Shown: positions 1-54,423 of the stretch, piece after piece
Layout: the number at the start of each line of letters is the position of its first letter
How positions within the stretch are numbered: the first letter of the stretch is position 1
Program-made: the position numbers and the translations under genes
Origin: Prorocentrum cordatum
Taxonomy: Eukaryota
DNA length: 54,423 bases
Direction of reading: 5' to 3'
Assembly: GCA_963575745.1 (NCBI GenBank)
Contig: CAUYUJ010000241.1
Coordinates: 62,001 to 116,423, forward strand
Notes under the pieces: generated by a model
The model's database searches: none
What the model was told of the DNA's origin: nothing
What the model saw: only the letters and a program-made list of their open reading frames with translations

Positions 1-181
1 GTGGCAGTCGTGGTCGGGCACATCTCGCTCAAGGTCTCCGTGGCGGACGAGAGAATATGTTGTTACTTGATCGGCTACGTCGTAGGGCCAGTTCCTGTTT
101 CTGTTCCTCCTCATCCTTCTCCACCTCCTCCTCCTTCCCATCCCCCACTCCTCCTCCTCCTCCTCCTCCTCCTCCTCCTCC

Positions 182-203
182 TCCGTAGCCATTTTGGCTC
201 AAG
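182..203 (+). other. Genomic copy of the dinoflagellate spliced leader (DinoSL) at the 5' end of LINE-A
   Basis: TCCGTAGCCATTTTGGCTCAAG is an exact match to the DCCGTAGCCATTTTGGCTCAAG consensus and directly follows a (CCT)n tract. Confidence 0.97.
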
Positions 204-345
204 GTTGAAACCTGCCCTGGGGCTTCAGCCTTGTCGCAGGCGACAGGGAGGCCCGAACCTTCCGAGGCCAGGACGCCTCTCTCCTTCCTGCCGTGCGCCA
301 CAGCACGCTCCCTGTTTTGGCTACAACGACGCGCGCTGAGCCGCC

Positions 346-1905
346 ATGGGCCCTGCCGCCTGCGACCGCCCGCACCATGTTGTACATCGTCTCGATGGTG
401 GTGAGGATGTTGATACGGAGATTGCTTCCTCTGGTGGCCGTGATTCCTCTGAGGAGCCCCGCCGCTCTGCCTCTCGGAGCGGTGGCAGCCGAGGTGCCCG
501 TCGTGCCGCTCGCACTCGGCCTCCCTCCCACGGCAACGCTGGTCCCGCCCTTGAGCCCTCTCGCCGTGCTCGCCGTGCTGGCCGCGCTCGTGGTGCTGGC
601 GGGGACGTCCCTGTGTCTCCTGGTGTTGCTGCCTCGCATCGGGGCCCCGACCCCGCGGCTCTGGGAGCATCTCGGGGTGCTCAGGCTATGCCCTTGGACG
701 AATGGGACGACACCAAGCGTGCACAAGTGGCTGCAGAACTCGAGATGGCTGCTACCTTCCCGTCGCAGGAGGCGCGGCCCGACCCGAATGCCACCCCGCA
801 GGGCCCTGCTGCTGGGCTCTTCGACCCCTGGGCCGCGGCGGCGGGGGCGGGCGCTGCCCCGCGGGCTCAGGCTGCTGCTTGTGGTGCTCCTGATTGTGGC
901 GAAGAGGAGGAGCATGCCGCCTTCACTCGGGCCTTCTACCATGCCGACATATCCGCGAGGTTCCTGCAGCTGCGCAATGAGTTCGACAATATCGTCACCA
1001 CGGCCATCACCAATTCTGTTCAGCAGTCTAACGCTCCCATCGTTGCCACGCTCGCCACACTTCAGAAGCAGCTCTCCTCGCAGCACACATCCATTGATCA
1101 GCAGGTCATGGCATCGGTACGTCCGCAGTTTGATTCCATGCAGCGCCAGTTTCAGGAGCAGCATGATGCCCTATGCCGTCGTGTCGACTACACTGAGCGG
1201 GACATCGAGGCCCAGGCTGCCAAACTGGCTGAGCTGCAGAAGCAGGTCGAGGAGCTACGCCGCCAGAATGAGTTGGATCGACAACTCCCGTCGCGTCCCC
1301 CTGCCCCTCCTGGTTTCGACCGCGAGATCGATCCGACGCAGGTCATTGTGGTCTCATCCAAGCTCGTCGGTTTGGCTGGCGTCCGTGAAGTGGTCAACTC
1401 CTTCTTGGGCGAGCTCAACTTCTCCGAGGACGACACGTACACGATCCAAGCACTCACGCCGCTCCCCGCCAAAAAGTTTGCCGTGTGCTTCTCTGGGCCG
1501 ATCGGGCTGGCTTCCCGACGTGTGCAAAAGGCCCTCGCTAACCTCAAGTCGGACGGAGCATGGCGGGTCTTTCAGTGCCCAGCTCAAGGTGCTGACCCAG
1601 CCCGTCTTCACTTTGGTCCTGACAAGTCGCCGAAACAAGTTCGTGGTGAGATGCTCCTTCGTAAGGTCCGCTCTTCCCTCATGGAGCTTGACAGTCAGAG
1701 AAAGTGGTTTGTCGATCGGGAGCGGGGTGTTCTTAAGTCTGACTACACCGACATCCTGCGTCTTGTCCCCCGGCCAGGCGATGAACCCCCTGAGCTCTCT
1801 TGGAACGACGTGGGGATCCGCGCCCTCGGCCTGGGCCGCCGTGACCCCCAGGATGCCATTCGGAACATCGCCACCGCGCCGACGGCCACCCAGTGGTGTC
1901 TTTAA
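346..1905 (+). CDS. LINE-A ORF1 (coiled-coil, putative nucleic-acid-binding protein), 519 aa
   Basis: First ATG after the SL, in GCCGCCATGG context. Heptad-like segment QRQFQEQHDALCRRVDYTERDIEAQAAKLAELQKQVEELRRQ. C-terminal part is homologous to the decayed ORF1 at 15230-15687. Confidence 0.82.
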   Translation: MGPAACDRPHHVVHRLDGGEDVDTEIASSGGRDSSEEPRRSASRSGGSRGARRAARTRPPSHGNAGPALEPSRRARRAGRARGAGGDVPVSPGVAASHRGPDPAALGASRGAQAMPLDEWDDTKRAQVAAELEMAATFPSQEARPDPNATPQGPAAGLFDPWAAAAGAGAAPRAQAAACGAPDCGEEEEHAAFTRAFYHADISARFLQLRNEFDNIVTTAITNSVQQSNAPIVATLATLQKQLSSQHTSIDQQVMASVRPQFDSMQRQFQEQHDALCRRVDYTERDIEAQAAKLAELQKQVEELRRQNELDRQLPSRPPAPPGFDREIDPTQVIVVSSKLVGLAGVREVVNSFLGELNFSEDDTYTIQALTPLPAKKFAVCFSGPIGLASRRVQKALANLKSDGAWRVFQCPAQGADPARLHFGPDKSPKQVRGEMLLRKVRSSLMELDSQRKWFVDRERGVLKSDYTDILRLVPRPGDEPPELSWNDVGIRALGLGRRDPQDAIRNIATAPTATQWCL

Positions 1906-4900
1906 CGCCATTACTGATCTATTTGTGCTTCCAGTGGGGCAGGTCGGCGGAGAGATCTCAGCCAGCCTCACATTCATGACTTGGAATGCACACGCTCTTC
2001 TCCAATTTGGTGGGGCGAAGGCCTCGCCCAAGCTATCTTATCTAAGTAAACTGCAACCTGGGCGATCCATCTTGGCTCTCCAAGAAGTGCATGCAGATCG
2101 ATTCGAGCTGAACGACTTTGTGGCAAGGCTTTCTTCCACGGCCATTGTCCACGGCAGCTTTTGTGAAGATGACGACGGCGAGGTTGTCCGCGGCTCTGGG
2201 GGAGTTGCAGTCATTCTTCCTCCTTTCTCATCTTCTTCGGTCAGTAGCTGCGCGGTGCCTCTGATCAGAGGCAGGGTGCTTCGTGTTGATGTGGCGCTTG
2301 GGCAGACACAGCTGGTGATCTTCAACGTTCACAATCACGGCCTGACCAAGGGGGAGGTACAATCTGTCTGTGAGCAGATCGATTGTGCGCTGCGTCGTGC
2401 TGCTGATGACCCACTCTCGTACTTTGTGGTTGTCTTGGGGGATCTCAACTACAGCTACGATTCTTCTCTTATCTTTCACCGACCTACTGGGGTGCAGAGG
2501 CAGCTGACACATGATCATAAAGTACATGCTCCAATCTGGGCGGCGACACTCGGCAAGATGATGGAGATTAACTCGGAGGCTGCGACTCACTTCTGCAAGT
2601 TCACCAACTCCATCAACATCATCGACCGCTTCTTCTGTTCTGCCACAGGCTGGATGATGTGCCAGCTCATGACTGAGGTTAACACTGTGGACACGCCTGA
2701 GCACCTGTGCTCCATGGGCATATCGGATCATGCTGCTCTCTCGATTCGGCTGCGTCTGCGAGGTGCGCGTCCTGCTGCTGAGCGACCCATCCCCAAGCAC
2801 ATATTCACCTCTGTTGAATTCCAGCGCCGACTCCGAGGAATGGTTGCTGATTGTAATGAGGATCTGCTCCGATGGGGTCCACCGGTGGCCACAGAGCACT
2901 ACAAGTACATGATGAAGGAGGCCGCCAGGGAGGCCCGCGACATCCTCTTCTTCTCGGCCCCTGACCTGCCTGGGACGTTACAGCTGGTTGCTCGTGGGAT
3001 AGCACGAGCGGTATGGCGTCAAGACGCTGCCCTTGCCCTCAGGCTCATCGAGACCTCCCAGCACGCCGCCGACGCCCTGGTGGTCGACAGCCAGGTCGTC
3101 TCGCTGCGCCACGCCCCGTCCTTCGAGCAGTGGGCTGCTGGAGTGCATCGGTTGGTCCTCGAAAAAGAGCTTGCTGCTGCTGCTGCCGATCGTGCTCCCT
3201 CAGGCTCCTCATCTGCCTGGCGGCCTCATTCGGCCACGCTCTTGGGAGCTATGGAGAGGAAGGCCTCAATATGGGCCCCGTTTTCGAAGCGCCTGATTCT
3301 GTCCGCGGTCAACACCCCTGAGGGCCCCATATCAGAGGTTCGGGAACGCACTGCGGCCCTGGCGGCCTACTGGACCCCTGTCTTCTCCAAGAAAGAGCCC
3401 CACCCTGTCATGACCCAGATGTACCTCGACAGGTTCCTCACCAAGGCCTCTGGCATCGACCTGCACTGTCCTCTGACCCCAGTGTTTCGTAAGGTTCTCA
3501 GGCGTGCTCGTCACTCTGCTCCTGGTGTCGACGGGCTGCCCTACGCTGCCTGGTCAGCATGTGACTATGGCGCCCAGCACCTGGCCAGAATGTTCGGATG
3601 GCTATGCCAAGGTCAGTCGTTGTTCGCCTCTGCCAGCGTCACCCTCCAGGCGTTCCTCCCCAAAGGTGCTGATGACTCTGATCTGCCGTCTGGGGTTTGT
3701 TCTCGGTCTCCCGATAAGATACGGGTTCTGGGGCTGCGTAACACCGACGTGAAGATTCTGAGCTCGGTCATGAATAGGGTCCTCGAGCCTGTTGTCCAAG
3801 CCGTTGCACCCGCTTCCCAGAGAGGCTTCATTAGAGGACGGAATTTTTGCTATAACGTGCTTGAGCTGGATGTCCACGCTCGACTTGCATCTCAACATCC
3901 CCTTGCTGTGCGTCGTTCCCCTGTCCTTGTCGGGTTCGACTACGGGCAGGCCTTCCCGAGCTTGTCGCAGTCCTTCCTGCTGCAACTATTGGGCTCCCTT
4001 GGGCTCCCTACCGAGATTCTTGCTTTCGTGGGATGGATGTATTTGGCTGTGGAAGGGGTGGTCCAGGATGGGGGATGCTACACGACCATCTTCTGGATCC
4101 GCTCGGGCATCATCCAAGGATGTGGCCTCTCGGGGTCTTTGTACGCTCTCGCCTCCTCCCCCATGCTGGCCGACCTCGAGCGGAGTATCGAGCAGCGTCA
4201 GCTGGGGATATGCCGTGCCTGTGCCGATGATCTAGGTGCTGTTCTGTATGAGCTTGCCTCTCTGCGCATCCTGGTGCGGGTCCTAGGTGTCATGGAAAAG
4301 ATTGCAGGCCTCAAGATTAAGATCAGCAAGTGCACCCTGGTCCCCCTCGTCGGCTGCATGACAGAAGCCCTGAAAACCATGACCCAGACCCAGCTGGCCT
4401 CCATCGCGAGTGGCTGGTCAGGCTTCGCTGTTGAGGGGTGGTTGCTTTATCTTGGGATGATCTTGGGCCCTGATGCGACGGTCGACATGAACTGGAGAGG
4501 CCCGCTCATGAAGGCACGTTCTCGCTCTCGGATGTTGGGGCGTGGGGTTGCGTCAGTCTGTACGAATTGTATCCTGTACCGCACGCGGGTTTACCCTTGT
4601 TTGGCGTATGTAGCCCAATTCCTCCCTATGCCCGAATGGTTCCTGCCCATTGAGCGTGGTGCTATCGCCCAAGTTCTTCGAGCTCCCCTCGGCCTCTTTT
4701 CGAACGAATCGATCCTGGAGCTCCCGGCCTGGGGTGGTCCTCAGATCCCATCGTGGGCTGCCCATACTACTGCTGCTCACCTACGTGCTGCTTTTCACAC
4801 CTTCCAGGGCTTTGAGGAATACTTACGGCTACTGCGACAAACGGCTTCGCTCTGGCACAGAGAAGTGGTGGAAGGGAAGTTTGATGCTATCCCCTTGGCT

Positions 4901-7708
4901 GCTATGGATCGCTCCCGCGTTTATCCAGCTTTCTGGAAATCCCCTGCGTTCGTCGAACACCTTGAGCTGGTCCATGTGAGGTCTCAGGAGCCCCTACTCG
5001 TCGCCGCTCGCTCTGCCATGCGTGAGGAAGCTCAGGTTACGACACGAAGGCCCAAGCTGCAGCGTGCGGCTGCCCGCTCGCTGGGTCAGAACATGTGTGC
5101 GCACAAACCTCTTCAGGCTATGCTGATTCGCCACTTAACCCCGTTGTTCACAGCTTACCTCCCCTTCCTCAACCTGATCCACTGGCCCGCTATTCAGGAG
5201 CTTCTGGCACTGGTTCCGCAAAGTTGGGCGATGGCTGCCTTACGGACTTGGGGGCATGGTTGGTTGACATCTCATAGGATTATCCACCCGAGGGGTAAAC
5301 TACGTTGTCGTTTCGGATGCCCTGGCCCTGATCGGCTGCAACATTATCTACGCTGCCCTAAATTATACCTGGCAGTCAGCAAAGGTCTACAGCGTGCCCT
5401 GCCTCGTCCCCTGGCTCAGCGTCTTGGCCTTACACACCCCCACCCTGACCACTTCGAAGCTCTCTATGTCTATTACCAGGTCTTCAACTATGCTCGGCAA
5501 GGTGCGCTAGTGTCGACTCCTCGTCAGTTGCGTGGCGATGTCGAGGCCGCTGTCCGCACCTCTCGTCTGGCCAGACCCTCAGCCAAGTTAAAACGGTGGG
5601 AACCTCCTCCTGCTGTCCAGACGATCCGCCGAAGGCAGCCTCAGAGGAATGTGCTCACCTCCTCGTCCACCTCCAGTTTGAGTTCTGACGCTGCGGCCCC
5701 CATCCCTAACCTGGTCCCACCCACTCCGTGTATCGACGATGTGAGACATAGCTCTGATGAAGTCGGCCAACCTGCTCCCCACCCAGAGCCGCCTGTGTCC
5801 CTGCCTGCTGGCGCTTTGGCTCAGTGCGAGGCCCTGCCCCCACGGCAGGGCGTCAACGTGCGGACGCCCGTTTCCGCCGCTACCTTGCCGCGACCTGCGG
5901 CATCCATGTTCGCGTGGCCGCTGGCCGCCACAGTGGTGCTCTCCGCGGTCCACGCAACGCCGATAGCTGTCCCAACCACTTGTGAGGCGGATGTTACGCG
6001 GCTTGAACGTGAATATCGTGCGACCATCAGTCGTGTCGAACGCCTTCGTGCTGGTGGGCTCCCTGTTCGAGAGGACCATGCTCTTCCTGAACAGTTGCGA
6101 TGTTTGGGCGATGCCACCACGTCGAAGTCGACGCCGTCACCTGGTTCTCCCTTCCTGTGCCTGGCGGGCCACCCACCTGCTTCCTCTGCGGAGCATGCAC
6201 CACCTGTTGTCTTCGGCGAACGTATTGCATCAAGGGCTACACGCTGGGTCTTGCGCCTGGATGACTCCGAGAGCGGCCGTGCCGACTGGTTGATGTGGTG
6301 CATCCTGTATGTGCGTGCAAAATTTGTTGCGAGGGAATGGGTGGATTCGTCTGGTTGGAGTGGTACGCTTGACGAGCTCGCTCGTCATATCTGCATGGTT
6401 GCCTGGGACACCTCTACCGAAGGGCGCCTCAATATCGTAGATTACTATCGGTGGCTGAATGACCCGAGTAACTCCTTGACGCGACACGGGCTCTGGGAAG
6501 AGATGGTGGATCGACATTTCCAGGCCCTTCGTGAGATCCGCAGAGAGATGAGGCAATACTTGGGACCCGCTGCGCCACACCGTGTTCGGGACTTCCTCGT
6601 GGACAGCAATGGAGACGAGGCCCTGCCCATCGCTGCTGCCAACGGGTCGGTGCACTATTTTGCCCCACTAGTCTCTGCAGTGGATCCTGATGATGGAGAT
6701 GCCGCCAACGGAGATGGAGACGTCGACCCTGCCTCTTTCCTCCTCCAGGTTTCGGTTGCAGGGTGCTCCTCGAGCCCTGCGGCCACTGGCGTTAGAACGC
6801 GGAGGTCGACCGCCTCTGTTGGAAATAACGGCTCTGGAGTAAGTTGCGAGCTTGCGTCTCGAGTTCGGAGGTCGACCGCCTCTGTTTTAAATAAGGGCTC
6901 TGGAGTAAGTTGCGAGCTTGTGTCTCGAGTTCGGAGGTCGACCGCCTCTGTTCTAAATAAGGGCTCTGGAGTAAGTTGCGAGGTCTCGTCTCATGTACGG
7001 TGGCCGACCGCCTCTGATGGAAATGAGGGCTCAGCCTTCGAGAGTTGCGCCGTCTTCGAGAGTTGCGCCGACGTCAAGTGTTGCGCGATCATGGTGAATT
7101 GCCCCGTCTTCGAGAGATGCGCCGTCATCGAGAGTGTCTCCGTCAACGAGAGTTGCGCCGTCTTCGAGGGTTGCACGCCATCATCGAGAGTTGCGCAGTC
7201 TCGGAGAGTTGCGCCGTCGTCACGAGTTTCGCCGACTTGGTCACGGATCGCTTCCCTCTTCGCTACTCTCCCGTGCTCGTCTTCCCCGACCTGGCCGAGT
7301 TCGACGGCTGCTGGCTCATCGATTGTCCCCTGTCCGACGTGGATGGCGGGACCCTCCTCCTCGATTTCGCCTCTGACGAGAATTTCGTCGTCAATGTCAT
7401 GCAGTGCTACTCCAACTTCTCCTATTGGCTTGAGTTCTGGTACAGGAGTTGGGGGCACCCTTAGATTGCCCCACATGTGTGAGTGCCGTCGGAAAAGGCC
7501 CCAGTCGCCCATTTTCCTTATCCGTTCTCTGCGCCTTGCCTCGATCCCCTCCTTCGTCCGCGCTCCCTCCTGCTCTCAGCATCCTCTGAATGTGAATGAT
7601 ATAAATTTGACGGCTATCCGCCGCGCATCGTGTCCTGCAGCTACGGCGGCCTCAGCTACAACAGCTTCGACAGGAGGCGTGCCCATGCTGCCTCAGGCGC
7701 CGTGCTAG
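377..7708 (+). CDS. LINE-A ORF2 polyprotein: AP endonuclease, reverse transcriptase, CCHC-like knuckle, long C-terminal extension (start uncertain: ATG 377 or 1976)
   Basis: APE motifs TWNAH, LQEVH, VLGDLN, IDRFF, SDHAAL. RT motifs SAPGVDG, QRGFIRGR, FDYGQAFPSL, GIIQGCGLSG, CADD, GLKIKISK, YLGM. Zn motif CRFGC-x8-H-x3-C. The frame is open from 293 to 7708. Confidence 0.92.
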   Translation: MLYIVSMVVRMLIRRLLPLVAVIPLRSPAALPLGAVAAEVPVVPLALGLPPTATLVPPLSPLAVLAVLAALVVLAGTSLCLLVLLPRIGAPTPRLWEHLGVLRLCPWTNGTTPSVHKWLQNSRWLLPSRRRRRGPTRMPPRRALLLGSSTPGPRRRGRALPRGLRLLLVVLLIVAKRRSMPPSLGPSTMPTYPRGSCSCAMSSTISSPRPSPILFSSLTLPSLPRSPHFRSSSPRSTHPLISRSWHRYVRSLIPCSASFRSSMMPYAVVSTTLSGTSRPRLPNWLSCRSRSRSYAARMSWIDNSRRVPLPLLVSTARSIRRRSLWSHPSSSVWLASVKWSTPSWASSTSPRTTRTRSKHSRRSPPKSLPCASLGRSGWLPDVCKRPSLTSSRTEHGGSFSAQLKVLTQPVFTLVLTSRRNKFVVRCSFVRSALPSWSLTVRESGLSIGSGVFLSLTTPTSCVLSPGQAMNPLSSLGTTWGSAPSAWAAVTPRMPFGTSPPRRRPPSGVFNAITDLFVLPVGQVGGEISASLTFMTWNAHALLQFGGAKASPKLSYLSKLQPGRSILALQEVHADRFELNDFVARLSSTAIVHGSFCEDDDGEVVRGSGGVAVILPPFSSSSVSSCAVPLIRGRVLRVDVALGQTQLVIFNVHNHGLTKGEVQSVCEQIDCALRRAADDPLSYFVVVLGDLNYSYDSSLIFHRPTGVQRQLTHDHKVHAPIWAATLGKMMEINSEAATHFCKFTNSINIIDRFFCSATGWMMCQLMTEVNTVDTPEHLCSMGISDHAALSIRLRLRGARPAAERPIPKHIFTSVEFQRRLRGMVADCNEDLLRWGPPVATEHYKYMMKEAAREARDILFFSAPDLPGTLQLVARGIARAVWRQDAALALRLIETSQHAADALVVDSQVVSLRHAPSFEQWAAGVHRLVLEKELAAAAADRAPSGSSSAWRPHSATLLGAMERKASIWAPFSKRLILSAVNTPEGPISEVRERTAALAAYWTPVFSKKEPHPVMTQMYLDRFLTKASGIDLHCPLTPVFRKVLRRARHSAPGVDGLPYAAWSACDYGAQHLARMFGWLCQGQSLFASASVTLQAFLPKGADDSDLPSGVCSRSPDKIRVLGLRNTDVKILSSVMNRVLEPVVQAVAPASQRGFIRGRNFCYNVLELDVHARLASQHPLAVRRSPVLVGFDYGQAFPSLSQSFLLQLLGSLGLPTEILAFVGWMYLAVEGVVQDGGCYTTIFWIRSGIIQGCGLSGSLYALASSPMLADLERSIEQRQLGICRACADDLGAVLYELASLRILVRVLGVMEKIAGLKIKISKCTLVPLVGCMTEALKTMTQTQLASIASGWSGFAVEGWLLYLGMILGPDATVDMNWRGPLMKARSRSRMLGRGVASVCTNCILYRTRVYPCLAYVAQFLPMPEWFLPIERGAIAQVLRAPLGLFSNESILELPAWGGPQIPSWAAHTTAAHLRAAFHTFQGFEEYLRLLRQTASLWHREVVEGKFDAIPLAAMDRSRVYPAFWKSPAFVEHLELVHVRSQEPLLVAARSAMREEAQVTTRRPKLQRAAARSLGQNMCAHKPLQAMLIRHLTPLFTAYLPFLNLIHWPAIQELLALVPQSWAMAALRTWGHGWLTSHRIIHPRGKLRCRFGCPGPDRLQHYLRCPKLYLAVSKGLQRALPRPLAQRLGLTHPHPDHFEALYVYYQVFNYARQGALVSTPRQLRGDVEAAVRTSRLARPSAKLKRWEPPPAVQTIRRRQPQRNVLTSSSTSSLSSDAAAPIPNLVPPTPCIDDVRHSSDEVGQPAPHPEPPVSLPAGALAQCEALPPRQGVNVRTPVSAATLPRPAASMFAWPLAATVVLSAVHATPIAVPTTCEADVTRLEREYRATISRVERLRAGGLPVREDHALPEQLRCLGDATTSKSTPSPGSPFLCLAGHPPASSAEHAPPVVFGERIASRATRWVLRLDDSESGRADWLMWCILYVRAKFVAREWVDSSGWSGTLDELARHICMVAWDTSTEGRLNIVDYYRWLNDPSNSLTRHGLWEEMVDRHFQALREIRREMRQYLGPAAPHRVRDFLVDSNGDEALPIAAANGSVHYFAPLVSAVDPDDGDAANGDGDVDPASFLLQVSVAGCSSSPAATGVRTRRSTASVGNNGSGVSCELASRVRRSTASVLNKGSGVSCELVSRVRRSTASVLNKGSGVSCEVSSHVRWPTASDGNEGSAFESCAVFESCADVKCCAIMVNCPVFERCAVIESVSVNESCAVFEGCTPSSRVAQSRRVAPSSRVSPTWSRIASLFATLPCSSSPTWPSSTAAGSSIVPCPTWMAGPSSSISPLTRISSSMSCSATPTSPIGLSSGTGVGGTLRLPHMCECRRKRPQSPIFLIRSLRLASIPSFVRAPSCSQHPLNVNDINLTAIRRASCPAATAASATTASTGGVPMLPQAPC
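6800..7031 (+). repeat. 66-bp in-frame tandem repeat (about 3.5 copies) in the LINE-A ORF2 tail
   Basis: CGGAGGTCGACCGCCTCTGTT...GGCTCTGGAGTAAGTTGCGAG starts at 6800, 6866, 6932 and (degenerate) 6998. Confidence 0.9.
7039..7235 (+). repeat. Degenerate 18-bp tandem repeat (CGAGAGTTGCGCCGTCTT)
   Basis: Repeated GAGAGTTGCGCCGTC units, translating as FESCAV-like repeats. Confidence 0.8.
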
Positions 7709-7919
7709 GCGCAGGGAGCTGACCTCTGGGTACGCTGGTCTCCTCCTCCTCCTCCTCCTCCTCCTCCTCCTCCTCCTCCTCCTCCTCCCGTTCCTCCCCC
7801 TCCTCCTCCTCCTCCTCCTCCTCCTCCTTCTCCTCGCCCCTCCTCCTCCTCTTCCTCCTCCTCCTCCTCCTCCTCCTCCTCGCCCCTCCTTCTCCTCCTC
7901 CTCCTCCCCCTCCTCCTCC

Positions 7920-7941
7920 TCCGAAGCCATTTTGGCTCAAG
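7920..7941 (+). other. DinoSL copy (1 mismatch)
   Basis: TCCGAAGCCATTTTGGCTCAAG, a T>A change at position 5, preceded by (CCT)n. Confidence 0.93.
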
Positions 7942-8482
7942 CGAGCCCGGCGGACGGGAGGCCCCCGCGGCGCGCGCCCGGGGCGGCGCTCGGGCGCGCA
8001 GGCGGCCATCATGGAACCGGAGGGTCGGCGCGCGCGGGCGGCCAGGTCGGCGCGGACCCTGGCCCGTCGCCTGCGGCGCCGGTGGCGTGCGGAGGCGGGG
8101 CCCACCCGGGCGGGGGCGCTGCGACGGCGCACAGGGCTGCTGCGCCGCTCGCTTGTGGCGCATTGGGCCCTTCGCGACAGGATCGGAGCGCGCATCCCTG
8201 CGATGGCTGGAGCTATACGTGCCTACGAGCCTTCTTGGCCTCGACGGTCAGCTGGATTACGCCTACGAGGACCTGCACCTTGGTGGCTGGGCACGTCACG
8301 CGCCTCCCCCTAAGGCTAGGTGAGCGGCCGCGCTGCCCCCGCTGGCAGTCCGCGCCCACGTCTTCGAGGACTTCAGGGGCAAGCTCTGCAGCGAGGGCTA
8401 CACTGGCGAGGCGGAGCAGAAGCCGCTGCGATGCCAGACGTCCAATGAGACGGCGACGGGCGAGCAGTACGAGGAGCTCTTC

Positions 8483-9364
8483 GTGGACCCGAAGCCTGAC
8501 GTCGAGAGGAATAAGAGGGAGGTCGAGATCGTGACGCGCCATGCGGGGACCGTCGAGCGGCCGAAGTCCGACTTCATGCTGCAATCGGTCGCCCAGAGCG
8601 CTGCCCAAGACTGTCAGAAGCTCGTGGAGAAGCCGTCGGCTGAGTCCGACGAGAAGTGCTTCCACATCAACCTGGAGACGAAGGAGTCCGTGGATTCCGC
8701 TGGGAGGAGCACCAACGTGGTTGGCGTCAGCGAGGTTGGCTTCGACGAGACGAAGCACACCGTCAACCAGGTGCTCGACGCGACGCTCTTCACGAAGAAG
8801 GGCGATTCCGCGGAGCTCGCCGCCGAGAAAGACGACAACGTGTCCGTCGATCCGCTCTCCACGAAGAAGTGCGACAGCGAGAAGCAGGTGCTAAAAGTCA
8901 GTGACGACGTGGGCGTCGGCGGCATAGCCAGCAGCGTGGTGCCGTACACCGTCGACCAGGTGATCGGTGAGGGGCTCGCCACGTGCAAGGGCGAGATTGG
9001 CAGCAGGATGCTGGATGACAGAATCGACGAGGTGGTGCAGGATGCGGAGCTGCGCGACGAGGACGTGTTGGTCCTGGACCAGCTCACCCCGAAGCAGCAG
9101 ATGGCGAACCTGGTGATCACCACGGAGAGGAAGTGCTGCGAGATCCTGAGGGCCATGCAGAGCGGTCGTTGCCCGATGTGCTTGGTCAACGAGCTCAGCC
9201 TGCAGAATTGTGGCCTAGTTTCGGGCGCGCAGCTGGACGAGGTCGACCTCTTCTGCGAGATGTGCGAGAACGGCATCGGATTCTCCCCGATGCTCTTGTG
9301 TGGGGGCTGTGGAGGCGCGCTCCACAAGGAGTGCTTCAACGAGCAACTCATCCCCACGGACTGA
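8483..9364 (+). CDS. Acidic protein with a C-terminal Cys/His zinc finger (PHD-like, incomplete); start uncertain
   Basis: 293-aa ORF with coding-like GC3 bias. C-terminus CPMC...CEMC-x11-CGGC-x4-H-x2-C. GTG start, so the true 5' part may be frameshifted. Confidence 0.55.
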   Translation: MDPKPDVERNKREVEIVTRHAGTVERPKSDFMLQSVAQSAAQDCQKLVEKPSAESDEKCFHINLETKESVDSAGRSTNVVGVSEVGFDETKHTVNQVLDATLFTKKGDSAELAAEKDDNVSVDPLSTKKCDSEKQVLKVSDDVGVGGIASSVVPYTVDQVIGEGLATCKGEIGSRMLDDRIDEVVQDAELRDEDVLVLDQLTPKQQMANLVITTERKCCEILRAMQSGRCPMCLVNELSLQNCGLVSGAQLDEVDLFCEMCENGIGFSPMLLCGGCGGALHKECFNEQLIPTD

Positions 9365-9549
9365 GCAGCAGGCGTATGGCGCTTGCAGTCGTAAAGGCCC
9401 CCCGGAGGGTCGTCGGATTATGTTTCCGTGTGCTGCTGGCGCGTTGTGGGGCGCAGCTTTCTTGAATGGCCGTTTGGGGGTCGTCGGATTTCGGCTCCGT
9501 GTTCGGTGCGGGGCAAGCTCTCAGACTTCCGCTGTCTTCAGCCTGATCG

Positions 9550-10065
9550 CTCCTCCTCCTCCTCCTCCTCCTCCTCCTCCTCCCCTCCTCCCTCCTCCCC
9601 CTCCCCCTCCTCCTCCTCCTCCTTCCTCCTCCTCCTACCTCCTCCTCCTCCGCCTACTCCCCCTCTCCTTCTTCTCCTCCGCTCCTCCCCTCCCCCTCCT
9701 CTCCTCCTCCTCATCCTCCTCCTTTTTCCTTCCCCTCCTCCTCCTCCTCCTCGTCCTCCTCCTCCTCCTCCTTCTTCACCTCCTCCTCCTCCTCTCCTCC
9801 TCCCTCTCTCCTCCTCTCCTGCTCCTGCTGTTCCTCCTCCTCCTCCTCCTCCTCCTCCTCCTCCTCCTCCTCCTCCCCACCTCCTCCTCGTCCTCCTCCT
9901 CCGCCTCCTCCTTCTCCTTCTCCTCCTCCTCCTCCTCCTCCTCCTCCTCCTCCTCCTCCTCTTTCTCCTCCTCCTCCTCCTTCCAGATGTTCGTACCCCC
10001 ATCCGTCTCCTCTTTCTCCTTCTCCTTCTCCTCGCCCTCCTCATCTTCCCCCTCCTTCTCTCATC
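9550..10065. repeat. Degenerate (CCT)n microsatellite tract
   Basis: About 500 bp of CCT-derived pyrimidine sequence. Confidence 0.95.
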
Positions 10066-10246
10066 CCTGCTATTTCGAGCGACATCTTGAAGCGCCAGCC
10101 CTCCTTCGAAGAGGGACACACTACGTTTCCAGAACTTTTGGAGCTCCGAGCGGATCTCTAGGATCTGCGCTGGGCCGCTACCCCCCCGCGGCGCCAGGGA
10201 TGGGGTCCATCGCCGTCCTTAGAAGTTCGCGCGGACATGCGAATGC

Positions 10247-10439
10247 TACGGCAGGTTCGCGTCGTGCCGACCGGCGGCGACCCCACCGCGTGCGTTTAAG
10301 GTTGGACGCCGCCCGTGGCCCAGAATCGGCCCGTCGTTGAACGATCTGGCGTTCGCGGAACGTCCGATCGCTCAAGTTTGAACGATCCCCGCGGTGTCAG
10401 GAACCAACGTTGGGGTCGACACGACGCGAATTTGCCGTA
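10247..10439. mobile_element. MITE family 1, copy a (193 bp, about 26-bp TIRs, TA at both ends)
   Basis: Left TACGGCAGGTTCGCGTCGTGCCGACC and right GGTCGACACGACGCGAATTTGCCGTA are near-perfect inverted repeats. A second copy lies at 20335-20527. Confidence 0.85.
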
Positions 10440-11419
10440 CCCTCGCCGATCAACGCGTTATGCAACTCCCTACCCCAGCCTCCCATCAATCCAGCAGAAT
10501 CGATGGTTGGCGGCGGTAGGGATAGGATGTCGTCACCTAGTGGACTCGTTTGCCCACCGTTCCCTTCTTCTCTCTCTCAGGCAAGTCGCACAGCGAAAGC
10601 TGGACACGTCAGATAGCGGGCGCGCACACCTGCGTGCCCGCCGCGACGCCTGCCCCCACGGCCAGCAAGCTGGTGGCGGGAAAGGCGCCGATGGCCAAGG
10701 AAGGATGAGCAGCAAGGCGGCGGACCGCCGCAACAGAGACGACAGTAGCGACTTTTTTGCTCATTCATTGTTTTGCCGATCGGCGCGGGCCCTCGCCCCC
10801 CCCCCCCCTCCCTCCTCCCCTACGGAGTAGATATTGGCTGTTTGGGGCGCATGCTTCCAGCAGGTGGGCGGCTCCCCACAGGATTCCCCACTGGAGCTCT
10901 GTTCCAAACAGTCTCGCTAAGCAGAGGTCTGGAGCCAGACCCTCCCCTCCCCCCCCTTCCACTCAATGTAAAGACAACCCGGGGGGGGGGGGGGGGGGGG
11001 GGCATGGCTGCTTTCTGAGAATCCAGGGGCCGAAGGAGAGAGGAAAGGAAGAGGAGGAGCAGGAGGAGGAGGAGGAGGAGGAGGAGGAGGAGAAAGAGGA
11101 GGAGTGGCGATACAAGAAGATGCTCCCCTTCCTCTCCTTCTGCTCACCGCTCTGCCCTGTTCCCCCTCCCTGCTGTCCGCCTCGTCGTCGCCGCGGCTTC
11201 GGCCGCGCTCCTGGTCGGGGAGGGCGGCCCCTCGTGCGGCGAGCTCGCCCTCGCCCGCTGCTCGTCGCCGTCCGCTCCGCCCTCGGGGCCCTCGACGTGT
11301 TGGCCGTCCGGCTCCAGCGTCCCTCCCCATCGGCTCCCTTTCTGTCCTTCTTTGAGGCCTTCTCCCGCTGTCCTCCGAAGCGTCCTCCTCCTCCTCCTCC
11401 TCCTCCTCCTCCTGTCGAG

Positions 11420-12960
11420 GGGGTTGGGTCGTTGCTGTTGGACTTAGAGAGAATGATATTGCATGTGGCTGTGCACAAAACCAAGCCGTTGTGCAGCAAG
11501 GCGGCCCTGTGCTTATTCAGAGCAACTGGAGGGAGGGCCCCCAGAACCTTGCGAGTCGATTCGGCGAGAATTCTCGGGACGGACGTTTCGCTGGGATCCT
11601 GCAGGAAAGCAGGAATTGCTCGAGGTAGGCTCGCTGCTGCTAAGACCAGCTCTCGGCGTATCCAGATTATGTGCAGTGCAGGGTCCGAGGTACATAGGCT
11701 TGATCCAACGCATTTGGTGCCACGGCAGTCGCTGGAGTCCCCATCAGTTGCCTTGTGCGGACGGCGGCTGTCCGCTGCCGCCCTGCGGCGTCTGCCGAGG
11801 GGGTTCCTCTTTCTGGGACTTCGGATACATTCGTTCACGCTCGGGCCCCCTGCCGACCCCCTAGTGTCTAGCATTGCGCACGTTTCGAATACATGGGCCG
11901 TGGCTACGATCATCCTCTGTTGGACGCGTTTCGTCGCTAAGGCGTCGATGCAGACTGCAGTGTTTTGTTGGCGAAGCTGTATCTCGGACAGGCGGGCGCA
12001 GCGTCAGGGCCGCAGCCGTTTCGCATCCAGCGGGGGGGTCAAGCGAGGCGACGTCATCAGCCCGATGTTGTTTAATGCTGACTTGGAACTAGCAATGAAA
12101 AAGGTGAAAACGTCGCATTGGACCAGCCGACTTGTTCATGGGAGACGGCGATAATCTCACGAATATAGGGTATGAGTATGATCTCATGTTGTACGCGAGT
12201 TTTGCCGATGAGCTGGCCATCGTGCTCGATGCGTTGATTGAGGAGCTCGATGTAGCCGGAGTACATATGAACCCAAAGAAACGAATATCTTGACCACGGA
12301 GGAAGACACGGACAAAAAATTTATCGAGGTCGGAGAGCACATGCTGAAAGTCATGGGACGTATAGATGTTCACAAGTATTTAGGAAGGATCTTATCGGCG
12401 AGCCTCAAGAGCCGTAGCGCTATCGAGTTGGGGCAGAGGTGTTGGCGAGCTTGGCACACATGTCATGAGCACCGTCACGTCTTCACATGCCAGAACGTAT
12501 CTTTAATATTGCGGCTCAAGTTGTTCCAGCTGGTCATTGCGCCAACCTTGTTGTTCCGACTATCGGCCGCGGTCTTGATTAAGCAGCGAATGCAATCTTT
12601 GGACGTCCTTCAAAACAAGATGTTTCGTCTGATCGTTGGGTGGAAGCGTTATGAAGATGAGGAGCGGGCAGACACCATGAGACGAATGAGGGACATGATC
12701 GGCCATACAACGCGTATCTTCCCGATTGAAAAAATGGAGTGAACTATTTTGTGGCCGCATGTTCAAAGTTGCGCTCCGGGCAGCTTGGTCGGACAACGAG
12801 TAGGCTCACAAAGTCATATTGTGGAACCCGCGCTACACGCGCGGCGCCATGCGGCCGCGCGGGCACCCCCCGACAAGATGGGATGGCCGTCTTCAAGGAT
12901 TTGGCCGTGATGCGTTGCATATTGTATCTCGCCGGCATGAAGCGGTTCGAGAACGAGATG
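11420..12960 (+). pseudogene. Decayed RTE-type LINE fragment (RT and C-terminal region)
   Basis: GVKRGDVISPMLFN, KYLGRIL, LRLKLFQLVIAPTLLF, QNKMFRLIVGW and WNP...RGHPPTRWD across frameshifts. Confidence 0.85.
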
Positions 12961-13799
12961 AAAGAGCATTCGTCGAGCATTGCATTTACGCGCGAGGACC
13001 GCCCCCTCCTCCTCGCCCCCCATTCTCGGAGGCGCAGCGCATGCTCTCCCGTGCGTGCGCGCTCGGCCCAGCGCGCTGTAGCCGCGCCCGTTTACGGGCC
13101 AACCTTGTTAAGGTTTGACCGGGCCTCTCCCCGCCGGCGTCAGACGCCCTTGGAGGGTGGTTTCGTCGCCCGTGAGATTGCGTCCTAAACGGCTGAGCGA
13201 ATTAGCTGGAGATGGTTGACGTTCTTTCACCTTGAGCGGCGACCTTGGCTCAGCGTGGAACTTGACCCTGCTTGCCCCCTCGGAAAAAAAGGAACTCGCG
13301 CAAGAGAGGGCTGTGCGAGCTTCCGACGGGCCGGCGTTGAATCAATATGGGCGTCTTGGTGACTCGGGCCTTCGTCGGGGGCGCAGATTCATTATTGTCT
13401 CGGACGGGCTTAATTAGCTCGCTCCTACGCAGCAAGAAGCGCGGCTTGGCGCTGCACCGCCAGGGGGCGGCCCGCTCTCTCATGCGCAACGCGCGCTGTC
13501 CTCGGGCGCGCGCGCGCGTGGGCATGGCGCGCGCGAGTCTTGCGTGTGCAGATCGAATTTGGCGAGCGAAGTACCCTGTGGCATAGGCAGTGCCCGCGAG
13601 TGGCGCGCCAGGCCCTGTGGAGAGACGAGGTCTCGCCTCGGCTGGCCGAGCGGGCGCAGCGTGCGAGGGCGGGGGGTCGGGGGTTTGCGGGGCGATGCGC
13701 GCGCGGAATTGGTTTTTTTTTCGTGCCGTGTTCCTTCGGATCGAGCCCGAGTTGCACGTGGGGTGGGGCAATGGGCCCCCCGTCAGGCCTCCCGGCTGG

Positions 13800-14350
13800 G
13801 TGTGTCCTCAGTGGCGGCTCTGCGTTGTGGCCGAAACTTCGGGGATCTGTCGCGTCGGCTGGGCCCTGGCGCAGGCGGGCAGGCCAGGCGATGCGTCGCG
13901 CGCGCCGCGCTGGCCAGCCCCTCTCAGATCTGGGCCGAAGCAGACGGCTAACGACTGTTTTGATTGCGACATGCACATGTTAGCTTCCTTGGGCATGGGG
14001 CCTTTTGGGGCTCTACCTCGATTGCCAGTTCACCTTTGACATCTTCAATCGGGGCCCCGCGGCTGGAGTCGATGCTGGCCCGGCCACGCGGCGCATCTGG
14101 GGCCGAGTTCAGGGCGCGTTCGGGGCCTCGGAGCTCCAGGCGTTTACGACTCTCGCCCGTGCGACGGCGTTGGACGTTGAAGCTGGCAAGTCGACGCGGC
14201 GGGGGCGAAATGCTAACCAGAGTGCTGAGGCGCGTATGCCAAGGCTGGAGCAGCTATGCACGGCCTGACAGATGCGGATGCCACTGGGCCTGAGCGCCTA
14301 TGCCCCTCTACTCGTTTGTTGCGTCCGCTGTGGCGCATGCGGAACATGCA
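13800..14350 (+). pseudogene. Decayed LINE RNase H domain fragment
   Basis: RVGWAL, LYLDCQ, RIWGRV and DVEAG...RNANQSAE align with LINE-B RNase H (AGWAVV, LHVDCA, DVREG...GNSEAD). Confidence 0.65.
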
Positions 14351-14699
14351 ACGAGCTGGGGCGCCCGATGAAGTCGAGGTGCAAATGGCGCCCAGCCAGC
14401 CTGGGATCGCGAGCCAGCTCGGTCGGATTCGCTCGTCGGGGAGGCACCCGCGCTACAGGGCCACGGCGAAGGCCCTTGCGCTCGGCGCGGTGGGCCCTCT
14501 GAACGCCCAGGGGGCGCTGAGTTCGAGCGTGCGCTCGAGCCCCCCCGTCCCCTCCTCCTCCCCCTCCTCCTCCTCCTTCCTCCGCGGCACGTCGGCGGCC
14601 GCGGAGGCCGCGGGCTTCCGCGGCGTGCCCTTGTTCCAGGGCCAGTTTTCGAATTTGTTCAACCCCCCCTGCATATTGCGCGCTGAATTCTCGCGCCGG

Positions 14700-17600
14700 G
14701 GCGCAGCGGCCCCGTCTTGCGGGGCAGCGACGTGGGGCCCGCCAGCGCTGCCAGCGCCGACGCGCAGCTCAAGCTGGCCGTCGCCATCCGACGCGCCATC
14801 GTGCCCGACGTGGCGGATGCCCTCCAGCCCGCCGAGCGAGCCGGTCGAGAACGGCCCCCTCGCCAACCCAACCTGAGTAGAGATCCCCGGCGCGACGCAG
14901 CTCAACGAGGCGCGCTGGGCAACCTCAAGCGCGAGCTGGGGCAGCTTCTCGCCGCGCTGGTCGCTGCTGCCTCCGCGACTTGCAAGTCCACCGCAGAGCA
15001 GGTTTGCGCTGCCGCCCAGACAAGGTTTCTCGAGCATGTCACCAAGATCTCGCCATCCCTCAACCAAAGGCAGGACGGGGCAAAGGGCGACATCGCTGCC
15101 TTCAAGCAATGCATGGACGTATCCGCGAAGGAGCACGTTTTCCTCAACCGCGCTGTGGACTCGCTCAAGACCTCCATCGCACGCGCAGAAGCTCAAGTAC
15201 CCAGCATGGACGTCGCCAACCTGGGACGGTGGGACCGCCCTGGGCAGATCGGCACCTTCTGGCGTGGCTCAGCGGTGGACATCGCCCAAGCCGCTCTTTA
15301 GCAAGTCACGCAATTATGTGTTTTTTTTCTTTTTCTGCAGCTGGTATCGACGCTTCCACGGTGCGCCGTAACAATGCCACGCCGAGCAAGCGCGTCTGCA
15401 TCTCTGTCCTCGGAGGGAACGCTGTCGCCTTTCCTCGTGCTCGAGCTCTACATCATCACCTTCGCATTGGCAGGCAATGGAGGGCATTCTCCATCGTGCA
15501 CGAGGGCGCGCCCCTCCCGCTCTACATCAGCGCCAGCAAGTGCCCGAAACTTGTTCGGCGGGAAATCCACGCCAAGAAGCTCGCCAAGCTGCCGGCGAAC
15601 GCCGAGCCCGACATCAACGCGCGGGTGCGCCGCGCGGATGGCTTGATCTCGGTCGATGGCACGGCCGCCGCCGGGCTCGCGCCCTGAAGAAGCTACCGCG
15701 GTTCCGTGGTCTGACGCTGCTGCGCGCGCTGGTCTGTCTCCTGCCGCGCAAGCTACAGTCGCAGAAGCCCTCGCCCACGCCTGCGCGGACCCCGCTGCTG
15801 CAGTGTCGTGCTTCGACAGCAAGTGGGCCCTTTGGGCTTCATCATCCACCCTGCCGAATGCTCCATCGCCTGCTGGAATGCGCAGGGCCCCCCTGCGCTC
15901 CCAGCCCACCCAGCGTGCCAACAAGCACTCCACCCTCACCCCCTACTTGGCCAAGAATTCGCTCATTGCGATCCAGGAGGTCCATGGCAATGAGCAAATG
16001 CTACGCATGTTCGTCAACGCCGCAGCCACGAAGTATCACGTCTTCCTGAGCAGCCCGCCTGACGACGTTGACATATCGGCAAGCCTCGCTGCGGGCAGTG
16101 GAGCGAGTTCCCGTGCAGGTGGAGTTGTCTGCCTCGTCCCCGGTTGCTCTCGCTCGTCTTCTGGCGTTGACCAGCGTCCCGACTTCCCCTGTTCGAGCAG
16201 CATCCTTGTGCGCATCGCCGGATTGCGCATTCGTGACCATTTACGACAATTTCCACACATCTAATTCAACGTGCGCCACGACGGCTTGAAGGCTGAAGAC
16301 CGTTCGAAGTTCGACCGCGCATGGCGCGCTGCAGCTGAAGCGGCTGCTTCGGACCCAGGCCAGAATCTACGATTCGTGCTCGGAGGCCCCAATGTCGCTG
16401 AACAACCCACTCGCAACCTGCCCCGCCCCGTCGGCGCCAAAACGAGCGAGCGTTGACGGTATCAGCCCACACTTTGGAAGCAGATCTTCCGCGGCATGGC
16501 GGAGATATGCGCGCCCACTACTACTCGCAGTTGCTACGCTAACCGCGCCGAGTCGGCCATCGACCGCTTCTTCGCATCATCCGAGGCGCGCATTTTACCG
16601 CGTCTAGAAACGATCACGGTGGCGGGCGGCCCCCCGCTGGAACGGCGCGGCAAGGCGGCCATTGGCCATGAGCTACCACGAGTCAGCTTTCGACCGCGCG
16701 CTCAACGCCCACGCGCTGAGCGAGGCATCCCCGCGCTCATCTTCAAGTCCAGTCTCTCCAAGCACTTCATCGACCGGCTCTCCGCGGACACCGATTACAG
16801 CGCGCTCGCTCCTGTCGGCAAGTGCAGGGCTCTCAAAGCGAACGTCGCGCGCGCTGCTGTTCGAGCGCGCGGCGCTCTCCAACATTTACCTCCCGAAGTT
16901 CCCTATGCAAGCCACGGCGACGATGCTGGGCAGGTCAGTTCCATGGTCTTGCGCAGTGTGGCTAGAGCCGTCTGGTACCAGAACGGCAAGATGGCTCAGC
17001 TTTTGGTCGCGGGCACGCACCTCGGACTTGAGCACGTGCGCACCCAGCAGTCCAACGATAGTGGTTTTCCGTCGGTCACCGTCGGTCTAGCAGTGCTGAT
17101 AGATTCGCCGCGGTCGCTGATGTGACGCTGCTGATGAGAGACGCAATCACGCTGCCGCTCAAGCCCGAGAAGCATACCAACGGCATCAACGTCAACGAGG
17201 TGGCGGGCTCGCGCTAGCGCCACTCGCCCTCGCGGGGAGCTTTGGAAACCATTGGCTGAGCGTCTGGTTCTTGCAGGCACCCGCATCTCCAGGGGTTCTG
17301 ATGGAGCTATCTCCAAGACGCCAGCCGATATGGCGCACTGGGCCCCGATCTTTGGGGACAAGCTTGTCAACGTCATGAACGTGAAGTCCTGCCTCGACAC
17401 GGCTTTCGTTTCCAAACGACAGAATGGCATCGCGTTTCCTATTGTGGAAGACCTTCAGCACGCAGCTAAACACGCGTGCGACTCAGCTCCTGGCCCTGAC
17501 GGTTTACTTCACCAAGCGCTGCCGCACTACCCCTCAAAACTTCGAGATCCTTGGCGAACTTACAAACCGCATCAGTCATGGATGCCCCGCCCCCTTTGAG

Positions 17601-19998
17601 TGGAATTTCTCGTTGTTCGCAATGCTACTTAAAGGCGACGAGCCTGCTGGCATGTCTACGACCCTTGGCCATGAATAGCACTGACTTCGGCAGCCAACGC
17701 GAATCTACTTCCACTCATGCAATAATTTTCTGCTATTCAACGCTGTTTTGCTCCGAGACGGCAACTCCTCAACAACATGGTCGATGTCGACACTTACAGC
17801 CGGCTCTACCGCGTGGGAGGCAGCGCCGGCCCGTCTCTCCCTTGCTTCTTGGGCATGGAGATCGCAGCCGTCTTCCCTGGCTTGCTCCACTCCTGGCTCT
17901 GGGGAGTCATCGCAAGGTGGGGTACCACTGGCAACTTCCTCAAGCTCCTGCGCGCGTTCTAGACTGTGCCCATCGCCTTCCTTGAGCTCGGAAGCATCCG
18001 TCGCCCGCTACTGGTTGCTGAAAATGGGGTTGCACAGGGCTGCCCACTAAGCGGCACTATATTGGCGCTCATGTTCGAACCGATTCTGCGCGGAATCCAC
18101 GCCCACCTCACACACATTGGCCGTGGCATGGCCAGCGCATGTGCTGACGACGTTGGATGTGTATTAGACAAGCTTCGCGACAGACGTGGCAACCGACCTC
18201 ATGTATATGCTGCAGAGCAACATGCTGGACTACATCTTCAACCGCAAGTGTGTGCTGGTGCCCGCTTGGACCGGATGGCACGCCCACATCGCCGACAAGT
18301 TGCGCGACACGCTGCGCGACATCCACGAGGACTGGGCTTTCTTTAATATCGTCAATATGGCGAAGTACTTCGGTGTTCACGTCGGCCCTGGAGTCATCAG
18401 CAGCTTCCAAATGGTTCCACCGATCCCACATACTGGGAGATGCGCACGCTTCCATACAGCAAAACATCATGCTGCACAACACCTCGGCCATCACATGCTT
18501 ATCGTACGTTGGACAGTTCTTTCCCGCTCCCGAAATGAAATTGACATAAGAAATTCACGTGTTACGCAAGATCAGCCGCTCCGCACCGTCGGATTTCACC
18601 AAGCTTAATCTCCTGAGCATAAAAATATGGGCTGGCGATGGAAAACCGATGGGCGTCGAGGTTCTCATGGGCGCCACCATCTGGCGTGCTGCTACTCCTC
18701 CACGCGCTGCTCCACGCTACAGCTGAAGAACATCTCCCACTACTTCGAGTGGCACAAGGTAAAAAGAGTGCTGCCGGCTGGAGATCTCACACATTGGTGG
18801 CCCAACACCTTCAGCGAGCTGCGCGAGGGCACAACTACCCCGCGGAGAAGGGCTCCACGTTCAAGATCATGACGCGCAAGCTCAATTACCCTCAGCGTGC
18901 CCTTGAATATGTTCGTCGTGGACATCAACACGCTCGCGTCGCTGCATCGGAAGTGCGCCATCCCTGCCACGCCCGACACGAAGCCGGAGCTGACCGCCCC
19001 CGAGGTACCAATCGCAAGTCGGCACAATCCGCATACGCTCACGTACTACAACGCATGCTCTTCGAGGATAGTGTCGACATCGTGATCGCCAAACGATTGC
19101 GAAGCTGGTTCCCGCTGCTGCCGAGCGCCCACTTTCATGCGGACAATTCGAATGCTCCACCTAGCCGGCCTGCTGCCGCCTCAGATGATGCCTCGGAACA
19201 ATACTTCCGAGAAGCAGGCACCGAGCTCGGGACTATCACAGAAATTCTACACCACTGGGCATCTGACTGGCTCCCGAATCTCTACACCGACAACGAGGGC
19301 ATCTCCAGCGAAGCTGACTGGAACAATTGGTGTCTGCGCTCTGTCATCCGTCTTCTACGTCGCCGCAGCATGCAAGTTCTGTTTCCAGCTGCACTAGGCG
19401 ACGTACTGGACTCCTCGCCCGGGCTCGACGCATCTGCTGGGAGGCATGGGTCTCTGCCTCTTCCAATCGCAATCATCGCGCGCGGACCTTCAGCGGCACC
19501 AGATCTGCTGAGCTCCCAGCACAATTCGACAATGTCATGACCGAGCACCTGGCGTGTCGCCGATGGGTCCTTGAGGCTGACATTGAGAACGGCCCCACCT
19601 GTTCTATTCCCGGCCCCAACATGGATGTCACCGAGGATTCCAGCTACAACAACGACATGACCATGCTCCTGCAGCTGTCGAGCACCGCGGCCCCTGGCGC
19701 CGCCTTCGCGCCGAGATCGCACGGCTTCCACCTGCACACTTCTGGCCAGTGATGAGGACTCTCGCAGGAGGGTGGGCCATATCGCATCGACTACATGTAC
19801 AACCAGATCGGCGAGGGTGCGCATTCAAGCACATTATCGCGCGACTTTCGGTCGCTTATCGCACGTACCACCCAATTGAACAACGGCGACTTCACGGTCG
19901 CCAACAGCTATCATAACATCAACAACATCGTCCAGGCCTCCCGCGGCGCTCTGAGGCTCGACGCCTCTGTGCTCGGCGGCGCGGCGGTCATTCCATGA
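14700..19998 (+). mobile_element. LINE-C: decayed full-length relative of LINE-A (boundaries approximate)
   Basis: ORF1 remnant LYISASKCPKLVRRE matches LINE-A LHFGPDKSPKQVRGE. APE WNAQG, IQEVHG, IDRFFAS. RT SAPGPDG, GVAQGCPLSG, CADD, KYFGVHVGP. Many stops and frameshifts. CCT tracts near both ends. Confidence 0.88.
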
Positions 19999-20334
19999 GA
20001 CTGGCGTCGCCCCCCTAGGCTCGTCGTTCGCCCCTCCTCCTCCTCCTCCTCCTCCTCCTCCTCCTCCTCCTCCTCCCCTCCTCCTCCTCCTCCTCCTCCT
20101 CCTCCTCCTCCTCGTCCTCCTCGTCCTCCTCCTCTTCCTCCTCCTCCTCATCCTCCTCAGGATTCGGACCCTCGTGCCATGCGGGTTCCAGGCTTTTCCT
20201 CGCAGGCAGCGGTGCTAGCGGCCTTCGGCACATCGTGGAACTTGGTTTCTTCGGAGGCAAAGAGCGCGGCGCGGGTCGCGCGCTGGGGATTGGCTGAGGA
20301 GTCAGAGGCTTCCGAGGGTGACTTTAAAATTAAG

Positions 20335-20527
20335 TGCGGTCGGTTCGCGTCGTGTCGACCAGCGGCGACCCCAGCGCGGGCGTTCAAGATTGAACGCCGC
20401 TGGCCACCCCAAATCGGTCGATGTTGAACGATCGGGCGCTTGGCAAACTACCGAGCGTTCAAGGTTTCCGCGGTTCCCGCGGCGTCAGGGACCAACGCCG
20501 GGGTCGGCACGACACGAACTTGCCGTA
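20335..20527. mobile_element. MITE family 1, copy b (193 bp)
   Basis: Colinear with 10247-10439. TIRs GGTTCGCGTCGTGTCGACC and GGTCGGCACGACACGAACTTGCCGTA. Confidence 0.82.
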
Positions 20528-20699
20528 TCTGCATGCTCGCCTTCATGGCCGTCCACCACCACCACCACCACTTCCTCCCGTCCGTGCTCGACGGTTGTGG
20601 TCGAGTGAGGACAACTCGGGGCGCCCGCCGTGGGGCCATCCGATCGCAAAGCCAGCCTGCGCACGAGGAAGCAGAGGACGAAGACAAGGACGAGGAATA

Positions 20700-20963
20700 C
20701 GAATAATACTACTAAAACGTAAGATTATATCTACGACTGCTAATCAGAATATCCGTGGTATTAATAGTACTGCTAATAATACTGATACTGGTAACAACAA
20801 TACTAAGAACAATAATAACAATACTGCTAACAATAATAACACGACTACTAGTAATAATACTAGTAATACTCATCATAGTAATACTAATAGTAAAAATTCT
20901 ACTATTATTAATACTAATAATATTATTGATACTTATACTAATAGTAAGAAGACGAATAATTAT
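20700..20963. repeat. Degenerate (AAT/ACT)n microsatellite
   Basis: AT-rich period-3 tract in a GC-rich background. Confidence 0.85.
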
Positions 20964-21256
20964 AGGAGGAGGAGGAGGAGAGGGAGGAGGAGGAGGAGGG
21001 TGAGGAGGAGGAGGAGGAGGCTGAGGAGCGACGAACAGAGGGGGGGCATGAGGCGGAGGAGGAGGAGGAGGAATAGAACCCAGGGAGAACGCATGACGGG
21101 AGGAAGAGAGTGAGGGCTCGGGAGGTGCAACCGGACGATGAGGAGGACAGGCAGGGTCTGAAGAGGGGGGTTTGACTACGACAACGACGACAGGGACGAC
21201 TACGAGAGGGGCAGCCCAAAGCCCGCGAAGGGCCCCCCCGCTCAACCGCCGCGAAG

Positions 21257-21322
21257 GACACCTGCGCAACGAACTTCATGATCCGCGACGCGCCGATGGT
21301 GGAGCTGGTGGCGCCTGAGAAG
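21257..21322 (+). CDS. Host gene exon: ABC-class ATPase (COG3044/PF09818-type), DTCATNFMIRDAPMVELVAPEK
   Basis: Family signature DEDT(C/S)ATNFMIRD. AG acceptor at 21255-21256, AG|GA donor. Joins in phase with the next exon. Confidence 0.88.
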
Positions 21323-21416
21323 GATCCCGAACATCACCCGTCGTCGTTGTCGTCGCCGTCGTCCGTGCTGTTGTCCCTCGCCGTCGTCCCCCGCCGTTGT
21401 CCACGCTGTCGTCCGC

Positions 21417-21450
<34 letters not shown>

Positions 21451-21789
21451 CATCGTCATCCGTCGTCTGTCGTCCGTCGTCTGTCGCCTGACGTCGTCGT
21501 CGTCGTCGACGTCGTCGTCCAGCGTCGTCGTCGTCGTCGTCGTCCGTCGTCCACCATTTTCGTCGTCATCGTCGTCGTCGTCGTCGTTGTCGTTCGTCGT
21601 TTGCTGGGATCGTCGGTCGCTGGGCTCCGCGACGGCGGCGCTTGGCGAGCCCCCTCCCCCCCCCGGAGAGGCCAAGGGGAACATGGGGAGGGAGGAAGGG
21701 TGAGGAGGGTATGGGGGTGGGGAGGAGGAGGTGGAGGAGGAGGAGGAGAACGAGGAGGAGGAGGAGAAAACGGAAACGGATGCGGAAGG

Positions 21790-22240
21790 AGGACCAGTGT
21801 AAACCTAAAACCCATCAGAGATGTTGCAATACAGCCTCCCTCCAAGTTCCCTCTTCACGGGCCCCTACAAGGGTGCAAATTCATTGAGGGAAGCGCCCCG
21901 TAACGCCCTTCATCAGTCAAACGTTTGCCAGCTTTTGAAACAAATTATCGCGGCGCTGAGGAGAGAGCCGCATTTTGACAAACCGCCGAACCTCCATCCG
22001 TGAACCGTCTGCTAAAGTCTGAGACGAATGTGCTCGGCGCTGAGGGGAGGGCCACATTTTGAAAACGACCCGCCCTCCATCCGTGAAGCTCTTGCAAACT
22101 TTGAAGACGAATGCGCGCGGCGCGAAGGCGAGAGCCACATGTTGAAAACCACGCGCACTCCACTGCGGAATTGTTGCACATTTTCAGTTTGATGACCATA
22201 CATGGTGAGGAAGTCTTTGGCGGAACACCCAGCCCGCCCT
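21790..22240. repeat. Dispersed element with internal ~83-bp tandem units (copy a)
   Basis: Homologous to 48770-49420 (CCAAGTTCCCTCTTCACGGGCCCCTACAA, CCATCCGTGAAGCTCTTGCAAA, GGTGAGGAAGTCT). Confidence 0.85.
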
Positions 22241-22382
22241 ACCGACACGTGTCGGGGTGAAACAGGGAGGAGTGACTTCTAAGGGAAAGGGGTAGAGGAG
22301 AAGGAGGCGGAGGAGCAGGAGGACAGGAGGAGGCATATGAGAAGGAGGAAAAGGAGGAGGAGGAGGACAGGAGGAGGCAACG

Positions 22383-22414
<32 letters not shown>

Positions 22415-22895
22415 GGAGGAGGAGGAGGAGGAAGGGAGGCACAGGAGAAGGACAGGAGGAGGCGCAGGACAGGCGAAGAGGCGAACCAAGGAGGAGGAGG
22501 AGGAGAGGAGGAGGAGAAGGAGGAAGTGGATAGATGTAGGAGGAGGACAGGAGGAGGCACAGGAGGAAGAGGAAGAGTACCAGGAGGATGAGGACAGGAG
22601 GAGGCAACGGAGGAGGAGTGGGAGGAGGGGTAGGAGGTGGGAGGGAGGAGGAGGAGGAGGCGGAGGAGGAGGAGGAGGGAGGAGTAGTAGGAGGAGGAGA
22701 GGAGGAGAGGAGAGAGGGGAGGAGGAGGAGGAGGAGGGGAGGGAGGGAGGGGAGGAGGGAGGGAGGGATGGAGGGAGCGGAGGGAGGAAGGGAGGGCGGG
22801 AGGGAGGAGGAGCAGAGAGGACCTCGTGGTAGATGGGGCGGGGAGCCCAGCAGGAGGAGGAGGAGAAGGATGGGGCCCTCCTGCGTGCCGCCGAG

Positions 22896-22947
22896 GAGCC
22901 CATCACGCCGTTCATCAAGCGGGTGCGGCCTCTCTTCCAGGACAAAG
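22896..22947 (+). CDS. Host gene exon: ABC-class ATPase, EPITPFIKRVRPLFQDK(G)
   Basis: Family motif EPITPF. AG acceptor at 22894-22895, AG|GC donor, phase 1. Confidence 0.88.
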
Positions 22948-23046
22948 GCGCCGGCTCGTCCCCACCCCGCCCGGGCGCAGCCAGGGCGGGCACTTCGCCC
23001 CCCTTCTTTCCTTTTCTTCTCCCCTTCCTCCCCTTTCTCCTCCTCC

Positions 23047-23078
<32 letters not shown>

Positions 23079-23539
23079 CTCCTCTTCCTCCTCCTTCCTT
23101 CCCCAGCTCCCCTCCTTCCTCCCCTGCTTCCTCCCCCTCCCATCCTTCCTCCGCTGCTTCCTCCTCCTCTATCTCCTCCTCCTCCTCCTTCTCCTCCTCC
23201 TCCTCCTCCTCCTCCTCCTCCTCCTCATCCTCCTCCTGGGCCCGCCGCCCGCCCCCGCCGCCCGCCGTCCGGCTTGGACGGCGGCGCTCAGCCTCGCGCC
23301 TTGCCCTGCGCCTGGGGGCCAGTGCCGCGGCCGGGGCCCACCAGTCGCAGGCCAGCCACAACTGTCGGGGGCGGCAAAGAGGGAGGTGATGACAAGGGGG
23401 GGGTGGATATCATGGCGTGGGCCATGATATTTCCCCAGATTTCATGGCGCCTCTTCTTATTTCATTACGTCCCTGGCCCCCCCGCTGGGCCGCGCACATG
23501 CCGCCGGTCATGATTTGCACCCCCCCTCTTGGATACCCC

Positions 23540-24820
23540 CCTCTTGGCCCGAGGTTCGCACTTTTCGAGCGGGCGCCGTGGCTGGCGTCGCGCGGGCTGC
23601 AGTTGCCACTTCGCGTGCCCGACGCGTGCTGGCTCAGCGCGAACGACGGCTACCTGTCGCCCTTTGAGATTTTCCTCGCTGGCCCAGCGTTCGACGGCGA
23701 CTTCGGCAAGTTCAAGAGCGTTGGCTGGGCGGCCGTCGCGCTGCATCCTCGGGCTGATGCATCTGCCGCGGGCGTCTCGGGCGCGCTGTGTGAGCCGCTG
23801 GTCGACGTCAGCGACGGCGAGCTGCCAGCCTTGCTGGCGACGCCCAGGTTTGCGCTACCGCCAGTCACCGCGGTCGAAAACAGCAGCTTCGCGCGCCTTG
23901 GGCCCGCCCAGCTGGGCGAGGGGCGCGCGACCTCCCACGGCTGCGCGTTGGCCCACCAGTGGATGGAGATCTGGGGGCTGCTGAAGAATTTCAGCGGGCT
24001 GTGCGCGGAGGGCCTCGCGGTCCGGAAGGCGCGTGCTCATCTGGCGCGGAGTCGCATCGTCGAGGGCCGCGTCGCCCTCAGGGGGTGGCGCGGCAACGAG
24101 CTGGCAGACCGGGCGGCGAGGAGCGCGGCTGCGCGCGGCAGGTTGGGGCCTCGCGGCTCCTCCGCTCGCGGAAGACAGTGGAGGGCGCGGCGACGTGGCT
24201 GGCGGCGGTCGGCTCGGCGCCGGGTGGCCTCGACGCGCCCCGTCGCGCGGCCATGCCGAAGCGGCCAGTGCCCAGGGCCGCGAAGGCCGAGGCGGAGTCG
24301 GCCCCGCGGTTCCCCTTCCAGCTGCGCGGCCCAGATGGGAAGAGGCGGTGTTCGGCCTGCCGCTGGGTCGAGAGACCAGGCCCGTGCCTCGGCAGCATAT
24401 GGCATAGACAGTGCCGTCCTCGCCGCCAGTGCCGCGTTCGAGGAGAGGGGCCCGCTGCAGCACCACGTGGTCCAGTTGCTGCCGATAAAGGAGAGCGAGC
24501 TACAACGGGGGGCGCCGTGGCTGGCCTGCCTGGTCTGCCGTGGCTACAGGGACGGCAAAGGTGTCCTCTTTCGCTGCGCACTGCGGTACGCCCAGCAAGG
24601 CAGGCAAGGCTGCGCTGGACAGGCTCGAGAAGCGGCTCTCGCCTGGCGCGGTCAAGATCGCCGTCGGCCTTAGGCTCGGCGGCGGCTGATCGGCACGGCC
24701 GCGACGGCGCCGCGGACGGCGCGGCGCTGCTGGCGAGGCTGGCGGCGTGCCCGCGGCTGCGCGGGCCCGCGCGGAGCGGGCGGCGGGGAGGGCCGGGGAA
24801 TCGCGTTCCCCTCAGAGGCG
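23540..24820 (+). pseudogene. 5'-truncated decayed LINE: RNase H and C-terminal Cys/His domain
   Basis: VGWAAVAL, DGELPAL, RKARAHL, RGNELADRAA, then CSAC and WLACLVCRGY. Confidence 0.78.
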
Positions 24821-24823
24821 CGC

Positions 24824-24919
<96 letters not shown>

Positions 24920-24920
24920 C

Positions 24921-24985
<65 letters not shown>

Positions 24986-25146
24986 CCATCGTCATCGTCA
25001 TCGTCATCGTCATCATCATCATCAGCAGCAGCAGCATCATCACCATCACCATCACGATCATCATCACCATCATCATCACCATCCTCGTCATCATAATCAT
25101 CGTCATCAGCATCAGCAGCATCAGCATCATCATCATCACCATCATC
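24824..25146. repeat. (CAT)n/(CAG)n microsatellite
   Basis: Long CAT runs with CAG and CGT variants. Confidence 0.97.
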
Positions 25147-25949
25147 CTGCTCCTCCTTCTCCTCCTCCTACTCGTCATCCTTCTTCTCCTCCTCCTCCTC
25201 CTCATCCTCCTCCTCTCGTTTCATTCCTCCGCGTCGTCGGCGCCCGCGTCGCTGCAGTCACGACAGAACATTATGGTGCGTGTTTGATGTTGACGCTGTT
25301 TACTACAACCGGAATCGCCCCGTACGAGTCCCACATCGCCGAGGTGCGCGCGGTTTGTGGTGCCCTAAGGCTGCGCCCGAGCCGCACAGTCGGCGCCGCA
25401 TAGGCGAAAGGCTGATGCAATTGCCCCAGGGTGACGTTCGGTCTTCCGCCCTTCCTCCTTTTCCTTTTTTTGTCCTTTCCCATCATCATCCTCACCCTCC
25501 CTCCCATTGCTTTCCTCTTCCCTGTCCTTCCCTTCGTCCACCTTCCTTTCCCCCCTCCTCCTTTCTCCTGTTCCCTCTCCTCCTCCTCCTCTTCTCCTCC
25601 TCCTCCTTCTCCTCCCTCTCATCTCATTATCCTTATTATCCTTCGGTTCCTCCCCCCCGTCACTCACATGGAAGAGGACAGAGGGTTCGGGGCGTCTTTG
25701 GTCCCGTTTGAATTATATGGGACCTTCGGGGGCTTTTGTGAACCGCCCATTTACCCCGCCCGAGGTGCAGCTTGGGTTGGATATTTCCCCTCCTCCTACT
25801 CCCCTCCAGGAAGGAAGGAGCTCGATGATTCTGGGCATTGATTGCCCCTGTTCGGGCTTCTGGAGGTCTCTTGGGAGGAGGGAGGAGGCTCTTCCTCGAG
25901 ATTGACAAGAACCGGGAGGATCTGGGGGAGGGAGGCCTGATAAAGCCCA

Positions 25950-26357
25950 TTTCCTCCTGCTCCTACTCCCGCTCCTCCTCCTCCTCCTCCTTCTCCTCCC
26001 CCTCCTCCTCCTGCTCTCCTCCTCCTCCTCTCCCCTTTTCCACCTCCTCCATCCTGCTATTCATCCTCTTCTGTTTCTCCTCCTCATCATCATTTTTCTC
26101 CACCTCCTCCTCCTCCTCCTCCACCTCCTTCTCCTCCTCCTCCTCCTCCTCCTCCTCCTCATCCTCTCTCCCTTTCCTCCTCCTTCTCCTGCTCCTCCTC
26201 CTCCTCCGTCCCCTCCTCCGTCCCCACCTCCTCCACCGTCTGTTCCTCCTACTCCTCCTTCTCCTCCTCCTCGTTCCCCTCCTCCTCCTCCTCCTCCTCC
26301 TCCTCCTCCTCCTCCTCCTCCTCCTCAGCAGCATCATCAGCATCATCATCAGCATCG

Positions 26358-26427
<70 letters not shown>

Positions 26428-26605
26428 CAGCATCAGCATCAGCATCAGCATCAGCATCAGCATCAGCATCAGCATCAGCATTAGCATCGTCATCATCATC
26501 ATCCTTCTCCTGTTCCCGCTTCTGTTTCTGCTCCTCCTCCTCATCCTCCTTCCCCTTCTCCTCCTCCCCCTCCTCATCATCTTCTCTTCCTGCCCTCCTC
26601 CTCCG
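25950..26605. repeat. Compound (CCT)n-(CAT)n-(CAG)n-(CATCAG)n microsatellite
   Basis: Direct inspection. Confidence 0.92.
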
Positions 26606-27129
26606 TCCCAGGCCCGTTTTTCATAAGCCAGCATGAACAAGGGTCCGCTGTCTGGGAGCGACGGGTCCAAACGCGAGGGTCTATGAGCCGTCGTTGCAAG
26701 AATCACCATGGCCCAAACTGTGTATTGGAGAACTTCTCCCTCTGCCCTCCTTCATCGCTTCCTCCTCCCTTTTCTCCTGCTCCTGTGATTTCCCGTCCTC
26801 CACCTCTCCTCCCTCTCCTCCTCATGATTCCCTCCTCATTCCTCATCTTCCTCAGCCTCCTCCTCCTCCTCCTCCTCTTTCTGGCCCGCTCCCTCCTCCG
26901 CATCTTCCTCCTCCGCATCTTCCTCCGAGTATCGGGACACCGCGGCGACACACGTCAGCAGCTTCACCAACGCATGCTTCCCCAGCGACAGGCAAATCTG
27001 GCAACGATGATCTCGACGGCAACGCCTCCGACGACTTCAGTGACCATGACGCTTCCAGCGACCGGCCGACTCCATCAGACCCACCCCAAACAAGTGACGT
27101 CAGCATCGACCCACCCCACCCGACTCTGA

Positions 27130-27578
27130 CACACCAGCAGGCGGCAGACGATGCCGAACTCTGGTCCGACTACATCCGCCGGTGCACCCGCAGAGCGGAG
27201 GAGCTCATGAGCATGCACGACATCCCAGACGTCACCCAAATGCATTGCAACATGGTTTTGCAGTGGACAGCACGCGTAGCGACCCACCCATCGAATAGGT
27301 GGACACAGCGAGCTCTGAACTGGAACCCCAACGCGGACACAAAGCAACAGGGTTATCGACAACACGGTGTCCAGCACAAGCGATGGGACGACGATATGTG
27401 GAAGTTTCTACACATCGTGCATCGACAGGCAGGCGAATATAGCACACTAAGCGACGCCAGCGACGCCACCCAACCGCGACGATACCTCCACCGCGACACA
27501 AACGATGTGAGGTGGCTCACAGCTGCGACACGGACGACATGGTGGAAGTCACTCGAGAGAGCCTTCGCCGCTGCATGA
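27130..27578 (+). pseudogene. 3' fragment of an RTE-type LINE
   Basis: WTARVA...RWTQRALNWNP...GYRQHG..HKRWDDD...WKSLERAF resembles the typical RTE C-terminus. Confidence 0.78.
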
Positions 27579-28024
27579 TATTACGAATTGTAACATGCAG
27601 CGCTGACGGCCGACCACGCGATCACAAGCACCGACCACCAACAACCAAGCACCGCCACACCGACTACTGGCGCCTTGCGCCAGCATCAACACCAAACCTA
27701 GCACAGACGACCAATTCAGACTCCACACAACGACGCGGCACGAACACACCACGACATCGACTACAAGCATTCCTCCCCCTCCTGCCCTCCCCTTTCGTTT
27801 CACATAACTTTTTCTGTCTCGCATGCATGTATTTCCATACACAATAGTATTTCAGAGGCCAAGGCCTCGTTCACCTGGTCTCCAGTAGGCCTGGACTGCT
27901 GTCCGCACCGGAGGTCATTCGTTCGTTCCTCCTTCCTCCTCCTCCTCCTCCTCCTCCTCCCCCTTGTCCTCCCCCTCCTCCTCCCCTTCCTCCTCCCCCT
28001 CCTCCTCCTGCTCCTCCTCCTCCC

Positions 28025-28061
28025 TCCGTAGCCATTTTGGCTCAAGCCATTTTGGCTCAAG
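28025..28061 (+). other. Full DinoSL (28025-28046) plus 15-nt relict SL (28047-28061)
   Basis: TCCGTAGCCATTTTGGCTCAAG followed by CCATTTTGGCTCAAG. Confidence 0.97.
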
Positions 28062-28065
28062 ACCC

Positions 28066-31000
28066 ATGCTTTGGCGGGCTGAGCCCGCTCTGGCAAAAAC
28101 GGATACCGCTAGTCCGCGGCAGCAACCAACCTGTACGGAGGTCCCTCGGTCGAGGGGTTCGCGAGCCTCCAACATCCCAATCCTTGCTCTCGCGCCATGG
28201 CTCCGGCTGGCCCTGGTGAGTGGGAGCGCCGCCCGTGGGTTCAGTCATCCCGGCCCCGTCGCTGGGGGGGCACCATACCTGAGGGCGGGGGTTCGGCAGC
28301 CAAGTGGGAAAAATGGGACAGCCAGCGAGCCAAGCACGAGGAGGAATGGAAGACGGTGGCAGGTCCCAAAGGTGAAATTCTATGCCACCACTGCGGATGC
28401 CGTAAGAACTCAAAAGGATCGATGTGCTGCAAGCATTGTGGCCAAAAGCTCGGTACTCGTCCCCAACCACTTGATGACTCTGGGGCCCCCATGGCGTCGG
28501 ACGAGTCGGGGAAGGGAGCGAGCAAGGGAAAGAAAGGGTACAAAGGCGGCAAGGGAGATCTGTTCGGTGGCAAGGGCCCAGGCAACCTCTCCACGGCACT
28601 CCCTCCTGGACCTGTTCCCGAGATTCCCCAGGCCAAGGCCCTCGAATTACAGCGTCTGGCTCGTGAGGCTGGGGACGCTGTGGGGGCCGCGCGCTATGGA
28701 GCCCTGGCGCAGAGGGCGGCGCCGCCCCCGAAGCAGTCGGGGAGGCAGAGGCTCATTGCCGCAGAGCAGAAGCAGGAGAAGCTCGAGAAACGCCTCAACA
28801 GTGAGTTCGAGAAGCTGGAGCGCTGGCGTCGGGCGACAGATGAGCTGGCAGTCACGGTTGGGGCCCTGGCCGAGGAGCTGCAGGCTGCCGACGACGAGGT
28901 GGCAGCCGCCCTGGTGGAGCTCCAGAGCCAGCACAGAGGGCCACCAGCGACGGAGTCCAGCGGCCTGCCGAGCATCAGCCTGCGCAAGCTCATCGACGGT
29001 GAGATGGAGCTGGCCAGCCGTATTTCTTGTGACGATTTCATTGATGTTGAGGCTGTCAAGGGCAGCCACGAGGTGTCTGAAGAGGACCTACGAGAGCTCG
29101 AGGATCGCAAGAACAACGTGGCTAAGCAGATGCAAGAGGTGCTGGGATCGGTATTTCGCCAAGCTCTGGAGAAGGCCAATTCCGCCCAGGACCAGCACAA
29201 GGAGCACCTCAAACGACTCCAAGCGAAGCGACGACGCACTGCTGACGGTTGCCCTGGGGAACAAGCAGCCGCCACAGGTGGGATCGAGTCTGGACCAGGG
29301 GCCTCGCCAAGCCCAGAGACCGCGACAGCGAGCTCACCTGCCGAGGCGCCGGCTGATGCAGTTGGCAAGCCTGCCCCACAGTTGGACATTCGCTCTCGTG
29401 TCTCTGCTGACGTTGGTGTGCAGGCAGCAAAACGGTCGGGGCTTTAGCCACAGCGTGAGCTCGACACAAGTGGGGGCGACGTGGTCGAGTTCGGCTACTC
29501 CCTGTTCCTGGTCATCTCTCGGTGCCGTTCCTGAGAAGGCGGCCGCTAGCGTCCTCTCTCCTGAGAGGAGCAGCCTGAGTGAACCCGCCTGCCTCACGGC
29601 AGGTGCGAGTCCCAGGCGGGCAGCGGCGCTGGAGGAGCGTGCACTGACGGCGAAGTCGATTGCCACGAGCGCATCGTCGAGGCCGTCTTCTTCGGTTGAG
29701 CTGTCATCGTCGGTGTCGGGTACTCCCTGCGCTGCGGTGTCGCCGTCGGCTCCAGTGTCGGCGACTCCCTGGGCTGCGGTGTCGCCGTCGACTTCGTGGG
29801 TGGCGTCTACCCGTTTTGTCGGATTGGAGACCAGGTGCGCCTCGAGCCTGGTCTCCTCAGAGTTAAATTGCGAGGAAGAGTGGCCACGGGCTTCGGCGAC
29901 ATGTCAGAGCGCCGAGAACGTGACAGCCAGTCAGAACGTAGCCGTCAAGCCCAACCAGAGCTTGGCGGCCCTCTCGTCCAAACCTTTTGTTGCACGCAGT
30001 GAGGAAATTTCAGTGTCAGAACGCGACAGCCAGGCGCTCCTCGAACCTGGCTGTCTCAGAGTAGATTGCGAGAGCCCGTCGTTGGAGTCTGGCGTTAGAT
30101 CGCTAAATCCTGGGGGCAACCGATGCTCGGAGGAAGTGCCCAGCCAGGTTCAGTCGCCACTTGCTGAGTCTCGAGCCATGGGAGTCAGTGTTGAGCAACC
30201 TCAGGTGGAGTCTCAAGCAGCGCTGCAGCCGAAGCAGGTCATCTCATTGTTGGAAGGGCTCCCTCCTGAGGATCGCGGTGCCCTAGGTACGTTCAAAGTT
30301 GGCACTCTGAATGCGAATACTTGGCCAAGGGCTCGGAGCACCATGCCATGGATTGAGAAACAATGTCAGATGCCGCATGTGTTATGCATTCAGGAGACCG
30401 TGCTGGACCAGTCGGGGGAAGCAGGGGCCCATCAATGGACTCGCACTTGCTCTCGGAAGCTGGCGCTGGGAACTGCCAAGCGCACAGGAGAATCGGCCAG
30501 ATCTCTTTCAGCAGGAGTGGGTTTGTCAGCGGCCATTGGCATTGGGGTGGCCAAGCTCCAGGTTCCTGAGAGGTGGCAGCACCGTGTTGTGATGAGGCTC
30601 ATGACGGTTGGCGCTCACTCGTGGATCATCATCGGCTCAGTCTACGGCGTCGACTCGATCGGCCCCAAGGGCGAGAACCTGGAGCTGCTGGAGTTCCTCA
30701 GTGCCTTCCTGGGGGCGCAGCGTTTCCCTTTCCTGCTAGGAGGTGACTGGAACCTAGAACCTGAGGAGATCATGGAGCTAGGATGGCTGGACCTGGCAAC
30801 CGCCACCATCTTCGCACCTGGCCTCCCAACCTGCAATGGCAAGGAGTATGACTACTTCATTGGCTCCCAGGCTCTGGACGCCTTCCCCATGTCGGTGGAG
30901 GCCAGGGTGGACACGCCGATCTCGCCACACTGCTACGTCGAGATCAAGCTGGAGGGCCTCAGGGACGAGCCCTTTGTCTGGGTCGAGGCGCCCCCACGAG

Positions 31001-34000
31001 CCTTTCCTCTGGCCGACCAGGAGGCCAAGAGGAAAGCCAGGGAGAAGGCAAAGAGTGCCAAGGTGACCGATCTCACCTCGACCACGGAACCGCCTATGGT
31101 ACCTGTGCTTGACGAGTGGCAACTGGACGCCCCCGTGAACTCAGTCGAGGATGCGGCAGCGATGTGGTTCAAGGCGGCTGAGAAGTACCTGGTGCAGTTG
31201 TTCGAGATTCCGTTCTCGGACAGGAGGCTCTACGTTGGCAGGGAGAAGGGCGTGGTACTCAAGAAGAAGAGGCTGGTGGACTGTGCGAAGGCTATCCTAG
31301 AGCGCCACGACGAGTCGGACACCAGAGCTTGGCTGAGTGCCCTCAGGCTATGGGATGCCCTATGTGTGGCATCGTCAGCTCCGTCTGGTTCGAAAGCAGG
31401 CAGGCCAGAGCACTCCGCGAGGTGCGAGAGACAGCTGCTGGCCCTGAAGCTCCCTGAGGCCATCTCGGATTCCCCCTCCCTGCAGGCGAAGGATGTCCAG
31501 AAGTGGGTCGCCTTGGCCAAGAGAGGAGGTCAGTTGTCTGCCTGGTTTCGAACTGTTCTAGCGGAGGAGGTGGATGTGCGCAGACGCAAGGACTCACAGG
31601 CCAGGAGTAAGGCCTGGAGAGAGTTCGGCGACCTCGCAGCTGATGGCTCTGGCAGGCTAGCGCACGCGATTTCCAGGCCCAAGCTGTTGGAGGAGGCGCC
31701 CACGCTGGCCAAAGGCAAGCCCCATGGTCTGGTGGGAGCTGCTGCGATCACGGCGGTGCTGGAGGAATGGGAAGAGCTGTGGACCTCTGACGACAGGGCC
31801 CAGGAGGCAGCGCCGTCTGACTGGAGTTACCCGTGGAAGCTCGACCAGATCTCGGAGGACCAGATCGTCCAGGTCTGCCGCTCCTTTGGCTTTTCCACTG
31901 GTCTAGGCTGGGACAACTTTCACATGAGGTTGGTAAGCTTCCTGGATGGAGTGTTTGTTCGGAGGCTCCAAGAGATTATTTCAAGTTGGGAGCGCAATCC
32001 GCACTGTGAACGCATGTGGGTCACGATCAATGTATTTCTGCCTAAACCAGGAGGAGGTACACGCCCGATCGGGCTCCTTTGCTTCTGGGCGCGCATTTGG
32101 AGCAGATGCAGGAGGCAGTATGTCAAAGGTTGGGAGGCGTCGGTTGATGCGAAGTTTTTCTGGGGAAAGGATGCCACGACCAGTTGTGACAAAGCGGCGT
32201 ACGTACACAATATGCTTGCCTGCTACGCCAGAAGGAAGAGGCTGTCGGCCATAACTGTGTTCTATGACATCCGCAAGTTCTACGAGAATGTCAGTCATCA
32301 GCAGCTAAGAGAAGCAGCAGAGCACTACAGTTTCGACGGCGCCTTGCTGAAGGCGCTCTGCTGTCTGTATCGAGCGCCACGCCGTGCGCGCTGGACAGGA
32401 GGCACGAGCAGAGTCAGTTATCCGAATGGAACTATCGTGGCTGGCTGCAGTGCGGCAACGGGAGTGGCGAAACTGATGACCTTGTGCCTCCTCAAGCGCC
32501 TGGCTGAGGAGACGCCTCCGTGTCGTGCGTTGAATGTGGTGGACGATTTGACGACGCATACCATCGGAGGCCCAAGGACGGTTGTTGAGAACACGGTCAA
32601 GAGTTTCGAGATTGTCACCTCGGAGCTGGGCTCGAGGAAGTTGCCAATTAATTGGGACAAGACTAGATTCATGATGTCCGATCACTCCCAGCTGCCTGCG
32701 TTGGTACAGGATCCCAGGTGGAGGCTATCGGACGACAAGCTGGTCATCGCCCACCGCGACCTCGGCGGCGACTCGCTGGACGGCAGGGCGAGGCGAGTCG
32801 GCACGCAGGCGTCGAGAATTGAGGCCGCCCGCAGCACTGCAGTTGCCCTACGACAGCTGGGGCAGAGTGAAAAGCATAGTAGAGTTTATCGTGTGGGCGC
32901 GCTGGCTAAAGCTTCTTGGGGATCCCACATCTTGGGGATCCCGCCGACCACCCTCCATAAGCTTAGGGTCCAAGCTGCGAGATCCTGGGGCCCTCTTCTT
33001 CCTGGCACTTCCCTGGGCTTCAGGTTTCTTTCGGCCGCTCGCCTCTGGCTCAGGGACCCGCTTTTGGTGACGGTGACGTCGGCTGTAAAGGAATTCGTCA
33101 GCGTTTGGTGGGCCCGCTCGATTTCTAAACCAGTGTTGGAAGCTTGTGTCCAGGACGCCCTGGCGGTCCAGGGGAGTAGGGCCCCCTGGGGCCAAGTCCG
33201 CCAGCCTGTTGCTGCGCTTTTCCTGCAGCTTGCTCGGATCCGCTGGAGTTTCGATGTGTCTCGATTAGCCCTGGTTGACGACCTCAACCGTGTGTGGTCA
33301 ATTGATCGGTTTTCGCCCAAGTTTTTCACCCTTCTCCTGCGAGGCTCGGTCGTTCGGGCCATTGAGCGGGAGGAGCAGTTGAAACAATTTGATTTCGGGA
33401 TGTGGAGCGGCCCAGTGTTCTGGCAGCCCATTCATCAGCTTCTAGGGCGGAAATGTTCGGAGTCGTGGACGAAGTCGCACAAGGCAGCTCTTTCAGCTCT
33501 GTGTGCGAATGTGTACTGGTGCCAGCACAGAGTGTGCGAGCATAGTCCAGAGGCCCCTGACCAATGCCAGCTGTGCAGAGATGGTAGAGGCACGTTGTAC
33601 CATCGCAGGTTTCAGTGCGTTGCCTTCGCTCCCTGGCGGCGCGAGAACCTGGATCCCGTGGTTGCTAAGGCGGCTCGTGCGGTTGGCCATCTCCCCACTC
33701 CTGCTGGGGAACTTTTTAGCAGATGTCTTTTCCCCAACCCTGCGGCCTGGGTGGAGCGACCCCCCCGCGACCCGCAGGACCCGTGCACCAGGCACTTTCA
33801 GTGGCCTCAGGACGGCCCCTTGTTTATTCCTGAGGGGGCTCATGTGTTCACGGACGGGTCGGGCTTTGAAGGGGAGCTCACAGGACTCGGGACCGCGGGT
33901 TGGGCTGTTGTGGTGCTGGACAGGCAGGGTAGGACCCTCGCCGCCCTTTTTGGTGTCGTGCCGATCGGGGAAGCGCCTGGGCAACAGGCACGCGACGGCG

Positions 34001-35127
34001 AGGATTTCGCTGTGCTGATGCTCTCCCGCCGTTCGGTCCTCTCCTCAGGTGTCTCGCTTCATGTGGACTGTGCGGCCACGGTCGGTTGCCTTCGAAACCT
34101 CGCGGGGGCAGCTGGTGCGTCGTCGGCCCGAGCCCACTGGTGGGCTGAGATTGGGGACCGTTTGGAGGGCTTGGCAGTGCATCAGATCCCGTCTCACTCG
34201 TCGATGGTTGATGTTAGGGAAGGCCGTATCACTGAAATGCAGCGTTTCGGGAACTCGGAGGCGGACAGACTCGCCAAGGAAGGAGCTGAGCCATTCCGAA
34301 TTTCGATTGAGGACCGCCAATTTGTGACTGGATATGCAGAGCTTGTCCGACGTGTCGGGCTGTACAGTGCCAGGCAGCAGGCTGAGTGTAGGGATTTGGC
34401 CCTGAACGATCATCAAGGGTTGGAATGGCTCGGCTACGTCCTCCTGGATGCGGTCCCTGGCTTCCCCCTTCCTGGTTCGGACCCTGGGGGTGGTGAGCCA
34501 AGTGCGCCTAGCGGTGTGCCTCAGGTTGCGCCTGGTGCGGGGGAAGCCCCTGGCGAGGCCCCTGGCGCGGTATCCGGTGAGCCGCCTCCCGAGAACCCCC
34601 CGACCCCAGGAGCATGGCTCCAGCTGGGGCACTCCCTTGAGCAGGGGGTGGTATATGAGTCGGATGGCTGCACGTATCACGATACGATGCTGTGTTGCAC
34701 GGCTTGTGGTGCAATGGCACATTCCAGCACGAAACGGGGGAATCTTCGGTTGAGGTGTCGTCCGGTCGCGTCTGGGGGACGGGGGTTTTACCTCGACCGA
34801 TTTCGTGCTGGAAGATATCCTGCCCATAGGAATCCTAAAGGGCTCACTATGGCGTACACGGGTGCCCCCTCTCTTGAGGTTCGCTCGGAGTGGAGGCCCT
34901 TCTTTGAGGCCTGGTCCCAGGGCCGCGACCGCCCTCCGAGAATAGCTCGGGGTGCCCAGCCCTCGCGCCGCGAGGGTCCCGCTGCCGACCGTGCGCGAGG
35001 CCTCGCCATGCTCGGCCTGACGCGGGCGGAGGTCGTGGAGCTGGGGGCCGAGGTCGAGGCCAGGCGCTGGAGAGGCGTTCTTCCCGAGGAGGAGGAGGAT
35101 CTCTTCGGCTGCCTAGGCCCCTCCTAA
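28066..35127 (+). CDS. LINE-B ORF2 polyprotein: APE, RT, CCHC, RNase H, C-terminal Cys/His domain (start uncertain)
   Basis: APE TLNANTW, IQET, SVYG, GGDWN, YDYF, SPH. RT LPKPGGGTRPIGL, YDIRKFYE, IVAGCS, VVDD. CQLC-x8-H-x4-C. RNase H FTDGS, DGE, VDC, PSH, GNSEADRLAK. Tail GHSL...CTACG...C. Confidence 0.92.
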   Translation: MLWRAEPALAKTDTASPRQQPTCTEVPRSRGSRASNIPILALAPWLRLALVSGSAARGFSHPGPVAGGAPYLRAGVRQPSGKNGTASEPSTRRNGRRWQVPKVKFYATTADAVRTQKDRCAASIVAKSSVLVPNHLMTLGPPWRRTSRGRERARERKGTKAAREICSVARAQATSPRHSLLDLFPRFPRPRPSNYSVWLVRLGTLWGPRAMEPWRRGRRRPRSSRGGRGSLPQSRSRRSSRNASTVSSRSWSAGVGRQMSWQSRLGPWPRSCRLPTTRWQPPWWSSRASTEGHQRRSPAACRASACASSSTVRWSWPAVFLVTISLMLRLSRAATRCLKRTYESSRIARTTWLSRCKRCWDRYFAKLWRRPIPPRTSTRSTSNDSKRSDDALLTVALGNKQPPQVGSSLDQGPRQAQRPRQRAHLPRRRLMQLASLPHSWTFALVSLLTLVCRQQNGRGFSHSVSSTQVGATWSSSATPCSWSSLGAVPEKAAASVLSPERSSLSEPACLTAGASPRRAAALEERALTAKSIATSASSRPSSSVELSSSVSGTPCAAVSPSAPVSATPWAAVSPSTSWVASTRFVGLETRCASSLVSSELNCEEEWPRASATCQSAENVTASQNVAVKPNQSLAALSSKPFVARSEEISVSERDSQALLEPGCLRVDCESPSLESGVRSLNPGGNRCSEEVPSQVQSPLAESRAMGVSVEQPQVESQAALQPKQVISLLEGLPPEDRGALGTFKVGTLNANTWPRARSTMPWIEKQCQMPHVLCIQETVLDQSGEAGAHQWTRTCSRKLALGTAKRTGESARSLSAGVGLSAAIGIGVAKLQVPERWQHRVVMRLMTVGAHSWIIIGSVYGVDSIGPKGENLELLEFLSAFLGAQRFPFLLGGDWNLEPEEIMELGWLDLATATIFAPGLPTCNGKEYDYFIGSQALDAFPMSVEARVDTPISPHCYVEIKLEGLRDEPFVWVEAPPRAFPLADQEAKRKAREKAKSAKVTDLTSTTEPPMVPVLDEWQLDAPVNSVEDAAAMWFKAAEKYLVQLFEIPFSDRRLYVGREKGVVLKKKRLVDCAKAILERHDESDTRAWLSALRLWDALCVASSAPSGSKAGRPEHSARCERQLLALKLPEAISDSPSLQAKDVQKWVALAKRGGQLSAWFRTVLAEEVDVRRRKDSQARSKAWREFGDLAADGSGRLAHAISRPKLLEEAPTLAKGKPHGLVGAAAITAVLEEWEELWTSDDRAQEAAPSDWSYPWKLDQISEDQIVQVCRSFGFSTGLGWDNFHMRLVSFLDGVFVRRLQEIISSWERNPHCERMWVTINVFLPKPGGGTRPIGLLCFWARIWSRCRRQYVKGWEASVDAKFFWGKDATTSCDKAAYVHNMLACYARRKRLSAITVFYDIRKFYENVSHQQLREAAEHYSFDGALLKALCCLYRAPRRARWTGGTSRVSYPNGTIVAGCSAATGVAKLMTLCLLKRLAEETPPCRALNVVDDLTTHTIGGPRTVVENTVKSFEIVTSELGSRKLPINWDKTRFMMSDHSQLPALVQDPRWRLSDDKLVIAHRDLGGDSLDGRARRVGTQASRIEAARSTAVALRQLGQSEKHSRVYRVGALAKASWGSHILGIPPTTLHKLRVQAARSWGPLLPGTSLGFRFLSAARLWLRDPLLVTVTSAVKEFVSVWWARSISKPVLEACVQDALAVQGSRAPWGQVRQPVAALFLQLARIRWSFDVSRLALVDDLNRVWSIDRFSPKFFTLLLRGSVVRAIEREEQLKQFDFGMWSGPVFWQPIHQLLGRKCSESWTKSHKAALSALCANVYWCQHRVCEHSPEAPDQCQLCRDGRGTLYHRRFQCVAFAPWRRENLDPVVAKAARAVGHLPTPAGELFSRCLFPNPAAWVERPPRDPQDPCTRHFQWPQDGPLFIPEGAHVFTDGSGFEGELTGLGTAGWAVVVLDRQGRTLAALFGVVPIGEAPGQQARDGEDFAVLMLSRRSVLSSGVSLHVDCAATVGCLRNLAGAAGASSARAHWWAEIGDRLEGLAVHQIPSHSSMVDVREGRITEMQRFGNSEADRLAKEGAEPFRISIEDRQFVTGYAELVRRVGLYSARQQAECRDLALNDHQGLEWLGYVLLDAVPGFPLPGSDPGGGEPSAPSGVPQVAPGAGEAPGEAPGAVSGEPPPENPPTPGAWLQLGHSLEQGVVYESDGCTYHDTMLCCTACGAMAHSSTKRGNLRLRCRPVASGGRGFYLDRFRAGRYPAHRNPKGLTMAYTGAPSLEVRSEWRPFFEAWSQGRDRPPRIARGAQPSRREGPAADRARGLAMLGLTRAEVVELGAEVEARRWRGVLPEEEEDLFGCLGPS
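28197..29447 (+). CDS. LINE-B ORF1 (C4 zinc finger and coiled coil), 416 aa
   Basis: ATG in GCGCCATGG context. CHHCG-x9-CCKHCG zinc finger, GK-rich segment, long coiled-coil-like region. Confidence 0.85.
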   Translation: MAPAGPGEWERRPWVQSSRPRRWGGTIPEGGGSAAKWEKWDSQRAKHEEEWKTVAGPKGEILCHHCGCRKNSKGSMCCKHCGQKLGTRPQPLDDSGAPMASDESGKGASKGKKGYKGGKGDLFGGKGPGNLSTALPPGPVPEIPQAKALELQRLAREAGDAVGAARYGALAQRAAPPPKQSGRQRLIAAEQKQEKLEKRLNSEFEKLERWRRATDELAVTVGALAEELQAADDEVAAALVELQSQHRGPPATESSGLPSISLRKLIDGEMELASRISCDDFIDVEAVKGSHEVSEEDLRELEDRKNNVAKQMQEVLGSVFRQALEKANSAQDQHKEHLKRLQAKRRRTADGCPGEQAAATGGIESGPGASPSPETATASSPAEAPADAVGKPAPQLDIRSRVSADVGVQAAKRSGL

Positions 35128-35699
35128 CTTGTTTGTTTTTTGTTGCATGCGAATTGGGTCACTCCCTTCGTGGTCGCGGGCGTCCTCCTCCTCCCGGTCT
35201 TTCTCCTCCTCCTCCCTCCCTTCCTCCTCCCCCTCCTCCTCCGCCTCCTCCTCCTGGTCTTTCTCCTCCGTCCTCCTCCTCGTTGTCCTCCTCATCCTTG
35301 TCCTCATCATCTCCCTGAAGATTGGCTGCGCTGCTAGGGTCGATCCTCATCATCTCTCCTCCTTCTTCTTCTCCTCCTCCTCCTCCACAACTACACAATA
35401 TGAATACTGCTCTCCTCTCCTCCTCCTTCTCCTCCTTCTCCTTCTCCTCTCCTCCTCCTCCTCCTCCTCTCGTCCTCCTCTCCTCTCCTCTCCTCTTTCT
35501 CCTCTTTCTCCTCCTCCTCCTCCTCTTCCTCCTTCTCCTCTTTCTCCTCCTCCTCCTCCTCCTCCTCCTCCACAATTACACAATCTGAATACTACTCTCC
35601 TCTCTCCCCGGATGACGTCCTGGAAGATCTTCGGCTCCCCTCCGCGTGCTTAACAAAACATAAAAAAGGACTCCCGAGAGTTGGGTTTTAGCTTGGGCT

Positions 35700-35895
35700 G
35701 TTTTTCAAAATGTTGCTCCCGCTGCAGCGGTGGCCTCATTTTCGCGCTTCCGCTCGTTCCGAATCGTGCTCCCGCTGCAGCGCTGGCCTCATCTCCGCGC
35801 TTCCGCTCGTTCCGAATCGTGCTCCCGCTGCAGCGCTGGCCTCATTTCTGTGTTTCCGCTCGTTCCGAATCGTGCTCCCGTTGCCGCGTTGGCGT
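35700..35895. repeat. 53-bp minisatellite (about 3.5 copies)
   Basis: GCTCCCG(C/T)TGC at 35715, 35768, 35821 and 35874. Confidence 0.9.
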
Positions 35896-36616
35896 CATTA
35901 TTTCCAGTACCATGCCACGACATGCAATGCAATGACATGTGGTCTTCCGCTGTGCAAATGCTAGGATCTGCAGTGCTTGACTACGCAGTGCCACGCCATG
36001 CTATGCCATGCTACGCTTTCATTTTCAACGCCATGCTATGCCATGTTATGTTTCTTTGCCGCTAGGCGATGCCATGACATACTACGCTCGGCCGTGTTCT
36101 TCTACACCCTGCTATGCCGTGCTCTACGATGCATCGCGCACCCTCGCGGGATCATTGCCCTGCTGGACATCCGATTGTGCGAATAGAGAAGAGATCGACG
36201 CCAAGGTAAGGGATGCGCGGGAGGGGTAGGACGTCAGATATGACGCGAGCGCACCTAGCTCGTCCTTCTCCCCCTCCCCCTCCCTCCCCCTCCCCCTGCC
36301 TCCTTCCCTCCCTCCTCATTATACCTCGTCCAGCCACCTTTTCCTCCATCCTCTTCCCGCCCCTTCCGATTGAGACCCCGCCGCGGGATGATGTGTATTC
36401 GAAAATGCTGACCTCGAGAGGTGATCATCCTCCGTCCGTGCAGATGATGCAGCTCCTCTCTGAGCAGGAGGCCCGCACAGCTCCAACACGAGAGCACGCT
36501 ACTCGGAAGCGGCCGCGGCCCGTCTTTGTGGCCGCTGGAGTTTGGCGACTCGGCGTATCGAGATGTGAGGAAGCCGCCGGCGGGATCACAGCTGTGTACT
36601 ATGTGCATGCACCAGC

Positions 36617-36829
36617 TTTGGACGTCCGAAATGGGTACGGAAAGAATGTGTACAATGCCCAACAGCAGTTCCTGTTCATTTTGAACAGGACTCGCTGTCC
36701 GCGCCGCCGCGGCCTGTGTCCATTCGAGACAGAAGGCCGCCTGCCCAACAGCGGCCGCTGTTGGTTTGGGACAGCATTTGTTGTTGGGCATTGTACCCAT
36801 TCTTTCCGTACCCATTTCGGGCGTCCAAA
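36617..36829. mobile_element. MITE family 2 (213 bp, 48-bp TIRs, 5-bp TSD CCAGC)
   Basis: TTTGGACGTCCGAAATGGGTACGGAAAGAATGTGTACAATGCCCAACA has an inverted copy ending at 36829 with 2 mismatches. CCAGC lies at 36612-36616 and 36830-36834. Confidence 0.9.
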
Positions 36830-37027
36830 CCAGCGTCCGTTCTTCGGAGAGGGCGCGTGCTTTGGTCGCTCGCAGAGGGGGAGGGGGGAGTGGGCCTCGC
36901 CCTGGCCCCACTCCCCCAGGAAGCGCCCCCCCCTCTCTCCCCCCTGCTCTAGCCTCCAGTGCAGATGGGGAGCGGGGGTTGTCGTTCATTGTGGCCCCGT
37001 CCTCACTACCGCTGGCAAAACACGACG

Positions 37028-37029
37028 GA

Positions 37030-37116
<87 letters not shown>
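37028..37116. repeat. (GTC)n microsatellite, essentially perfect
   Basis: Direct inspection. Confidence 0.97.
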
Positions 37117-38090
37117 TTGCCGGCGCGAGGGAGGGGGTCGTAACTCCGGCTGCCCCTGGCACTCGGGGGAGGGTAGGAGGGGGCTCGGCCTCCCCCCCCA
37201 TCTAGGGGCCTCCCCCCCTCCCTATCTTCAGAGGAGGACAGGGTACCCATACCCCTACCGTTCCCCCGCTTCCCCCCTTGTTGGGCCTGCCGGGAGGCCC
37301 TCGTCGCCACCGCTGGATTCGCCCCGAAATCCTGGCAGAACGCACCCTGGGAAAGAGGTCCTGGGAGTAGCGGTATGGGCACCTTCTCGTCTCCCCACTC
37401 CGAGGAGCCTAGGGGTAAGCCCAAGGTAAGCCTACGGGGTAAGGCTACGGGCAAGCCTATGAAAGCACACCCTAGGGCGGGTTAGGGCAAACGGGACGCC
37501 GAGGGGAAGGCCCAGGGTAGGCCTAGAGGGTAGGCCCAAGGGCAAGGCACCCTAACGTGCGGGTCGGGCCTGGGGGTGACGGGGGGGGAGGGTGGCACTC
37601 AGCGCTCCGCGTCGCCCCAGGGGCCCAGGCAAGGAATGTCAAGGAGCTTCGGCTCTCGGCCGTCGGGCCCACCGAGGCGTCAGCGCAGTCATGGCCACTG
37701 GAGGCGGCGGCAGCTTCTCCAACCGCCTCCTCCCCCTCCTCCTCCTCCTCCTCCTCCTCCTCCTCCTCCTCCTCCTCCTCCCCCTCCTCCTCCTCCTCCT
37801 CCTCCTCCTCCCCCCCGCCTCCTCCTCCTCCGCCTCCTCCTCCTCCTCCTCCTCCTCCTCCTCCTCCTCCCTCCTCCTCCTCCTCCTCCTCCTCCTCTCC
37901 TCTCCCTCCTCCTCCTCCTCCTCCTCCTCCTCCTCCTCCCCTCCCCTCCTCCTCCTCCTCCTCCTCCTCCTCCTCCTCCTCCTCCTCCTCCTCCTCCTCC
38001 TCCTCCTGCGCAATCCCTGCCCATCCCCTTGCTCTTCCTCCTCATCGGGGGAGGAGGAGGTCGACTCTGAGTCCGCTCCCGACGGCCAAG

Positions 38091-38194
38091 GCGTCAGCAC
38101 TGTCATGGTCATCGGCGGCAGTGGCGATTTCTTCCCCATAGCCGACACCGTCATCTGCATGGAGCGCTACCAGGCTAGCGACGTCACCGTCCAG
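38091..38194 (+). CDS. Host gene exon: ABC-class ATPase, (G)VSTVMVIGGSGDFFPIADTVICMERYQASDVTVQ
   Basis: Family motif GVST.LV.GGSGDY...AD.VI.M..Y...DVT. AG acceptor at 38089-38090 completes the split Gly codon from 22947. Probable AG|GA donor. Confidence 0.88.
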
Positions 38195-38629
38195 GAGGGC
38201 CCTCGCACGCGGCGGCCCTCCACCTCCAGCGTCGTGGGCGTCGCTGTCGCCTCCGTCCCCTCCGTCGCTGTCGCCGCCGTGGTATGCCGTCGGAGGCGGA
38301 GGACGAGGAAGAGTGTGAGGGGTGGCAGGAGGAGTAGGAGGAGGAGGAGGAGGAGGAGGAGGAGGAGGAGGAGGAGGAGGAGGAGGATGGGGCGATGAGG
38401 AGTGGAGGAGGAGGAGAAGGAGGGCGAGTACGCAGGGAGTGAGGTGTACAGAATGGGGGGAGGGGAACGGGAGCAGGAGGCAGGTTAGAATGGGAGGTGT
38501 GGGAGGAAAGCAGGAGGTTGTGGGGGCGGGGGCAGCGAGTTGGTGGATGATGGCCACGAGAAGGACGAGGATACGGGGCAGGAAAGCAGGGGCTGTTGGT
38601 GAAGGAGGGAACAAAAAATGTTGGTGTTT

Positions 38630-39462
38630 GTGATGGTGATGATGATAATGATGATGATAATGATGATGATGATGATGATGATGATAATGATGATGATGAT
38701 TATGATGATGACGATGATGATGATGATGATGATGTTGATGATGAGGATGCTGATGCTGACGGTAATGCTGCTGTTGATGGTGATGATGACGATGATGATG
38801 ATGATGGTGATGATGATGATGATGCTGATGCTAATGATGGCAATGGTGATGGTGATGCTGATGAGGACGATGACGAAGACGGTGATGATGAGACTACTGA
38901 TGGTGATGCTCATGATAATGCGGATGCAGGTGATGAGGATTCTGCTGATGATGATGATCATGATGCTGATGACGATCATGACGATGATGACGCTGATGGT
39001 GGTGGTGATGATGATGACGATGATGCTGATGATGTTGATGATGATGGTGGCGATGATTATTGTGATGGTGATGGTGATGGTGATTGTGACGATGGCGATG
39101 ATGGTGATGATGATGAATATGATGGTGATGATACTGATGCTGATGCTGGTGATGATGCTGACGATGCACATCATAATGATGATGGTAATGCTGATGTTGA
39201 TGATGATGATGATGATGATCATGATGATGATGAGGGTGATGGCGATGGCGATAACGATGCCGATTCTACTTATGATGCTGATTATGATTATGATGCTGCT
39301 GATGATGATGGTGATGATGATGATGATGAGGATGATGATGATGGTCATAGTGATGGTGATGGTGATGGTGATGGTGATTGCAATGGTGATGGTGATGGTG
39401 ATGGTGATGGTGGTGGCGGTGATAGTAATGCTGATGGTGATAGTGATAGTAATGACGATGTT
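38630..39462. repeat. Long degenerate (GAT)n microsatellite
   Basis: About 830 bp of GAT, GGT, GCT and GAC triplets held in phase. Confidence 0.95.
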
Positions 39463-41606
39463 GGGAAGGGTGGCGTGGAAGAGCCTGACGAGGTGGACAA
39501 GAAGGGAAGGGGGGCAGAAGGAGGAGGAGGAGGAGGAAGAGGAGGAGAGGGGGATAAAGAGAAAGAGAGAGAGAGAGAGAGGCAGAGAGACAGAGAGAGG
39601 GAGAGAGACCAAACACTGAGGGAGAAAGAGTTATAGAGAGACAGAGGCAGAGAGAGAGGTAGATATAGGAGGAGGGAGATGAAGGGGGAGAGAACTTGGA
39701 GGATTAACAGGAACGCTGTATGATGTGGAAGGTGTGGAGGATGAGAGAGGGGGAGTGGGGACGAGGAGTTGAAGGAGGACGAGGAAGGAGGCTGAGGTGG
39801 AGTGACGGTGGTGGACAACCAATAATAATATTAGCGGGGGAGCAGTTCGAGGGTGATGGTGATGAGGGTCAGGACGATGAGCATGATGATAAGGATGATG
39901 CTGATGAGGATGATTACGATGCTAACTGTGATGAAGCGAGGTAAAAGGGGGAACATGACGGATGAGAAACAGGAGGTGGAGTCGAGAAAGAGGAACAGGA
40001 GTCAGTGAGCAGGAGCAGGCGGAAGCGAGGAGGAAGTGGAGGAGAAAACAGGCGGAGACGAGAGGAGAGAGTCTCCCTCCTTCTTCCCCCACCATTCCCC
40101 CTGCCCCTCCCCTCCCTTCCCTCTCCCCCTTTCTCTTTTTCCCATCTCCCACTCTCCCCCTCCTTCCCCTCCTCTCCCCCTCTCCTCCACCCTCCTCCCC
40201 TTCAACCCCATCTCCCCTCTCTCCCTCTTCCTCCCCCTGCCGACCCCATTCTCACCTTCCCTCTTCCCTTCCACAGTAAGTCATAACAATAACACTACTC
40301 TCTTCTTTTTCCTCTGACAATGTGCAGTGGTGCGCCCGATCCCCCGCGTACTGTTTTCGCTCCGGAGTTCAACATGGGGTTTGACACGAGCCTGGTTTTC
40401 CAATATGTGTGTGTGGGCAGTGGTGTGCATGATGTTCCCCCTGTTCCCGCTTCAGCGCTGGAACACTCTAGGATCTGCGCTTTGCTCCCGTTGTTCGGAA
40501 TAGTGCTCTCGCCCAGCGCGGGCCACATGTATGAAGCCGGTTCACTCCTCATTGTGGTCCCCCCCCCCCTCCTTCAGCCTTGTCTTCCTGCTCATCCCGC
40601 TGTTCCTGCTGCTGCTCCTGCCGTTGCTGCCCCCTCTCCCTCCTCCTCCTGCTCCTCCGTGTCCTGGGCCGCTGGCGGTCCAGGGAGGAGCCTTCGGCCT
40701 TCCTGGAGGGAAGCACGCGAAAAGAGAGAAGAGCGATGCGTCTTCTAAGGCCGTCTCGTATGTTTGTGTATCGCGACTGTCTCCCTAATTAAAGCTGTGC
40801 GTAGCCCGCCTAGCTTTTAGCGGAAGAGGTTCGCTCTCGCCCCGCAGATCAAAAATGTTTGTGTATCGCGAAGGCCTTACGGCCGGCGCCGTCGACCCTG
40901 AATGGGGAACGACGAAAACGGCGGCGGCGGCGACGACGACGACGATGCTGACGTGGGTCAGAGTCCTTCCTCATGGATGCTTCTTGGGGTCTCTTCGAAG
41001 CGCGCTCGGGGGCGCCTGGGGAACACAGTCTAGGGGCCTCTTGGGGGCCTCTCGGGGGCCTCTTGGGTGGCTTCCTGGGGGCTTCTTGGGGGCCTCTTGG
41101 TTCCTCCTGCGAGCCTCTCGGGGCCGAGGCGACTCGTATGGTTGTGTATCTGGGGAGGGGGGGGGGTGGAGCGCTCTTTCGCCGGCGCGCAAGCAAGACA
41201 ATCCACCCTTTCATCTGAAGTAAGCCACTCCGTACATAAGGGAGGATCCGTTCTACTCACATATTCACTCACTCCCTACTCCCCCCTCCTCCCTCCTCAC
41301 TCCTCGCTACCTCCCCCCCTCCTCTTCTCCTCCCTCTTCCCTCCTCCCTCCTCCCTCATCCCTCCTCCACCTTCCCTCATCTCCTCCTCCTCCTCCTCCT
41401 CCTCCTCCTCCTCCTCCTCCTCCTCATCCTTCTCCTCCTCCTCCTCCTCTCGGGCTGTCCTCGGGGGTGCCGCAGGCCGTGGAGCGCCCGTCGGGGTTGG
41501 CCCCGCTCGCCGGTCCGGCAGCGCTGGCAGTCTCGACTTGAGACGGAGGCCAGTGATGACGGTGTTGTTTTTTGGGGGGGTCTCGCCGTGGTTGCCCAGA
41601 CATGAT

Positions 41607-41790
41607 CGCGTCGCCCAAAAAAAAGACAGGACGGCAAGTTTTTCGCTGGTTTCGGCCCCTGGGGGACCTCGCCAGTCCCCGGGACCGTCAAAGAACGACT
41701 CGGGATGACAAATCGGCCCCCGGGGAACGGGTCTGGATTTTCTTGGGCGCCGCAGTGACAGGATCGGGACGTCGCACGTGTGGAGATTGA
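41607..41790. repeat. Dispersed repeat (copy a), homologous to 52700-52850
   Basis: Shared TCGCGTCGC..AAAAA, TTTTCGCT..TTTCGGCC, CCCCGGGA.CGTCAA..AACGACTCGGGATG. Confidence 0.8.
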
Positions 41791-43962
41791 CCCTTCTGTG
41801 CCACCTGCACGTCTACTTTCAGACTTCTTCCTTGGAATCCTCCTTCTCCTTCTCATCCTCCCGCAATCCTCTTCCTCTGTCCTTCGCTTCTACTTTCATC
41901 CTCCTCTTCCTCCGCTTCTACGCTACTTTCATCCTCTCTTCCTCCTCTTCCTCCGCTTCTACTTTCATCCTCCTTCCTCCTGGAATCGTCTTCCTCCTGC
42001 TCCTCCTCCGCATCACGTGCCACATCCTCCAATGTGTGCACAGATCCCCTCTTCGGGTCGCCTGTCACGCGGTCGGGGCCTGTTGGGGGGATTCAGGTCC
42101 GCCAGGACGCTCGTCGGCGGCTACTCGGGCGATCGCAAACATGGATCCAGGGGGCGAGGATTAGCGACGGGTCCCGTTTCCATGGGAAATCGCGGTTTTC
42201 CGCCGCCGAGCGAGGTGGCACGGGTCGCACTTTGGGGGGGGGCACCTCCCCCGATCCACGGATTCGGCGATTGCGCGCCGAATCCATGGATCGCTAGTTC
42301 ATGTTTGCGCCCCCCCCCGAGGTACACCAGCATCAGCGGAATGGGGATGTTGTGGGCGGGAGGCGTAGGATATCAGACGTGGTGCGAGCGCACCCAGCTT
42401 CTTGGTATCCTCTCCTCCTCCTCCCCCCCGTCTGGCGTCGTCCGAAGGAGGAGGAGGAGGAGGAGGAGGAGGAGGAGGAGGAGGAGGAGGAGGAGGAGGA
42501 AGGTCAGTTTCGCAATGCCATTTCAGAGGGCTTCGACTAACCTCCACAGGGTCCCCACAGGAGAGGGAAACCCGCCCGAGCCGTGTGCACTGGCAGGTCC
42601 CTGACCGTTGGCAGGCCCTCGCTGCCCTCTCTCTCTCTTTCCCTGCCCCGACCCACGAGCGCAAGAGGAGGAGGAGGAGGAGGAGGAGGAGGAGGAGGAG
42701 GAGGAGGAGGGCGGGTCCGGTGGAGGAGGAGTGAAGGAGGAGGAGGATGAGGAGGAGGAGGAGGAGAGGAGAGGAGGAGGAGAGGAGGTAAGTGAGGAGA
42801 GGGAGGAGGAGGAGAGGAGGAGGAGGAGGAGGAGGAGGGAGGCGGAGGAGGAGGAGGAGGAGGTGGAGGAGGTGGAGGGCGGCAAGAGGAGGAGGAGGAG
42901 GAGGAGGAGGAGGATGGAGGAGGGAGGAGGAGGTAGAGGAGATTGAGGGGAGGAGGAGGAGTGAGGAGGAGGAGAGGAGAGGAGGAGGAGGAGGGAGGAG
43001 GAGGGCGGAGGAGGGAGGAGGAGGGAGGAGGAGGAGAAGGAGGAGGAGGAGAAGGAGGAGGGAGGAGGGGCCCTGCCTACGATCACCCACGAACGCAGGA
43101 GCTTGGACGGGAGAGCGATCCAGAAAGTGCCTGCAGGCGAGGAGGACCCCGACTTCGAGGGTGACTCCGGCGCCGAGGGAGTTGCGCAAGCCCCCCTGAC
43201 TGCCTTTAGGGCCAACCCATGCCAAGCCAAATCCGCTCCGCCCCATCCCCCATCACCCCAATCGTCTCGGACGGGGCTAGGTCGAGAACACATCCGTTCC
43301 AGAGCGTTCTGGAACGCTCTCACAGCGACCCGGAACGCTCTGAGAAGGCTTCGGCTCCCGAGACGTCCTCCAAAGCTGCCAGATCTCAGAGATTATCGGT
43401 TTTATCTTCACCCAATTTTATAATCGTCCCAGCGTCGTCCTATCTTCCTCCCCTCAAGCAGTGGCGAAACGTCTTGGTTTGCCTATAGGCCCACCAACGA
43501 ATGTTCTAAGAACCTTTAGTGGTCTGCACGACCTGTTCTCAGTATGTTTCTGGCCGAGATGGTCTCGTTTTAACGCATCGGGTCTGTGTTCTACGGACAC
43601 TGTTTTGGTTCTTAGGACATTTTGGGCTCTGCGATATTTTCGTGGTAGGCCTATAGAAATGCCAGTAAGGTCGGCCCCTGCTCAACCTATTCTCCTCCTC
43701 CAGTGTACAAGCCTCCACCTGCTTAAAGTACACCTCGCGATGCGGCCATTCTGGGCACCGATGTCCTGCACGATACCCCACGGAAACAGGATCATGCAGC
43801 GCAACTGGAAGGGATGGGTGGCAGGGGTAGGGTGGCAGATATTGTCCGAGTGCACCTAGCTTCCCGTCTACCCCCTCCCCCTCCTCCTCCTCCTCCTCCT
43901 CCTCCTCCTCCTCCTCCCCCTCCTCCTCCTCCTCTCCTCCTCCTCCTCCTCTTCCTCCTCCA

Positions 43963-44053
43963 CATCGTCATACTGATCATCATCATCTCATCATCATATC
44001 ATCATCATATCATATTCATCATCACAATCATAATCATAATCATCTTGATCATC

Positions 44054-44093
<40 letters not shown>

Positions 44094-44348
44094 TCATAAA
44101 TCATCATCATCATCATCACCATCATCAGTATAAGCATCAACATCAGCATCACCATCTATCATATCATCATCATCTCCTCATCCTCATCCTCATCCTCATC
44201 ATCATCATAATCTTCATATCATCTCCTCATCATCATCATCCTCTCATCATCTTTCATCTTCCATCATTATCATCATCACACTATCCATATTCATCATCAT
44301 CCATCATCATCCTCATCATTCATCATCAATCATCATCATCATCATCAT

Positions 44349-44382
<34 letters not shown>
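43963..44382. repeat. Degenerate (CAT)n microsatellite
   Basis: Direct inspection. Confidence 0.93.
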
Positions 44383-44549
44383 CCCACCCTCCCCCCCCTC
44401 CCCCTCCCCCACGAGCGCGGCCTCCTCGACCTTCCCCCCCTCCTCCTCCTCCTCCTCCTCGTCCTCCTCCTCCTCCCCCTCCTCGTCTTCGTCCTCCTCC
44501 CTCTCCTTCTCCCTCCCCCCTCCCCCGAGCGCGGCCCGCGGGCCCCCAG

Positions 44550-44591
44550 GCCCACGCGGTGGCGGAGAGGCACGGCCGGGTGGCGCCCGAG
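44550..44591 (+). CDS. Probable host gene exon: AHAVAERHGRVAPE
   Basis: CAG|G acceptor and GAG|GC donor. In phase, it gives DVTVQ-AHAVAERHG, resembling the family pattern DVT..AK.IA. Confidence 0.55.
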
Positions 44592-44676
44592 GCCTCGCAG
44601 CTGGCCCCGCCGTCGCCGTGGCCGCCGCCGCCATGCATGGGGCGAGGAGGAGGAGGAGGAGGAGGAGGAGGAGGAG

Positions 44677-47600
44677 TTTTTGACGAACGCCCTGCCCCAC
44701 CAGCTTCACTCTCTGATGGGGACCGCCTCCACCCGAAGCTTCTCCTTCGGATGCCAGCCCCGATACTCCGTCGCTTTGGCGAGTGGACGTGTGCACTCAT
44801 TGCGGAGCTGCTTAAATTGTCCGAGGGTCGAAAACGCTTTGCAGCGGGTGCATATGATCAACATCTGATCGTTCGCACACTCCAATGCCAGGCAGGAGTG
44901 GCCACGATGAACAACAGAACGCGCAACTGGGGACAAGTCACCAGCACAGCCCTCGTCTGCGGGGGAGGAGGGGGAGGAGGAGGAGGAGGAGGAGGAGGAG
45001 GAGGGGGAGGGAGGGGGGGGGAGGGGCGGAGGGTGAGGAGGAGGAGGAGTGAGGAGGAGGAGGAGGAGGAGGGAGCAGGAAGGAGGAGGAATGAGGAGGG
45101 AGGAGGGAGGAGGGAGGAGGGAGGAGGAGGTGGAGGATGGGGGAGGGAGGAGGGAGGAGGGAGGGGGAAGGAGGGTAGGCGGGAGGAGGAGGAGGGTGGG
45201 AAGGGAGGAGGGAGGAGGAGGAGGAGGAGGAGGAGGAGAACTAACGCGTGGTTGAGGATGAAGGCTAAGGGTTGGCCGACCCGACTCTGGCAAACCTTGG
45301 AACCTATGTCTCTGTCTCTGGCAGCAGCAGCCGCAAGGCGGGCGCGCGCGAAGCAGGGCGCGGGGCGTGCTTGCAGGAGGCCGAAGATGAGCGGCCGCGG
45401 CGAGGGAGGGCGGGAGGTCATCCCTCCCTCTCATCCTCCGCCTCCTCCAGAGCAAGGAAGCCAAACGCTGATCCAGGGGGATCGGCTGGCACACTTTGAC
45501 CCCAGCCTTCTCGGGACGTTTGCCACTGTACACCGTCTCCCAGGCATACCTGGCACCGCGAACCTGGGCCTCAGCGAACTGCGCGGGAGAGGAGCACACG
45601 ACCTCGAAACAGCGCAGGCTCCACAGGTCTGGCGAGCAATGGTGAGCGACCCTCCGGATTCAACGTCAGCAACGACAGGGTCGTGCCCGTGCCTGTCCTC
45701 GGCGAGGGTCTCGAGCGGAGCACTGCCCGTGCAGCTCTCCCCGAGCCTCGCCTCGCCTCCTCTCTCCGAGAGAGGCTCCAGGTCTTGCACGCCTTGCACA
45801 CCCAGCCTCCGAGGCTTCCAGCCCCGTCGTGCGGCGCCCCAGGAGCACCCCCAGACGGACGCGGCCTCCTCCTCCTCCTCCTCCTCCTCCTCCCCCTCCT
45901 CCTCCTGGGAGGCACGGGCTTGGAGCCTGGGGCGGACGCCGCCCCCACGGGCGGGAGACTTGCCTCGCTCGGCTTGGCCAACAGCCTCGCTTCCAGGCCT
46001 GGAGGGAGCAGGACGCCACGCCGGCGAGGCCCTGCACACAGGACTCCAGAAGCGCTGCACCAAGTCATACTTGGAACCGATCTGATGCATTCCGGATTCG
46101 GAGGGCCTGGCCGGCTCACGGGCCGCACATTTGGCCCAGTTGTATGCCTCGGCGTTGCCAGAGGCGAGTCTCGACTCTTAGGAACGGCGCTCGAAGATGT
46201 TAGCGTCATGATGCGCCGTAACCTTCCTCTGATTAAGGTCTATGTGGCATCTTAGGCTGCCTTTAATTCGCAACTTTATTCCATAAGGAAGATTCGATGG
46301 GACAGTTCTGGCTCTTGCAGCTTGCACGTTTCTGGGCAGTCGGACACACGACACGTGATGTTGTTGCCGAGTCTGATTGCGGCTAAGGCCGCGAGGTATT
46401 CCGCTGCAGACGAGGCTTGCGGGAGTTCTCTTCCCACAGGCCTCGCTAAGACAGCTGTCGCCTCCCCCTGTACTGGGGTCGACGGCCACTATTGCCCATC
46501 CAGCTCTGTACTACACCTGGGGCCGTCTTTATAACACGACCCATCGAGAAACAGCTCACCTTGCAGGGCTTGGGCCATGGTGGTGTTGGGGTTCAGGGTT
46601 CAGCGCCCACAGCGTAGCTTCCTCTGGCCCGAGCCCTGGGGGGGGATGTCGAACGTCGCCGTGACTCCCAAGCCCGCTTGCACGTGAGCCCTCTCTACGT
46701 GCTTGATTGTCTCTATGTCCTCGAAGCTGAGGTGTTTGCTCCTATGAGCAGCGGGCAGCGCGTACTCAAAGAGCCTGCGGTGCATGCAATCGTTCTCATG
46801 TCCGACGTGCACCTGCATTCAATGTCGTACCAACCTCTCTTAGACCATGCGTGGTCCAAAGGGATTGGGAGAGGATGGCGAGGAGGACCGAGCGCTCGCG
46901 AGGAGAGCAGGAAGGGGAGCGACGGACAGAGAGGGCCGCAGACACGCGAGCCTGATCCTCCACCCATCCCAGCCTCTCGCTCGCTTGCTCCACCAGCCTG
47001 TCCCTCCACGCTCCCTGGAGCGCGGCGGAGCGGAGCGCGGGCGACGCCGAGGTGAGGATGGACTCCCCACCTTCTCTATCTTGAGGAGGAGGAGGAGGAG
47101 GAGGAGGAGGAGGAGGAGGAGGCGGAGGAGGAGGAGGAGGAGGAGGAGGAGGAGGAGCAGGAGGAGGAGGAGGAGGAGGAGGGGGAGAGGGAGGAGGAGG
47201 GGGAGGAGGAGGAGGAGGAGGAGGAGCAGGAGGAGGAGGAGGAGCAGGAGGAGGAGGAGACGCGTAAGAGGCAGAGGGCAGGCCCCAAGAGGTCCCCTGG
47301 TCTCGGTCCACCGCTTGGGGGGGGGGGTGCAGGAATGGGCTCCGCCAGCTCTCAGCCGTGGGAGCGTAACCGTGCCGCCTCTGCTAGCGGCAGCCTTCCG
47401 GACTGCCTCTTCCTATGGAAGGCAAGGGCCCATTGTTGTCTTCCAAATGGGGTCGCTGGGGAGGAGGAGGCTCAAGGAGCGAGATCGTGTGGAGCATCTG
47501 GGGCATTTCAACATCCCTGACCCGCAACCACCATCTCCGTCCCGTAGTATCTTGCTTGCTGAAGTCCTCTTGGGTGCAACTTCCTAATGTTGGCTCCTCC

Positions 47601-50600
47601 CCCTGCTCTCAAGCTGCTGATCCTGAAGAGGCGCTTGCGCAACTTGATGTGTCTGGCAATCAAGGTTGGTCGATGCTCCTGTGCTTCCTGCGCCATCCTG
47701 CGAAGTAATCGGTCCGTATATTGGGGGCTGAGGCAGCCGTTTGGCCACCTTTGGATCCAAGAGCCTGGTAGATCCGCATGTGTAGTTTCTCCGACGACGC
47801 CAAGACGACCGACGTGTGTTCTGCCACTGTGCACTGACGCTTCTGCTTTATCACCTGCCTGAGATGCCTGGCTGCTTCTGACACGTTTGTAAGTACCGTG
47901 AGCATTGAATTGCTCTGGGATTGTTGAAGGAAGTCGTCGATGTAGACGCTGAGTTGGACACGAGCGTGCATAGACTGCCATTCGTCAAGATCATCAGTGC
48001 AAACCTGACAGGCCCCTGAAGGTATAGCCGACTGCAGCCACCAAAGAAGATAAGGACAGCAGCCTAAGGGACTTGCGCTGGTTGAGGCTGACCGCCAACA
48101 CTGTGGTGTGAACTTTGGTTCTAACCGCCTTCTCGTACAACGAGTCGCGGTCGGCGTGCTCGTAATCATTGTTGAGGTCCCACATGATGGTGCCCGTGTG
48201 CATCACTGGCGCGACGTATTGTCTTCTCGCAACTGATAAACCCTGCAGGTGAACTAGTTCACAGATCGACCTTCAGACTGATGGCGCAAGACACTGCTCT
48301 TATGGGCCCTCTCCCAGGCTTTGGCTGCGTGCGTTCTAGCGCGGGCCCATACTCTGTAAGGACTCGGGGGCATGCTGATGCCACGGTACTGGGGCTGCGC
48401 TGCCGAGGTCTTGTGTTTGGGAACGAGAGCCGTGCGGACCGCGCGCAGCACTGCTGGGAAGGTCCTCAGGGCGTCAACCATTCGAGGTAGGCTCGCAACA
48501 ACATCCAAGCCGTCTTGGCCGATCCTCCCGAGGTGAAGCGAGTGAAAGCCGTCCCGGAGCATGCTTGTTGTCTGGGGGAAGGTGTTGGTTGCGTCCAAGA
48601 TCTACTGAGGAGCAGGGGGCTGCTACTGCTCTTCGCCTGGGGCTCTCGACAGCACAGGGCCGCCCGAGAAGGAGGAGGAGGAGGAGGAGGAGGACGAGGA
48701 TGAGGACGAGGAGGGGAGGAGGAGGAGGAGGAGGAGGAGGAGGAGGAGGAGGAGGAGCAAGAGGAGGAGGACCAGTGCAAACCGACGAGTCATCAACGAT
48801 GTTGGAATTAACTCTCCCTCCAAGCTCCCTCTTCATAGGCCCCTACAACGGTTTATTTCCATTGAGGGAGCTGCTTCGTTGCAAGACAACTGTTTGAAGA
48901 TCCTGAAGCATGCCAAAACATTGTTCTCGGGATTTCAACGCCACGTAACAACCTTACTGTTGCGTTTTGGCGATCCGGAGTCATGTCATAACGCTTTTTT
49001 TGGTTTCCAACACCGCGAACCAACATAACTGTTGCACCCGCATAATCCTGAATCTCTCGAAAAGACTTTTTTTGGTGCGCTCAGCATGGGAATCCGTGAA
49101 ACTCTTGCAGATGTTTAAAACGAGTGTGCGCGGCGCTAAGGCGAGAGCCACATTTTGAAAAGGAACCGCCCTCAATCCGTGAAGCTCTTGCAACTTTTAC
49201 AAAGAATGTGCGCGGCGCTAGGGCGAGAGCCACATTTGGAAAACCGCCCGCCCTCCATCCGTGAAGCTCTTGCAAATTTTGAAGACGAATGTGCGCGGCG
49301 CTAGGGCCAGAGCCAAATTTGGCAAACCGCCCGCCCTCCATCCGTGAAGCTGTTTGTTGTCACTCTTCCAGCTGCAGAGCCACAAGTGGTGAGGAAGTCT
49401 CAGGCGAAACGCCCGGCCCGCCCGAAAGACTGGCCTCGGGGTGCGACAGGGAGGAGTTGCGCATAAGGAGAAGGAATGGACGAGGACCTGCCAGCCTCTG
49501 CCTGCGGAGAGCAGGCTGGGCCTGCCGGACCACCGGCCTCCACGCCCGGCTGCCCGAGGTTGCCGGGGGGTGGCCGTGCTGCGCGTGCAGGCGGGCGCCG
49601 TGCCCGCTCCTGCTTGCATGGGCTCGGCGACCCGGCCCCTCCACTGCTGACTGCTGTCGCTGACGCTCTGCCTCTCCTCCTGGCTGATGTCATCCTCCAA
49701 CTCCTCCAGGAAGTCGACGGACATGCGATCGACGAGGTTGGCGTTTAGGTTGCTTGCCTGGCTGTCCAAGCCTATGGCCATCAAGAGGTTACGAACGGAT
49801 TCCAGGAACTGCTGTAAGGATCCCGAACTGTTGAGTTGCTGAGCCGGATACTGAGCTTCTCCTGAAGCCCACTTGACGTCGAAATCGCTAATCCCCAACG
49901 TCCGGTTCATGTGAAAATCAAGAGTTAGTTGTTTACGCTCGGCTGCTACATGTTCGTCATCAGAGTCCCCGTCGTCGCACTTCCCACAAAAACGGCACGG
50001 GCGTCATGACTTTTTCCACGACGCCAAATAAGTGGTATCGCCAGCGACCCCCAGACCCAAGACTTCTGGTGGTTCTTCTGCATTGCTGTGGCTGGCATCC
50101 ACGTTATCTTTGGCGCCGTTCTTCCGTTGAGTGTCCGTGCTGTTGGCTAGTGATAGCTCCATGTCCTGAACTAGGGCCTGGTGCGCTGCATCCAACGCGG
50201 CTTGCTTGGATGCTCCGCCGCACGACGTGCCGGATACTATCTCCTCCGCCTGCCTCATAGCTGCTGCCGCCGTCGTCCAGGGGAGCTCAGGGAGGCGAGG
50301 GCCGAAGCGGAAGCTGCGAGGGAAGCTGTTGAGGCTGCTGGAATATTGGAAAAGTATTGCCCACTGATCACTTCCAGCTGCACGACTCTATGCGGGGTCA
50401 GGGGATACTCCACGATGCTGGTTTCTACCACTCTGTCGTCCAGGGCTTCCGACACGAGGAAGTAGTCCAGGATAGATCTACTCTTTTTGGCAGCATGGGT
50501 GGGCTTCTTAGTGCTATTGATCCTCACCGTAGCTCTCACTACAAAGTCTGACTGAAGCAAGGTGGTAGGCGTGAGGATGAAGTCTCCTCCCATTAACAGT

Positions 50601-51476
50601 GGCATCTGGCAGCTTGCTGAATCTCGCCAGCTGCTGCCAGCAGCTTAACGTTTCTCCGAGACACCCTTTTCCAAGTCGTAGAGCTATATTAGCGCCACTG
50701 CAATCTGGCCAAGGCCAGCGGCCTCCACTGCATCTGCCGTGAGGCGATGGCCATCGCCTCACGGCCATCGCCTCACGGCAGAAGTCTCCATCGATGGAGA
50801 CTTCCAAGATATGGCATGTGAAGAGCTCGAGCACCAAACTCTGTCCCAGCCCTAACCAGAATCGCTGTGCCGCCAGATGGCCGTCCGGTCGCCGTCAAAA
50901 TCGCGGGGGCAGCCCTGCGAGCTGGCCCCATGTGGAGGCCGATGCAATAGCCTCAGGCTCACTGAGAGGAGGAGGAGGAGGAGGAGGAGGAGGGAGGAGG
51001 AGGGAGGAGGAGGGAGGGGGAAGAGGAGGAGGAGGAGGAGGAGGAGGAGGAGGAGGGGAGGAGGAGGCCGCTAGAACTACACCTATGGGACCTGCGAAGG
51101 GAGACTCCAAGAAATGTTTCACTGCCCTCCAGCAGCCGCCATTCAGGATCACCATCTTCAACACGTTGATACTCGCCTGGTGGGTCCCTTTTGAGGGCAT
51201 CGCGACGTACACACAGACGCTTGAGGAGGACGTCATCTTCGTCAGATTGATTGTTGAATTTGGCAACCAGCTGTTCGAGGTGGCCAGCCAGGCTTCGCTT
51301 CTTGGATGGGTCTGCACAGTCCACGAAATCAGCGAACTGGTTAGGGTCCGCGACGGGGTGATCGTCATCAAGGAGGCCGTCATCGCTGCCGATTCCTGCC
51401 CCTGTTGCCGCTGCTGGCTGCTGGGGCTGGTGCTGCTGTGGCTGTAGCTGTTGTGCTGGCTGCTGCTGCTGCTGCC

Positions 51477-51522
<46 letters not shown>

Positions 51523-52375
51523 AGGCTGGGGTGGAGGGAGGCCTGACCCTGCTGCTCCTCCTCCTCCTCCTTGCACCCCTGCTGCTCCTCCTCCTTGCAC
51601 CTCTGCTGCTCCTCATCCTTGCCCCTGCTTCCTCCTCCTTGCACCCCTGCTCCCGCGGTTGGAGGAGCTCATGCTCCAGGTGCCGCGGCGGCGGGCGCGG
51701 CGGGCGCGCACCGCTGCTCTCCCTCCGCCTCCGGGGCCGCTCCTCCTCCGCATCCTCCTCCGCCTCCTCCTGGTGCTGCTGAAGCTGCTGTGGTTGCTTC
51801 TGCAATCCGCTGCGACAGCCTGGCCTGCTCCAGTACAGAGACCAGCTTCCCCACTGTGTTGCGCAGCATTGGAGTAGGATCGTATCCATGGAGGTTTGGA
51901 AGATGAGACTGCACGAAAGACAGAACTCCTTGCCGTACTGACTACTCCGCTGCCGCTGCGTTACGTGCAGCACTGGACTGAGCTTGGAGGGCAGCAACAT
52001 CTTTTCACACTTGAGGAGGTCGTCCTCTCCCTTAGCGTGCTGATCCAGACGCTGGGCAAAACTATCAAACCATTTGTTACTGTTGGCTGCAATGGTTGCC
52101 CGCGTCCTAGTCTGAGCTTCCAGCTGATCGACAAGATATTTAGTCTGATCCCCCAAGCTCTTGGAGGCCAACGCTGTTCTCTTGGCTTGCTGCAGCTCCT
52201 GCGTAGGATCAGGGGGTGGTCTTGCTCAAGTCCTGAACGGCGGAATAAGCTGAGGTGCTCCTGAGCGAAACTGGCAGGATCGTAGGGAGGCCCACTGGCG
52301 GCAGTAGGCCCTCCACCACACCCGCCACCCACACCAGTGGCGGGAGGGGCCTAAGGCGGACGGCCCCCTACTCTG
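44677..52375 (-). mobile_element. LINE-D: decayed and interrupted APE-RT-RNase H LINE related to LINE-B (boundaries approximate)
   Basis: Minus-strand remnants in order: ORF1-like region (51400-52200), VILNGGCW (~51140), LLMGGDF and LDYFLVS (50450-50600), ALVPK...RGIS (~48400), WDLNNDYEH (~48170), VYIDD (~47940), FLDGS and AGWAIV (~46500-46550), GHSC...ICTRCK (~44850). A5 then (CCT)n at the 3' end. Confidence 0.85.
48770..49420. repeat. Dispersed element with internal ~83-bp tandem units (copy b), nested in LINE-D
   Basis: ATCCGTGAA at 49092, 49175, 49257 and 49340. Homologous to 21790-22240. Confidence 0.85.
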
Positions 52376-52699
52376 CCTCCTCCTCCTCCTCCTCCTCCTC
52401 CTCCTCCTCTCCTCCTCCTCTTCCTCCCTCCTCCTTCTTCCTCCTCCTCCTCCTCCTCCTCCTCCTCCTCCCTTCCTCCTCCTCCTCTCCTCCTCTCCTC
52501 CCTTCCCTCCTCCTCCTCCTCCTCCTCCTCCTCCTCCTCCTCCTCCGCCTCCTCCAGCTGGGATATAGGTGGACGGCTTGAGCGGCGGCCCCAGCGCCCT
52601 TTGCCCTGCCTGTGGGCCAATGGGGGCCCCTGCCTGCCGGTTTGGCCGCAGACCTGGCTTTGGGATCAGGGCGGGGCTGCGCAAGCTTCCCGGACCCCC

Positions 52700-52850
52700 T
52701 CGCGTCGCGGAAAAAGTCACGACGGGAGGTTTTTCGCTATTTTCGGCCTTCGGGGGCCCTGACCGGGCCCCGGGAGCGTCAAGAAACGACTCGGGATGCA
52801 AAACCGGTCCTGGGGGAAGGGTCCAGGCCTCTGGGGGTCGACGGTTGACC
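52700..52850. repeat. Dispersed repeat (copy b), homologous to 41607-41790
   Basis: Colinear similarity seen by eye. Confidence 0.8.
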
Positions 52851-54038
52851 TCCCGACGGACTGGGGCCCCACAGCCGATTCGCCCAGATCCATCCTGAGC
52901 ACCGGCTGCAGTGAAAGTCGGCGCGCTGGTCGGCCATGGTTGCGACGGGTGGTGAAAATGCTTCACCAACAAAACTGTCAAGCCCAGCAGACCGAAGGGG
53001 GGCGCGCGGCGCATGCAACTGTTGGCTATGGGGGAGGAGGAGGAGGAGGAGGAGGAGGAGGAGGAGGAGGAGGAGGAAGAGGAGGAAGAGGAGGAAGAGG
53101 AGAAGGGGAAGGAGAAGGGGGAGGAGAAGGGGGAGGAGAAGGGGGAGGAGAAGGAGGAGGAGGAGGGAGGAGGAGGGGGAGGAGGAGGAGGAGGAGGAGG
53201 AGGAGGAGGAGGAGGAGGAGGAGGAGCAGCAGCATGAGGAGGAGGAGGAGGAGGAGCGAGAGAGGAGAGAGGAGAGATGAGATAGGAGAAATGGGAGATG
53301 AGACAGGAGAGGTAAGATTCCGGGCTGCGCAAAGACTGCTCGTCAAAGCCGCGTGTTCGAAGCGTGTTTCAAGCGAGACTGTCCCATGCAACCGAGTAGC
53401 ATCATGTTTCTGTCATTTACACCCGTTGTCCTCCTCGTCTTTCTCCTTGGCGAATGTCGCACTGCATGTCTCCATTGTTGCTCACTTTTTGAGCACATGC
53501 CAACCTGTCAGCCCCCAGGGTGTGACGATTTTCGGGCGGCGGCGAGGTATACCAGGTTTCCTCTTTCGTGCGCCAATCTCGTCAAAAGGAATGGGACGAG
53601 ACAACTGATTCCAAGGCGAATCAGCTATGAATTGATACCGGTTCTTCTATGCAGCAGTCTTCTTGTGTATCGAAGTCCTCACACGTGATGGCATATGCAT
53701 GTTGGCAGTTTTCTTCGTGCTTCGTGATGCAGTGATGCTGCCTCGACGTGGACTGCCTGTCGTACAGTCTGACGCGCTGCCCTGGTATCACTCTTCGCTC
53801 AGCATCTGATCAAACAAAACCCGATGGGGGGGCCCTTTGCACAACGGGTATACGAGATAGAAGAGGAGAGGCGAGAGAGAAGAGATGAGAGGTGATAGAG
53901 GGGGGGAGAGGAGGAGGCAGAAGGAGAGAGAGCGAAGGAGTCCCCTCTTCGTCCTCCTCGTCCTCTTCCCTCCCCTCTCCTCTCTTCCTGCTCCAGCTGC
54001 CCCACCTGCTCCTTCTCCCCTTCCTCCTCCTTCCCCTC

Positions 54039-54109
<71 letters not shown>

Positions 54110-54148
54110 ACTACTACTACTACTACTACGACTACTATACTACTACAG

Positions 54149-54180
<32 letters not shown>

Positions 54181-54182
54181 CA

Positions 54183-54219
<37 letters not shown>

Positions 54220-54261
54220 GACTACTACTACTACTCTACTACTACTACTACTACTACGACT

Positions 54262-54303
<42 letters not shown>

Positions 54304-54310
54304 GTACGAA

Positions 54311-54375
<65 letters not shown>

Positions 54376-54377
54376 AG

Positions 54378-54416
<39 letters not shown>

Positions 54417-54423
54417 GCTACTA
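54039..54423. repeat. (CTA)n microsatellite running off the window end
   Basis: Direct inspection. Confidence 0.97.

What the first reader, a model, noticed from the sequence alone, without database searches (positions are those of the whole stretch)
150..35182. Spliced-leader-capped LINEs in (CCT)n: a possible promoter-less retrotransposon life cycle driven by trans-splicing
Seen: two very different intact LINEs (182-7740 APE-RT; 28025-35182 APE-RT-RNase H) and one non-autonomous retrocopy (7920-9549) each begin exactly with the 22-nt DinoSL. Each is flanked on both sides by (CCT)n with pyrimidines on the sense strand, lacks poly(A), and has the same orientation as the host gene; LINE-B lies in one of its introns. 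Known: DinoSL is trans-spliced onto dinoflagellate mRNAs, and SL relicts mark retrogenes. Trypanosome SLACS/CRE and nematode NeSL elements instead insert into SL RNA genes. Inference: these LINEs need no internal promoter. They are read as part of host or polycistronic pre-mRNA, the (CCT)n target acts as the polypyrimidine tract ahead of the AG dinucleotides in the integrated SL, and trans-splicing releases a capped unit-length RNA with a renewed 5' end. Target choice and expression would then be coupled.
Basis: partly seen in the sequence, partly recalled or inferred. Interest (0 to 1): 0.93.

Follow-up and report, generated by a model that had tools for sequence, protein, structure and literature searches.

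The report
Spliced-leader-headed LINEs inside microsatellites
Jumping genes (LINEs) in a dinoflagellate genome begin exactly with the spliced leader found on the cell's mRNAs and sit inside CCT repeats, which suggests how they are copied, but the repeat looks like a landing site, not a splicing signal.

Summary
Three units begin exactly with the DinoSL: LINE-A at 182-7739, a 1.6-kb retrocopy at 7920-9549 and LINE-B at 28025-35182. None has poly(A), and each has (CCT)n on both sides on the sense strand. LINE-B carries the SL followed by a 15-nt relict.

A decayed third LINE ends in (CCT)n at 20032. Two copies of a short repeat on the minus strand also end in (CCT)n.

Outside the window I found two more SL-headed LINEs. 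One is an intact 8.9-kb APE-RT-RNase H element flanked on both sides by (AG)n, which is purine on the sense strand. The other is a 5' end lying behind a 21-bp satellite. Other SL-headed retrocopies lie inside (AC)n and an 11-mer repeat.

My reading is that LINE RNAs are trans-spliced like other dinoflagellate mRNAs. Full-length copies therefore inherit the SL, and the relict records a re-splicing. The tandem repeats are integration targets.

The host gene and intron claim is unsupported. No RNA data could be laid. I found no paper describing this, and I rate it a new variant of known kinds.

The parts
105..184 (+). (CCT)n array, 5' flank of LINE-A
   Evidence: TRF; sequence; the 18 nt upstream of the SL match CCT repeat 18/18
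182..203 (+). Genome-encoded DinoSL (T plus exact 21-mer) at the 5' end of LINE-A
   Evidence: 0 mismatches
182..7739 (+). LINE-A: intact non-LTR retrotransposon with a 142-nt 5'UTR, a 31-nt 3'UTR and no poly(A)
   Evidence: relatives named Prorocentrum cordatum at 33-44% identity
346..1905 (+). LINE-A ORF1 (519 aa, no Pfam family). It is homologous to the N-terminal parts of the P. cordatum LINE-like proteins.
1958..7708 (+). LINE-A ORF2. The frame is open from 293 and homology starts near 1958. APE is about 1976-2665 and RT about 3710-4342.
7740..7922 (+). (CCT)n array: 3' flank of LINE-A and 5' flank of the retrocopy
7920..9549 (+). SL-headed 1.6-kb non-autonomous unit. The SL at 7920-7941 has one mismatch. 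There is an ORF at 8576-9364 with a sub-threshold PHD-like end, and no poly(A).
   Evidence: no protein relatives of 190 to 606 aa
9550..9981 (+). (CCT)n array, 3' flank of the retrocopy
15307..20032 (+). LINE-C: a decayed, frameshifted relative of LINE-A (24-34% aa identity). ORF1-like part 15307-15684, APE 15923-17518, RT 17681-18648. No SL. The 3' end at 20032 has no poly(A). The 5' limit is uncertain; a short CCT-rich patch lies at 14540-14585.
   Evidence: tblastn; sequence
20033..20158 (+). (CCT)n array abutting the 3' end of LINE-C
   Evidence: 18/18
21721..22290 (-). Element D copy 1 (non-autonomous repeat with internal 83-bp tandem units). On the minus strand it ends in (CCT)n at 21766-21721, and (CTC)n lies upstream at 22758-22295.
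27927..28023 (+). (CCT)n array, 5' flank of LINE-B
28025..28061 (+). DinoSL (28025-28046) followed by an exact 15-nt relict SL (28047-28061)
28025..35182 (+). LINE-B: intact non-LTR retrotransposon unrelated to LINE-A. ORF1 is 28197-29447 and the ORF2 frame runs to 35127. APE about 30340-30870, RT about 32041-32676, CCHC motif, RNase H about 33841-34287. The 3'UTR is 55 nt with no poly(A).
35183..35298 (+). (TCC)n array, 3' flank of LINE-B
48666..49460 (-). Element D copy 2. On the minus strand it ends in (CCT)n at 48771-48666.

Best explanation
The region is a nest of non-LTR retrotransposons and their passengers, integrated in one fixed orientation into (CCT)n microsatellite arrays of a dinoflagellate genome.

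Shown. Two unrelated intact LINEs and one non-autonomous unit start at the first base of the DinoSL. Every unit, including a decayed LINE and two minus-strand repeat copies without an SL, abuts (CCT)n at its 3' end without poly(A). LINE-B carries the SL plus a relict.

Inferred. LINE RNA is processed like any dinoflagellate mRNA. A leader is trans-spliced onto its 5' end, and reverse transcription to the very end of that RNA writes the leader into each full-length copy. The integrated leader carries AG acceptor sites. A copy that is read through from upstream can therefore be trans-spliced again. Splicing at the terminal AG gives exact renewal with a single SL. Splicing at the internal AG gives the SL plus relict seen in LINE-B. 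This is the mRNA-recycling model for retrogenes applied to the autonomous elements themselves. It also makes these LINEs the likely machinery behind SL-tagged retrogenes, because the neighbouring passenger unit has the same junctions.

The repeat is the integration target. Either the endonuclease prefers it, or a repeat at the RNA 3' end anneals to the nicked repeat. The motif differs between elements and lineages: (CCT)n here, (AG)n for the relative in L258, a 21-mer satellite for L156, and (AC)n and an 11-mer for other retrocopies. (CCT)n is therefore not required as a splicing signal.
For: Exact SL at three 5' boundaries, with 0 of 100 shuffles matching. The relict is exact.

CCT flanks stand against a 3.8% / 2.3% background.

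Domains and intact frames. LINE-A and LINE-B are unrelated.

Additional CCT-abutting elements without an SL: LINE-C and D1 and D2 on the minus strand. The six 3' ends share nothing but the repeat.

Independent data for LINE-B. Contigs of runs X4 and X6 read CCT-type repeat, then a single SL, then the LINE-B 5'UTR. In X1, 558 contigs lay on the stretch, 197 at 99% identity or more, 153 at 95-99% and 208 at 90-95%. That spread means several diverged copies.

Independent SL-headed LINEs.
- L258: (AGAGAGAC/AG)n, then the SL, then ORF1, then a 2535-aa ORF2 frame with APE 5e-9, RT 5e-11 and RNase H 1.2e-5, then a short A run and (AG)n. It is distantly related to LINE-B.
- L156: 13 copies of a 21-mer repeat, then the SL, then an ORF1 homologous to a P. 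cordatum LINE-A-like protein (E 4e-14).

Retrocopies flanked on both sides by one repeat: L171 (11-mer), and L185 and L189 ((AC)n).

Enrichment. 13 of 65 nuclear non-SL-gene SL sites in metagenome contigs abut a short-period repeat, against 6.3% of bases in repeats and 0 of 29 SL RNA genes. With a stricter test the figures are 5 of 63 against 1.0%. In the genome contigs set, 4 of 12 evaluable sites abut a repeat, judged by eye.

Literature. The recycling model and RT-related functions enriched among DinoSL-tagged retrogenes are described in PMC5585692 (passages and section 11 read).
Against: No RNA was available, so transcription, read-through and re-splicing of these copies are inferred from DNA only.

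Most SL-headed retrocopies elsewhere do not abut a repeat (52 of 65), so repeat targeting is not universal.

Target-site duplications cannot be seen inside a repeat, so target-primed integration is inferred.

With (CCT)n on both sides, I cannot separate a pre-existing target from an element-borne 3' repeat tail that attracts later insertions.

Only 3 SL sites, in at most 2 or 3 independent arrays, exist in the window, and no whole genome was held.

The LINE-B APE and RNase H domains are below Pfam cut-offs in this copy.
Confidence: 0.68

Rival explanations
1. The LINEs have no promoter, and the (CCT)n target acts as the polypyrimidine tract for the AG sites in the integrated SL. Choosing (CCT)n therefore guarantees trans-splicing, and target choice and expression are coupled.
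For: (CCT)n lies within 4 nt of the internal AG of the SL at all 3 sites, which resembles a 3' splice-site context.

The SL plus relict in LINE-B shows that this AG was used at least once in its lineage.

All 3 SL-headed units have the pyrimidine strand as sense. CCT-type sequence also precedes single-SL LINE-B ends in runs X4 and X6.
Against: (CCT)n equally abuts elements and ends that have no SL: the LINE-C 3' end, D1 and D2, and the 3' side of every unit.

A related intact SL-headed LINE sits in sense-strand (AG)n. Other SL-headed units sit behind (AC)n, (TG)n, (CAT)n, (GGGT)n, (GACA)n, an 11-mer repeat and a 21-mer repeat.

The mean pyrimidine content upstream of 63 integrated SLs is 0.512, and only 2 of 63 reach 0.8.

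If the AG next to the tract were used every cycle, relicts would pile up. The observed numbers are 0, 0 and 1.
Confidence: 0.15
2. The integrated SL acts as a basal promoter through its T-rich motif, as proposed for retrogenes. The copies would then be transcribed from within or just behind the leader, not read through from upstream.
For: This is proposed for DinoSL relicts in PMC5585692 (section 11 read). It would explain why few units carry several relicts (0, 0 and 1 here).
Against: A transcript starting inside or after the SL would lack the SL's AG sites and a branch region. Progeny could not regain a leader joined at exactly the same base, yet the SL-to-5'UTR junction is kept in LINE-B copies with 0 and 1 relict. 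LINE-B's relict needs a transcript that began upstream of the SL. No data here test promoter activity.
Confidence: 0.08
3. The repeats are not recognised by the elements. Microsatellites and satellites are fragile or structure-forming DNA where breaks occur, and cDNAs of any RNA are captured there without a specific endonuclease cut.
For: Very different repeat motifs serve as flanks in different contigs, including an 11-mer and a palindromic 21-mer. Two LINEs with unrelated proteins share (CCT)n in this window.
Against: Orientation is fixed relative to the repeat strand: all 6 elements in the window have CCT as sense on their own strand, as do the X4 and X6 copies. Random capture at breaks does not predict this.

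Within one source, one repeat type is used by several different units: 3 units in (CCT)n here, and L125, L156 and L163 behind the same 21-mer. Other long microsatellites in the window, such as (TCA)n, (TGATGA)n, (CGT)n and (CTA)n, show no SL-headed unit.
Confidence: 0.12
4. The elements belong to the group of LINEs that insert into spliced-leader RNA genes, so the SL is part of the target gene and not of the element's RNA.
For: An SL sequence lies at the element boundary, and in LINE-A it is followed by GT.
Against: SL RNA genes in the scans have a conserved intron after the SL ending in a T-run, and none abuts a repeat (0 of 29). Here the SL is followed by the LINE 5'UTR and ORF1 and preceded by (CCT)n.

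Rfam finds no RNA gene in the window. The endonuclease is of the APE type.
Confidence: 0.01
5. The CCT-SL junctions are assembly artefacts or chance.
For: Short-read contigs break in the CCT arrays, and no listed contig spans the whole stretch.
Against: 0 of 100 shuffles give an SL match. Contigs of other runs (X4, X6) show the CCT-SL-LINE-B junction independently. The same architecture occurs in unrelated public contigs.
Confidence: 0.02

Closest known systems
Dinoflagellate SL-tagged retrogenes and mRNA recycling (model of Slamovits and Keeling 2008, as described in PMC5585692 and PMC12014239; passages read)
   Same: There is a genome-encoded DinoSL at the 5' boundary. The relict starts at the base after the internal AG. 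The inference is retroposition of trans-spliced RNA and renewed trans-splicing.
   Different: Here the retroposed units are intact autonomous LINEs, not host genes. They lack poly(A) and lie inside tandem repeats. PMC5585692 reports RT-related functions enriched among tagged retrogenes and states that the mediating enzyme is unknown. None of the papers I read describes SL-headed LINEs or repeat flanks.
Microsatellite-specific non-LTR retrotransposons of animals (families recalled from memory, such as those of the R1, R4 and Tx1 groups; the abstract of PMC4640811, seen in a search listing, states that many site-specific non-LTR elements target microsatellites)
   Same: The element is flanked on both sides by one simple repeat and has a fixed orientation relative to the repeat strand. 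Several units share the same repeat type.
   Different: The lineage is different (dinoflagellate, APE type, with or without RNase H). The target motif varies between related elements, (CCT)n versus (AG)n. The 5' end is an SL. Endonuclease specificity was not tested here.
LINEs that insert into spliced-leader RNA genes of trypanosomatids and nematodes (named in the finding; details recalled)
   Same: A LINE is associated with an SL sequence in an organism that trans-splices.
   Different: Those elements sit inside SL RNA genes and use a restriction-like endonuclease. Here there is no SL RNA gene at the site, the endonuclease is of the APE type, and the SL is acquired by RNA processing.
R2-type elements co-transcribed with rRNA and released by a self-cleaving ribozyme (recalled; the abstract of PMC8501958, seen in a search listing, reports twister ribozymes in schistosome non-LTR retrotransposition)
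   Same: It works alike if the inference holds. A LINE without its own promoter is read as part of a longer transcript, and its unit-length 5' end is made by RNA processing.
   Different: The processing would be done by the host's trans-splicing machinery, which also adds a cap-bearing leader, and not by an element-encoded ribozyme. This is not shown by RNA data here.
Trypanosomatid L1Tc/ingi with the internal Pr77 promoter (abstracts of PMC1874656 and PMC8190864, search listing)
   Same: A LINE in an organism with general SL trans-splicing.
   Different: Those elements carry an internal promoter and give unspliced transcripts. The elements here carry the leader in their DNA copies.

Membership tests
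Non-LTR retrotransposon (LINE), APE type | Reverse transcriptase domain | tested here: met
   Pfam RVT_1: LINE-A E 6e-13, LINE-B E 1.4e-11. LINE-A RT matches human L1 ORF2p at E 5e-9.
Non-LTR retrotransposon (LINE), APE type | Apurinic-like endonuclease N-terminal to the RT | tested here: met
   LINE-A: Pfam Exo_endo_phos, 24.8 bits against a cut-off of 24.5. LINE-B is below the cut-off (16.9 bits), but its relatives P0012, P0014, P0015 and P0016 carry PF03372, and L258 aligns over this part (E 4e-8).
Non-LTR retrotransposon (LINE), APE type | No long terminal repeats | tested here: met
   Self-BLAST of the window finds no direct repeats at the element ends other than the CCT and SL sequence.
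Non-LTR retrotransposon (LINE), APE type | Target-site duplication and a poly(A) or simple-repeat 3' end | tested here: inconclusive
   There is no poly(A). The 3' end runs into (CCT)n. A duplication cannot be recognised inside a repeat.
RNase H-bearing LINE (LINE-B only) | RNase H domain C-terminal to the RT | tested here: inconclusive
   Pfam RNase_H E 0.1, 13.2 bits against a cut-off of 25.8, but the match covers model positions 5-140 of 141. D, E, D, H and D columns are invariant in 5 relatives; reading them as the catalytic set is from memory. The distant relative in L258 passes the cut-off (25.9 bits).
Dinoflagellate SL-tagged retrocopy | DinoSL encoded in DNA at the 5' boundary | tested here: met
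   3 of 3 units.
Dinoflagellate SL-tagged retrocopy | Relict SL after a full SL (recycling) | tested here: met
   Seen in LINE-B only, 1 of 3 units.
Dinoflagellate SL-tagged retrocopy | Transcripts carry one leader more than the gene | not testable with these tools
   No RNA run could be laid.
Microsatellite-targeting LINE | Same simple repeat on both sides, in a fixed orientation | tested here: met
   In the window, LINE-A, the retrocopy and LINE-B have it on both sides. LINE-C, D1 and D2 have it at the 3' side. All have CCT as sense. L258 has (AG)n on both sides.
Microsatellite-targeting LINE | Independent copies of one family in the same repeat type | tested here: inconclusive
   LINE-B 5' ends behind CCT-type sequence in contigs of X4 and X6, of which only 10-14 letters are shown. 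No whole genome was held.
Microsatellite-targeting LINE | Endonuclease cuts the repeat specifically | not testable with these tools
   This needs biochemistry.
SL-RNA-gene-specific LINEs | Insertion inside an SL RNA gene | tested here: not met
   The SL is preceded by (CCT)n and followed by the 5'UTR and ORF1. There is no Rfam hit. The SL RNA genes found elsewhere look different.

The most novel reading that the evidence does not exclude
Dinoflagellate LINEs have given up their own promoter. They live as passengers of long read-through transcripts. The host's trans-splicing machinery cuts out and caps a unit-length RNA at the AG sites of the leader that each copy carries. A repeat at the RNA 3' end guides the cDNA back into the same kind of tandem repeat. 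These same elements would be the long-sought machinery that made the thousands of SL-tagged retrogenes, and they may have helped to spread lineage-specific simple repeats.
Probability: 0.3. Interest if true: 0.85.

Novelty: new variant of a known kind. Interest (0 to 1): 0.66.

Why it matters
Dinoflagellate genomes hold very many retrogenes tagged by the spliced leader. The papers I read state that the enzyme behind them is unknown, and that LINEs in the best-studied family are old and inactive (PMC5585692, PMC10235124; passages read).

Here, intact LINEs carry the same tag and the same junctions as a neighbouring passenger copy. That links the machinery to its products.

It also offers a testable case of a retrotransposon whose 5' end is made and renewed by host trans-splicing. 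And it shows that tandem repeats are preferred landing sites, which matters for how these very large, repeat-rich genomes grow.

Tried and rejected
Searches that returned nothing usable.
- Earlier notes of this scan: nothing.
- RNA: no RNA holder listed. Only contigs of four runs recorded as DNA or of unknown kind could be laid, and no listed contig spans the whole stretch or bridges the CCT arrays. The depth figures of that call were not used to rank parts.
- Relatives of both ORF2s in viral contigs: none.
- The SL scan of viral contigs gave almost only AT-rich giant-virus-like contigs and no LINE.
L192, first suspected to be a LINE because two SLs lie 7.3 kb apart, carries a giant-virus capsid gene instead.
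- Host gene: 128 ORFs of 1-28 kb and 97 ORFs of 35-54 kb gave no credible Pfam domain. The few hits lie on repeat-encoded low-complexity ORFs.
- Retrocopy ORF: no protein relatives at lengths of 190 to 606 aa.
- Rfam on the window: 0 hits.
- PDB sequence search for LINE-B: none, or one weak hit.

Ideas considered and rejected.
- A shared 3' end among the six elements: none beyond the repeat. A 10-nt likeness between the ends of LINE-A and element D (8 of 10) was judged too weak.
- SL acquisition by template switching onto SL RNA: rejected by reasoning, because that would bring in the SL intron, whereas the SL ends exactly at its splice site.

Literature. Searches found no paper describing LINEs that begin with the DinoSL or retrocopies inside microsatellites. 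Supplements of PMC5585692 and PMC12014239, which may list RT-encoding tagged genes, were not opened.

Full report
**Observation**

The exact 21-letter DinoSL occurs three times in the window, always on the + strand: at 183-203, at 7921-7941 (one mismatch) and at 28026-28046. None of 100 shuffles gave a match. Each is preceded by T, which gives the 22-nt form.

Behind the third site, at 28047-28061, lies an exact copy of the last 15 letters of the leader. This is the classical relict.

Directly upstream of each SL is a (CCT)n array: 105-184, 7740-7922 and 27927-28023. The three units end at 7739, 9549 and 35182 without any A-run and pass straight into (CTC/TCC)n.

CCT-like 18-mers cover only 3.8% of + strand positions and 2.3% of - strand positions. 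The three SL sites score 18, 17 and 16 of 18 directly upstream. The layout is therefore real and not chance.

**The elements**

LINE-A (182-7739):
- The 5'UTR is 142 nt and ORF1 is 519 aa (346-1905).
- A second frame is open to 7708, with APE and RT above the Pfam cut-offs. The 3'UTR is 31 nt.
- Its RT matches human L1 ORF2p at E 5e-9.
- Its nearest named relatives are Prorocentrum cordatum proteins at 33-44% identity. These cover both ORF1 and ORF2.

LINE-B (28025-35182):
- The 5'UTR is 135 nt and ORF1 is 416 aa. The long frame runs to 35127 and contains RT (E 1.4e-11).
- APE and RNase H are below the Pfam cut-offs in this copy.
- Relatives carry PF03372. Five aligned relatives keep a CCHC motif and invariant D, E, D, H and D columns in the RNase H part. 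A distant relative passes the RNase H cut-off.

The two LINEs have no detectable similarity in ORF2 or ORF1.

The 1.6-kb unit (7920-9549) has one plausible ORF with a sub-threshold PHD-like end. It has no relatives of 190 to 606 aa.

**What else is in the window**

tblastn shows a third LINE, LINE-C, on the + strand at about 15307-18648. It is frameshifted and 24-34% identical to LINE-A. Its 3' end at 20032 again runs, without poly(A), into (CCT)n at 20033-20158. It has no SL. A short CCT-rich patch at 14540-14585 may mark a truncated 5' junction.

Two copies of a short repeat with internal 83-bp units lie on the minus strand. On that strand each ends in (CCT)n.

So six elements abut (CCT)n at their 3' end with CCT as sense, on both strands of the window. 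Three of them have no SL. Their 3' ends share nothing but the repeat.

Neither 128 ORFs of 1-28 kb nor 97 ORFs of 35-54 kb gave a credible Pfam domain. The host-gene orientation and intron statements are unsupported.

**Other data on LINE-B**

Contigs of four public runs were laid on 27600-35400.
- In the best holder, 558 contigs lay on the stretch: 197 at 99% identity or more, 153 at 95-99% and 208 at 90-95%. LINE-B therefore belongs to a family with several diverged copies.
- In two other runs, contigs read CCT-type letters, then one SL, then the LINE-B 5'UTR, without the relict. Only 10-14 letters of these flanks are shown, and they differ from each other.
- This confirms the junction independently of this assembly. 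It also shows family members with 0 and with 1 relict.
- Many contigs share the SL or relict and then diverge, which means many other SL-headed units exist in these runs.

**Is this general?**

I scanned three public collections for the exact SL.

The viral collection returned almost only AT-rich giant-virus-like contigs (see noticed in passing).

It gave 126 loci and 137 distinct sites:
- SL RNA genes.
- AT-rich sites.
- 69 nuclear sites of the retrocopy kind.
- Of the 65 retrocopy-kind sites with at least 12 nt upstream, 13 abut a short-period tandem repeat. The comparison figures are 6.3% of bases in such repeats and 0 of 29 SL RNA genes.
- A stricter test gave 5 of 63 against 1.0%.
- Another 6 of 38 sites that I had binned as AT-rich also abut a repeat. 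By eye, several in that bin are (TA)-rich nuclear sites.

The motifs vary: (CACCA)n, (GGGT)n, (GTA)n, (CAT)n, (TG)n, (AC)n, (CT)n and an 11-mer.

Three retrocopies have the same repeat on both sides: L171 (the 11-mer), and L185 and L189 ((AC)n, after a run of five A).

The scan of prokaryote genome bins found 20 contaminant sites. Of 12 evaluable non-SL-gene sites, 4 abut (GTGTGC)n, (CAT)n, (AG)n or (GACA)n, judged by eye.

Two of these loci are LINEs:
- L258 is a 9.1-kb contig. It reads (AGAGAGAC/AG)n, then the SL, then a 373-aa ORF1, then a 2535-aa ORF2 frame with APE, RT and RNase H all above the Pfam cut-offs, then a short A run, then (AG)n. It is distantly related to LINE-B (RT 26% identity, E 6e-14).
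- L156 reads 13 copies of a 21-bp repeat, then the SL, then an ORF1 homologous to the N-terminal part of a P. cordatum LINE-A-like protein (E 4e-14).
- Two other SL-headed units from similarly named contigs sit behind the same 21-mer.

SL-headed LINEs inside tandem repeats are therefore not peculiar to this window, and the repeat motif differs between sources.

**Mechanism**

Shown. The DNA copies begin at the first base of the leader and the leader ends exactly at its splice site, so the templates were trans-spliced RNAs. LINE-B's SL plus relict is the product of trans-splicing at the AG after the 6th base of a genome-encoded SL. At least one ancestor copy was therefore transcribed from upstream of its SL and spliced again.

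Inferred:
- Use of the terminal AG of the integrated SL renews the leader without adding a relict. This would explain the copies with none.
- The elements therefore need read-through from upstream rather than an internal start site.
- The neighbouring passenger unit was made by the same machinery.
- Integration is target-primed at the repeat. Either the endonuclease prefers it, or a repeat at the RNA 3' end anneals to the nicked repeat. The very short 3'UTRs and the lack of poly(A) in the (CCT)n cases fit annealing. The short A runs before (AC)n and (AG)n fit minimal pairing of a poly(A) end with T-containing primers.

- (CCT)n flanks SL-less elements and 3' ends just as well.
- A relative of LINE-B uses a purine repeat.
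- The 30 nt upstream of 63 integrated SLs are 51% pyrimidine on average, and only 2 reach 80%.
- Constant use of the AG next to the tract would pile up relicts.

(CCT)n may still help splicing in this genome, but it does not explain the choice of target.

**Comparison with what is known**

Retrogenes tagged by the DinoSL and their recycling are well described. PMC5585692 reports RT-related functions enriched among tagged genes, proposes the leader's T-rich motif as a promoter, and says the enzyme is unknown. PMC12014239 attributes retrogenes to retrotransposons in general terms. PMC10235124 calls the LINEs of Symbiodiniaceae old and inactive.

Microsatellite-specific LINEs are known from animals (recalled, and the abstract of PMC4640811 seen in the listing).

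LINEs in SL RNA genes are a different thing: there is no SL RNA gene at these sites, and the endonuclease is of another type.

Functionally, the closest analogue of the inferred cycle is R2, which is cut out of an rRNA co-transcript by a ribozyme (recalled).

Four searches and the passages read showed no description of LINEs that begin with the DinoSL or of retrocopies inside tandem repeats. Supplements were not opened.

**Verdict**

This is a new variant of known kinds. The main gaps are RNA evidence and a genome-wide count.

Noticed in passing
L001-L119 (viral contigs), e.g. L011, L020, L051, L106; also L121, L137, L166 (metagenome contigs): AT-rich (17-24% GC) giant-virus MAG contigs carry many genome-encoded exact DinoSL copies on both strands. 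Each sits about 45 nt behind a conserved AT-rich promoter-like motif and in front of a gene. The viruses seem to hard-code the host leader at the 5' ends of their mRNAs. The search listing and the passages read mention a DinoSL on an RNA virus but not this.
   Followed up: partly
L192 (metagenome contig, 10.3 kb, 66% GC): A GC-rich contig with two genome-encoded SLs 7.3 kb apart and an ORF with the giant-virus major capsid domain (Pfam E 5e-17). It may be an endogenised or GC-rich viral element that uses the DinoSL.
   Followed up: partly
L253:about 9980-10045 (a 209-kb contig binned as a bacterial MAG): An SL is flanked on both sides by the same 19 letters. It looks like a leader-only insertion with a target duplication, or a retrocopy placed next to its own source sequence.
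   Followed up: no
window 10254-10439 and 20342-20527: A 187-bp stretch, 78% identical between the two places, lies about 270 and 180 bp behind the (CCT)n arrays that follow the retrocopy and LINE-C. It may be another repeat family or a duplicated array flank.
   Followed up: no
window 293-1905 and 27964-29447: In both intact LINEs the ORF2 frame stays open through the whole of ORF1 and even upstream of it, and ORF1 and ORF2 differ by one frame. This may be an effect of composition or of overlapping reading, and it was not analysed.
   Followed up: no
window 6800-7238: The C-terminal part of LINE-A ORF2 contains a 66-bp repeat (3.5 copies) and an 18-bp repeat (11 copies), both in frame.
   Followed up: no
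window 10980-11003: A run of about 24 G follows a C-rich stretch, close to an (AGG)n array.
   Followed up: no

What the first reader, a model, noticed from the sequence alone, without database searches (positions are those of the whole stretch)
293..1976. LINE-A ORF2 frame is open across the whole of ORF1 (about 1.55 kb dual-open overlap)
Seen: the ORF2 frame has no stop from 293 to 7708 and overlaps all of ORF1 (346-1905) in the +1 frame. ATG 346 (ORF1, GCCGCCATGG) is followed 31 nt later by ATG 377 in the ORF2 frame. The APE domain starts only at about 1970. Inference: about 520 stop-free codons in the +1 frame is more than I would expect from GC content alone. It suggests ORF2 is made by leaky scanning with a long overprinted N-terminal extension, or by a +1 frameshift, rather than by the usual reinitiation.
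Basis: partly seen in the sequence, partly recalled or inferred. Interest (0 to 1): 0.72.

Follow-up and report, generated by a model that had tools for sequence, protein, structure and literature searches.

The report
LINE ORF2 frame open across ORF1
In dinoflagellate LINE retrotransposons the reverse-transcriptase reading frame is kept free of stop codons across the whole upstream ORF1 gene and has its own start codon beside ORF1's, which suggests both proteins are started from the 5' end of one mRNA rather than by the reinitiation seen in human L1.

Summary
The ORF2 frame is open 209-7708 and covers all of ORF1 (346-1905). Synonymous shuffles of ORF1 expect 5.6 stops in that frame, and 0.02-0.3% of shuffles have none.

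An unrelated intact LINE in the same window (28026-35127) shows the same thing: 6.3 stops expected, 0 observed.

Both elements start with a dinoflagellate spliced-leader (DinoSL) relic, so they are cDNA copies of trans-spliced mRNA.

A metagenome scan with the leader gave 26 leader-headed ORFs. Six have one alternative sense frame with no stop; the other 20 have stops near expectation. All three LINE-A ORF1 homologues in that set are among the six, and a fourth homologue (L037) behaves the same.

In 9 of 9 elements the first two AUGs after the leader are ORF1's AUG and an AUG in the open frame.

The extension's amino-acid sequence is not conserved; only its openness is.

Best reading (about 0.55): dual initiation by leaky scanning. 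This gives ORF2p a long, non-conserved N-terminal extension.

Rival or addition: a +1 shift at the ORF1 stop, which reads CUU-UAA-C and CUU-UAG-C in the two window elements.

No translation data exist. I rate this a new variant of a known kind.

The parts
104..182 (+). (CCT)n-rich tract directly upstream of the element
   Evidence: Read. It is 95.7% alike to the tract before the second LINE. It may be the target site or the 3' tail of an upstream unit.
183..203 (+). DinoSL relic, exact 21-mer: the 5' end of the retro-copied, trans-spliced LINE-A mRNA
   Evidence: 0 mismatches, and 0 matches expected in shuffles. The DinoSL sequence and the relic concept come from passages of PMC7245778.
204..345 (+). 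LINE-A 5' UTR. It has no AUG. The last stop in the ORF2 frame is at 206-208.
346..1905 (+). LINE-A ORF1 (519 aa), with a helical or coiled-coil middle part and a C-terminal domain
   Evidence: Of 26 family differences, 20 are synonymous in this frame. Homologues are P0003/5/6/7 and L008, L020, L037 and L059.
377..409 (+). Three AUGs (377, 395, 407) in the ORF2 frame. They are AUGs 2-4 of the mRNA and are the proposed ORF2 start.
   Evidence: The N-terminus MPCIVSMV of gene model P0005 matches the translation from AUG 377, with a second M at the place of AUG 395, which suggests both are kept in another copy. A family variant at 409 removes the third.
209..7708 (+). Open ORF2 frame (2499 codons). 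Nt 377-1975 would be a non-conserved extension, followed by endonuclease, RT and the C-terminal part.
1900..1906 (+). ORF1 stop context CTT TAA C, a candidate +1 'shifty stop'
   Evidence: CTT is 8 of 519 ORF1 codons.
1976..2665 (+). AUG 1976 and the endonuclease (Exo_endo_phos) domain
   Evidence: E 2.1e-5, 24.8 bits against a cut-off of 24.5..
3710..4342 (+). Reverse transcriptase domain (RVT_1)
   Evidence: E 6.4e-13. The best solved relatives are human L1 ORF2p, E 2.4e-9.
7740..7922 (+). (CTC)n tract after the 31-nt 3' UTR, followed directly by a third DinoSL relic at 7921-7941
28026..28061 (+). Second LINE ('LINE-C'): a full DinoSL plus a truncated relic
28066..28068 (+). LINE-C first AUG of the mRNA. 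It is in the ORF2 frame, in the context CCCAUGC.
28197..29447 (+). LINE-C ORF1 (416 aa). Its AUG is the second of the mRNA (GCCAUGG). It ends CTT TAG C.
27889..35127 (+). LINE-C open ORF2 frame (2412 codons), +1 relative to ORF1. RVT_1 lies at residues 1385-1596.
   Evidence: There are 0 stops against 6.3 expected over ORF1. Between the ORF1 stop and AUG 30178 this frame has 0 stops and the other two frames have 8 each.
14881..18650 (+). Degenerate relative of LINE-A ('LINE-B'). ORF2 is again +1 of ORF1, but the copy is dead.
   Evidence: There are 2 ORF2-frame stops over ORF1 and 10 in the ORF2 body.

Best explanation
LINE-A is an L1-like, endonuclease-type LINE of a dinoflagellate; the closest named proteins are from Prorocentrum cordatum. 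Its mRNA is trans-spliced to the dinoflagellate spliced leader.

The element carries two overlapping cistrons that both start near the 5' end. Most scanning ribosomes start at the ORF1 AUG (346). A minority start at the next AUGs (377, 395), which lie in the ORF2 frame.

Because that frame has no stop, these ribosomes read through the whole ORF1 region. They make a basic, non-conserved extension of about 530 residues and continue into the endonuclease and reverse transcriptase. Selection therefore removes every stop from the ORF2 frame over ORF1, by synonymous codon choice in ORF1. It does not conserve the extension's amino-acid sequence.

In the second LINE of the window the order is reversed. 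The first AUG, in a weak context, opens the ORF2 frame, and the second AUG, in a strong context, opens ORF1.

Shown: the stop-free frame, its statistical excess, its recurrence in independent elements, the AUG order, and purifying selection on ORF1 only.

Inferred: that ribosomes really start at the second-frame AUG and that the long fusion is the active ORF2 protein.
For: 1. Stop depletion is specific to the ORF2 frame in two unrelated LINEs of the window. Stop-free shuffles are 0.02-0.3% for each element, while the other four alternative frames are at expectation. The two ORF2 bodies show no general avoidance of +1-frame stops: 38 against 46.7 expected, and 35 against 36.9.

2. Independent sample. 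I scanned metagenome contigs with the DinoSL 21-mer (126 stretches) and tested 26 leader-headed closed ORFs of 200 codons or more. Six have one alternative sense frame with 0 stops:
- L008: 3.5 stops expected
- L015: 2.2
- L020: 5.3
- L059: 7.0
- L025: 25.9
- L057: 14.3
The other 20 have 4-20 stops in +1 and 2-48 in +2, near expectation. L037 has 0 against 8.0 expected.

3. L008, L020 and L059 are LINE-A ORF1 homologues by jackhmmer. L037 is one by tblastn, E 1.6e-13. So 4 of 4 diverged homologues keep the +1 frame open.

4. In 9 of 9 elements the first two AUGs after the leader are ORF1's AUG and an AUG of the open frame. That AUG lies 131 or 101 nt upstream, or 5-52 nt downstream, of the ORF1 AUG. 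It is never in the third frame.

5. In 8 of 9 elements the open frame has a stop in or just before the 5' UTR, then none for 1000-7000 nt.

6. ORF1 is the conserved frame. Of 26 family differences in the overlap, 20 are synonymous in ORF1 and 21 are non-synonymous in the ORF2 frame. None creates a stop.

7. The second-frame translations show no pairwise similarity at E <= 10, while some ORF1s do (A-L008 and L059-L008).

8. In LINE-C the 730 nt between the ORF1 stop and AUG 30178 have 0 stops in the ORF2 frame, against 8 in each of the other two frames. Two out-of-frame AUGs lie in between. That argues against simple reinitiation there.
Against: There is no direct evidence of translation. No RNA run was listed for this stretch.

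Both window elements also have an AUG directly before the endonuclease domain (1976, which is 71 nt after the ORF1 stop; and 30178). In L059 an AUG lies one base after the ORF1 stop. A conventional ORF2 start therefore exists.

The ORF1 AUG of LINE-A is in a strong vertebrate-type context, so leakage would be small. The context rules for dinoflagellates are unknown to me.

The LINE-A extension begins with a very hydrophobic stretch, which would be odd on a nuclear enzyme.

The shared CUU-stop-C ending of the two ORF1s is not explained by this model.

For L015, L025 and L057, membership in LINEs rests only on an ORF1-like zinc-finger plus coiled-coil look; no ORF2 is on those contigs. L008 (P 0.01) and L015 (P 0.045) are weak on their own.
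Confidence: 0.55

Rival explanations
1. ORF2 is made as an ORF1-ORF2 fusion by a +1 ribosomal frameshift at the ORF1 stop codon, a 'shifty stop'. The peptidyl-tRNA on CUU slips to UUU while a poorly recognised stop followed by C waits in the A site. This could act alone or together with 5' initiation.
For: ORF2 is +1 of ORF1 in all three LINEs of the window.

The two unrelated intact ORF1s end CTT TAA C and CTT TAG C, although CTT is only 8 of 519 and 2 of 416 codons. LINE-B ends CCC TGA A.

Among the seven +1-class elements, C follows the stop in 5, against 5 of 20 control ORFs.

Passages of PMC5009743 say that a C after the RF2 shift-site stop is highly conserved and important, and that Euplotes shifts +1 at stops.

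All five database ORF1 C-termini end ...TQWCL.
Against: It needs the ORF2 frame open only downstream of the stop, so it does not explain the selected absence of stops across 1.0-1.6 kb upstream, or the paired AUGs.

In L025 and L057 the open frame is -1, not +1.

The last sense codons of the others vary: GGG, UCC, AUU, GGG and GUC.

Folding of the 121 nt from each stop is not better than shuffles (z -1.3, +1.3 and +0.5).

The motif was noticed after the fact.
Confidence: 0.17
2. ORF2 is translated as in human L1 or SART1, by termination at the ORF1 stop and reinitiation at the AUG just before the endonuclease (1976; 30178). The open upstream frame would be irrelevant to ORF2 expression. It might, for example, prevent harm from ribosomes that start at the second-frame AUGs.
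For: An in-frame AUG lies directly before the endonuclease domain in both window elements. In L059 one lies one base after the ORF1 stop, and the frame then reads a WNA.ALL motif like the LINE-A endonuclease start.

Reinitiation-type routes are the described ones for L1 and SART1 (passages of PMC3894237).
Against: It gives no reason for 0 stops where 5.6-26 are expected in elements of independent lineages.

In LINE-C the candidate AUG is 730 nt from the ORF1 stop, with two out-of-frame AUGs in between. That interval is open only in the ORF2 frame.
Confidence: 0.13
3. The open frame has no function. It is chance, or a by-product of composition and codon usage in GC-rich ORF1 genes.
For: The +1 frame of a GC3-rich gene has few potential stops (5.6 expected, not 15). 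Long alternative-frame ORFs are common in this 60% GC window.
Against: Stop-free shuffles are 0.02-0.3% under five nulls in each of two unrelated elements.

It is replicated in elements at 47-56% GC (L059, L020, L037, L025 and L057).

It is absent in 20 of 20 other leader-headed ORFs and in both ORF2 bodies.
Confidence: 0.04

Closest known systems
Human LINE-1 (L1)
   Same: Both have ORF1 followed by an ORF2 with an endonuclease and then a reverse transcriptase. Human L1 ORF2p is the best solved relative of the RT region (E 2.4e-9). ORF1 has a helical middle part and a C-terminal domain.
   Different: L1 is described as having two non-overlapping ORFs (abstract of PMC4091050, seen in the listing). 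From my own recall, not from a call here, ORF2 is reached by an unconventional termination/reinitiation. Here the ORF2 frame has no stop back to the 5' UTR and has its own AUG beside ORF1's. The 5' end is a trans-spliced leader. The 3' end is a (CTC)n tract, not poly(A).
SART1 of Bombyx (UAAUG stop-start coupling)
   Same: It is a LINE in which ORF2 translation is coupled to ORF1. In L059 an AUG lies one base after the ORF1 stop.
   Different: [quoted passage not shown] Here the overlap is the whole of ORF1.
Leaky-scanning overlapping genes of viruses, for example sobemovirus ORF2a and the hepadnavirus polymerase ORF starting inside the core ORF
   Same: Two frames are read from one capped mRNA. 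The second AUG is the next AUG after the first, or the first AUG is in a weak context. The product of the replicase frame is the minor one.
   Different: The sobemovirus case is from the abstract of PMC3791421 (listing). The hepadnavirus case is recalled, not checked here. In those viruses both overlapping products are functional proteins. Here the overlapped part of the second frame shows no sequence conservation. It appears to be only a translated spacer.
Shifty-stop +1 frameshifting (bacterial prfB CUU-UGA-C, antizyme UCC-UGA, Euplotes AAA-UAA; Ty1 CUU-AGG-C)
   Same: ORF2 is in the +1 frame, and the ORF1 stops read CUU-UAA-C and CUU-UAG-C. L059 reads UCC-UAA-C.
   Different: The exact motif sequences of prfB, antizyme, Ty1 and Euplotes are recalled. 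PMC5009743 (passages) supports only the role of the C after the stop and Euplotes shifting at stops. No stimulatory structure was found. Two elements have a -1 relation.
DinoSL-tagged retrogenes of dinoflagellates
   Same: There is a full DinoSL, or a DinoSL plus a truncated relic, at the 5' end of the genomic copy. This matches what is described for re-integrated transcripts (passages of PMC7245778).
   Different: Here the tagged transcript is the LINE itself, not a cellular mRNA that it copied.

Membership tests
Endonuclease-type non-LTR retrotransposon (LINE), L1-like | Reverse transcriptase domain | tested here: met
   RVT_1: E 6.4e-13 in LINE-A and E 1.4e-11 in LINE-C.
Endonuclease-type non-LTR retrotransposon (LINE), L1-like | N-terminal apurinic-type endonuclease domain in ORF2 | tested here: met
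   LINE-A: Exo_endo_phos E 2.1e-5, 24.8 bits against a cut-off of 24.5. LINE-C: no Pfam hit for this domain, so this is met for LINE-A only.
Endonuclease-type non-LTR retrotransposon (LINE), L1-like | Upstream ORF1 under purifying selection | tested here: met
   20 of 26 family differences are ORF1-synonymous. Diverged homologues were found. There is no Pfam family, and an AlphaFold model of the C-terminal half was unusable (pLDDT 42), so an L1-type RRM fold is not shown.
Endonuclease-type non-LTR retrotransposon (LINE), L1-like | Placement in the L1 clade by RT phylogeny; target-site duplications | not tested
   The only evidence is that the best solved relatives are human L1 ORF2p, ahead of R2. 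No tree was built and no duplications were sought.
Leaky-scanning dual-coding mRNA | The second frame's AUG is the first or second AUG of the mRNA, with no AUG of a third frame between | tested here: met
   9 of 9 elements.
Leaky-scanning dual-coding mRNA | The second frame is open from that AUG to the functional domain | tested here: met
   LINE-A 377-7708 and LINE-C 28066-35127. In the seven metagenomic elements it is open to the contig end.
Leaky-scanning dual-coding mRNA | Both start codons are used by ribosomes | not testable with these tools
   No ribosome profiling, proteome search or RNA run was available.
+1 programmed frameshift at a shifty stop | Downstream frame is +1 and open from the stop | tested here: inconclusive
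   Met in 7 elements and not met in 2 (L025 and L057 are -1).
+1 programmed frameshift at a shifty stop | Slippery last sense codon and weak stop context, conserved | tested here: inconclusive
   The contexts are CUU-UAA-C, CUU-UAG-C, GGG-UAA-C, UCC-UAA-C and GGG-UAG-C, but also AUU-UAA-U and GUC-UAA-G.
+1 programmed frameshift at a shifty stop | Stimulatory RNA structure nearby | tested here: not met
   z-scores -1.3, +1.3 and +0.5 against shuffles. Not all known +1 sites need one.
L1-type bicistronic termination/reinitiation | ORF2 frame closed upstream of its AUG (inter-ORF spacer with stops) | tested here: not met
   There is no ORF2-frame stop between 209 and 1976, or between 27889 and 30178.

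The most novel reading that the evidence does not exclude
Dinoflagellate LINEs as a group have given up the bicistronic ORF1-stop-ORF2 design. On a spliced-leader-capped mRNA, ORF1 is nested inside a single giant ORF2 reading frame. The ratio of the two proteins is set by which of two neighbouring AUGs the scanning ribosome takes. The 350-760 overlapped codons of ORF2 are a selected 'stop-free spacer' with no conserved sequence.
Probability: 0.5. Interest if true: 0.8.

Novelty: new variant of a known kind. Interest (0 to 1): 0.74.

Why it matters
How LINEs translate ORF2 from a bicistronic mRNA is a long-standing question. It has been answered only in part for human L1 and SART1. Here the sequence itself points to a different solution, and it makes the question testable in a new lineage: insert an ORF1-silent stop or remove one AUG.

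It is also an unusually clean natural example of selection on 'openness' of a frame without selection on the encoded sequence.

There is a practical side too. Dinoflagellate genomes are full of such elements. The public gene models that match this ORF1 are chimeras of the two frames, so annotation pipelines mis-handle them.

Tried and rejected
- Whole genome of the window: none is held.
- Other copies of the family at DNA level. Metagenome scan with ORF1: 104 pattern matches, none confirmed. Viral-contig scans with both ORF2s: nothing.
- Read laying gave only short contigs, about 5% diverged. Only 40 of 464 differences were shown, so per-copy frames could not be rebuilt. No listed run holding the stretch is on record as RNA.
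- Protein databases. The frame-2 extension has no relatives except the chimeric gene models (P0003 cluster) and one 65-aa piece. No full-length ORF2 relatives of 1374-4374 aa matched residues 400-800. Two earlier tries of that search timed out.
- ORF1 identity. No Pfam family. PDB gave only helical look-alikes at E > 0.04. The AlphaFold model had pLDDT 42 and was not used. The ESM Atlas gave unnamed clusters or nothing.
- RNA structure after the ORF1 stops is not better than shuffles.
- 2A-like NPGP motif between the extension and the endonuclease: none seen by eye in the translations.
- Internal trans-splicing that would give an ORF2-only mRNA: the loose ends shown near 1846-2023 do not look like the leader, but most loose ends were not shown.
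- Earlier notes of this scan: nothing found.
- Literature. Seven searches listed no paper describing ORF1 nested in the ORF2 frame, or leaky scanning for a LINE ORF2. These searches cover only the held open-access library, and supplements were not read.

Full report
**1. The observation**

A stop-to-stop scan shows the ORF2 frame open from 209 to 7708 (2499 codons). ORF1 is open in the frame one base behind it, from 340 to 1905, with its ATG at 346.

The ORF1 AUG is in GCCGCCATGG. The next three AUGs (377, 395, 407) are all in the ORF2 frame.

Pfam finds the endonuclease at residues 590-819 of the long product, so it begins at the AUG at 1976. The reverse transcriptase is at residues 1168-1378. 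The best solved relatives of the RT region are human L1 ORF2p, E 2.4e-9.

**2. Is it more than chance?**

- Base composition alone predicts 14.7 stops in the 589 codons before 1976.
- The fairer null keeps the ORF1 protein and its codon pool. Synonymous shuffles give a mean of 5.63 stops in the +1 frame, with none in 0.045% of 20000 shuffles. Codon permutation gives a mean of 6.36 and 0.05%.
- Shuffling only within blocks of 30, 60 or 120 codons gives 0.28%, 0.08% and 0.04%. Drawing codons from the usage of the two ORF2 bodies gives a mean of 10.2 and 0.02%.
- The depletion is confined to this one frame. The +2 frame has 26 stops against 25.7 expected, and the antisense frames are at expectation.
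- The two ORF2 bodies have 38 and 35 stops in their own +1 frames, against 46.7 and 36.9 expected. So there is no general avoidance.
- The mechanism is visible in codon choice. In the two ORF1s every NTN codon followed by A ends in C (18) or T (1), 19 of 19. In the ORF2 bodies NTG|A occurs in 29 of 72 and 22 of 67.

**3. A second, unrelated LINE in the window shows the same thing**

At 27889-35127 there is another open frame of 2412 codons with an RT domain. A 416-codon ORF1 (28197-29447) lies inside it, again one base behind. tblastn and blastn find no similarity to LINE-A apart from the leader region.

Shuffles expect 6.3 stops over ORF1 and 0 are seen. That occurred in 0 of 10000 shuffles and in 0.04% of 5000.

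Between the ORF1 stop and the AUG before the endonuclease-like region (30178), the ORF2 frame has 0 stops. The other two frames have 8 each, and two out-of-frame AUGs lie in between.

A third LINE, a 25%-identical relative of LINE-A at about 14881-18650, also has ORF2 in the +1 frame. It is dead: 10 stops in the ORF2 body and 2 over ORF1. It says nothing about selection.

**4. The elements are copies of trans-spliced mRNA**

The exact 21-base dinoflagellate spliced leader sits at 183-203. It sits again at 28026-28046, followed there by a truncated relic. A one-mismatch copy is at 7921-7941. None is expected by chance. The leader sequence and the meaning of relics are as described in PMC7245778 (passages).

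This fixes the 5' ends of the mRNAs. LINE-A has a 142-nt leader without any AUG. LINE-C has 135 nt with one AUG, at 28066, which is in the ORF2 frame.

The closest proteins in the databases are unnamed products of Prorocentrum cordatum, 91% identical to ORF1.

**5. Which frame is conserved?**

Short contigs of four public runs, about 5% diverged, were laid on 150-3400. Only the 40 best-supported of 464 differences were shown.

Of the 26 that fall in the overlap, 20 are at ORF1 third positions (binomial p 7e-6). They are synonymous in ORF1, and 21 of 26 change the ORF2-frame residue. In the ORF2 body 8 of 11 are synonymous in the ORF2 frame. None of the differences creates a stop in either frame.

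So ORF1 is a real, constrained protein. The overlapped part of the ORF2 frame is kept open but not conserved. One contig has a 1-base deletion at 663.

**6. An independent sample**

The ORF1-based metagenome scan found nothing, so a second scan was allowed. I used the leader 21-mer (126 stretches, 144 leader sites). This choice does not look at reading frames.

tblastn with the ORF1s hit L037 (E 1.6e-13) and L059. Iterated jackhmmer added L020 and L008.

I then tested every leader-headed closed ORF of 200 codons or more from its first AUG, 26 in all. Six have one alternative sense frame with no stop:

| Locus | Open frame | Stops expected | Shuffles with no stop |
|---|---|---|---|
| L008 | +1 | 3.5 | 0.01 |
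| L015 | +1 | 2.2 | 0.045 |
| L020 | +1 | 5.3 | 0.0005 |
| L059 | +1 | 7.0 | 0 of 2000 (0 of 10000) |
| L025 | +2 | 25.9 | 0 of 2000 |
| L057 | +2 | 14.3 | 0 of 2000 |

The other 20 have 4-20 stops in +1 and 2-48 in +2, close to expectation.

L037 was not among the 26, because its ORF1 carries one internal stop. It has 0 stops against 8.0 expected (0 of 10000 shuffles).

All four LINE-A ORF1 homologues therefore keep the +1 frame open to the end of their contigs, at 48-56% G+C.

In L059 the open frame, just after the ORF1 stop, reads a WNA.ALL motif that aligns with the start of the LINE-A endonuclease (11 of 30 identical, pairwise E 0.001).

L015, L025 and L057 have a zinc-finger-like motif and a coiled-coil-like stretch, as LINE-C ORF1 does. 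They show no detectable homology to it and no ORF2 lies on their contigs. Their status as LINEs is inferred.

**7. The start codons**

In 9 of 9 elements the first two AUGs after the leader are the ORF1 AUG and an AUG in the open frame.

- Upstream of the ORF1 AUG: at -131 (LINE-C) and -101 (L037).
- Downstream of it: at +5, +7, +13, +23, +31, +52 and +52.
- It is never an AUG of the third frame.

Where the second-frame AUG comes first, it lacks a purine at -3 (C, T), while the ORF1 AUG has G at -3 and G at +4. Whether vertebrate context rules hold in dinoflagellates I do not know.

In 8 of 9 elements the open frame has a stop in or just before the 5' UTR, then none for the rest of the sequence held.

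The second-frame translations are Ser/Leu/Pro/Arg-rich and basic, and have no pairwise similarity at E <= 10. Some ORF1s do match each other (A-L008 and L059-L008).

**8. Mechanism**

The simplest account of all this is dual initiation on one capped mRNA. ORF1 is made from its AUG. ORF2, with a long non-conserved extension, is made from the neighbouring AUG in the other frame. Every step after 'the frame is selected to be open and has a 5' AUG' is inference.

**9. The rival worth keeping**

The two unrelated ORF1s of the window end CTT TAA C and CTT TAG C, although CTT is rare in them (8 of 519 and 2 of 416 codons). L037 ends GGG TAA C, L059 TCC TAA C and L015 GGG TAG C.

This looks like a shifty stop for +1 frameshifting. 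Passages of PMC5009743 stress the C after the stop in the RF2 case. It would give an ORF1-ORF2 fusion.

It does not explain the open frame upstream. It is not shared by L008 (ATT TAA T) or L020 (GTC TAA G), and it cannot serve the two -1 elements. I found no RNA structure after the stops. It may be an additional route.

Reinitiation at the AUG before the endonuclease (1976; 30178; one base after the stop in L059) also remains possible as an additional route. It gives no reason for the open frame.

**10. Comparison and novelty**

By domains the element is an endonuclease-type LINE nearest to L1. The clade was not tested by phylogeny. What differs from every LINE arrangement I could find in the review PMC3894237 (passages), or recall, is that ORF1 lies wholly inside the ORF2 reading frame.

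Seven literature searches listed no such description. That covers only the held library. I rate it a new variant of a known kind.

**11. Limits**

- There are no translation or RNA data.
- The family-level check within the host rests on 40 displayed differences.
- The metagenomic contigs are short, so ORF2 is seen only in the two window elements and hinted at in L059.
- Three of the nine elements are LINEs by inference only.

Noticed in passing
window 183-203, 7921-7941, 28026-28061: There are three DinoSL relics. Two head intact LINEs, so the LINE mRNAs themselves are trans-spliced and re-integrated. LINE-C carries a full leader plus a truncated relic, which means at least two rounds.
   Followed up: yes
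window 104-182, 7740-7922, 27930-28025, 35175-35570, and many more (e.g. 9550-10050, 37723-38007, 42670-43061): Each leader relic is directly preceded by a (CCT)n-like tract. Both LINEs end in a short 3' UTR followed by such a tract instead of poly(A). This suggests a microsatellite 3' tail, insertion into (CCT)n targets, or both. Units lie head to tail.
   Followed up: partly
window 1900-1906 and 29442-29448: The two unrelated ORF1s both end CTT + stop + C. This is a candidate +1 shifty stop.
   Followed up: partly
ORF1 stops of the 9 elements vs 20 control ORFs (table): None of the 9 ORF1s ends in TGA (6 TAA, 3 TAG), whereas 10 of the 20 other leader-headed ORFs end in TGA. This is a small sample and unexplained.
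   Followed up: no
L025 and L057 (metagenome loci): These are leader-headed ORFs with a zinc-finger-like motif and a coiled-coil-like stretch. Their fully open second frame is -1 rather than +1 (25.9 and 14.3 stops expected, 0 seen). The contigs end before any ORF2 domain.
   Followed up: partly
proteins P0003, P0005, P0006 (public gene models matching window 377-1905): These gene models start in the ORF2 frame (MPCIVSMV..., VPVVPLALG...) and switch to the ORF1 frame at AMPYE.WDD. They are chimeras of the two overlapping frames, probably a prediction artefact.
   Followed up: partly
proteins P0008-P0013: These are short ORF1 fragments in the same 90%-identity cluster as the Prorocentrum cordatum ORF1 model P0003. 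They are filed in EukProt under a Pyramimonas sp. transcriptome. That points to either contamination of that data set or transcription of this LINE family in it.
   Followed up: no
window 6800-7238: The C-terminal tail of the LINE-A ORF2 frame holds tandem repeats: 66 nt x 3.5 and 18 nt x 11. Both periods are multiples of three and both arrays are in an open frame.
   Followed up: no
window 663 (contig of run X6): One related copy lacks one base here. That would join the ORF1 start (AUG 346) to the open ORF2 frame and leave ORF1 to start at AUG 688. It may be a variant copy or a contig error.
   Followed up: no
window 7942-12200: The third leader relic heads a GC-rich unit with several overlapping open frames. 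One has a weak PHD-finger match (E 0.0013, below the cut-off). Its nature is not resolved.
   Followed up: no

What the first reader, a model, noticed from the sequence alone, without database searches (positions are those of the whole stretch)
28025..28061. SL plus 15-nt relict SL on an intact LINE records at least two rounds of trans-splicing and reintegration
Seen: TCCGTAGCCATTTTGGCTCAAG followed by CCATTTTGGCTCAAG. The second copy begins right after the internal AG of the SL (TCCGTAG|CC). This is what results when a genomic SL copy is transcribed with upstream sequence and its internal AG is used as the trans-splice acceptor. Known for dinoflagellate retrogenes; here it sits on an autonomous element with both copies unmutated. 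Inference: the parent copy was transcribed from upstream of its own 5' end, and the insertion is recent.
Basis: partly seen in the sequence, partly recalled or inferred. Interest (0 to 1): 0.85.

Follow-up and report, generated by a model that had tools for sequence, protein, structure and literature searches.

The report
Spliced-leader-capped LINE with relict leader
A full-length jumping gene (LINE) in a dinoflagellate genome starts with the cell's 22-base mRNA leader plus a 15-base leftover of an earlier leader, which suggests its RNA was leader-capped and copied back into DNA at least twice; this mark is well known on ordinary genes and is seen here on a self-copying element.

Summary
[quoted passage not shown] 28047-28061 is a perfect 15-nt relict that starts after the leader's internal AG.

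The pair heads a 7.16-kb non-LTR retrotransposon with open ORFs and a significant RT domain. AP-endonuclease, RT and RNase-H-type motifs are all present.

The reading (at least two rounds of trans-splicing and reverse transcription in this element's lineage) is the standard, published explanation for relict leaders. Three checks support it:
- 9 of 10 strong relicts at 75 other genomic SL sites share the same register.
- Some family members in public runs appear to carry one SL only.
- The window holds no SL RNA gene.

Recency and upstream transcription remain inference. No RNA data were available.

Two added findings:
- A second, unrelated full-length LINE and a non-LINE unit in the window are also SL-headed.
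- All three sit directly behind a (TCC)n tract and end in one, without poly(A).

SL-headed copies in other dinoflagellate contigs are likewise enriched behind microsatellites.

Verdict: a real feature and a new member of a known kind. It gives a lead on LINEs as the engine of dinoflagellate mRNA recycling.

The parts
27927..28024 (+). (TCC)n-type polypyrimidine microsatellite directly abutting the SL; the SL's own first bases TCC continue the repeat
   Evidence: TRF row 27927-28023, period 3. 39 of the 40 bases upstream of 28025 are pyrimidines, against 3.06% of window positions reaching 38 of 40.
28025..28046 (+). [quoted passage not shown]
   Evidence: It matches the DinoSL printed in PMC7245778 and PMC5585692.
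28047..28061 (+). 15-nt relict SL (positions 8-22 of the leader), left from the previous round
   Evidence: 15 of 15 identical to the leader's 3' part.
28062..28196 (+). LINE-B 5' UTR. The first ATG (28066) opens the long ORF2 frame only 5 nt behind the relict.
28197..29447 (+). ORF1 (416 aa), with a Cys-rich CHHC...CCKHC stretch and a coiled-coil-like middle; no Pfam family
   Evidence: GC by codon position is 0.70/0.52/0.67.
28066..35127 (+). ORF2 frame, open for 2353 codons from the ATG at 28066. The conserved part starts near 30300. AP-endonuclease motifs: GTLNANTW 30301, CIQET 30385, GGDWN 30739. RT: 32041-32676, VVDD at 32536. RNase-H-like FTDGSG at 33847. C-terminal Cys motif at 34693.
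   Evidence: Pfam RVT_1, E 1.4e-11. BLASTP to P0003 gives 26% identity over 853 aa (E 2e-48) plus an APE stretch (E 1e-9). Three of the 5 homologues carry PF00078 plus PF03372. Invariant Q/E, D, DD and D.S columns are in alignment A1.
35128..35182 (+). Short 3' UTR (55 nt) with no poly(A)
35183..35571 (+). (TCC)n/(CTC)n tracts at the 3' end (35183-35298 and 35412-35571): a tail or the other half of a microsatellite target
182..7739 (+). LINE-A, a second full-length LINE from an unrelated family. It starts with one exact SL (182-203, no relict), is preceded by (TCC)n at 105-184 and followed by (CTC)n at 7740-7922.
   Evidence: Pfam RVT_1, E 6.2e-13, and Exo_endo_phos, E 2.1e-5. No BLASTP similarity to LINE-B (best E 2.9).
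7920..9549 (+). Third SL-headed unit (SL with 1 mismatch, no relict). It carries a 262-aa ORF (8576-9364) with no RT. It is preceded by (CTC)n and followed by (CTC)n at 9550-9981, with no poly(A).

Best explanation
LINE-B is an autonomous APE/RT non-LTR retrotransposon of a GC-rich (60%) dinoflagellate, and its mRNA is matured like a host mRNA.

Inferred history:
1. An ancestor copy was transcribed and its RNA received the 22-nt DinoSL by trans-splicing.
2. The element's reverse transcriptase copied that RNA to its very 5' end, so the daughter copy carried a genomic SL.
3. That daughter was transcribed from a start upstream of its own 5' end, that is, from within or beyond the upstream (TCC)n tract.
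4. The first AG behind the tract, which is the AG at positions 6-7 of the genomic SL, served as trans-splice acceptor. A new full SL was joined to the remaining 15 nt (CCATTTTGGCTCAAG).
5. This RNA was again reverse-transcribed and inserted, giving the copy seen here.

Shown: the sequence anatomy, the LINE identity and open frames, the register of relicts elsewhere, and the absence of an SL gene.

Inferred: trans-splicing of LINE RNA, use of the internal AG, upstream transcription, and recency.

The SL therefore marks the true 5' end of the retrotransposition template. The relict count gives a minimum number of SL-to-DNA cycles in the lineage.
For: The SL (22 of 22) plus relict (15 of 15) sits exactly at the 5' end of the element, followed by a 135-nt UTR and ORFs.

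LINE identity:
- Pfam RVT_1, E 1.4e-11.
- Homologues carry RT plus Exo_endo_phos.
- Catalytic motifs are conserved.
- No internal or terminal long repeats, and no second copy in the window.

Generality within the window: 2 of 2 full-length LINEs, from families with no BLASTP similarity, and 1 non-LINE unit start with an SL. So the SL is added independently of element family.

Register: of 75 retrocopy-type SL sites in metagenome contigs, 10 have a relict matching at 12 or more of 15 bases. Nine of those start at once behind the SL in the CC... register and 1 starts 2 nt later. Several show perfect relicts followed by decayed ones (L173, L203, L233), as the sequential model predicts (PMC3229502 passages).

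Family variation:
- In run X1, 4 contigs fit from 28045 on and are preceded by ...CCTCCTCCGT, which reads as one SL behind a TCC repeat.
- In run X5, one contig fits from 28067 and is preceded by TCC plus one SL with a mismatch.
- The family is multi-copy at graded identity: 622 contigs were laid in X1, split 197/148/206/71 at 99% or more, 95-99%, 90-95% and under 90%.

Not an SL gene: no Rfam hit in the window, and no match to the start of the SL-gene intron.

Published model: relicts are truncated after nucleotide 7 at the AG acceptor (PMC3229502; PMC7245778). Multiple SLs require transcription from upstream of the recycled SL (PMC5585692). The acceptor in dinoflagellates is an AG with some flexibility (PMC2488372).
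Against: - There is no direct RNA evidence. No listed run holding the stretch is on record as RNA.
- The duplication boundary is ambiguous by the shared AG, so this locus alone cannot exclude a 15-nt slippage duplication.
- There is no poly(A) tail and no recognisable target-site duplication, so the insertion boundaries and age are not defined.
- The extent of the single-SL contigs was not printed. That they continue into LINE-B is inferred from the fact that they were laid at all.
- Pfam did not detect the endonuclease domain in LINE-B itself, and a search of solved structures with that segment gave nothing. The APE assignment rests on motifs and on homologues at about 25% identity.
- If every cycle added a relict, an active LINE lineage should carry many. 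Only 0 (LINE-A) or 1 (LINE-B) is seen, so most cycles must use a downstream AG or another start.
Confidence: 0.8

Rival explanations
1. One round only. A copy with a single genomic SL later gained a 15-nt tandem duplication by replication slippage between the two AG dinucleotides (or by unequal exchange). On this reading the relict records no second trans-splicing.
For: The repeat is a perfect 2.1-copy tandem bounded by a 2-nt microhomology. The surrounding genome is extremely rich in tandem repeats (97 TRF rows in 54 kb), so slippage is common here.
Against: The same 15-nt unit in the same register recurs at unrelated loci of other dinoflagellates (9 of 10 strong relicts) and in transcripts of many species. 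Slippage would give varied unit lengths. A 2-nt microhomology is a weak substrate. Relict series decay from 5' to 3', as expected for sequential addition.
Confidence: 0.07
2. The double motif arose once, long ago, and is now simply part of the family's inherited 5' end. Daughters regenerate the same SL plus relict because trans-splicing uses the AG at the end of the first SL, or because transcription starts at the SL. The motif would then say nothing about this copy's own history or age.
For: Three AGs (28030-31, 28045-46, 28060-61) are available as acceptors, and acceptor choice is flexible in dinoflagellates (PMC2488372 passages). Song et al. propose that the SL's TTT(T/G) can act as a promoter. 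Active LINE lineages here show only 0-1 relicts. In X1, 22 contigs match through the SL and relict and then diverge behind 28061, so SL plus one relict is a common configuration.
Against: Contigs that read as LINE-B-like 5' ends with one SL only exist in two runs, so the motif is not fixed in the family. This rival still needs the two original rounds, so it changes the dating and not the mechanism.
Confidence: 0.25
3. A 5' chimera made by template switching. The reverse transcriptase reached the end of a 5'-shortened LINE RNA (starting at CCAUUUU...) and jumped onto an SL RNA or another SL-capped mRNA, as L1 does with U6 snRNA (recalled).
For: LINE reverse transcriptases are known to switch templates at 5' ends (recalled; PMC13174262 was seen only in a search listing). 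SL-bearing RNAs are the most abundant 5' ends in the cell.
Against: A jump onto SL RNA should bring intron sequence. The SL genes in the sample continue GTACAAGTTGGGCTG..., and no such sequence is present. The lower copy would have to be cut exactly behind the AG by chance, yet the same cut recurs at 9 of 10 other loci.
Confidence: 0.04
4. A site-specific LINE inserted into an SL RNA gene or SL array, like the SL-gene-specific elements of trypanosomatids and nematodes (SLACS, CZAR, CRE, NeSL-1; names recalled). The SL pieces would then be target DNA and not part of the element's RNA.
For: SL sequence lies at the element's border, and SL genes occur in arrays in dinoflagellates (PMC8045281 passages).
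Against: There is no SL-intron sequence or Rfam hit anywhere in the window. Upstream of the SL is a (TCC)n tract, whereas 0 of 30 SL genes in the sample have a simple repeat upstream. The rest of an SL gene does not follow the element's 3' end. Two unrelated LINEs and a non-LINE unit show the same arrangement. The element carries AP-type rather than restriction-like endonuclease motifs.
Confidence: 0.02

Closest known systems
Relict-DinoSL retrogenes ('mRNA recycling'; Slamovits & Keeling 2008, as described in PMC3229502, PMC5585692 and PMC7245778; passages read)
   Same: A full genomic or transcript SL is followed at once by a leader copy truncated behind the internal AG. The reading is the same: repeated trans-splicing, reverse transcription and reintegration. 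The inference that a multi-SL copy needs transcription from upstream is also the same.
   Different: The carrier here is an autonomous LINE that encodes the machinery, not a cellular gene. There is no poly(A), and (TCC)n tracts lie on both sides. The papers read do not describe SL-headed LINEs as such. Song et al. only note that RT-related GO terms are enriched among SL-tagged genes.
SymbioLINE elements of Symbiodiniaceae (de Mendoza et al. 2018, PMC5890265; passages read)
   Same: Dinoflagellate LINEs with Exo_endo_phos, RVT_1 and RNase H, an ORF1 plus ORF2 layout, and no poly(A) tail.
   Different: That paper reports conserved 5'/3' UTRs and target-site duplications. 'Spliced leader' occurs 0 times in its text. 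LINE-B has no DNMT ORF1. Sequence relatedness to SymbioLINEs was not tested here.
Trypanosomatid L1Tc/ingi LINEs with the Pr77 internal promoter (PMC1874656 and PMC8190864; abstracts seen in search listing)
   Same: LINEs living in a genome where all mRNAs receive a spliced leader.
   Different: Those elements make unspliced transcripts from an internal promoter and do not carry the SL in DNA. LINE-A and LINE-B carry it, which implies the opposite strategy: host-type trans-splicing defines the 5' end.
Microsatellite-targeting non-LTR retrotransposons (target-specific integration into microsatellites is mentioned in the abstract of PMC4640811; individual family names recalled only)
   Same: The element is bracketed by the same simple repeat on both sides and ends in that repeat instead of poly(A).
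   Different: Those lineages mostly encode restriction-like endonucleases. Here two unrelated APE-type LINEs and a non-LINE retrocopy share the (TCC)n context. In other dinoflagellate contigs the repeat unit differs from locus to locus: (CA)n, (ATC)n, (TA)n, (GGGT)n.

Membership tests
Relict-SL retrocopy (dinoflagellate mRNA recycling) | Complete DinoSL encoded in genomic DNA at the 5' end of the unit | tested here: met
   28025-28046 is an exact 22-mer.
Relict-SL retrocopy (dinoflagellate mRNA recycling) | Relict directly downstream, truncated behind the internal AG (starts at leader position 8) | tested here: met
   28047-28061 = CCATTTTGGCTCAAG. The boundary is ambiguous by the shared AG. 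The same register is seen in 9 of 10 strong relicts elsewhere.
Relict-SL retrocopy (dinoflagellate mRNA recycling) | Transcripts of the copy carry a newly trans-spliced SL | not testable with these tools
   No listed holder of the stretch is on record as RNA.
Relict-SL retrocopy (dinoflagellate mRNA recycling) | 3' mark of a processed mRNA (poly(A) remnant) | tested here: not met
   The 3' UTR runs straight into (TCC)n with no A-run. The same holds for LINE-A and unit 2.
Non-LTR (LINE) retrotransposon, APE type | Reverse transcriptase domain with the catalytic xxDD box | tested here: met
   Pfam RVT_1, 45 bits against a cut-off of 29.6. VVDD at 32536, with DD invariant in alignment A1.
Non-LTR (LINE) retrotransposon, APE type | AP-like endonuclease domain upstream of the RT | tested here: inconclusive
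   No Pfam hit in LINE-B itself and no hit among solved structures. However, the QET and GDWN motifs align with homologues, 3 of 5 of which carry PF03372.
Non-LTR (LINE) retrotransposon, APE type | No long terminal repeats | tested here: met
   blastn of the element against the window gave no off-diagonal hit.
Non-LTR (LINE) retrotransposon, APE type | Target-site duplication flanking the insertion | tested here: inconclusive
   Both flanks are (TCC)n-type repeats, so no unique duplicated site can be read.
SL-gene-specific LINEs (SLACS/CZAR/CRE/NeSL type; names recalled) | Insertion inside an SL RNA gene, with the rest of the gene on the other flank | tested here: not met
   No SL-intron sequence and no Rfam family in the window. 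The 3' flank is (TCC)n.

The most novel reading that the evidence does not exclude
Dinoflagellate LINEs have given up an internal promoter. They are expressed by read-through and defined at the 5' end by host SL trans-splicing. The SL copied into each full-length daughter, placed behind a microsatellite, acts as a portable, self-renewing acceptor, and the relict number works as a generation counter. The same microsatellite-linked, poly(A)-independent reverse-transcription machinery makes the SL-headed retrogenes. That would name LINEs, rather than the Ty1/copia elements favoured in the literature, as the engine of dinoflagellate mRNA recycling. It might also explain why each dinoflagellate genome is flooded with one kind of simple repeat.
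Probability: 0.25. Interest if true: 0.75.

Novelty: new member of a known kind. Interest (0 to 1): 0.45.

Why it matters
Relict leaders are the accepted footprint of mRNA recycling in dinoflagellates, but the papers read say that the agent of reverse transcription is unknown (PMC5585692, PMC6050394, PMC12014239).

This window shows two unrelated, apparently intact LINEs whose retrotransposition templates were themselves SL-capped. Next to them lies a non-LINE SL-headed copy with the same flanks: a (TCC)n tract on both sides and no poly(A).

That is circumstantial evidence that LINE machinery handles SL-capped RNAs and may make the retrogenes. It also turns a question into a countable test: relict number against LINE phylogeny.

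The junction between microsatellite and SL is enriched about 11-fold in other dinoflagellate contigs. It is a concrete, checkable clue to how the 5' end is joined or where insertions go.

Tried and rejected
- No earlier notes of this scan were found by place, words or sequence.
- LINE-B has no second copy in the window by blastn or tblastn.
- Searching for relatives of the first 200 aa of ORF1 in metagenome contigs gave 273 pattern matches, none confirmed.
- Alignment A1 found no confirmed relative in viral contigs among 152 pattern matches.
- tblastn of both LINE proteins against all 245 fetched loci found nothing.
- Protein search found only 5 distant homologues at 21-26% identity. The organism's own proteins are not in that collection.
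- No RNA holder is listed for the stretch, so expression and trans-splicing could not be examined. This says nothing either way.
- Logan contigs are short, so an empty site or a contig spanning the microsatellites could not be expected. No laid piece spans the whole element.
- Pfam on 19 other window ORFs gave no family except one weak hit below the curated cut-off. Pfam on the ORFs of L185 and L189 gave nothing.
- The idea that (TCC)n serves as the polypyrimidine tract of the acceptor fits this window but does not generalise. Elsewhere the repeats in front of the SL include (CA)n, (TA)n, (ATC)n and (GGGT)n.
- Literature searches for SL-headed LINEs, or for a microsatellite-SL junction, found no paper describing either. 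Supplements were not read, and subscription journals (including Slamovits & Keeling 2008 itself) are outside the library.

Full report
**1. Observation**

One search shows, on the + strand, a pyrimidine microsatellite followed by three adjoining pieces:
- TCCGTAGCCATTTTGGCTCAAG at 28025-28046;
- CCATTTTGGCTCAAG at 28047-28061;
- ACCCATGC... after that.

The first piece equals the published dinoflagellate spliced leader, DCCGTAGCCATTTTGGCTCAAG (passages of PMC7245778 and PMC5585692). The second piece is its last 15 nt, that is, everything behind the internal AG.

Chance is excluded:
- The 21-nt core has 4 matches at up to 3 mismatches, against 0.00 expected.
- The 15-mer has 4 exact matches, against 0.09 expected at up to 2 mismatches.

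Tandem Repeats Finder lists 28030-28061 as 2.1 perfect copies of a 15-nt unit. This also shows that the boundary is ambiguous by the shared AG.

**2. What carries it**

The frame open from 28066 to 35127 (2353 codons from the first ATG) contains the following:
- A significant RVT_1 domain (E 1.4e-11, residues 1360-1571 of P0001 = 32041-32676).
- Endonuclease-type motifs GTLNANTW, CIQET and GGDWN.
- The RT box VVDD.
- An RNase-H-like FTDGSG (coordinates).

Pfam did not call the endonuclease in LINE-B itself. A search of solved structures with that segment found nothing.

The five database homologues are 2074-2760 aa long and 21-26% identical to LINE-B. Three of them carry PF00078 plus PF03372. 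BLASTP to P0003 aligns 853 residues (E 2e-48) plus an endonuclease stretch (E 1e-9). The Q/E, D, DD and D.S columns are invariant in alignment A1.

A 416-aa ORF1 (28197-29447) precedes the conserved part. There are no terminal repeats and no second copy in the window. The 3' UTR is 55 nt and runs into (TCC)n with no poly(A).

So the carrier is a full-length, apparently intact non-LTR retrotransposon of 7158 nt.

**3. The surroundings change the picture**

The window holds two more SL copies, both on the + strand.
- 182-203 heads another full-length LINE (LINE-A). It has RVT_1 at E 6.2e-13 and Exo_endo_phos at E 2.1e-5. It shows no BLASTP similarity to LINE-B (best E 2.9).
- 7920-7941 (one mismatch) heads a 1.6-kb unit with a 262-aa ORF and no RT.

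All three SLs lie directly behind (TCC)n/(CTC)n tracts. In each case 39 of the 40 upstream bases are pyrimidines, whereas only 3329 of 108766 strand-aware window positions (3.06%) reach 38 of 40. All three units also end in such a tract without poly(A). The SL's first bases, TCC, continue the repeat.

The tail tract of LINE-A is at the same time the tract in front of the next SL. No SL RNA gene is present: there is no Rfam hit and no match to the start of the SL-gene intron.

**4. Independent sample of genomic SL copies**

These gave 133 distinct SL sites.

A rule-based sorting gave three classes:
- 31 SL genes, where the SL is followed by GTA...GCCTTTT;
- 25 AT-rich virus-type sites;
- 77 'retrocopy-type' sites.

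The sorting is approximate, and a few atypical SL genes probably remain in the last class.

Of the 75 retrocopy-type sites with enough downstream sequence, 10 have a relict matching at 12 or more of 15 bases. Nine of these start at once in the CC... register and one starts 2 nt later; the other 65 have none. Series such as perfect-perfect-decayed (L173) or perfect-decayed (L203, L233) occur. It argues against random slippage.

Of the 72 retrocopy-type sites with 20 nt of upstream sequence, 10 lie directly behind a simple repeat: (CA)n, (TG)n, (TA)n, (ATC)n, (CT)n, (GGGT)n or (CACCA)n. The comparison figures are:
- 403 of 32098 control positions (1.26%) in the same loci;
- 0 of 30 SL genes;
- 0 of 25 virus-type sites.

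Fifteen such loci were inspected. Only two of them have 3 kb or more of downstream sequence (L185, L189). In both, the same (CA)n unit reappears 3.2-3.4 kb downstream as the only simple repeat there. Their ORFs have no Pfam family. The other 13 have too little downstream sequence (19-1926 nt) and showed none.

So a microsatellite bracket around SL-headed retrocopies is not peculiar to this window, although it is far from universal in the sample.

**5. Family members elsewhere**

Fifteen public runs were listed and 11 hold part of the stretch. None is on record as RNA. Four runs were laid on 28000-35170.
- The family is multi-copy with graded divergence. In X1, 622 contigs were laid, split 197/148/206/71 at 99% or more, 95-99%, 90-95% and under 90%.
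- In X1, 22 contigs match through the SL and relict and then diverge behind 28061. So SL plus one relict precedes many other sequences in that organism.
- Four X1 contigs and one X5 contig fit only from 28045 and are preceded by ...CCTCCTCCGT.
- One X5 contig fits from 28067 and is preceded by TCC plus one SL with a mismatch.

I read these last contigs as LINE-B-like 5' ends with a single SL behind a TCC repeat. Their extent was not printed, so this is probable and not shown. If it holds, the double motif is not a fixed family feature.

**6. Mechanism**

The best reading is the published recycling cycle, applied to an autonomous element:
1. The LINE RNA receives the SL.
2. The RT copies the RNA to the capped end.
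3. The daughter is transcribed from upstream.
4. The first AG behind the upstream tract (leader positions 6-7) accepts a new SL.
5. Reintegration gives SL plus relict.

Song et al. state that only transcription from upstream of a recycled SL can give a multi-SL copy. They also report that 'RNA-dependent DNA replication' genes are enriched among SL-tagged genes. RT-coding units with SL relicts have therefore been seen implicitly.

The three AGs available in the present copy would give 2, 1 or 0 relicts in the next round. Acceptor choice is flexible in dinoflagellates (PMC2488372). The relict count is therefore only a minimum, and the two rounds may lie far back in the lineage.

Recency rests only on 37 perfect leader bases and on the open frames.

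**7. Rivals**

- Slippage duplication is possible at this single locus but is disfavoured by the recurrent register.
- A motif inherited since an old event changes the dating, not the mechanism.
- Template switching onto SL RNA should bring intron sequence, and none is present.
- Insertion into an SL gene is rejected: there are no gene remnants, the 5' context is wrong and the endonuclease type differs.

**8. Known or new**

Relict leaders are well known. None of the papers found describes LINEs that start with the SL, or a microsatellite in front of genomic SL copies.
- The SymbioLINE paper does not contain the words 'spliced leader'.
- Reviews call the agent of retroposition unknown and lean towards Ty1/copia.
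- Trypanosomatid LINEs, by contrast, use an internal promoter and make unspliced RNA (abstracts).

I file the finding as a new member of a known kind. The (TCC)n/SL architecture, shared by two LINE families and a neighbouring retrocopy, is the part worth following.

**9. Limits**

- There is no genome, no RNA, no empty site and no dating.
- Contigs are short, and their tables are truncated.
- The sorting of metagenome sites is heuristic.
- Supplements and paywalled papers were not seen.

Noticed in passing
IMG/VR loci L001-L119 (for example L011, L024, L051, L106; contigs named GVMAG-M-3300023179-82, -3300023174-52, -43 and GVMAG-S-3300013131-116), and AT-rich metagenome loci such as L121, L137 and L180: The exact DinoSL occurs at 134 distinct sites in contigs labelled as giant-virus MAGs. 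The surrounding DNA is AT-rich. Each SL lies directly behind a conserved AT-rich motif (TTGATAAATCAATTTTTTATTTTT...TTTTA or TTGAAA...TAGTA) and in front of many different genes on both strands. It looks as if giant viruses of dinoflagellates encode the host leader at the 5' ends of their own genes, behind a promoter-like box. Some sites show tandem SLs with a 29-nt spacer (L024, L064). No paper describing this turned up among the top hits of one search..
   Followed up: partly
window 28066-29447 (LINE-B) and 346-1905 (LINE-A): In both unrelated LINEs the long ORF2 frame is stop-free across the whole of ORF1, in the +1 frame relative to ORF1. Codon-order shuffles of ORF1 give on average 8.1 and 6.5 stops in that frame, and 0 of 2000 shuffles give none. 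In LINE-B the first ATG behind the leader (28066) opens the ORF2 frame, and the ORF1 ATG follows at 28197. In LINE-A the order is reversed (346, then 377). This suggests a fully overlapping two-frame arrangement, perhaps read by leaky scanning on a monocistronic SL-capped mRNA. Which frame is translated in the overlap is not settled.
   Followed up: partly
L185 and L189 (metagenome contigs); also L124, L138, L173, L178, L203, L215, L231, L233 and L235: SL-headed retrocopies in other dinoflagellate contigs sit directly behind microsatellites of varied unit: (CA)n, (TG)n, (TA)n, (ATC)n, (CT)n, (GGGT)n, (CACCA)n. This holds for 10 of 72 sites, against 1.26% of control positions. In L185 and L189 the same (CA)n unit recurs 3.2-3.4 kb downstream, bracketing bodies that hold ORFs of 508 and 784 aa with no Pfam family.
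   Followed up: partly
window 182-7739 and 7920-9549: A second full-length LINE (APE plus RT, unrelated to LINE-B) and a non-LINE unit both begin with a spliced leader and no relict. They lie head to tail, separated only by a 183-nt (CTC)n tract.
   Followed up: yes
whole window; for example 9550-9981, 22295-22758, 25952-26326, 37726-38007, 42665-43068, 54039-54423: The window is saturated with trinucleotide arrays, mostly TCC/GGA type on either strand, plus TCA, ATC, CGT and CTA: 97 TRF rows in 54 kb. Besides the two LINEs and unit 2, 18 other ORFs of 250 aa or more gave no Pfam family except one weak hit below the curated cut-off.
   Followed up: no
window 21949-22162 and 49092-49351: Two arrays of an 83-nt tandem repeat have related consensus units containing ...GAGAGCCACATTT[T/G]GAAAACC[A/G]CCCGCCCTCC.... 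They lie 27 kb apart. A 53-nt tandem repeat (35714-35899) lies just downstream of LINE-B.
   Followed up: no

What the first reader, a model, noticed from the sequence alone, without database searches (positions are those of the whole stretch)
28066..30290. The same fully overlapping ORF1/ORF2 (+1 frame) layout in the distinct LINE-B family
Seen: the first ATG after the SL (28066, 4 nt behind the relict SL, weaker context) is in the ORF2 frame. That frame runs without a stop through ORF1 (28197-29447, GCGCCATGG) and a Ser-rich spacer to the APE at about 30290. No other ATG lies between 28066 and 28197. Inference: two distinct LINE lineages share one translation strategy, with two competing SL-proximal AUGs setting the ORF1:ORF2 ratio. 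An added relict SL would lengthen the leader ahead of AUG 28066 and could tune ORF2 output.
Basis: partly seen in the sequence, partly recalled or inferred. Interest (0 to 1): 0.74.

Follow-up and report, generated by a model that had tools for sequence, protein, structure and literature searches.

The report
LINE ORF2 frame overprints all of ORF1
In two unrelated jumping-gene (LINE) families of a dinoflagellate, the reading frame of the enzyme gene is kept free of stop codons across the whole upstream coat-protein gene, which points to an unusual way of making the enzyme.

Summary
In LINE-B, a full and a relict DinoSL (28025-28061) are followed 4 nt later by ATG 28066. This ATG opens a 2353-codon frame that runs in the +1 frame through ORF1 (28197-29447) and a 244-codon spacer into the endonuclease and reverse transcriptase. 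LINE-A (ORF1 346-1905, ORF2 frame 377-7708) has the same layout.

The open overlap is not chance. There are 0 stops against 6-8 expected in each element (0/5000 shuffles for B, 0-3/5000 for A; P about 1e-4 each under a codon-junction null). The third frame has 18 and 26 stops. ORF1 is the frame under protein-level selection. The overlapping ORF2-frame peptide changes freely and only its openness is kept.

Start contexts fit dual initiation: both ORF1 AUGs match the dinoflagellate consensus RCCAUGG, and AUG 28066 does not.

Both ORF1s end in CTT-TAR-C, the RF2/Ty1-type +1 frameshift heptamer, exactly where ORF2 needs a +1 shift. This gives a serious rival or second route, an ORF1-ORF2 fusion.

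No DNA of relatives and no RNA data could be obtained, so the route into the ORF2 frame is inferred. I rate it a new variant of LINE expression, of moderately high interest.

The parts
27927..28024 (+). (CCT)n-rich tract directly upstream of the SL. It is like the 3' tails of LINE-A and LINE-B and is probably the insertion target or the tail of an earlier copy.
   Evidence: blastn of the LINE-A tail 7639-7791 onto 27924-28061; very high contig depth over 27861-28121.
28025..28046 (+). Full 22-nt dinoflagellate spliced leader (TCCGTAGCCATTTTGGCTCAAG) encoded in DNA at the 5' end of LINE-B.
   Evidence: 4 matches in the window; 0 of 100 shuffles reach 4.
28047..28061 (+). Relict SL, truncated at its internal AG. 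It marks an earlier round of trans-splicing followed by retrotransposition.
28066..28068 (+). First AUG of the SL-capped RNA. It is in the ORF2 frame, with context CCC AUG C that does not match the consensus.
   Evidence: consensus from PMC6027434. The same start is seen in P0005 and P0154.
28197..29447 (+). ORF1, 416 aa: a RanBP2-like Cys4 knuckle, coiled-coil-like helices, and context GCC AUG GCU. This is the frame under protein-level selection.
   Evidence: P0002, 38% identity, E 5e-45; codon log-likelihood +0.20.
28066..35127 (+). ORF2-frame ORF, 2353 codons. It comprises the N-extension (overlap with ORF1, +1 frame), the spacer, APE, RT and a C-terminal region.
29442..29448 (+). CTT TAG C: last ORF1 codon, stop, and following base. 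Candidate +1 frameshift heptamer (CUU_UAG_C).
   Evidence: motif properties from PMC5009743.
29448..30177 (+). Ser-rich spacer, open only in the ORF2 frame (0 stops against 8 and 8 in the other frames), so it is translated upstream of the nearest 'conventional' ATG at 30178.
   Evidence: 4/2000 shuffles open; in-frame length variants of 135, 138 and 42 nt, tables 5 and 5c.
30265..31035 (+). Apurinic-type endonuclease (APE) domain.
   Evidence: Exo_endo_phos E 0.0033, 17.6 bits, below the 24.5-bit cutoff; 953 relatives, nearly all listed matching aa 680-1200.
32041..32676 (+). Reverse transcriptase domain.
   Evidence: RVT_1, E 1.3e-11, aa 1326-1537.
35184..35300 (+). (CCT)n-rich 3' tail of LINE-B.
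182..203 (+). Full DinoSL heading LINE-A.
346..1905 (+). LINE-A ORF1, 519 aa, context GCC AUG GGC. It ends CTT TAA C (1900-1906).
   Evidence: (P0162, 91% identity).
377..7708 (+). LINE-A ORF2-frame ORF, 2443 codons, the +1 frame of ORF1. ATGs at 377, 395 and 407. APE at 1976-2665, RT at 3710-4342.
7740..7921 (+). (CCT)n-rich 3' tail of LINE-A, followed at 7920-7941 by a variant SL that heads another unit.

Best explanation
LINE-B, and likewise LINE-A, is an SL-capped, (CCT)n-tailed, APE-type non-LTR retrotransposon. Its ORF2 is not a separate downstream cistron. The ORF2 reading frame is kept open from an SL-proximal AUG through all of ORF1 (+1 frame) and through the spacer. I propose that two kinds of ribosome decode one mRNA. 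Most start at the consensus-context ORF1 AUG (28197; 346 in A) and make ORF1p. A minority start at the ORF2-frame AUG and translate the overlap as a sequence-unconstrained, strongly basic N-terminal extension that continues into APE-RT. In B that AUG is 28066: it is the first AUG, has a poor context, and lies 26-41 nt from the cap. In A the candidates are 377, 395 and 407, directly behind the ORF1 AUG. What is shown: the anatomy, the stop avoidance, the start contexts, and selection on ORF1 and on ORF2. What is inferred: that the AUGs are used, and that their competition sets the ratio. The CUU_UAR_C heptamer at each ORF1 stop may add a second entry into the same frame.
For: (1) There are zero +1-frame stops across 416 and 519 ORF1 codons against 6-8 expected. 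This occurred in 0/5000 and 0/5000 shuffles for B and 3/5000 and 0/5000 for A, and P = 1.3e-4 and 1.6e-4 under the junction null. All 27+5 (B) and 26+5 (A) xTG/xTA codons avoid a following A or A/G. Only decoding from a 5'-proximal start needs this. (2) The first two AUGs behind the SL are one per frame, with none between them. (3) Start contexts: both ORF1 AUGs fit RCCAUGGCN, AUG 28066 does not, and A's 377 fits at -3 only. (4) A has three ORF2-frame ATGs within 11 codons just after its ORF1 AUG, and the next one is 127 codons later. (5) AUG 28066 and the open frame recur in related copies: P0005 (147 aa, 82% identity) and P0154 (164 aa). (6) The two majority variants in the leader (28089, 28090) are both synonymous in the ORF2 frame, and the leader indel pair at 28123/28126 keeps the frame. 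(7) The spacer is open only in the ORF2 frame, and its length variants are in frame. This places the start of ORF2 translation upstream of 29513.
Against: No expression data were available, and no RNA run holds the stretch. The N-extension peptide is not conserved: 50 of 63 inferred single-base changes fall on ORF1 third positions, with 45 synonymous and 18 not in ORF1. Its codon usage is neutral (log-likelihood -0.03). Its content is odd for an enzyme's N-terminus: net charge +71 in B and a very hydrophobic Leu/Val-rich start in A. In A the first AUG has the consensus context, so little leakage is expected. The fragments P0005, P0154 and P0007 were reported because they are open (ascertainment bias), and the first two are near-duplicates. 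The CTT-TAR-C ending of both ORF1s is not explained by this model. One contig in run X4 lacks ATG 28066 (table 7).
Confidence: 0.45

Rival explanations
1. Programmed +1 ribosomal frameshifting at the ORF1 stop is the main or only route. With CUU in the P site and a poorly terminated UAG-C or UAA-C in the A site, peptidyl-tRNA-Leu slips to UUU. Translation then continues in the ORF2 frame and gives an ORF1p-ORF2p fusion, in gag-pol fashion. The upstream ORF2-frame AUGs would be incidental.
For: Both unrelated ORF1s end CTT TAG C (29442) or CTT TAA C (1900), and ORF2 is +1 in both. CTT makes up 1.5% of codons. The chance of both endings plus both following Cs is about 2e-5; the chance of any shared last codon plus shared next base is 5.5e-3. 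The 38%-identical ORF1 homologue P0002 also ends in Leu. PMC5009743 (passages) reports that CUU_U is by far the most efficient RF2 shift site, also when tested with UAG; that the C after the stop is conserved and important; that Ty1 CUU_AGG_C shifts about 40%; and that stop codons are strong A-site stimulators. Named Prorocentrum cordatum models P0158 and P0030 join a RanBP2-finger and coiled-coil part to APE-RT in one protein, so a fusion architecture exists among relatives. The spacer is translated from at or before the ORF1 stop. B has a hairpin 10 nt downstream (29449-29500, z -2.4, 5/200 shuffles).
Against: This model does not explain why about 400-500 upstream codons are stop-free in the +1 frame (joint P about 1e-8). 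It also does not explain why B keeps an out-of-frame first AUG that would rob ORF1. The heptamer was noticed post hoc. The hairpin window was chosen after looking: the 89-nt windows give z +0.2 (B) and -1.1 (A). The P0158 and P0030 gene models may hide frame switches behind predicted introns; P0162 demonstrably switches frames. The host tRNA-Leu set is unknown.
Confidence: 0.3
2. This is a conventional bicistronic LINE. ORF2 starts at an internal AUG close to the endonuclease (1976 in A, 30178 or 29356 in B) by reinitiation or another unconventional internal initiation, as proposed for human L1. The upstream openness would have no role.
For: A has an ATG exactly at the usual APE N-terminus (MTWNAHAL, 1976), 71 nt after the ORF1 stop. 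B has GCC ATG G at 30178, 37 codons before the APE. The review PMC3894237 (passages) says most non-LTR elements have an intergenic spacer and that the way ORF2 is initiated is unknown.
Against: B's 244-codon spacer upstream of 30178 is open only in the ORF2 frame (0 stops against 8 and 8; 4/2000 shuffles). Its length variants are multiples of three. Neither the stop-free overlap nor the heptamer is needed under this model.
Confidence: 0.1
3. A minority of RNA or DNA molecules carry a one-base change, from polymerase slippage or from indel-bearing copies, that puts the ORF1 start in frame with ORF2. The open frame would serve those molecules.
For: B has a G7 run at 28264, 23 codons into ORF1. 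The P. cordatum model P0162 reads first in the ORF2 frame and then in the ORF1 frame.
Against: A has no run of 5 or more bases before position 843, so the two families share no such site. The indels shown are compensated pairs or multiples of three. G7 is short for slippage by a eukaryotic polymerase (from general knowledge, not tested here).
Confidence: 0.03
4. Chance or composition: the open frame is a by-product of GC-rich sequence.
For: The window has 60% GC and holds many overlapping open frames of 200-400 codons.
Against: Shuffles conditioned on each ORF1's own codons, and a junction null taken from the same elements, reject this in both families. The +2 frame has 18 and 26 stops.
Confidence: 0.03

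Closest known systems
Human/mammalian L1 and other two-ORF APE-type LINEs (SART1, I factor, etc.)
   Same: All have an ORF1 nucleic-acid-binding or coiled-coil protein upstream of an ORF2 with APE and RT. All have a repeat tail and many copies under purifying selection.
   Different: In L1 the ORFs do not overlap and ORF2 starts internally by an unconventional mechanism. In SART1 a UAAUG stop-start links the ORFs (PMC3894237, passages; the L1 detail also comes from the abstract listing of PMC4091050). Here the ORF2 frame spans all of ORF1. The RNA is capped by trans-splicing, and the SL is copied into the DNA.
Leaky-scanning overlapping genes of RNA viruses and pararetroviruses (e.g. +1-frame ORFs reviewed in PMC2832772)
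   Same: Two long frames are read from one capped RNA from adjacent AUGs. The overlapping frame shows stop avoidance but a weak protein signature.
   Different: Those are viral accessory ORFs, usually short (search listing and abstract only). Here the overlapping frame is the N-terminus of a 2350-2440-codon replicase of a cellular retrotransposon. In LINE-A the first AUG is the strong one.
RF2 (prfB) CUU_UGA_C and yeast Ty1/ABP140 CUU_AGG_C +1 frameshift sites
   Same: The heptamer is nearly identical (CUU_UAG_C, CUU_UAA_C). A stop sits in the A site, a C follows it, and the downstream frame is +1.
   Different: No frameshift has been measured here. The RF2 stimulator is a Shine-Dalgarno pairing that eukaryotes lack. 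Ty1 uses a rare sense codon, not a stop. Neither has an open +1 frame upstream.
DinoSL-tagged retrogenes (relict SL model; PMC6050394 and PMC5585692 abstracts, PMC8045281 passages)
   Same: A full SL followed by a relict truncated at its AG lies at the 5' end of a retroposed unit.
   Different: Those papers describe host retrogenes. Here the SL heads the autonomous elements themselves, so each new copy carries an acceptor for re-capping. In the passages and abstracts I saw, nothing describes LINE ORF layouts.
2A-containing non-LTR retrotransposons (PMC3708506, PMC3894237)
   Same: Among the proteins held, 13 of 163, mostly relatives, carry a GEAx[NKH]PGP motif upstream of the APE. So recoding at the ORF2 N-terminus occurs in this wider group.
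   Different: LINE-A and LINE-B have no NPGP. B has only NPGG at aa 681.

Membership tests
APE-type non-LTR retrotransposon (LINE) | Reverse transcriptase domain | tested here: met
   RVT_1 E 1.3e-11 (B) and 6.2e-13 (A).
APE-type non-LTR retrotransposon (LINE) | Apurinic-type endonuclease N-terminal to the RT | tested here: met
   A: Exo_endo_phos 24.8 bits, above the 24.5 cutoff. B: only 17.6 bits, but 953 library proteins match and nearly all listed stretches lie in aa 680-1200. The alignment keeps the QET, GDWN and PH motifs.
APE-type non-LTR retrotransposon (LINE) | Multi-copy family with a repeat 3' tail; target-site duplication | tested here: inconclusive
   Hundreds of contigs at 85-100% likeness in 4 runs and (CCT)n tails. 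A duplication cannot be read because the insertions lie inside (CCT)n.
DinoSL-headed retroposed unit with relict SL | Full 22-nt SL at the 5' end, followed by a copy truncated at the internal AG | tested here: met
   28025-28046 and 28047-61.
Overlapping ORFs expressed by leaky scanning | First AUG in a weak context, no AUG between the two starts, both frames open | tested here: inconclusive
   B meets all three. In A the first AUG has the consensus context, so the weak-first-AUG feature is not met.
Overlapping ORFs expressed by leaky scanning | Both products made from one mRNA | not testable with these tools
   No RNA holder listed; no proteome or ribosome profiling is reachable.
Programmed +1 frameshift site (RF2/Ty1/antizyme type) | Shift-prone P-site codon (CUU_U), slow A-site codon or stop, C after the stop, +1 frame open downstream | tested here: met
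   CTT TAG C at 29442 and CTT TAA C at 1900; ORF2 is +1. Criteria from PMC5009743.
Programmed +1 frameshift site (RF2/Ty1/antizyme type) | Stimulatory element; measured frameshift product | tested here: inconclusive
   Folding downstream is not distinctive in 89-nt windows (z +0.2 and -1.1). A post hoc 52-nt window in B gives z -2.4. The product is not testable here.
2A-type ribosome-skipping LINE | D/G-x-E-x-NPGP motif in the ORF | tested here: not met
   No NPGP in either frame of A or B.

The most novel reading that the evidence does not exclude
Dinoflagellate SL-capped LINEs decode their replicase from a frame that overprints the entire ORF1, and they enter that frame by two routes on one mRNA. 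One route is initiation at an SL-proximal AUG. The other is an RF2-like +1 frameshift at CUU_UAR_C. The SL itself is carried in the DNA and lets every new copy be re-capped without a promoter. If true, this would be a LINE expression strategy not described before, and the first programmed +1 frameshift signal proposed for dinoflagellate nuclear genes.
Probability: 0.25. Interest if true: 0.8.

Novelty: new variant of a known kind. Interest (0 to 1): 0.62.

Why it matters
How LINEs make a little ORF2p next to a lot of ORF1p is an open question even for human L1. Here two unrelated families show a clear sequence-level signature of selection: a 400-500-codon stop-free overlap plus a shared shift-type heptamer. 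That signature narrows the possible mechanisms to two concrete, testable ones. It also shows how a retrotransposon can exploit spliced-leader trans-splicing to obtain a cap and a defined 5' end. This bears on the huge, retroposition-shaped genomes of dinoflagellates, and on gene prediction in them: public gene models already mix the two frames.

Tried and rejected
Whole genome: none is held.

DNA of relatives:
- Two metagenome-contig scans found none: one used the ORF1-B + P0002 alignment and one the APE alignment.
- The viral contigs and genome-contig scans with the APE alignment found none.
- A 13-sequence APE alignment was too divergent to search with.
- An exact DinoSL scan of viral contigs gave 119 stretches. 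None of the 118 loci has a tblastn hit to either LINE at 1e-5.
- L048 (SL followed by a 1040-aa ORF) has no Pfam family.

Proteins:
- ORF2-frame residues 1-470 against long proteins gave no hit.
- ORF1-B gave one relative.
- ORF1-A gave two partial models without C-termini, so the terminal-Leu test could not be extended.
- P0163's N-terminus does not match A's ORF2-frame peptide.

RNA: no RNA holder is listed. All four runs laid are contigs, so they give no transcript ends.

Other checks:
- Earlier findings of this scan: nothing.
- Pfam on 34 other open frames of the window gave one hit, an ABC_ATPase fragment. ORF1-A and ORF1-B have no Pfam family.
- Transcriptional slippage: no homopolymer is shared by A and B.
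- Downstream RNA structure is not distinctive.
- LINE-C (14687-18648) also has CTTTAGC at the end of a 204-codon frame (15296). The copy is degenerate and its APE is now in the same frame, so I do not count it.
- LINE-D on the minus strand (APE 50363-50623) is too decayed to use.
- The five best-supported variants inside the overlap are too few to compare the frames.

Literature: the listings, abstracts and passages I read contain no description of a LINE with ORF1 fully inside the ORF2 frame, nor of +1 frameshifting in a LINE. Supplements were not read.
Full report
WHAT IS THERE. The window is dinoflagellate DNA. The spliced-leader core CCATTTTGGCTCAAG occurs four times on the + strand (189, 7927, 28032, 28047), and 0 of 100 shuffles reach four matches. 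GC is 60%. At the finding, a (CCT)n-rich tract is followed by a full 22-nt SL (28025-28046), a relict SL truncated at its AG (28047-28061), ACCC, and ATG 28066. The frame of that ATG runs to 35127, 2353 codons. ORF1 (28197-29447, 416 aa, context GCGCCATGG) lies in it at frame offset +1. No other ATG lies between 28066 and 28197.

Downstream come a Ser-rich spacer, an endonuclease domain, a reverse transcriptase and a (CCT)n tail. The endonuclease gives Exo_endo_phos at 17.6 bits, below the cutoff. It is backed by 953 library relatives, nearly all of whose listed stretches lie in aa 680-1200. The reverse transcriptase gives RVT_1 at E 1.3e-11. The tail is seen.

LINE-A at the start of the window has the same plan. 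It has an SL at 182-203 and ORF1 at 346-1905. Its ORF2-frame ATG 377 is open to 7708, again in the +1 frame, and it ends in a (CCT)n tail. The two families are distinct. Their ORF1s are 16% identical in an alignment. Their ORF2s give no tblastn cross-hit at 1e-5. Their APE domains are 18% identical.

IS IT MORE THAN CHANCE? Yes. The +1 frame has no stop in 416 (B) and 519 (A) ORF1 codons, while the +2 frame has 18 and 26.
- Shuffling codon order predicts 8.1 stops for B and 6.4 for A.
- Shuffling synonymous codons among positions predicts 6.3 and 5.7.
- Zero stops occurred in 0/5000 and 0/5000 shuffles for B, and in 3/5000 and 0/5000 for A.
- With junction frequencies from the elements' own ORF2 cores (an A follows xTG in 19% of cases; an A or G follows xTA in 48%), P(0) is 1.3e-4 and 1.6e-4.
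- The ORF2 cores themselves carry 47 and 56 stops in their +1 frames, so there is no general avoidance.

The window has many long overlapping open frames. Length alone is therefore not the argument; the conditional tests are.

WHICH FRAME IS THE PROTEIN? ORF1 is.
- It has a relative at 38% identity (P0002, E 5e-45) that shares a Cys4 knuckle and helical segments.
- Its codon usage is coding-like (+0.20 bits per codon). The ORF2 frame in the overlap scores -0.03 and the third frame -0.33.
- Three database fragments translated in the ORF2 frame from related copies can be compared with the window: P0005, P0154 and P0007, at 78-82% identity. Their differences in the overlap map mostly to ORF2-frame second positions, which are ORF1 third positions: 50 of 63 changes explainable by a single base. 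In ORF1, 45 are synonymous and 18 are not. P0005 and P0154 are near-duplicates, and all three were reported because they are open.

So the N-extension peptide evolves freely and only its openness is kept. Its net charge is +71 in B and +64 in A. In A it starts with a very hydrophobic Leu/Val-rich stretch.

THE FAMILY IS UNDER SELECTION AND THE SPACER IS TRANSLATED. Contigs of four public runs cover the element at 85-100% likeness. Of the 40 best-supported variants (of 1236), 35 lie outside the overlap. Of these, 24 are synonymous in the ORF2 frame and 22 fall at third positions. The 12 indel rows shown (of 34) comprise five compensated pairs, one 3-nt insertion, and one single-base deletion beyond the ORF2 stop.

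The 244-codon spacer between the ORF1 stop and the next in-frame ATG (30178) has 0 stops in the ORF2 frame and 8 in each other frame. Only 4 of 2000 dinucleotide shuffles are open. Its length variants with known content are 135, 138 and 42 nt. ORF2 translation therefore enters upstream of the spacer. This argues against a conventional internal start in B.

ORF1-B ends ...GGG CTT TAG C and ORF1-A ends ...TGT CTT TAA C. CTT is 1.5% of codons in these elements. The chance of both endings with both following Cs is about 2e-5. The chance of any shared last codon and next base is 5.5e-3. P0002 also ends in Leu.

CUU_U followed by a stop and a C is the RF2 +1 shift site. According to passages of PMC5009743:
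- CUU_U was by far the most efficient of 32 variants when tested with UAG.
- The C after the stop is conserved and important.
- Ty1's CUU_AGG_C shifts about 40%.
- Stops are strong A-site stimulators in yeast.

ORF2 is +1 in both families, as such a site requires. A frameshift here would give an ORF1p-ORF2p fusion. Named Prorocentrum cordatum models (P0158, P0030) show that architecture as one protein: RanBP2-type finger, coiled coil, APE, RT. Gene models in this group can hide frame switches, however. P0162 starts in A's ORF2 frame (74% identity over 58 aa) and continues in the ORF1 frame.

WEIGHING THE MECHANISMS. Only decoding from a 5'-proximal start explains the stop-free overlap. The following also fit that start.
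- The first two AUGs are one per frame.
- Both ORF1 AUGs match the dinoflagellate consensus RCCAUGGCN (PMC6027434, passage). AUG 28066 (CCC AUG C) does not. A's 377 matches at -3 only.
- A has three ORF2-frame ATGs in 11 codons right after its ORF1 AUG.
- B keeps an out-of-frame first AUG, which would otherwise only cost ORF1.
- The two majority leader variants are synonymous in the ORF2 frame.

Several points count against it. The extension is junk-like. A's first AUG is the strong one. Nothing shows that these AUGs are used.

The frameshift model explains the heptamer and yields a sensible protein, but it does not explain the open overlap. Both signals are statistically real, so both routes may operate.

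I put dual initiation first (0.45), frameshift as main route second (0.30), internal initiation at 0.10, and slippage or chance at about 0.03 each. The idea that a relict SL tunes ORF2 output is untested. I can only say that contigs consistent with single-SL copies occur in all four runs (table 7).

COMPARISON WITH KNOWN SYSTEMS. The elements are ordinary LINEs in domain content. They are unusual in three respects.
- Complete overlap of ORF1 by the ORF2 frame. The review PMC3894237 (passages) describes spacers or a UAAUG junction. My six literature searches found no case of full overlap or of +1 frameshifting in a LINE, in the listings, abstracts and passages I read.
- An SL copied into the DNA at the head of the autonomous element itself. 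This is known for retrogenes (abstracts and passages).
- Insertion into (CCT)n.

Thirteen of the 163 proteins held, mostly relatives, carry a 2A-like GEAxNPGP motif before the APE. A and B do not.

LIMITS. No genome, no DNA of relatives and no RNA or protein data were reachable. The heptamer and the ATG cluster were noticed after looking.

Noticed in passing
Loci L001-L118 (IMG/VR contigs): The exact 21-nt DinoSL occurs in 119 stretches of viral contigs. Nearly all listed loci have 15-26% GC and most belong to giant-virus bins (GVMAG). Several contigs carry many copies. Only L046, L048 and L066 have dinoflagellate-like GC.
   Followed up: partly
window 105-181, 7740-7921, 27927-28024, 35184-35300: Both LINEs end in (CCT)n, and every SL in the window is preceded by (CCT)n. 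This suggests insertion into this microsatellite or into the tails of earlier copies. Contig depth over the (CCT)n-SL junction is more than 10 times that of the element body.
   Followed up: partly
window 7920-12154: A variant SL (CCGAAG instead of CCGTAG) sits directly in LINE-A's tail. It heads a third, very GC-rich unit (first ATG 8011) whose open frames have no Pfam family.
   Followed up: partly
window 14687-18648: A degenerate third LINE is related to LINE-A (25-34% identity over APE-RT). A 204-codon frame ends CTT TAG C at 15296 and is followed by a T-rich tract and an AG, like a splice acceptor.
   Followed up: partly
window 50363-50623 (- strand): A fourth, decayed APE fragment sits among low-complexity repeats.
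   Followed up: partly
Proteins P0013, P0016, P0018, P0027, P0028, P0052, P0056, P0092, P0093, P0118, P0146, P0156, P0157: A conserved 2A-like motif [RL][IV]GEAx[NKH]PGP lies before the APE in relatives of LINE-B's ORF2, about 200 aa upstream where checked (P0013, P0018, P0028, P0056, P0093). Some carry 300-370 junk-like residues upstream of it.
   Followed up: partly
Proteins P0005, P0007, P0154, P0159: A EukProt protein set labelled as the green alga Pyramimonas sp. CCMP1952 holds peptides 78-82% identical to this dinoflagellate LINE, and one peptide that clusters with a Prorocentrum cordatum protein. The set may be contaminated or mislabelled.
   Followed up: no
Proteins P0162, P0158, P0030: Public Prorocentrum cordatum gene models of these LINEs mix the two frames (P0162) or join an ORF1-like part to ORF2 (P0158, P0030). 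Annotation of these elements is unreliable where both frames are open.
   Followed up: partly
window 37580-38395: This is the only non-LINE Pfam hit in the window: an ABC_ATPase P-loop fragment (E 4.6e-9).
   Followed up: no
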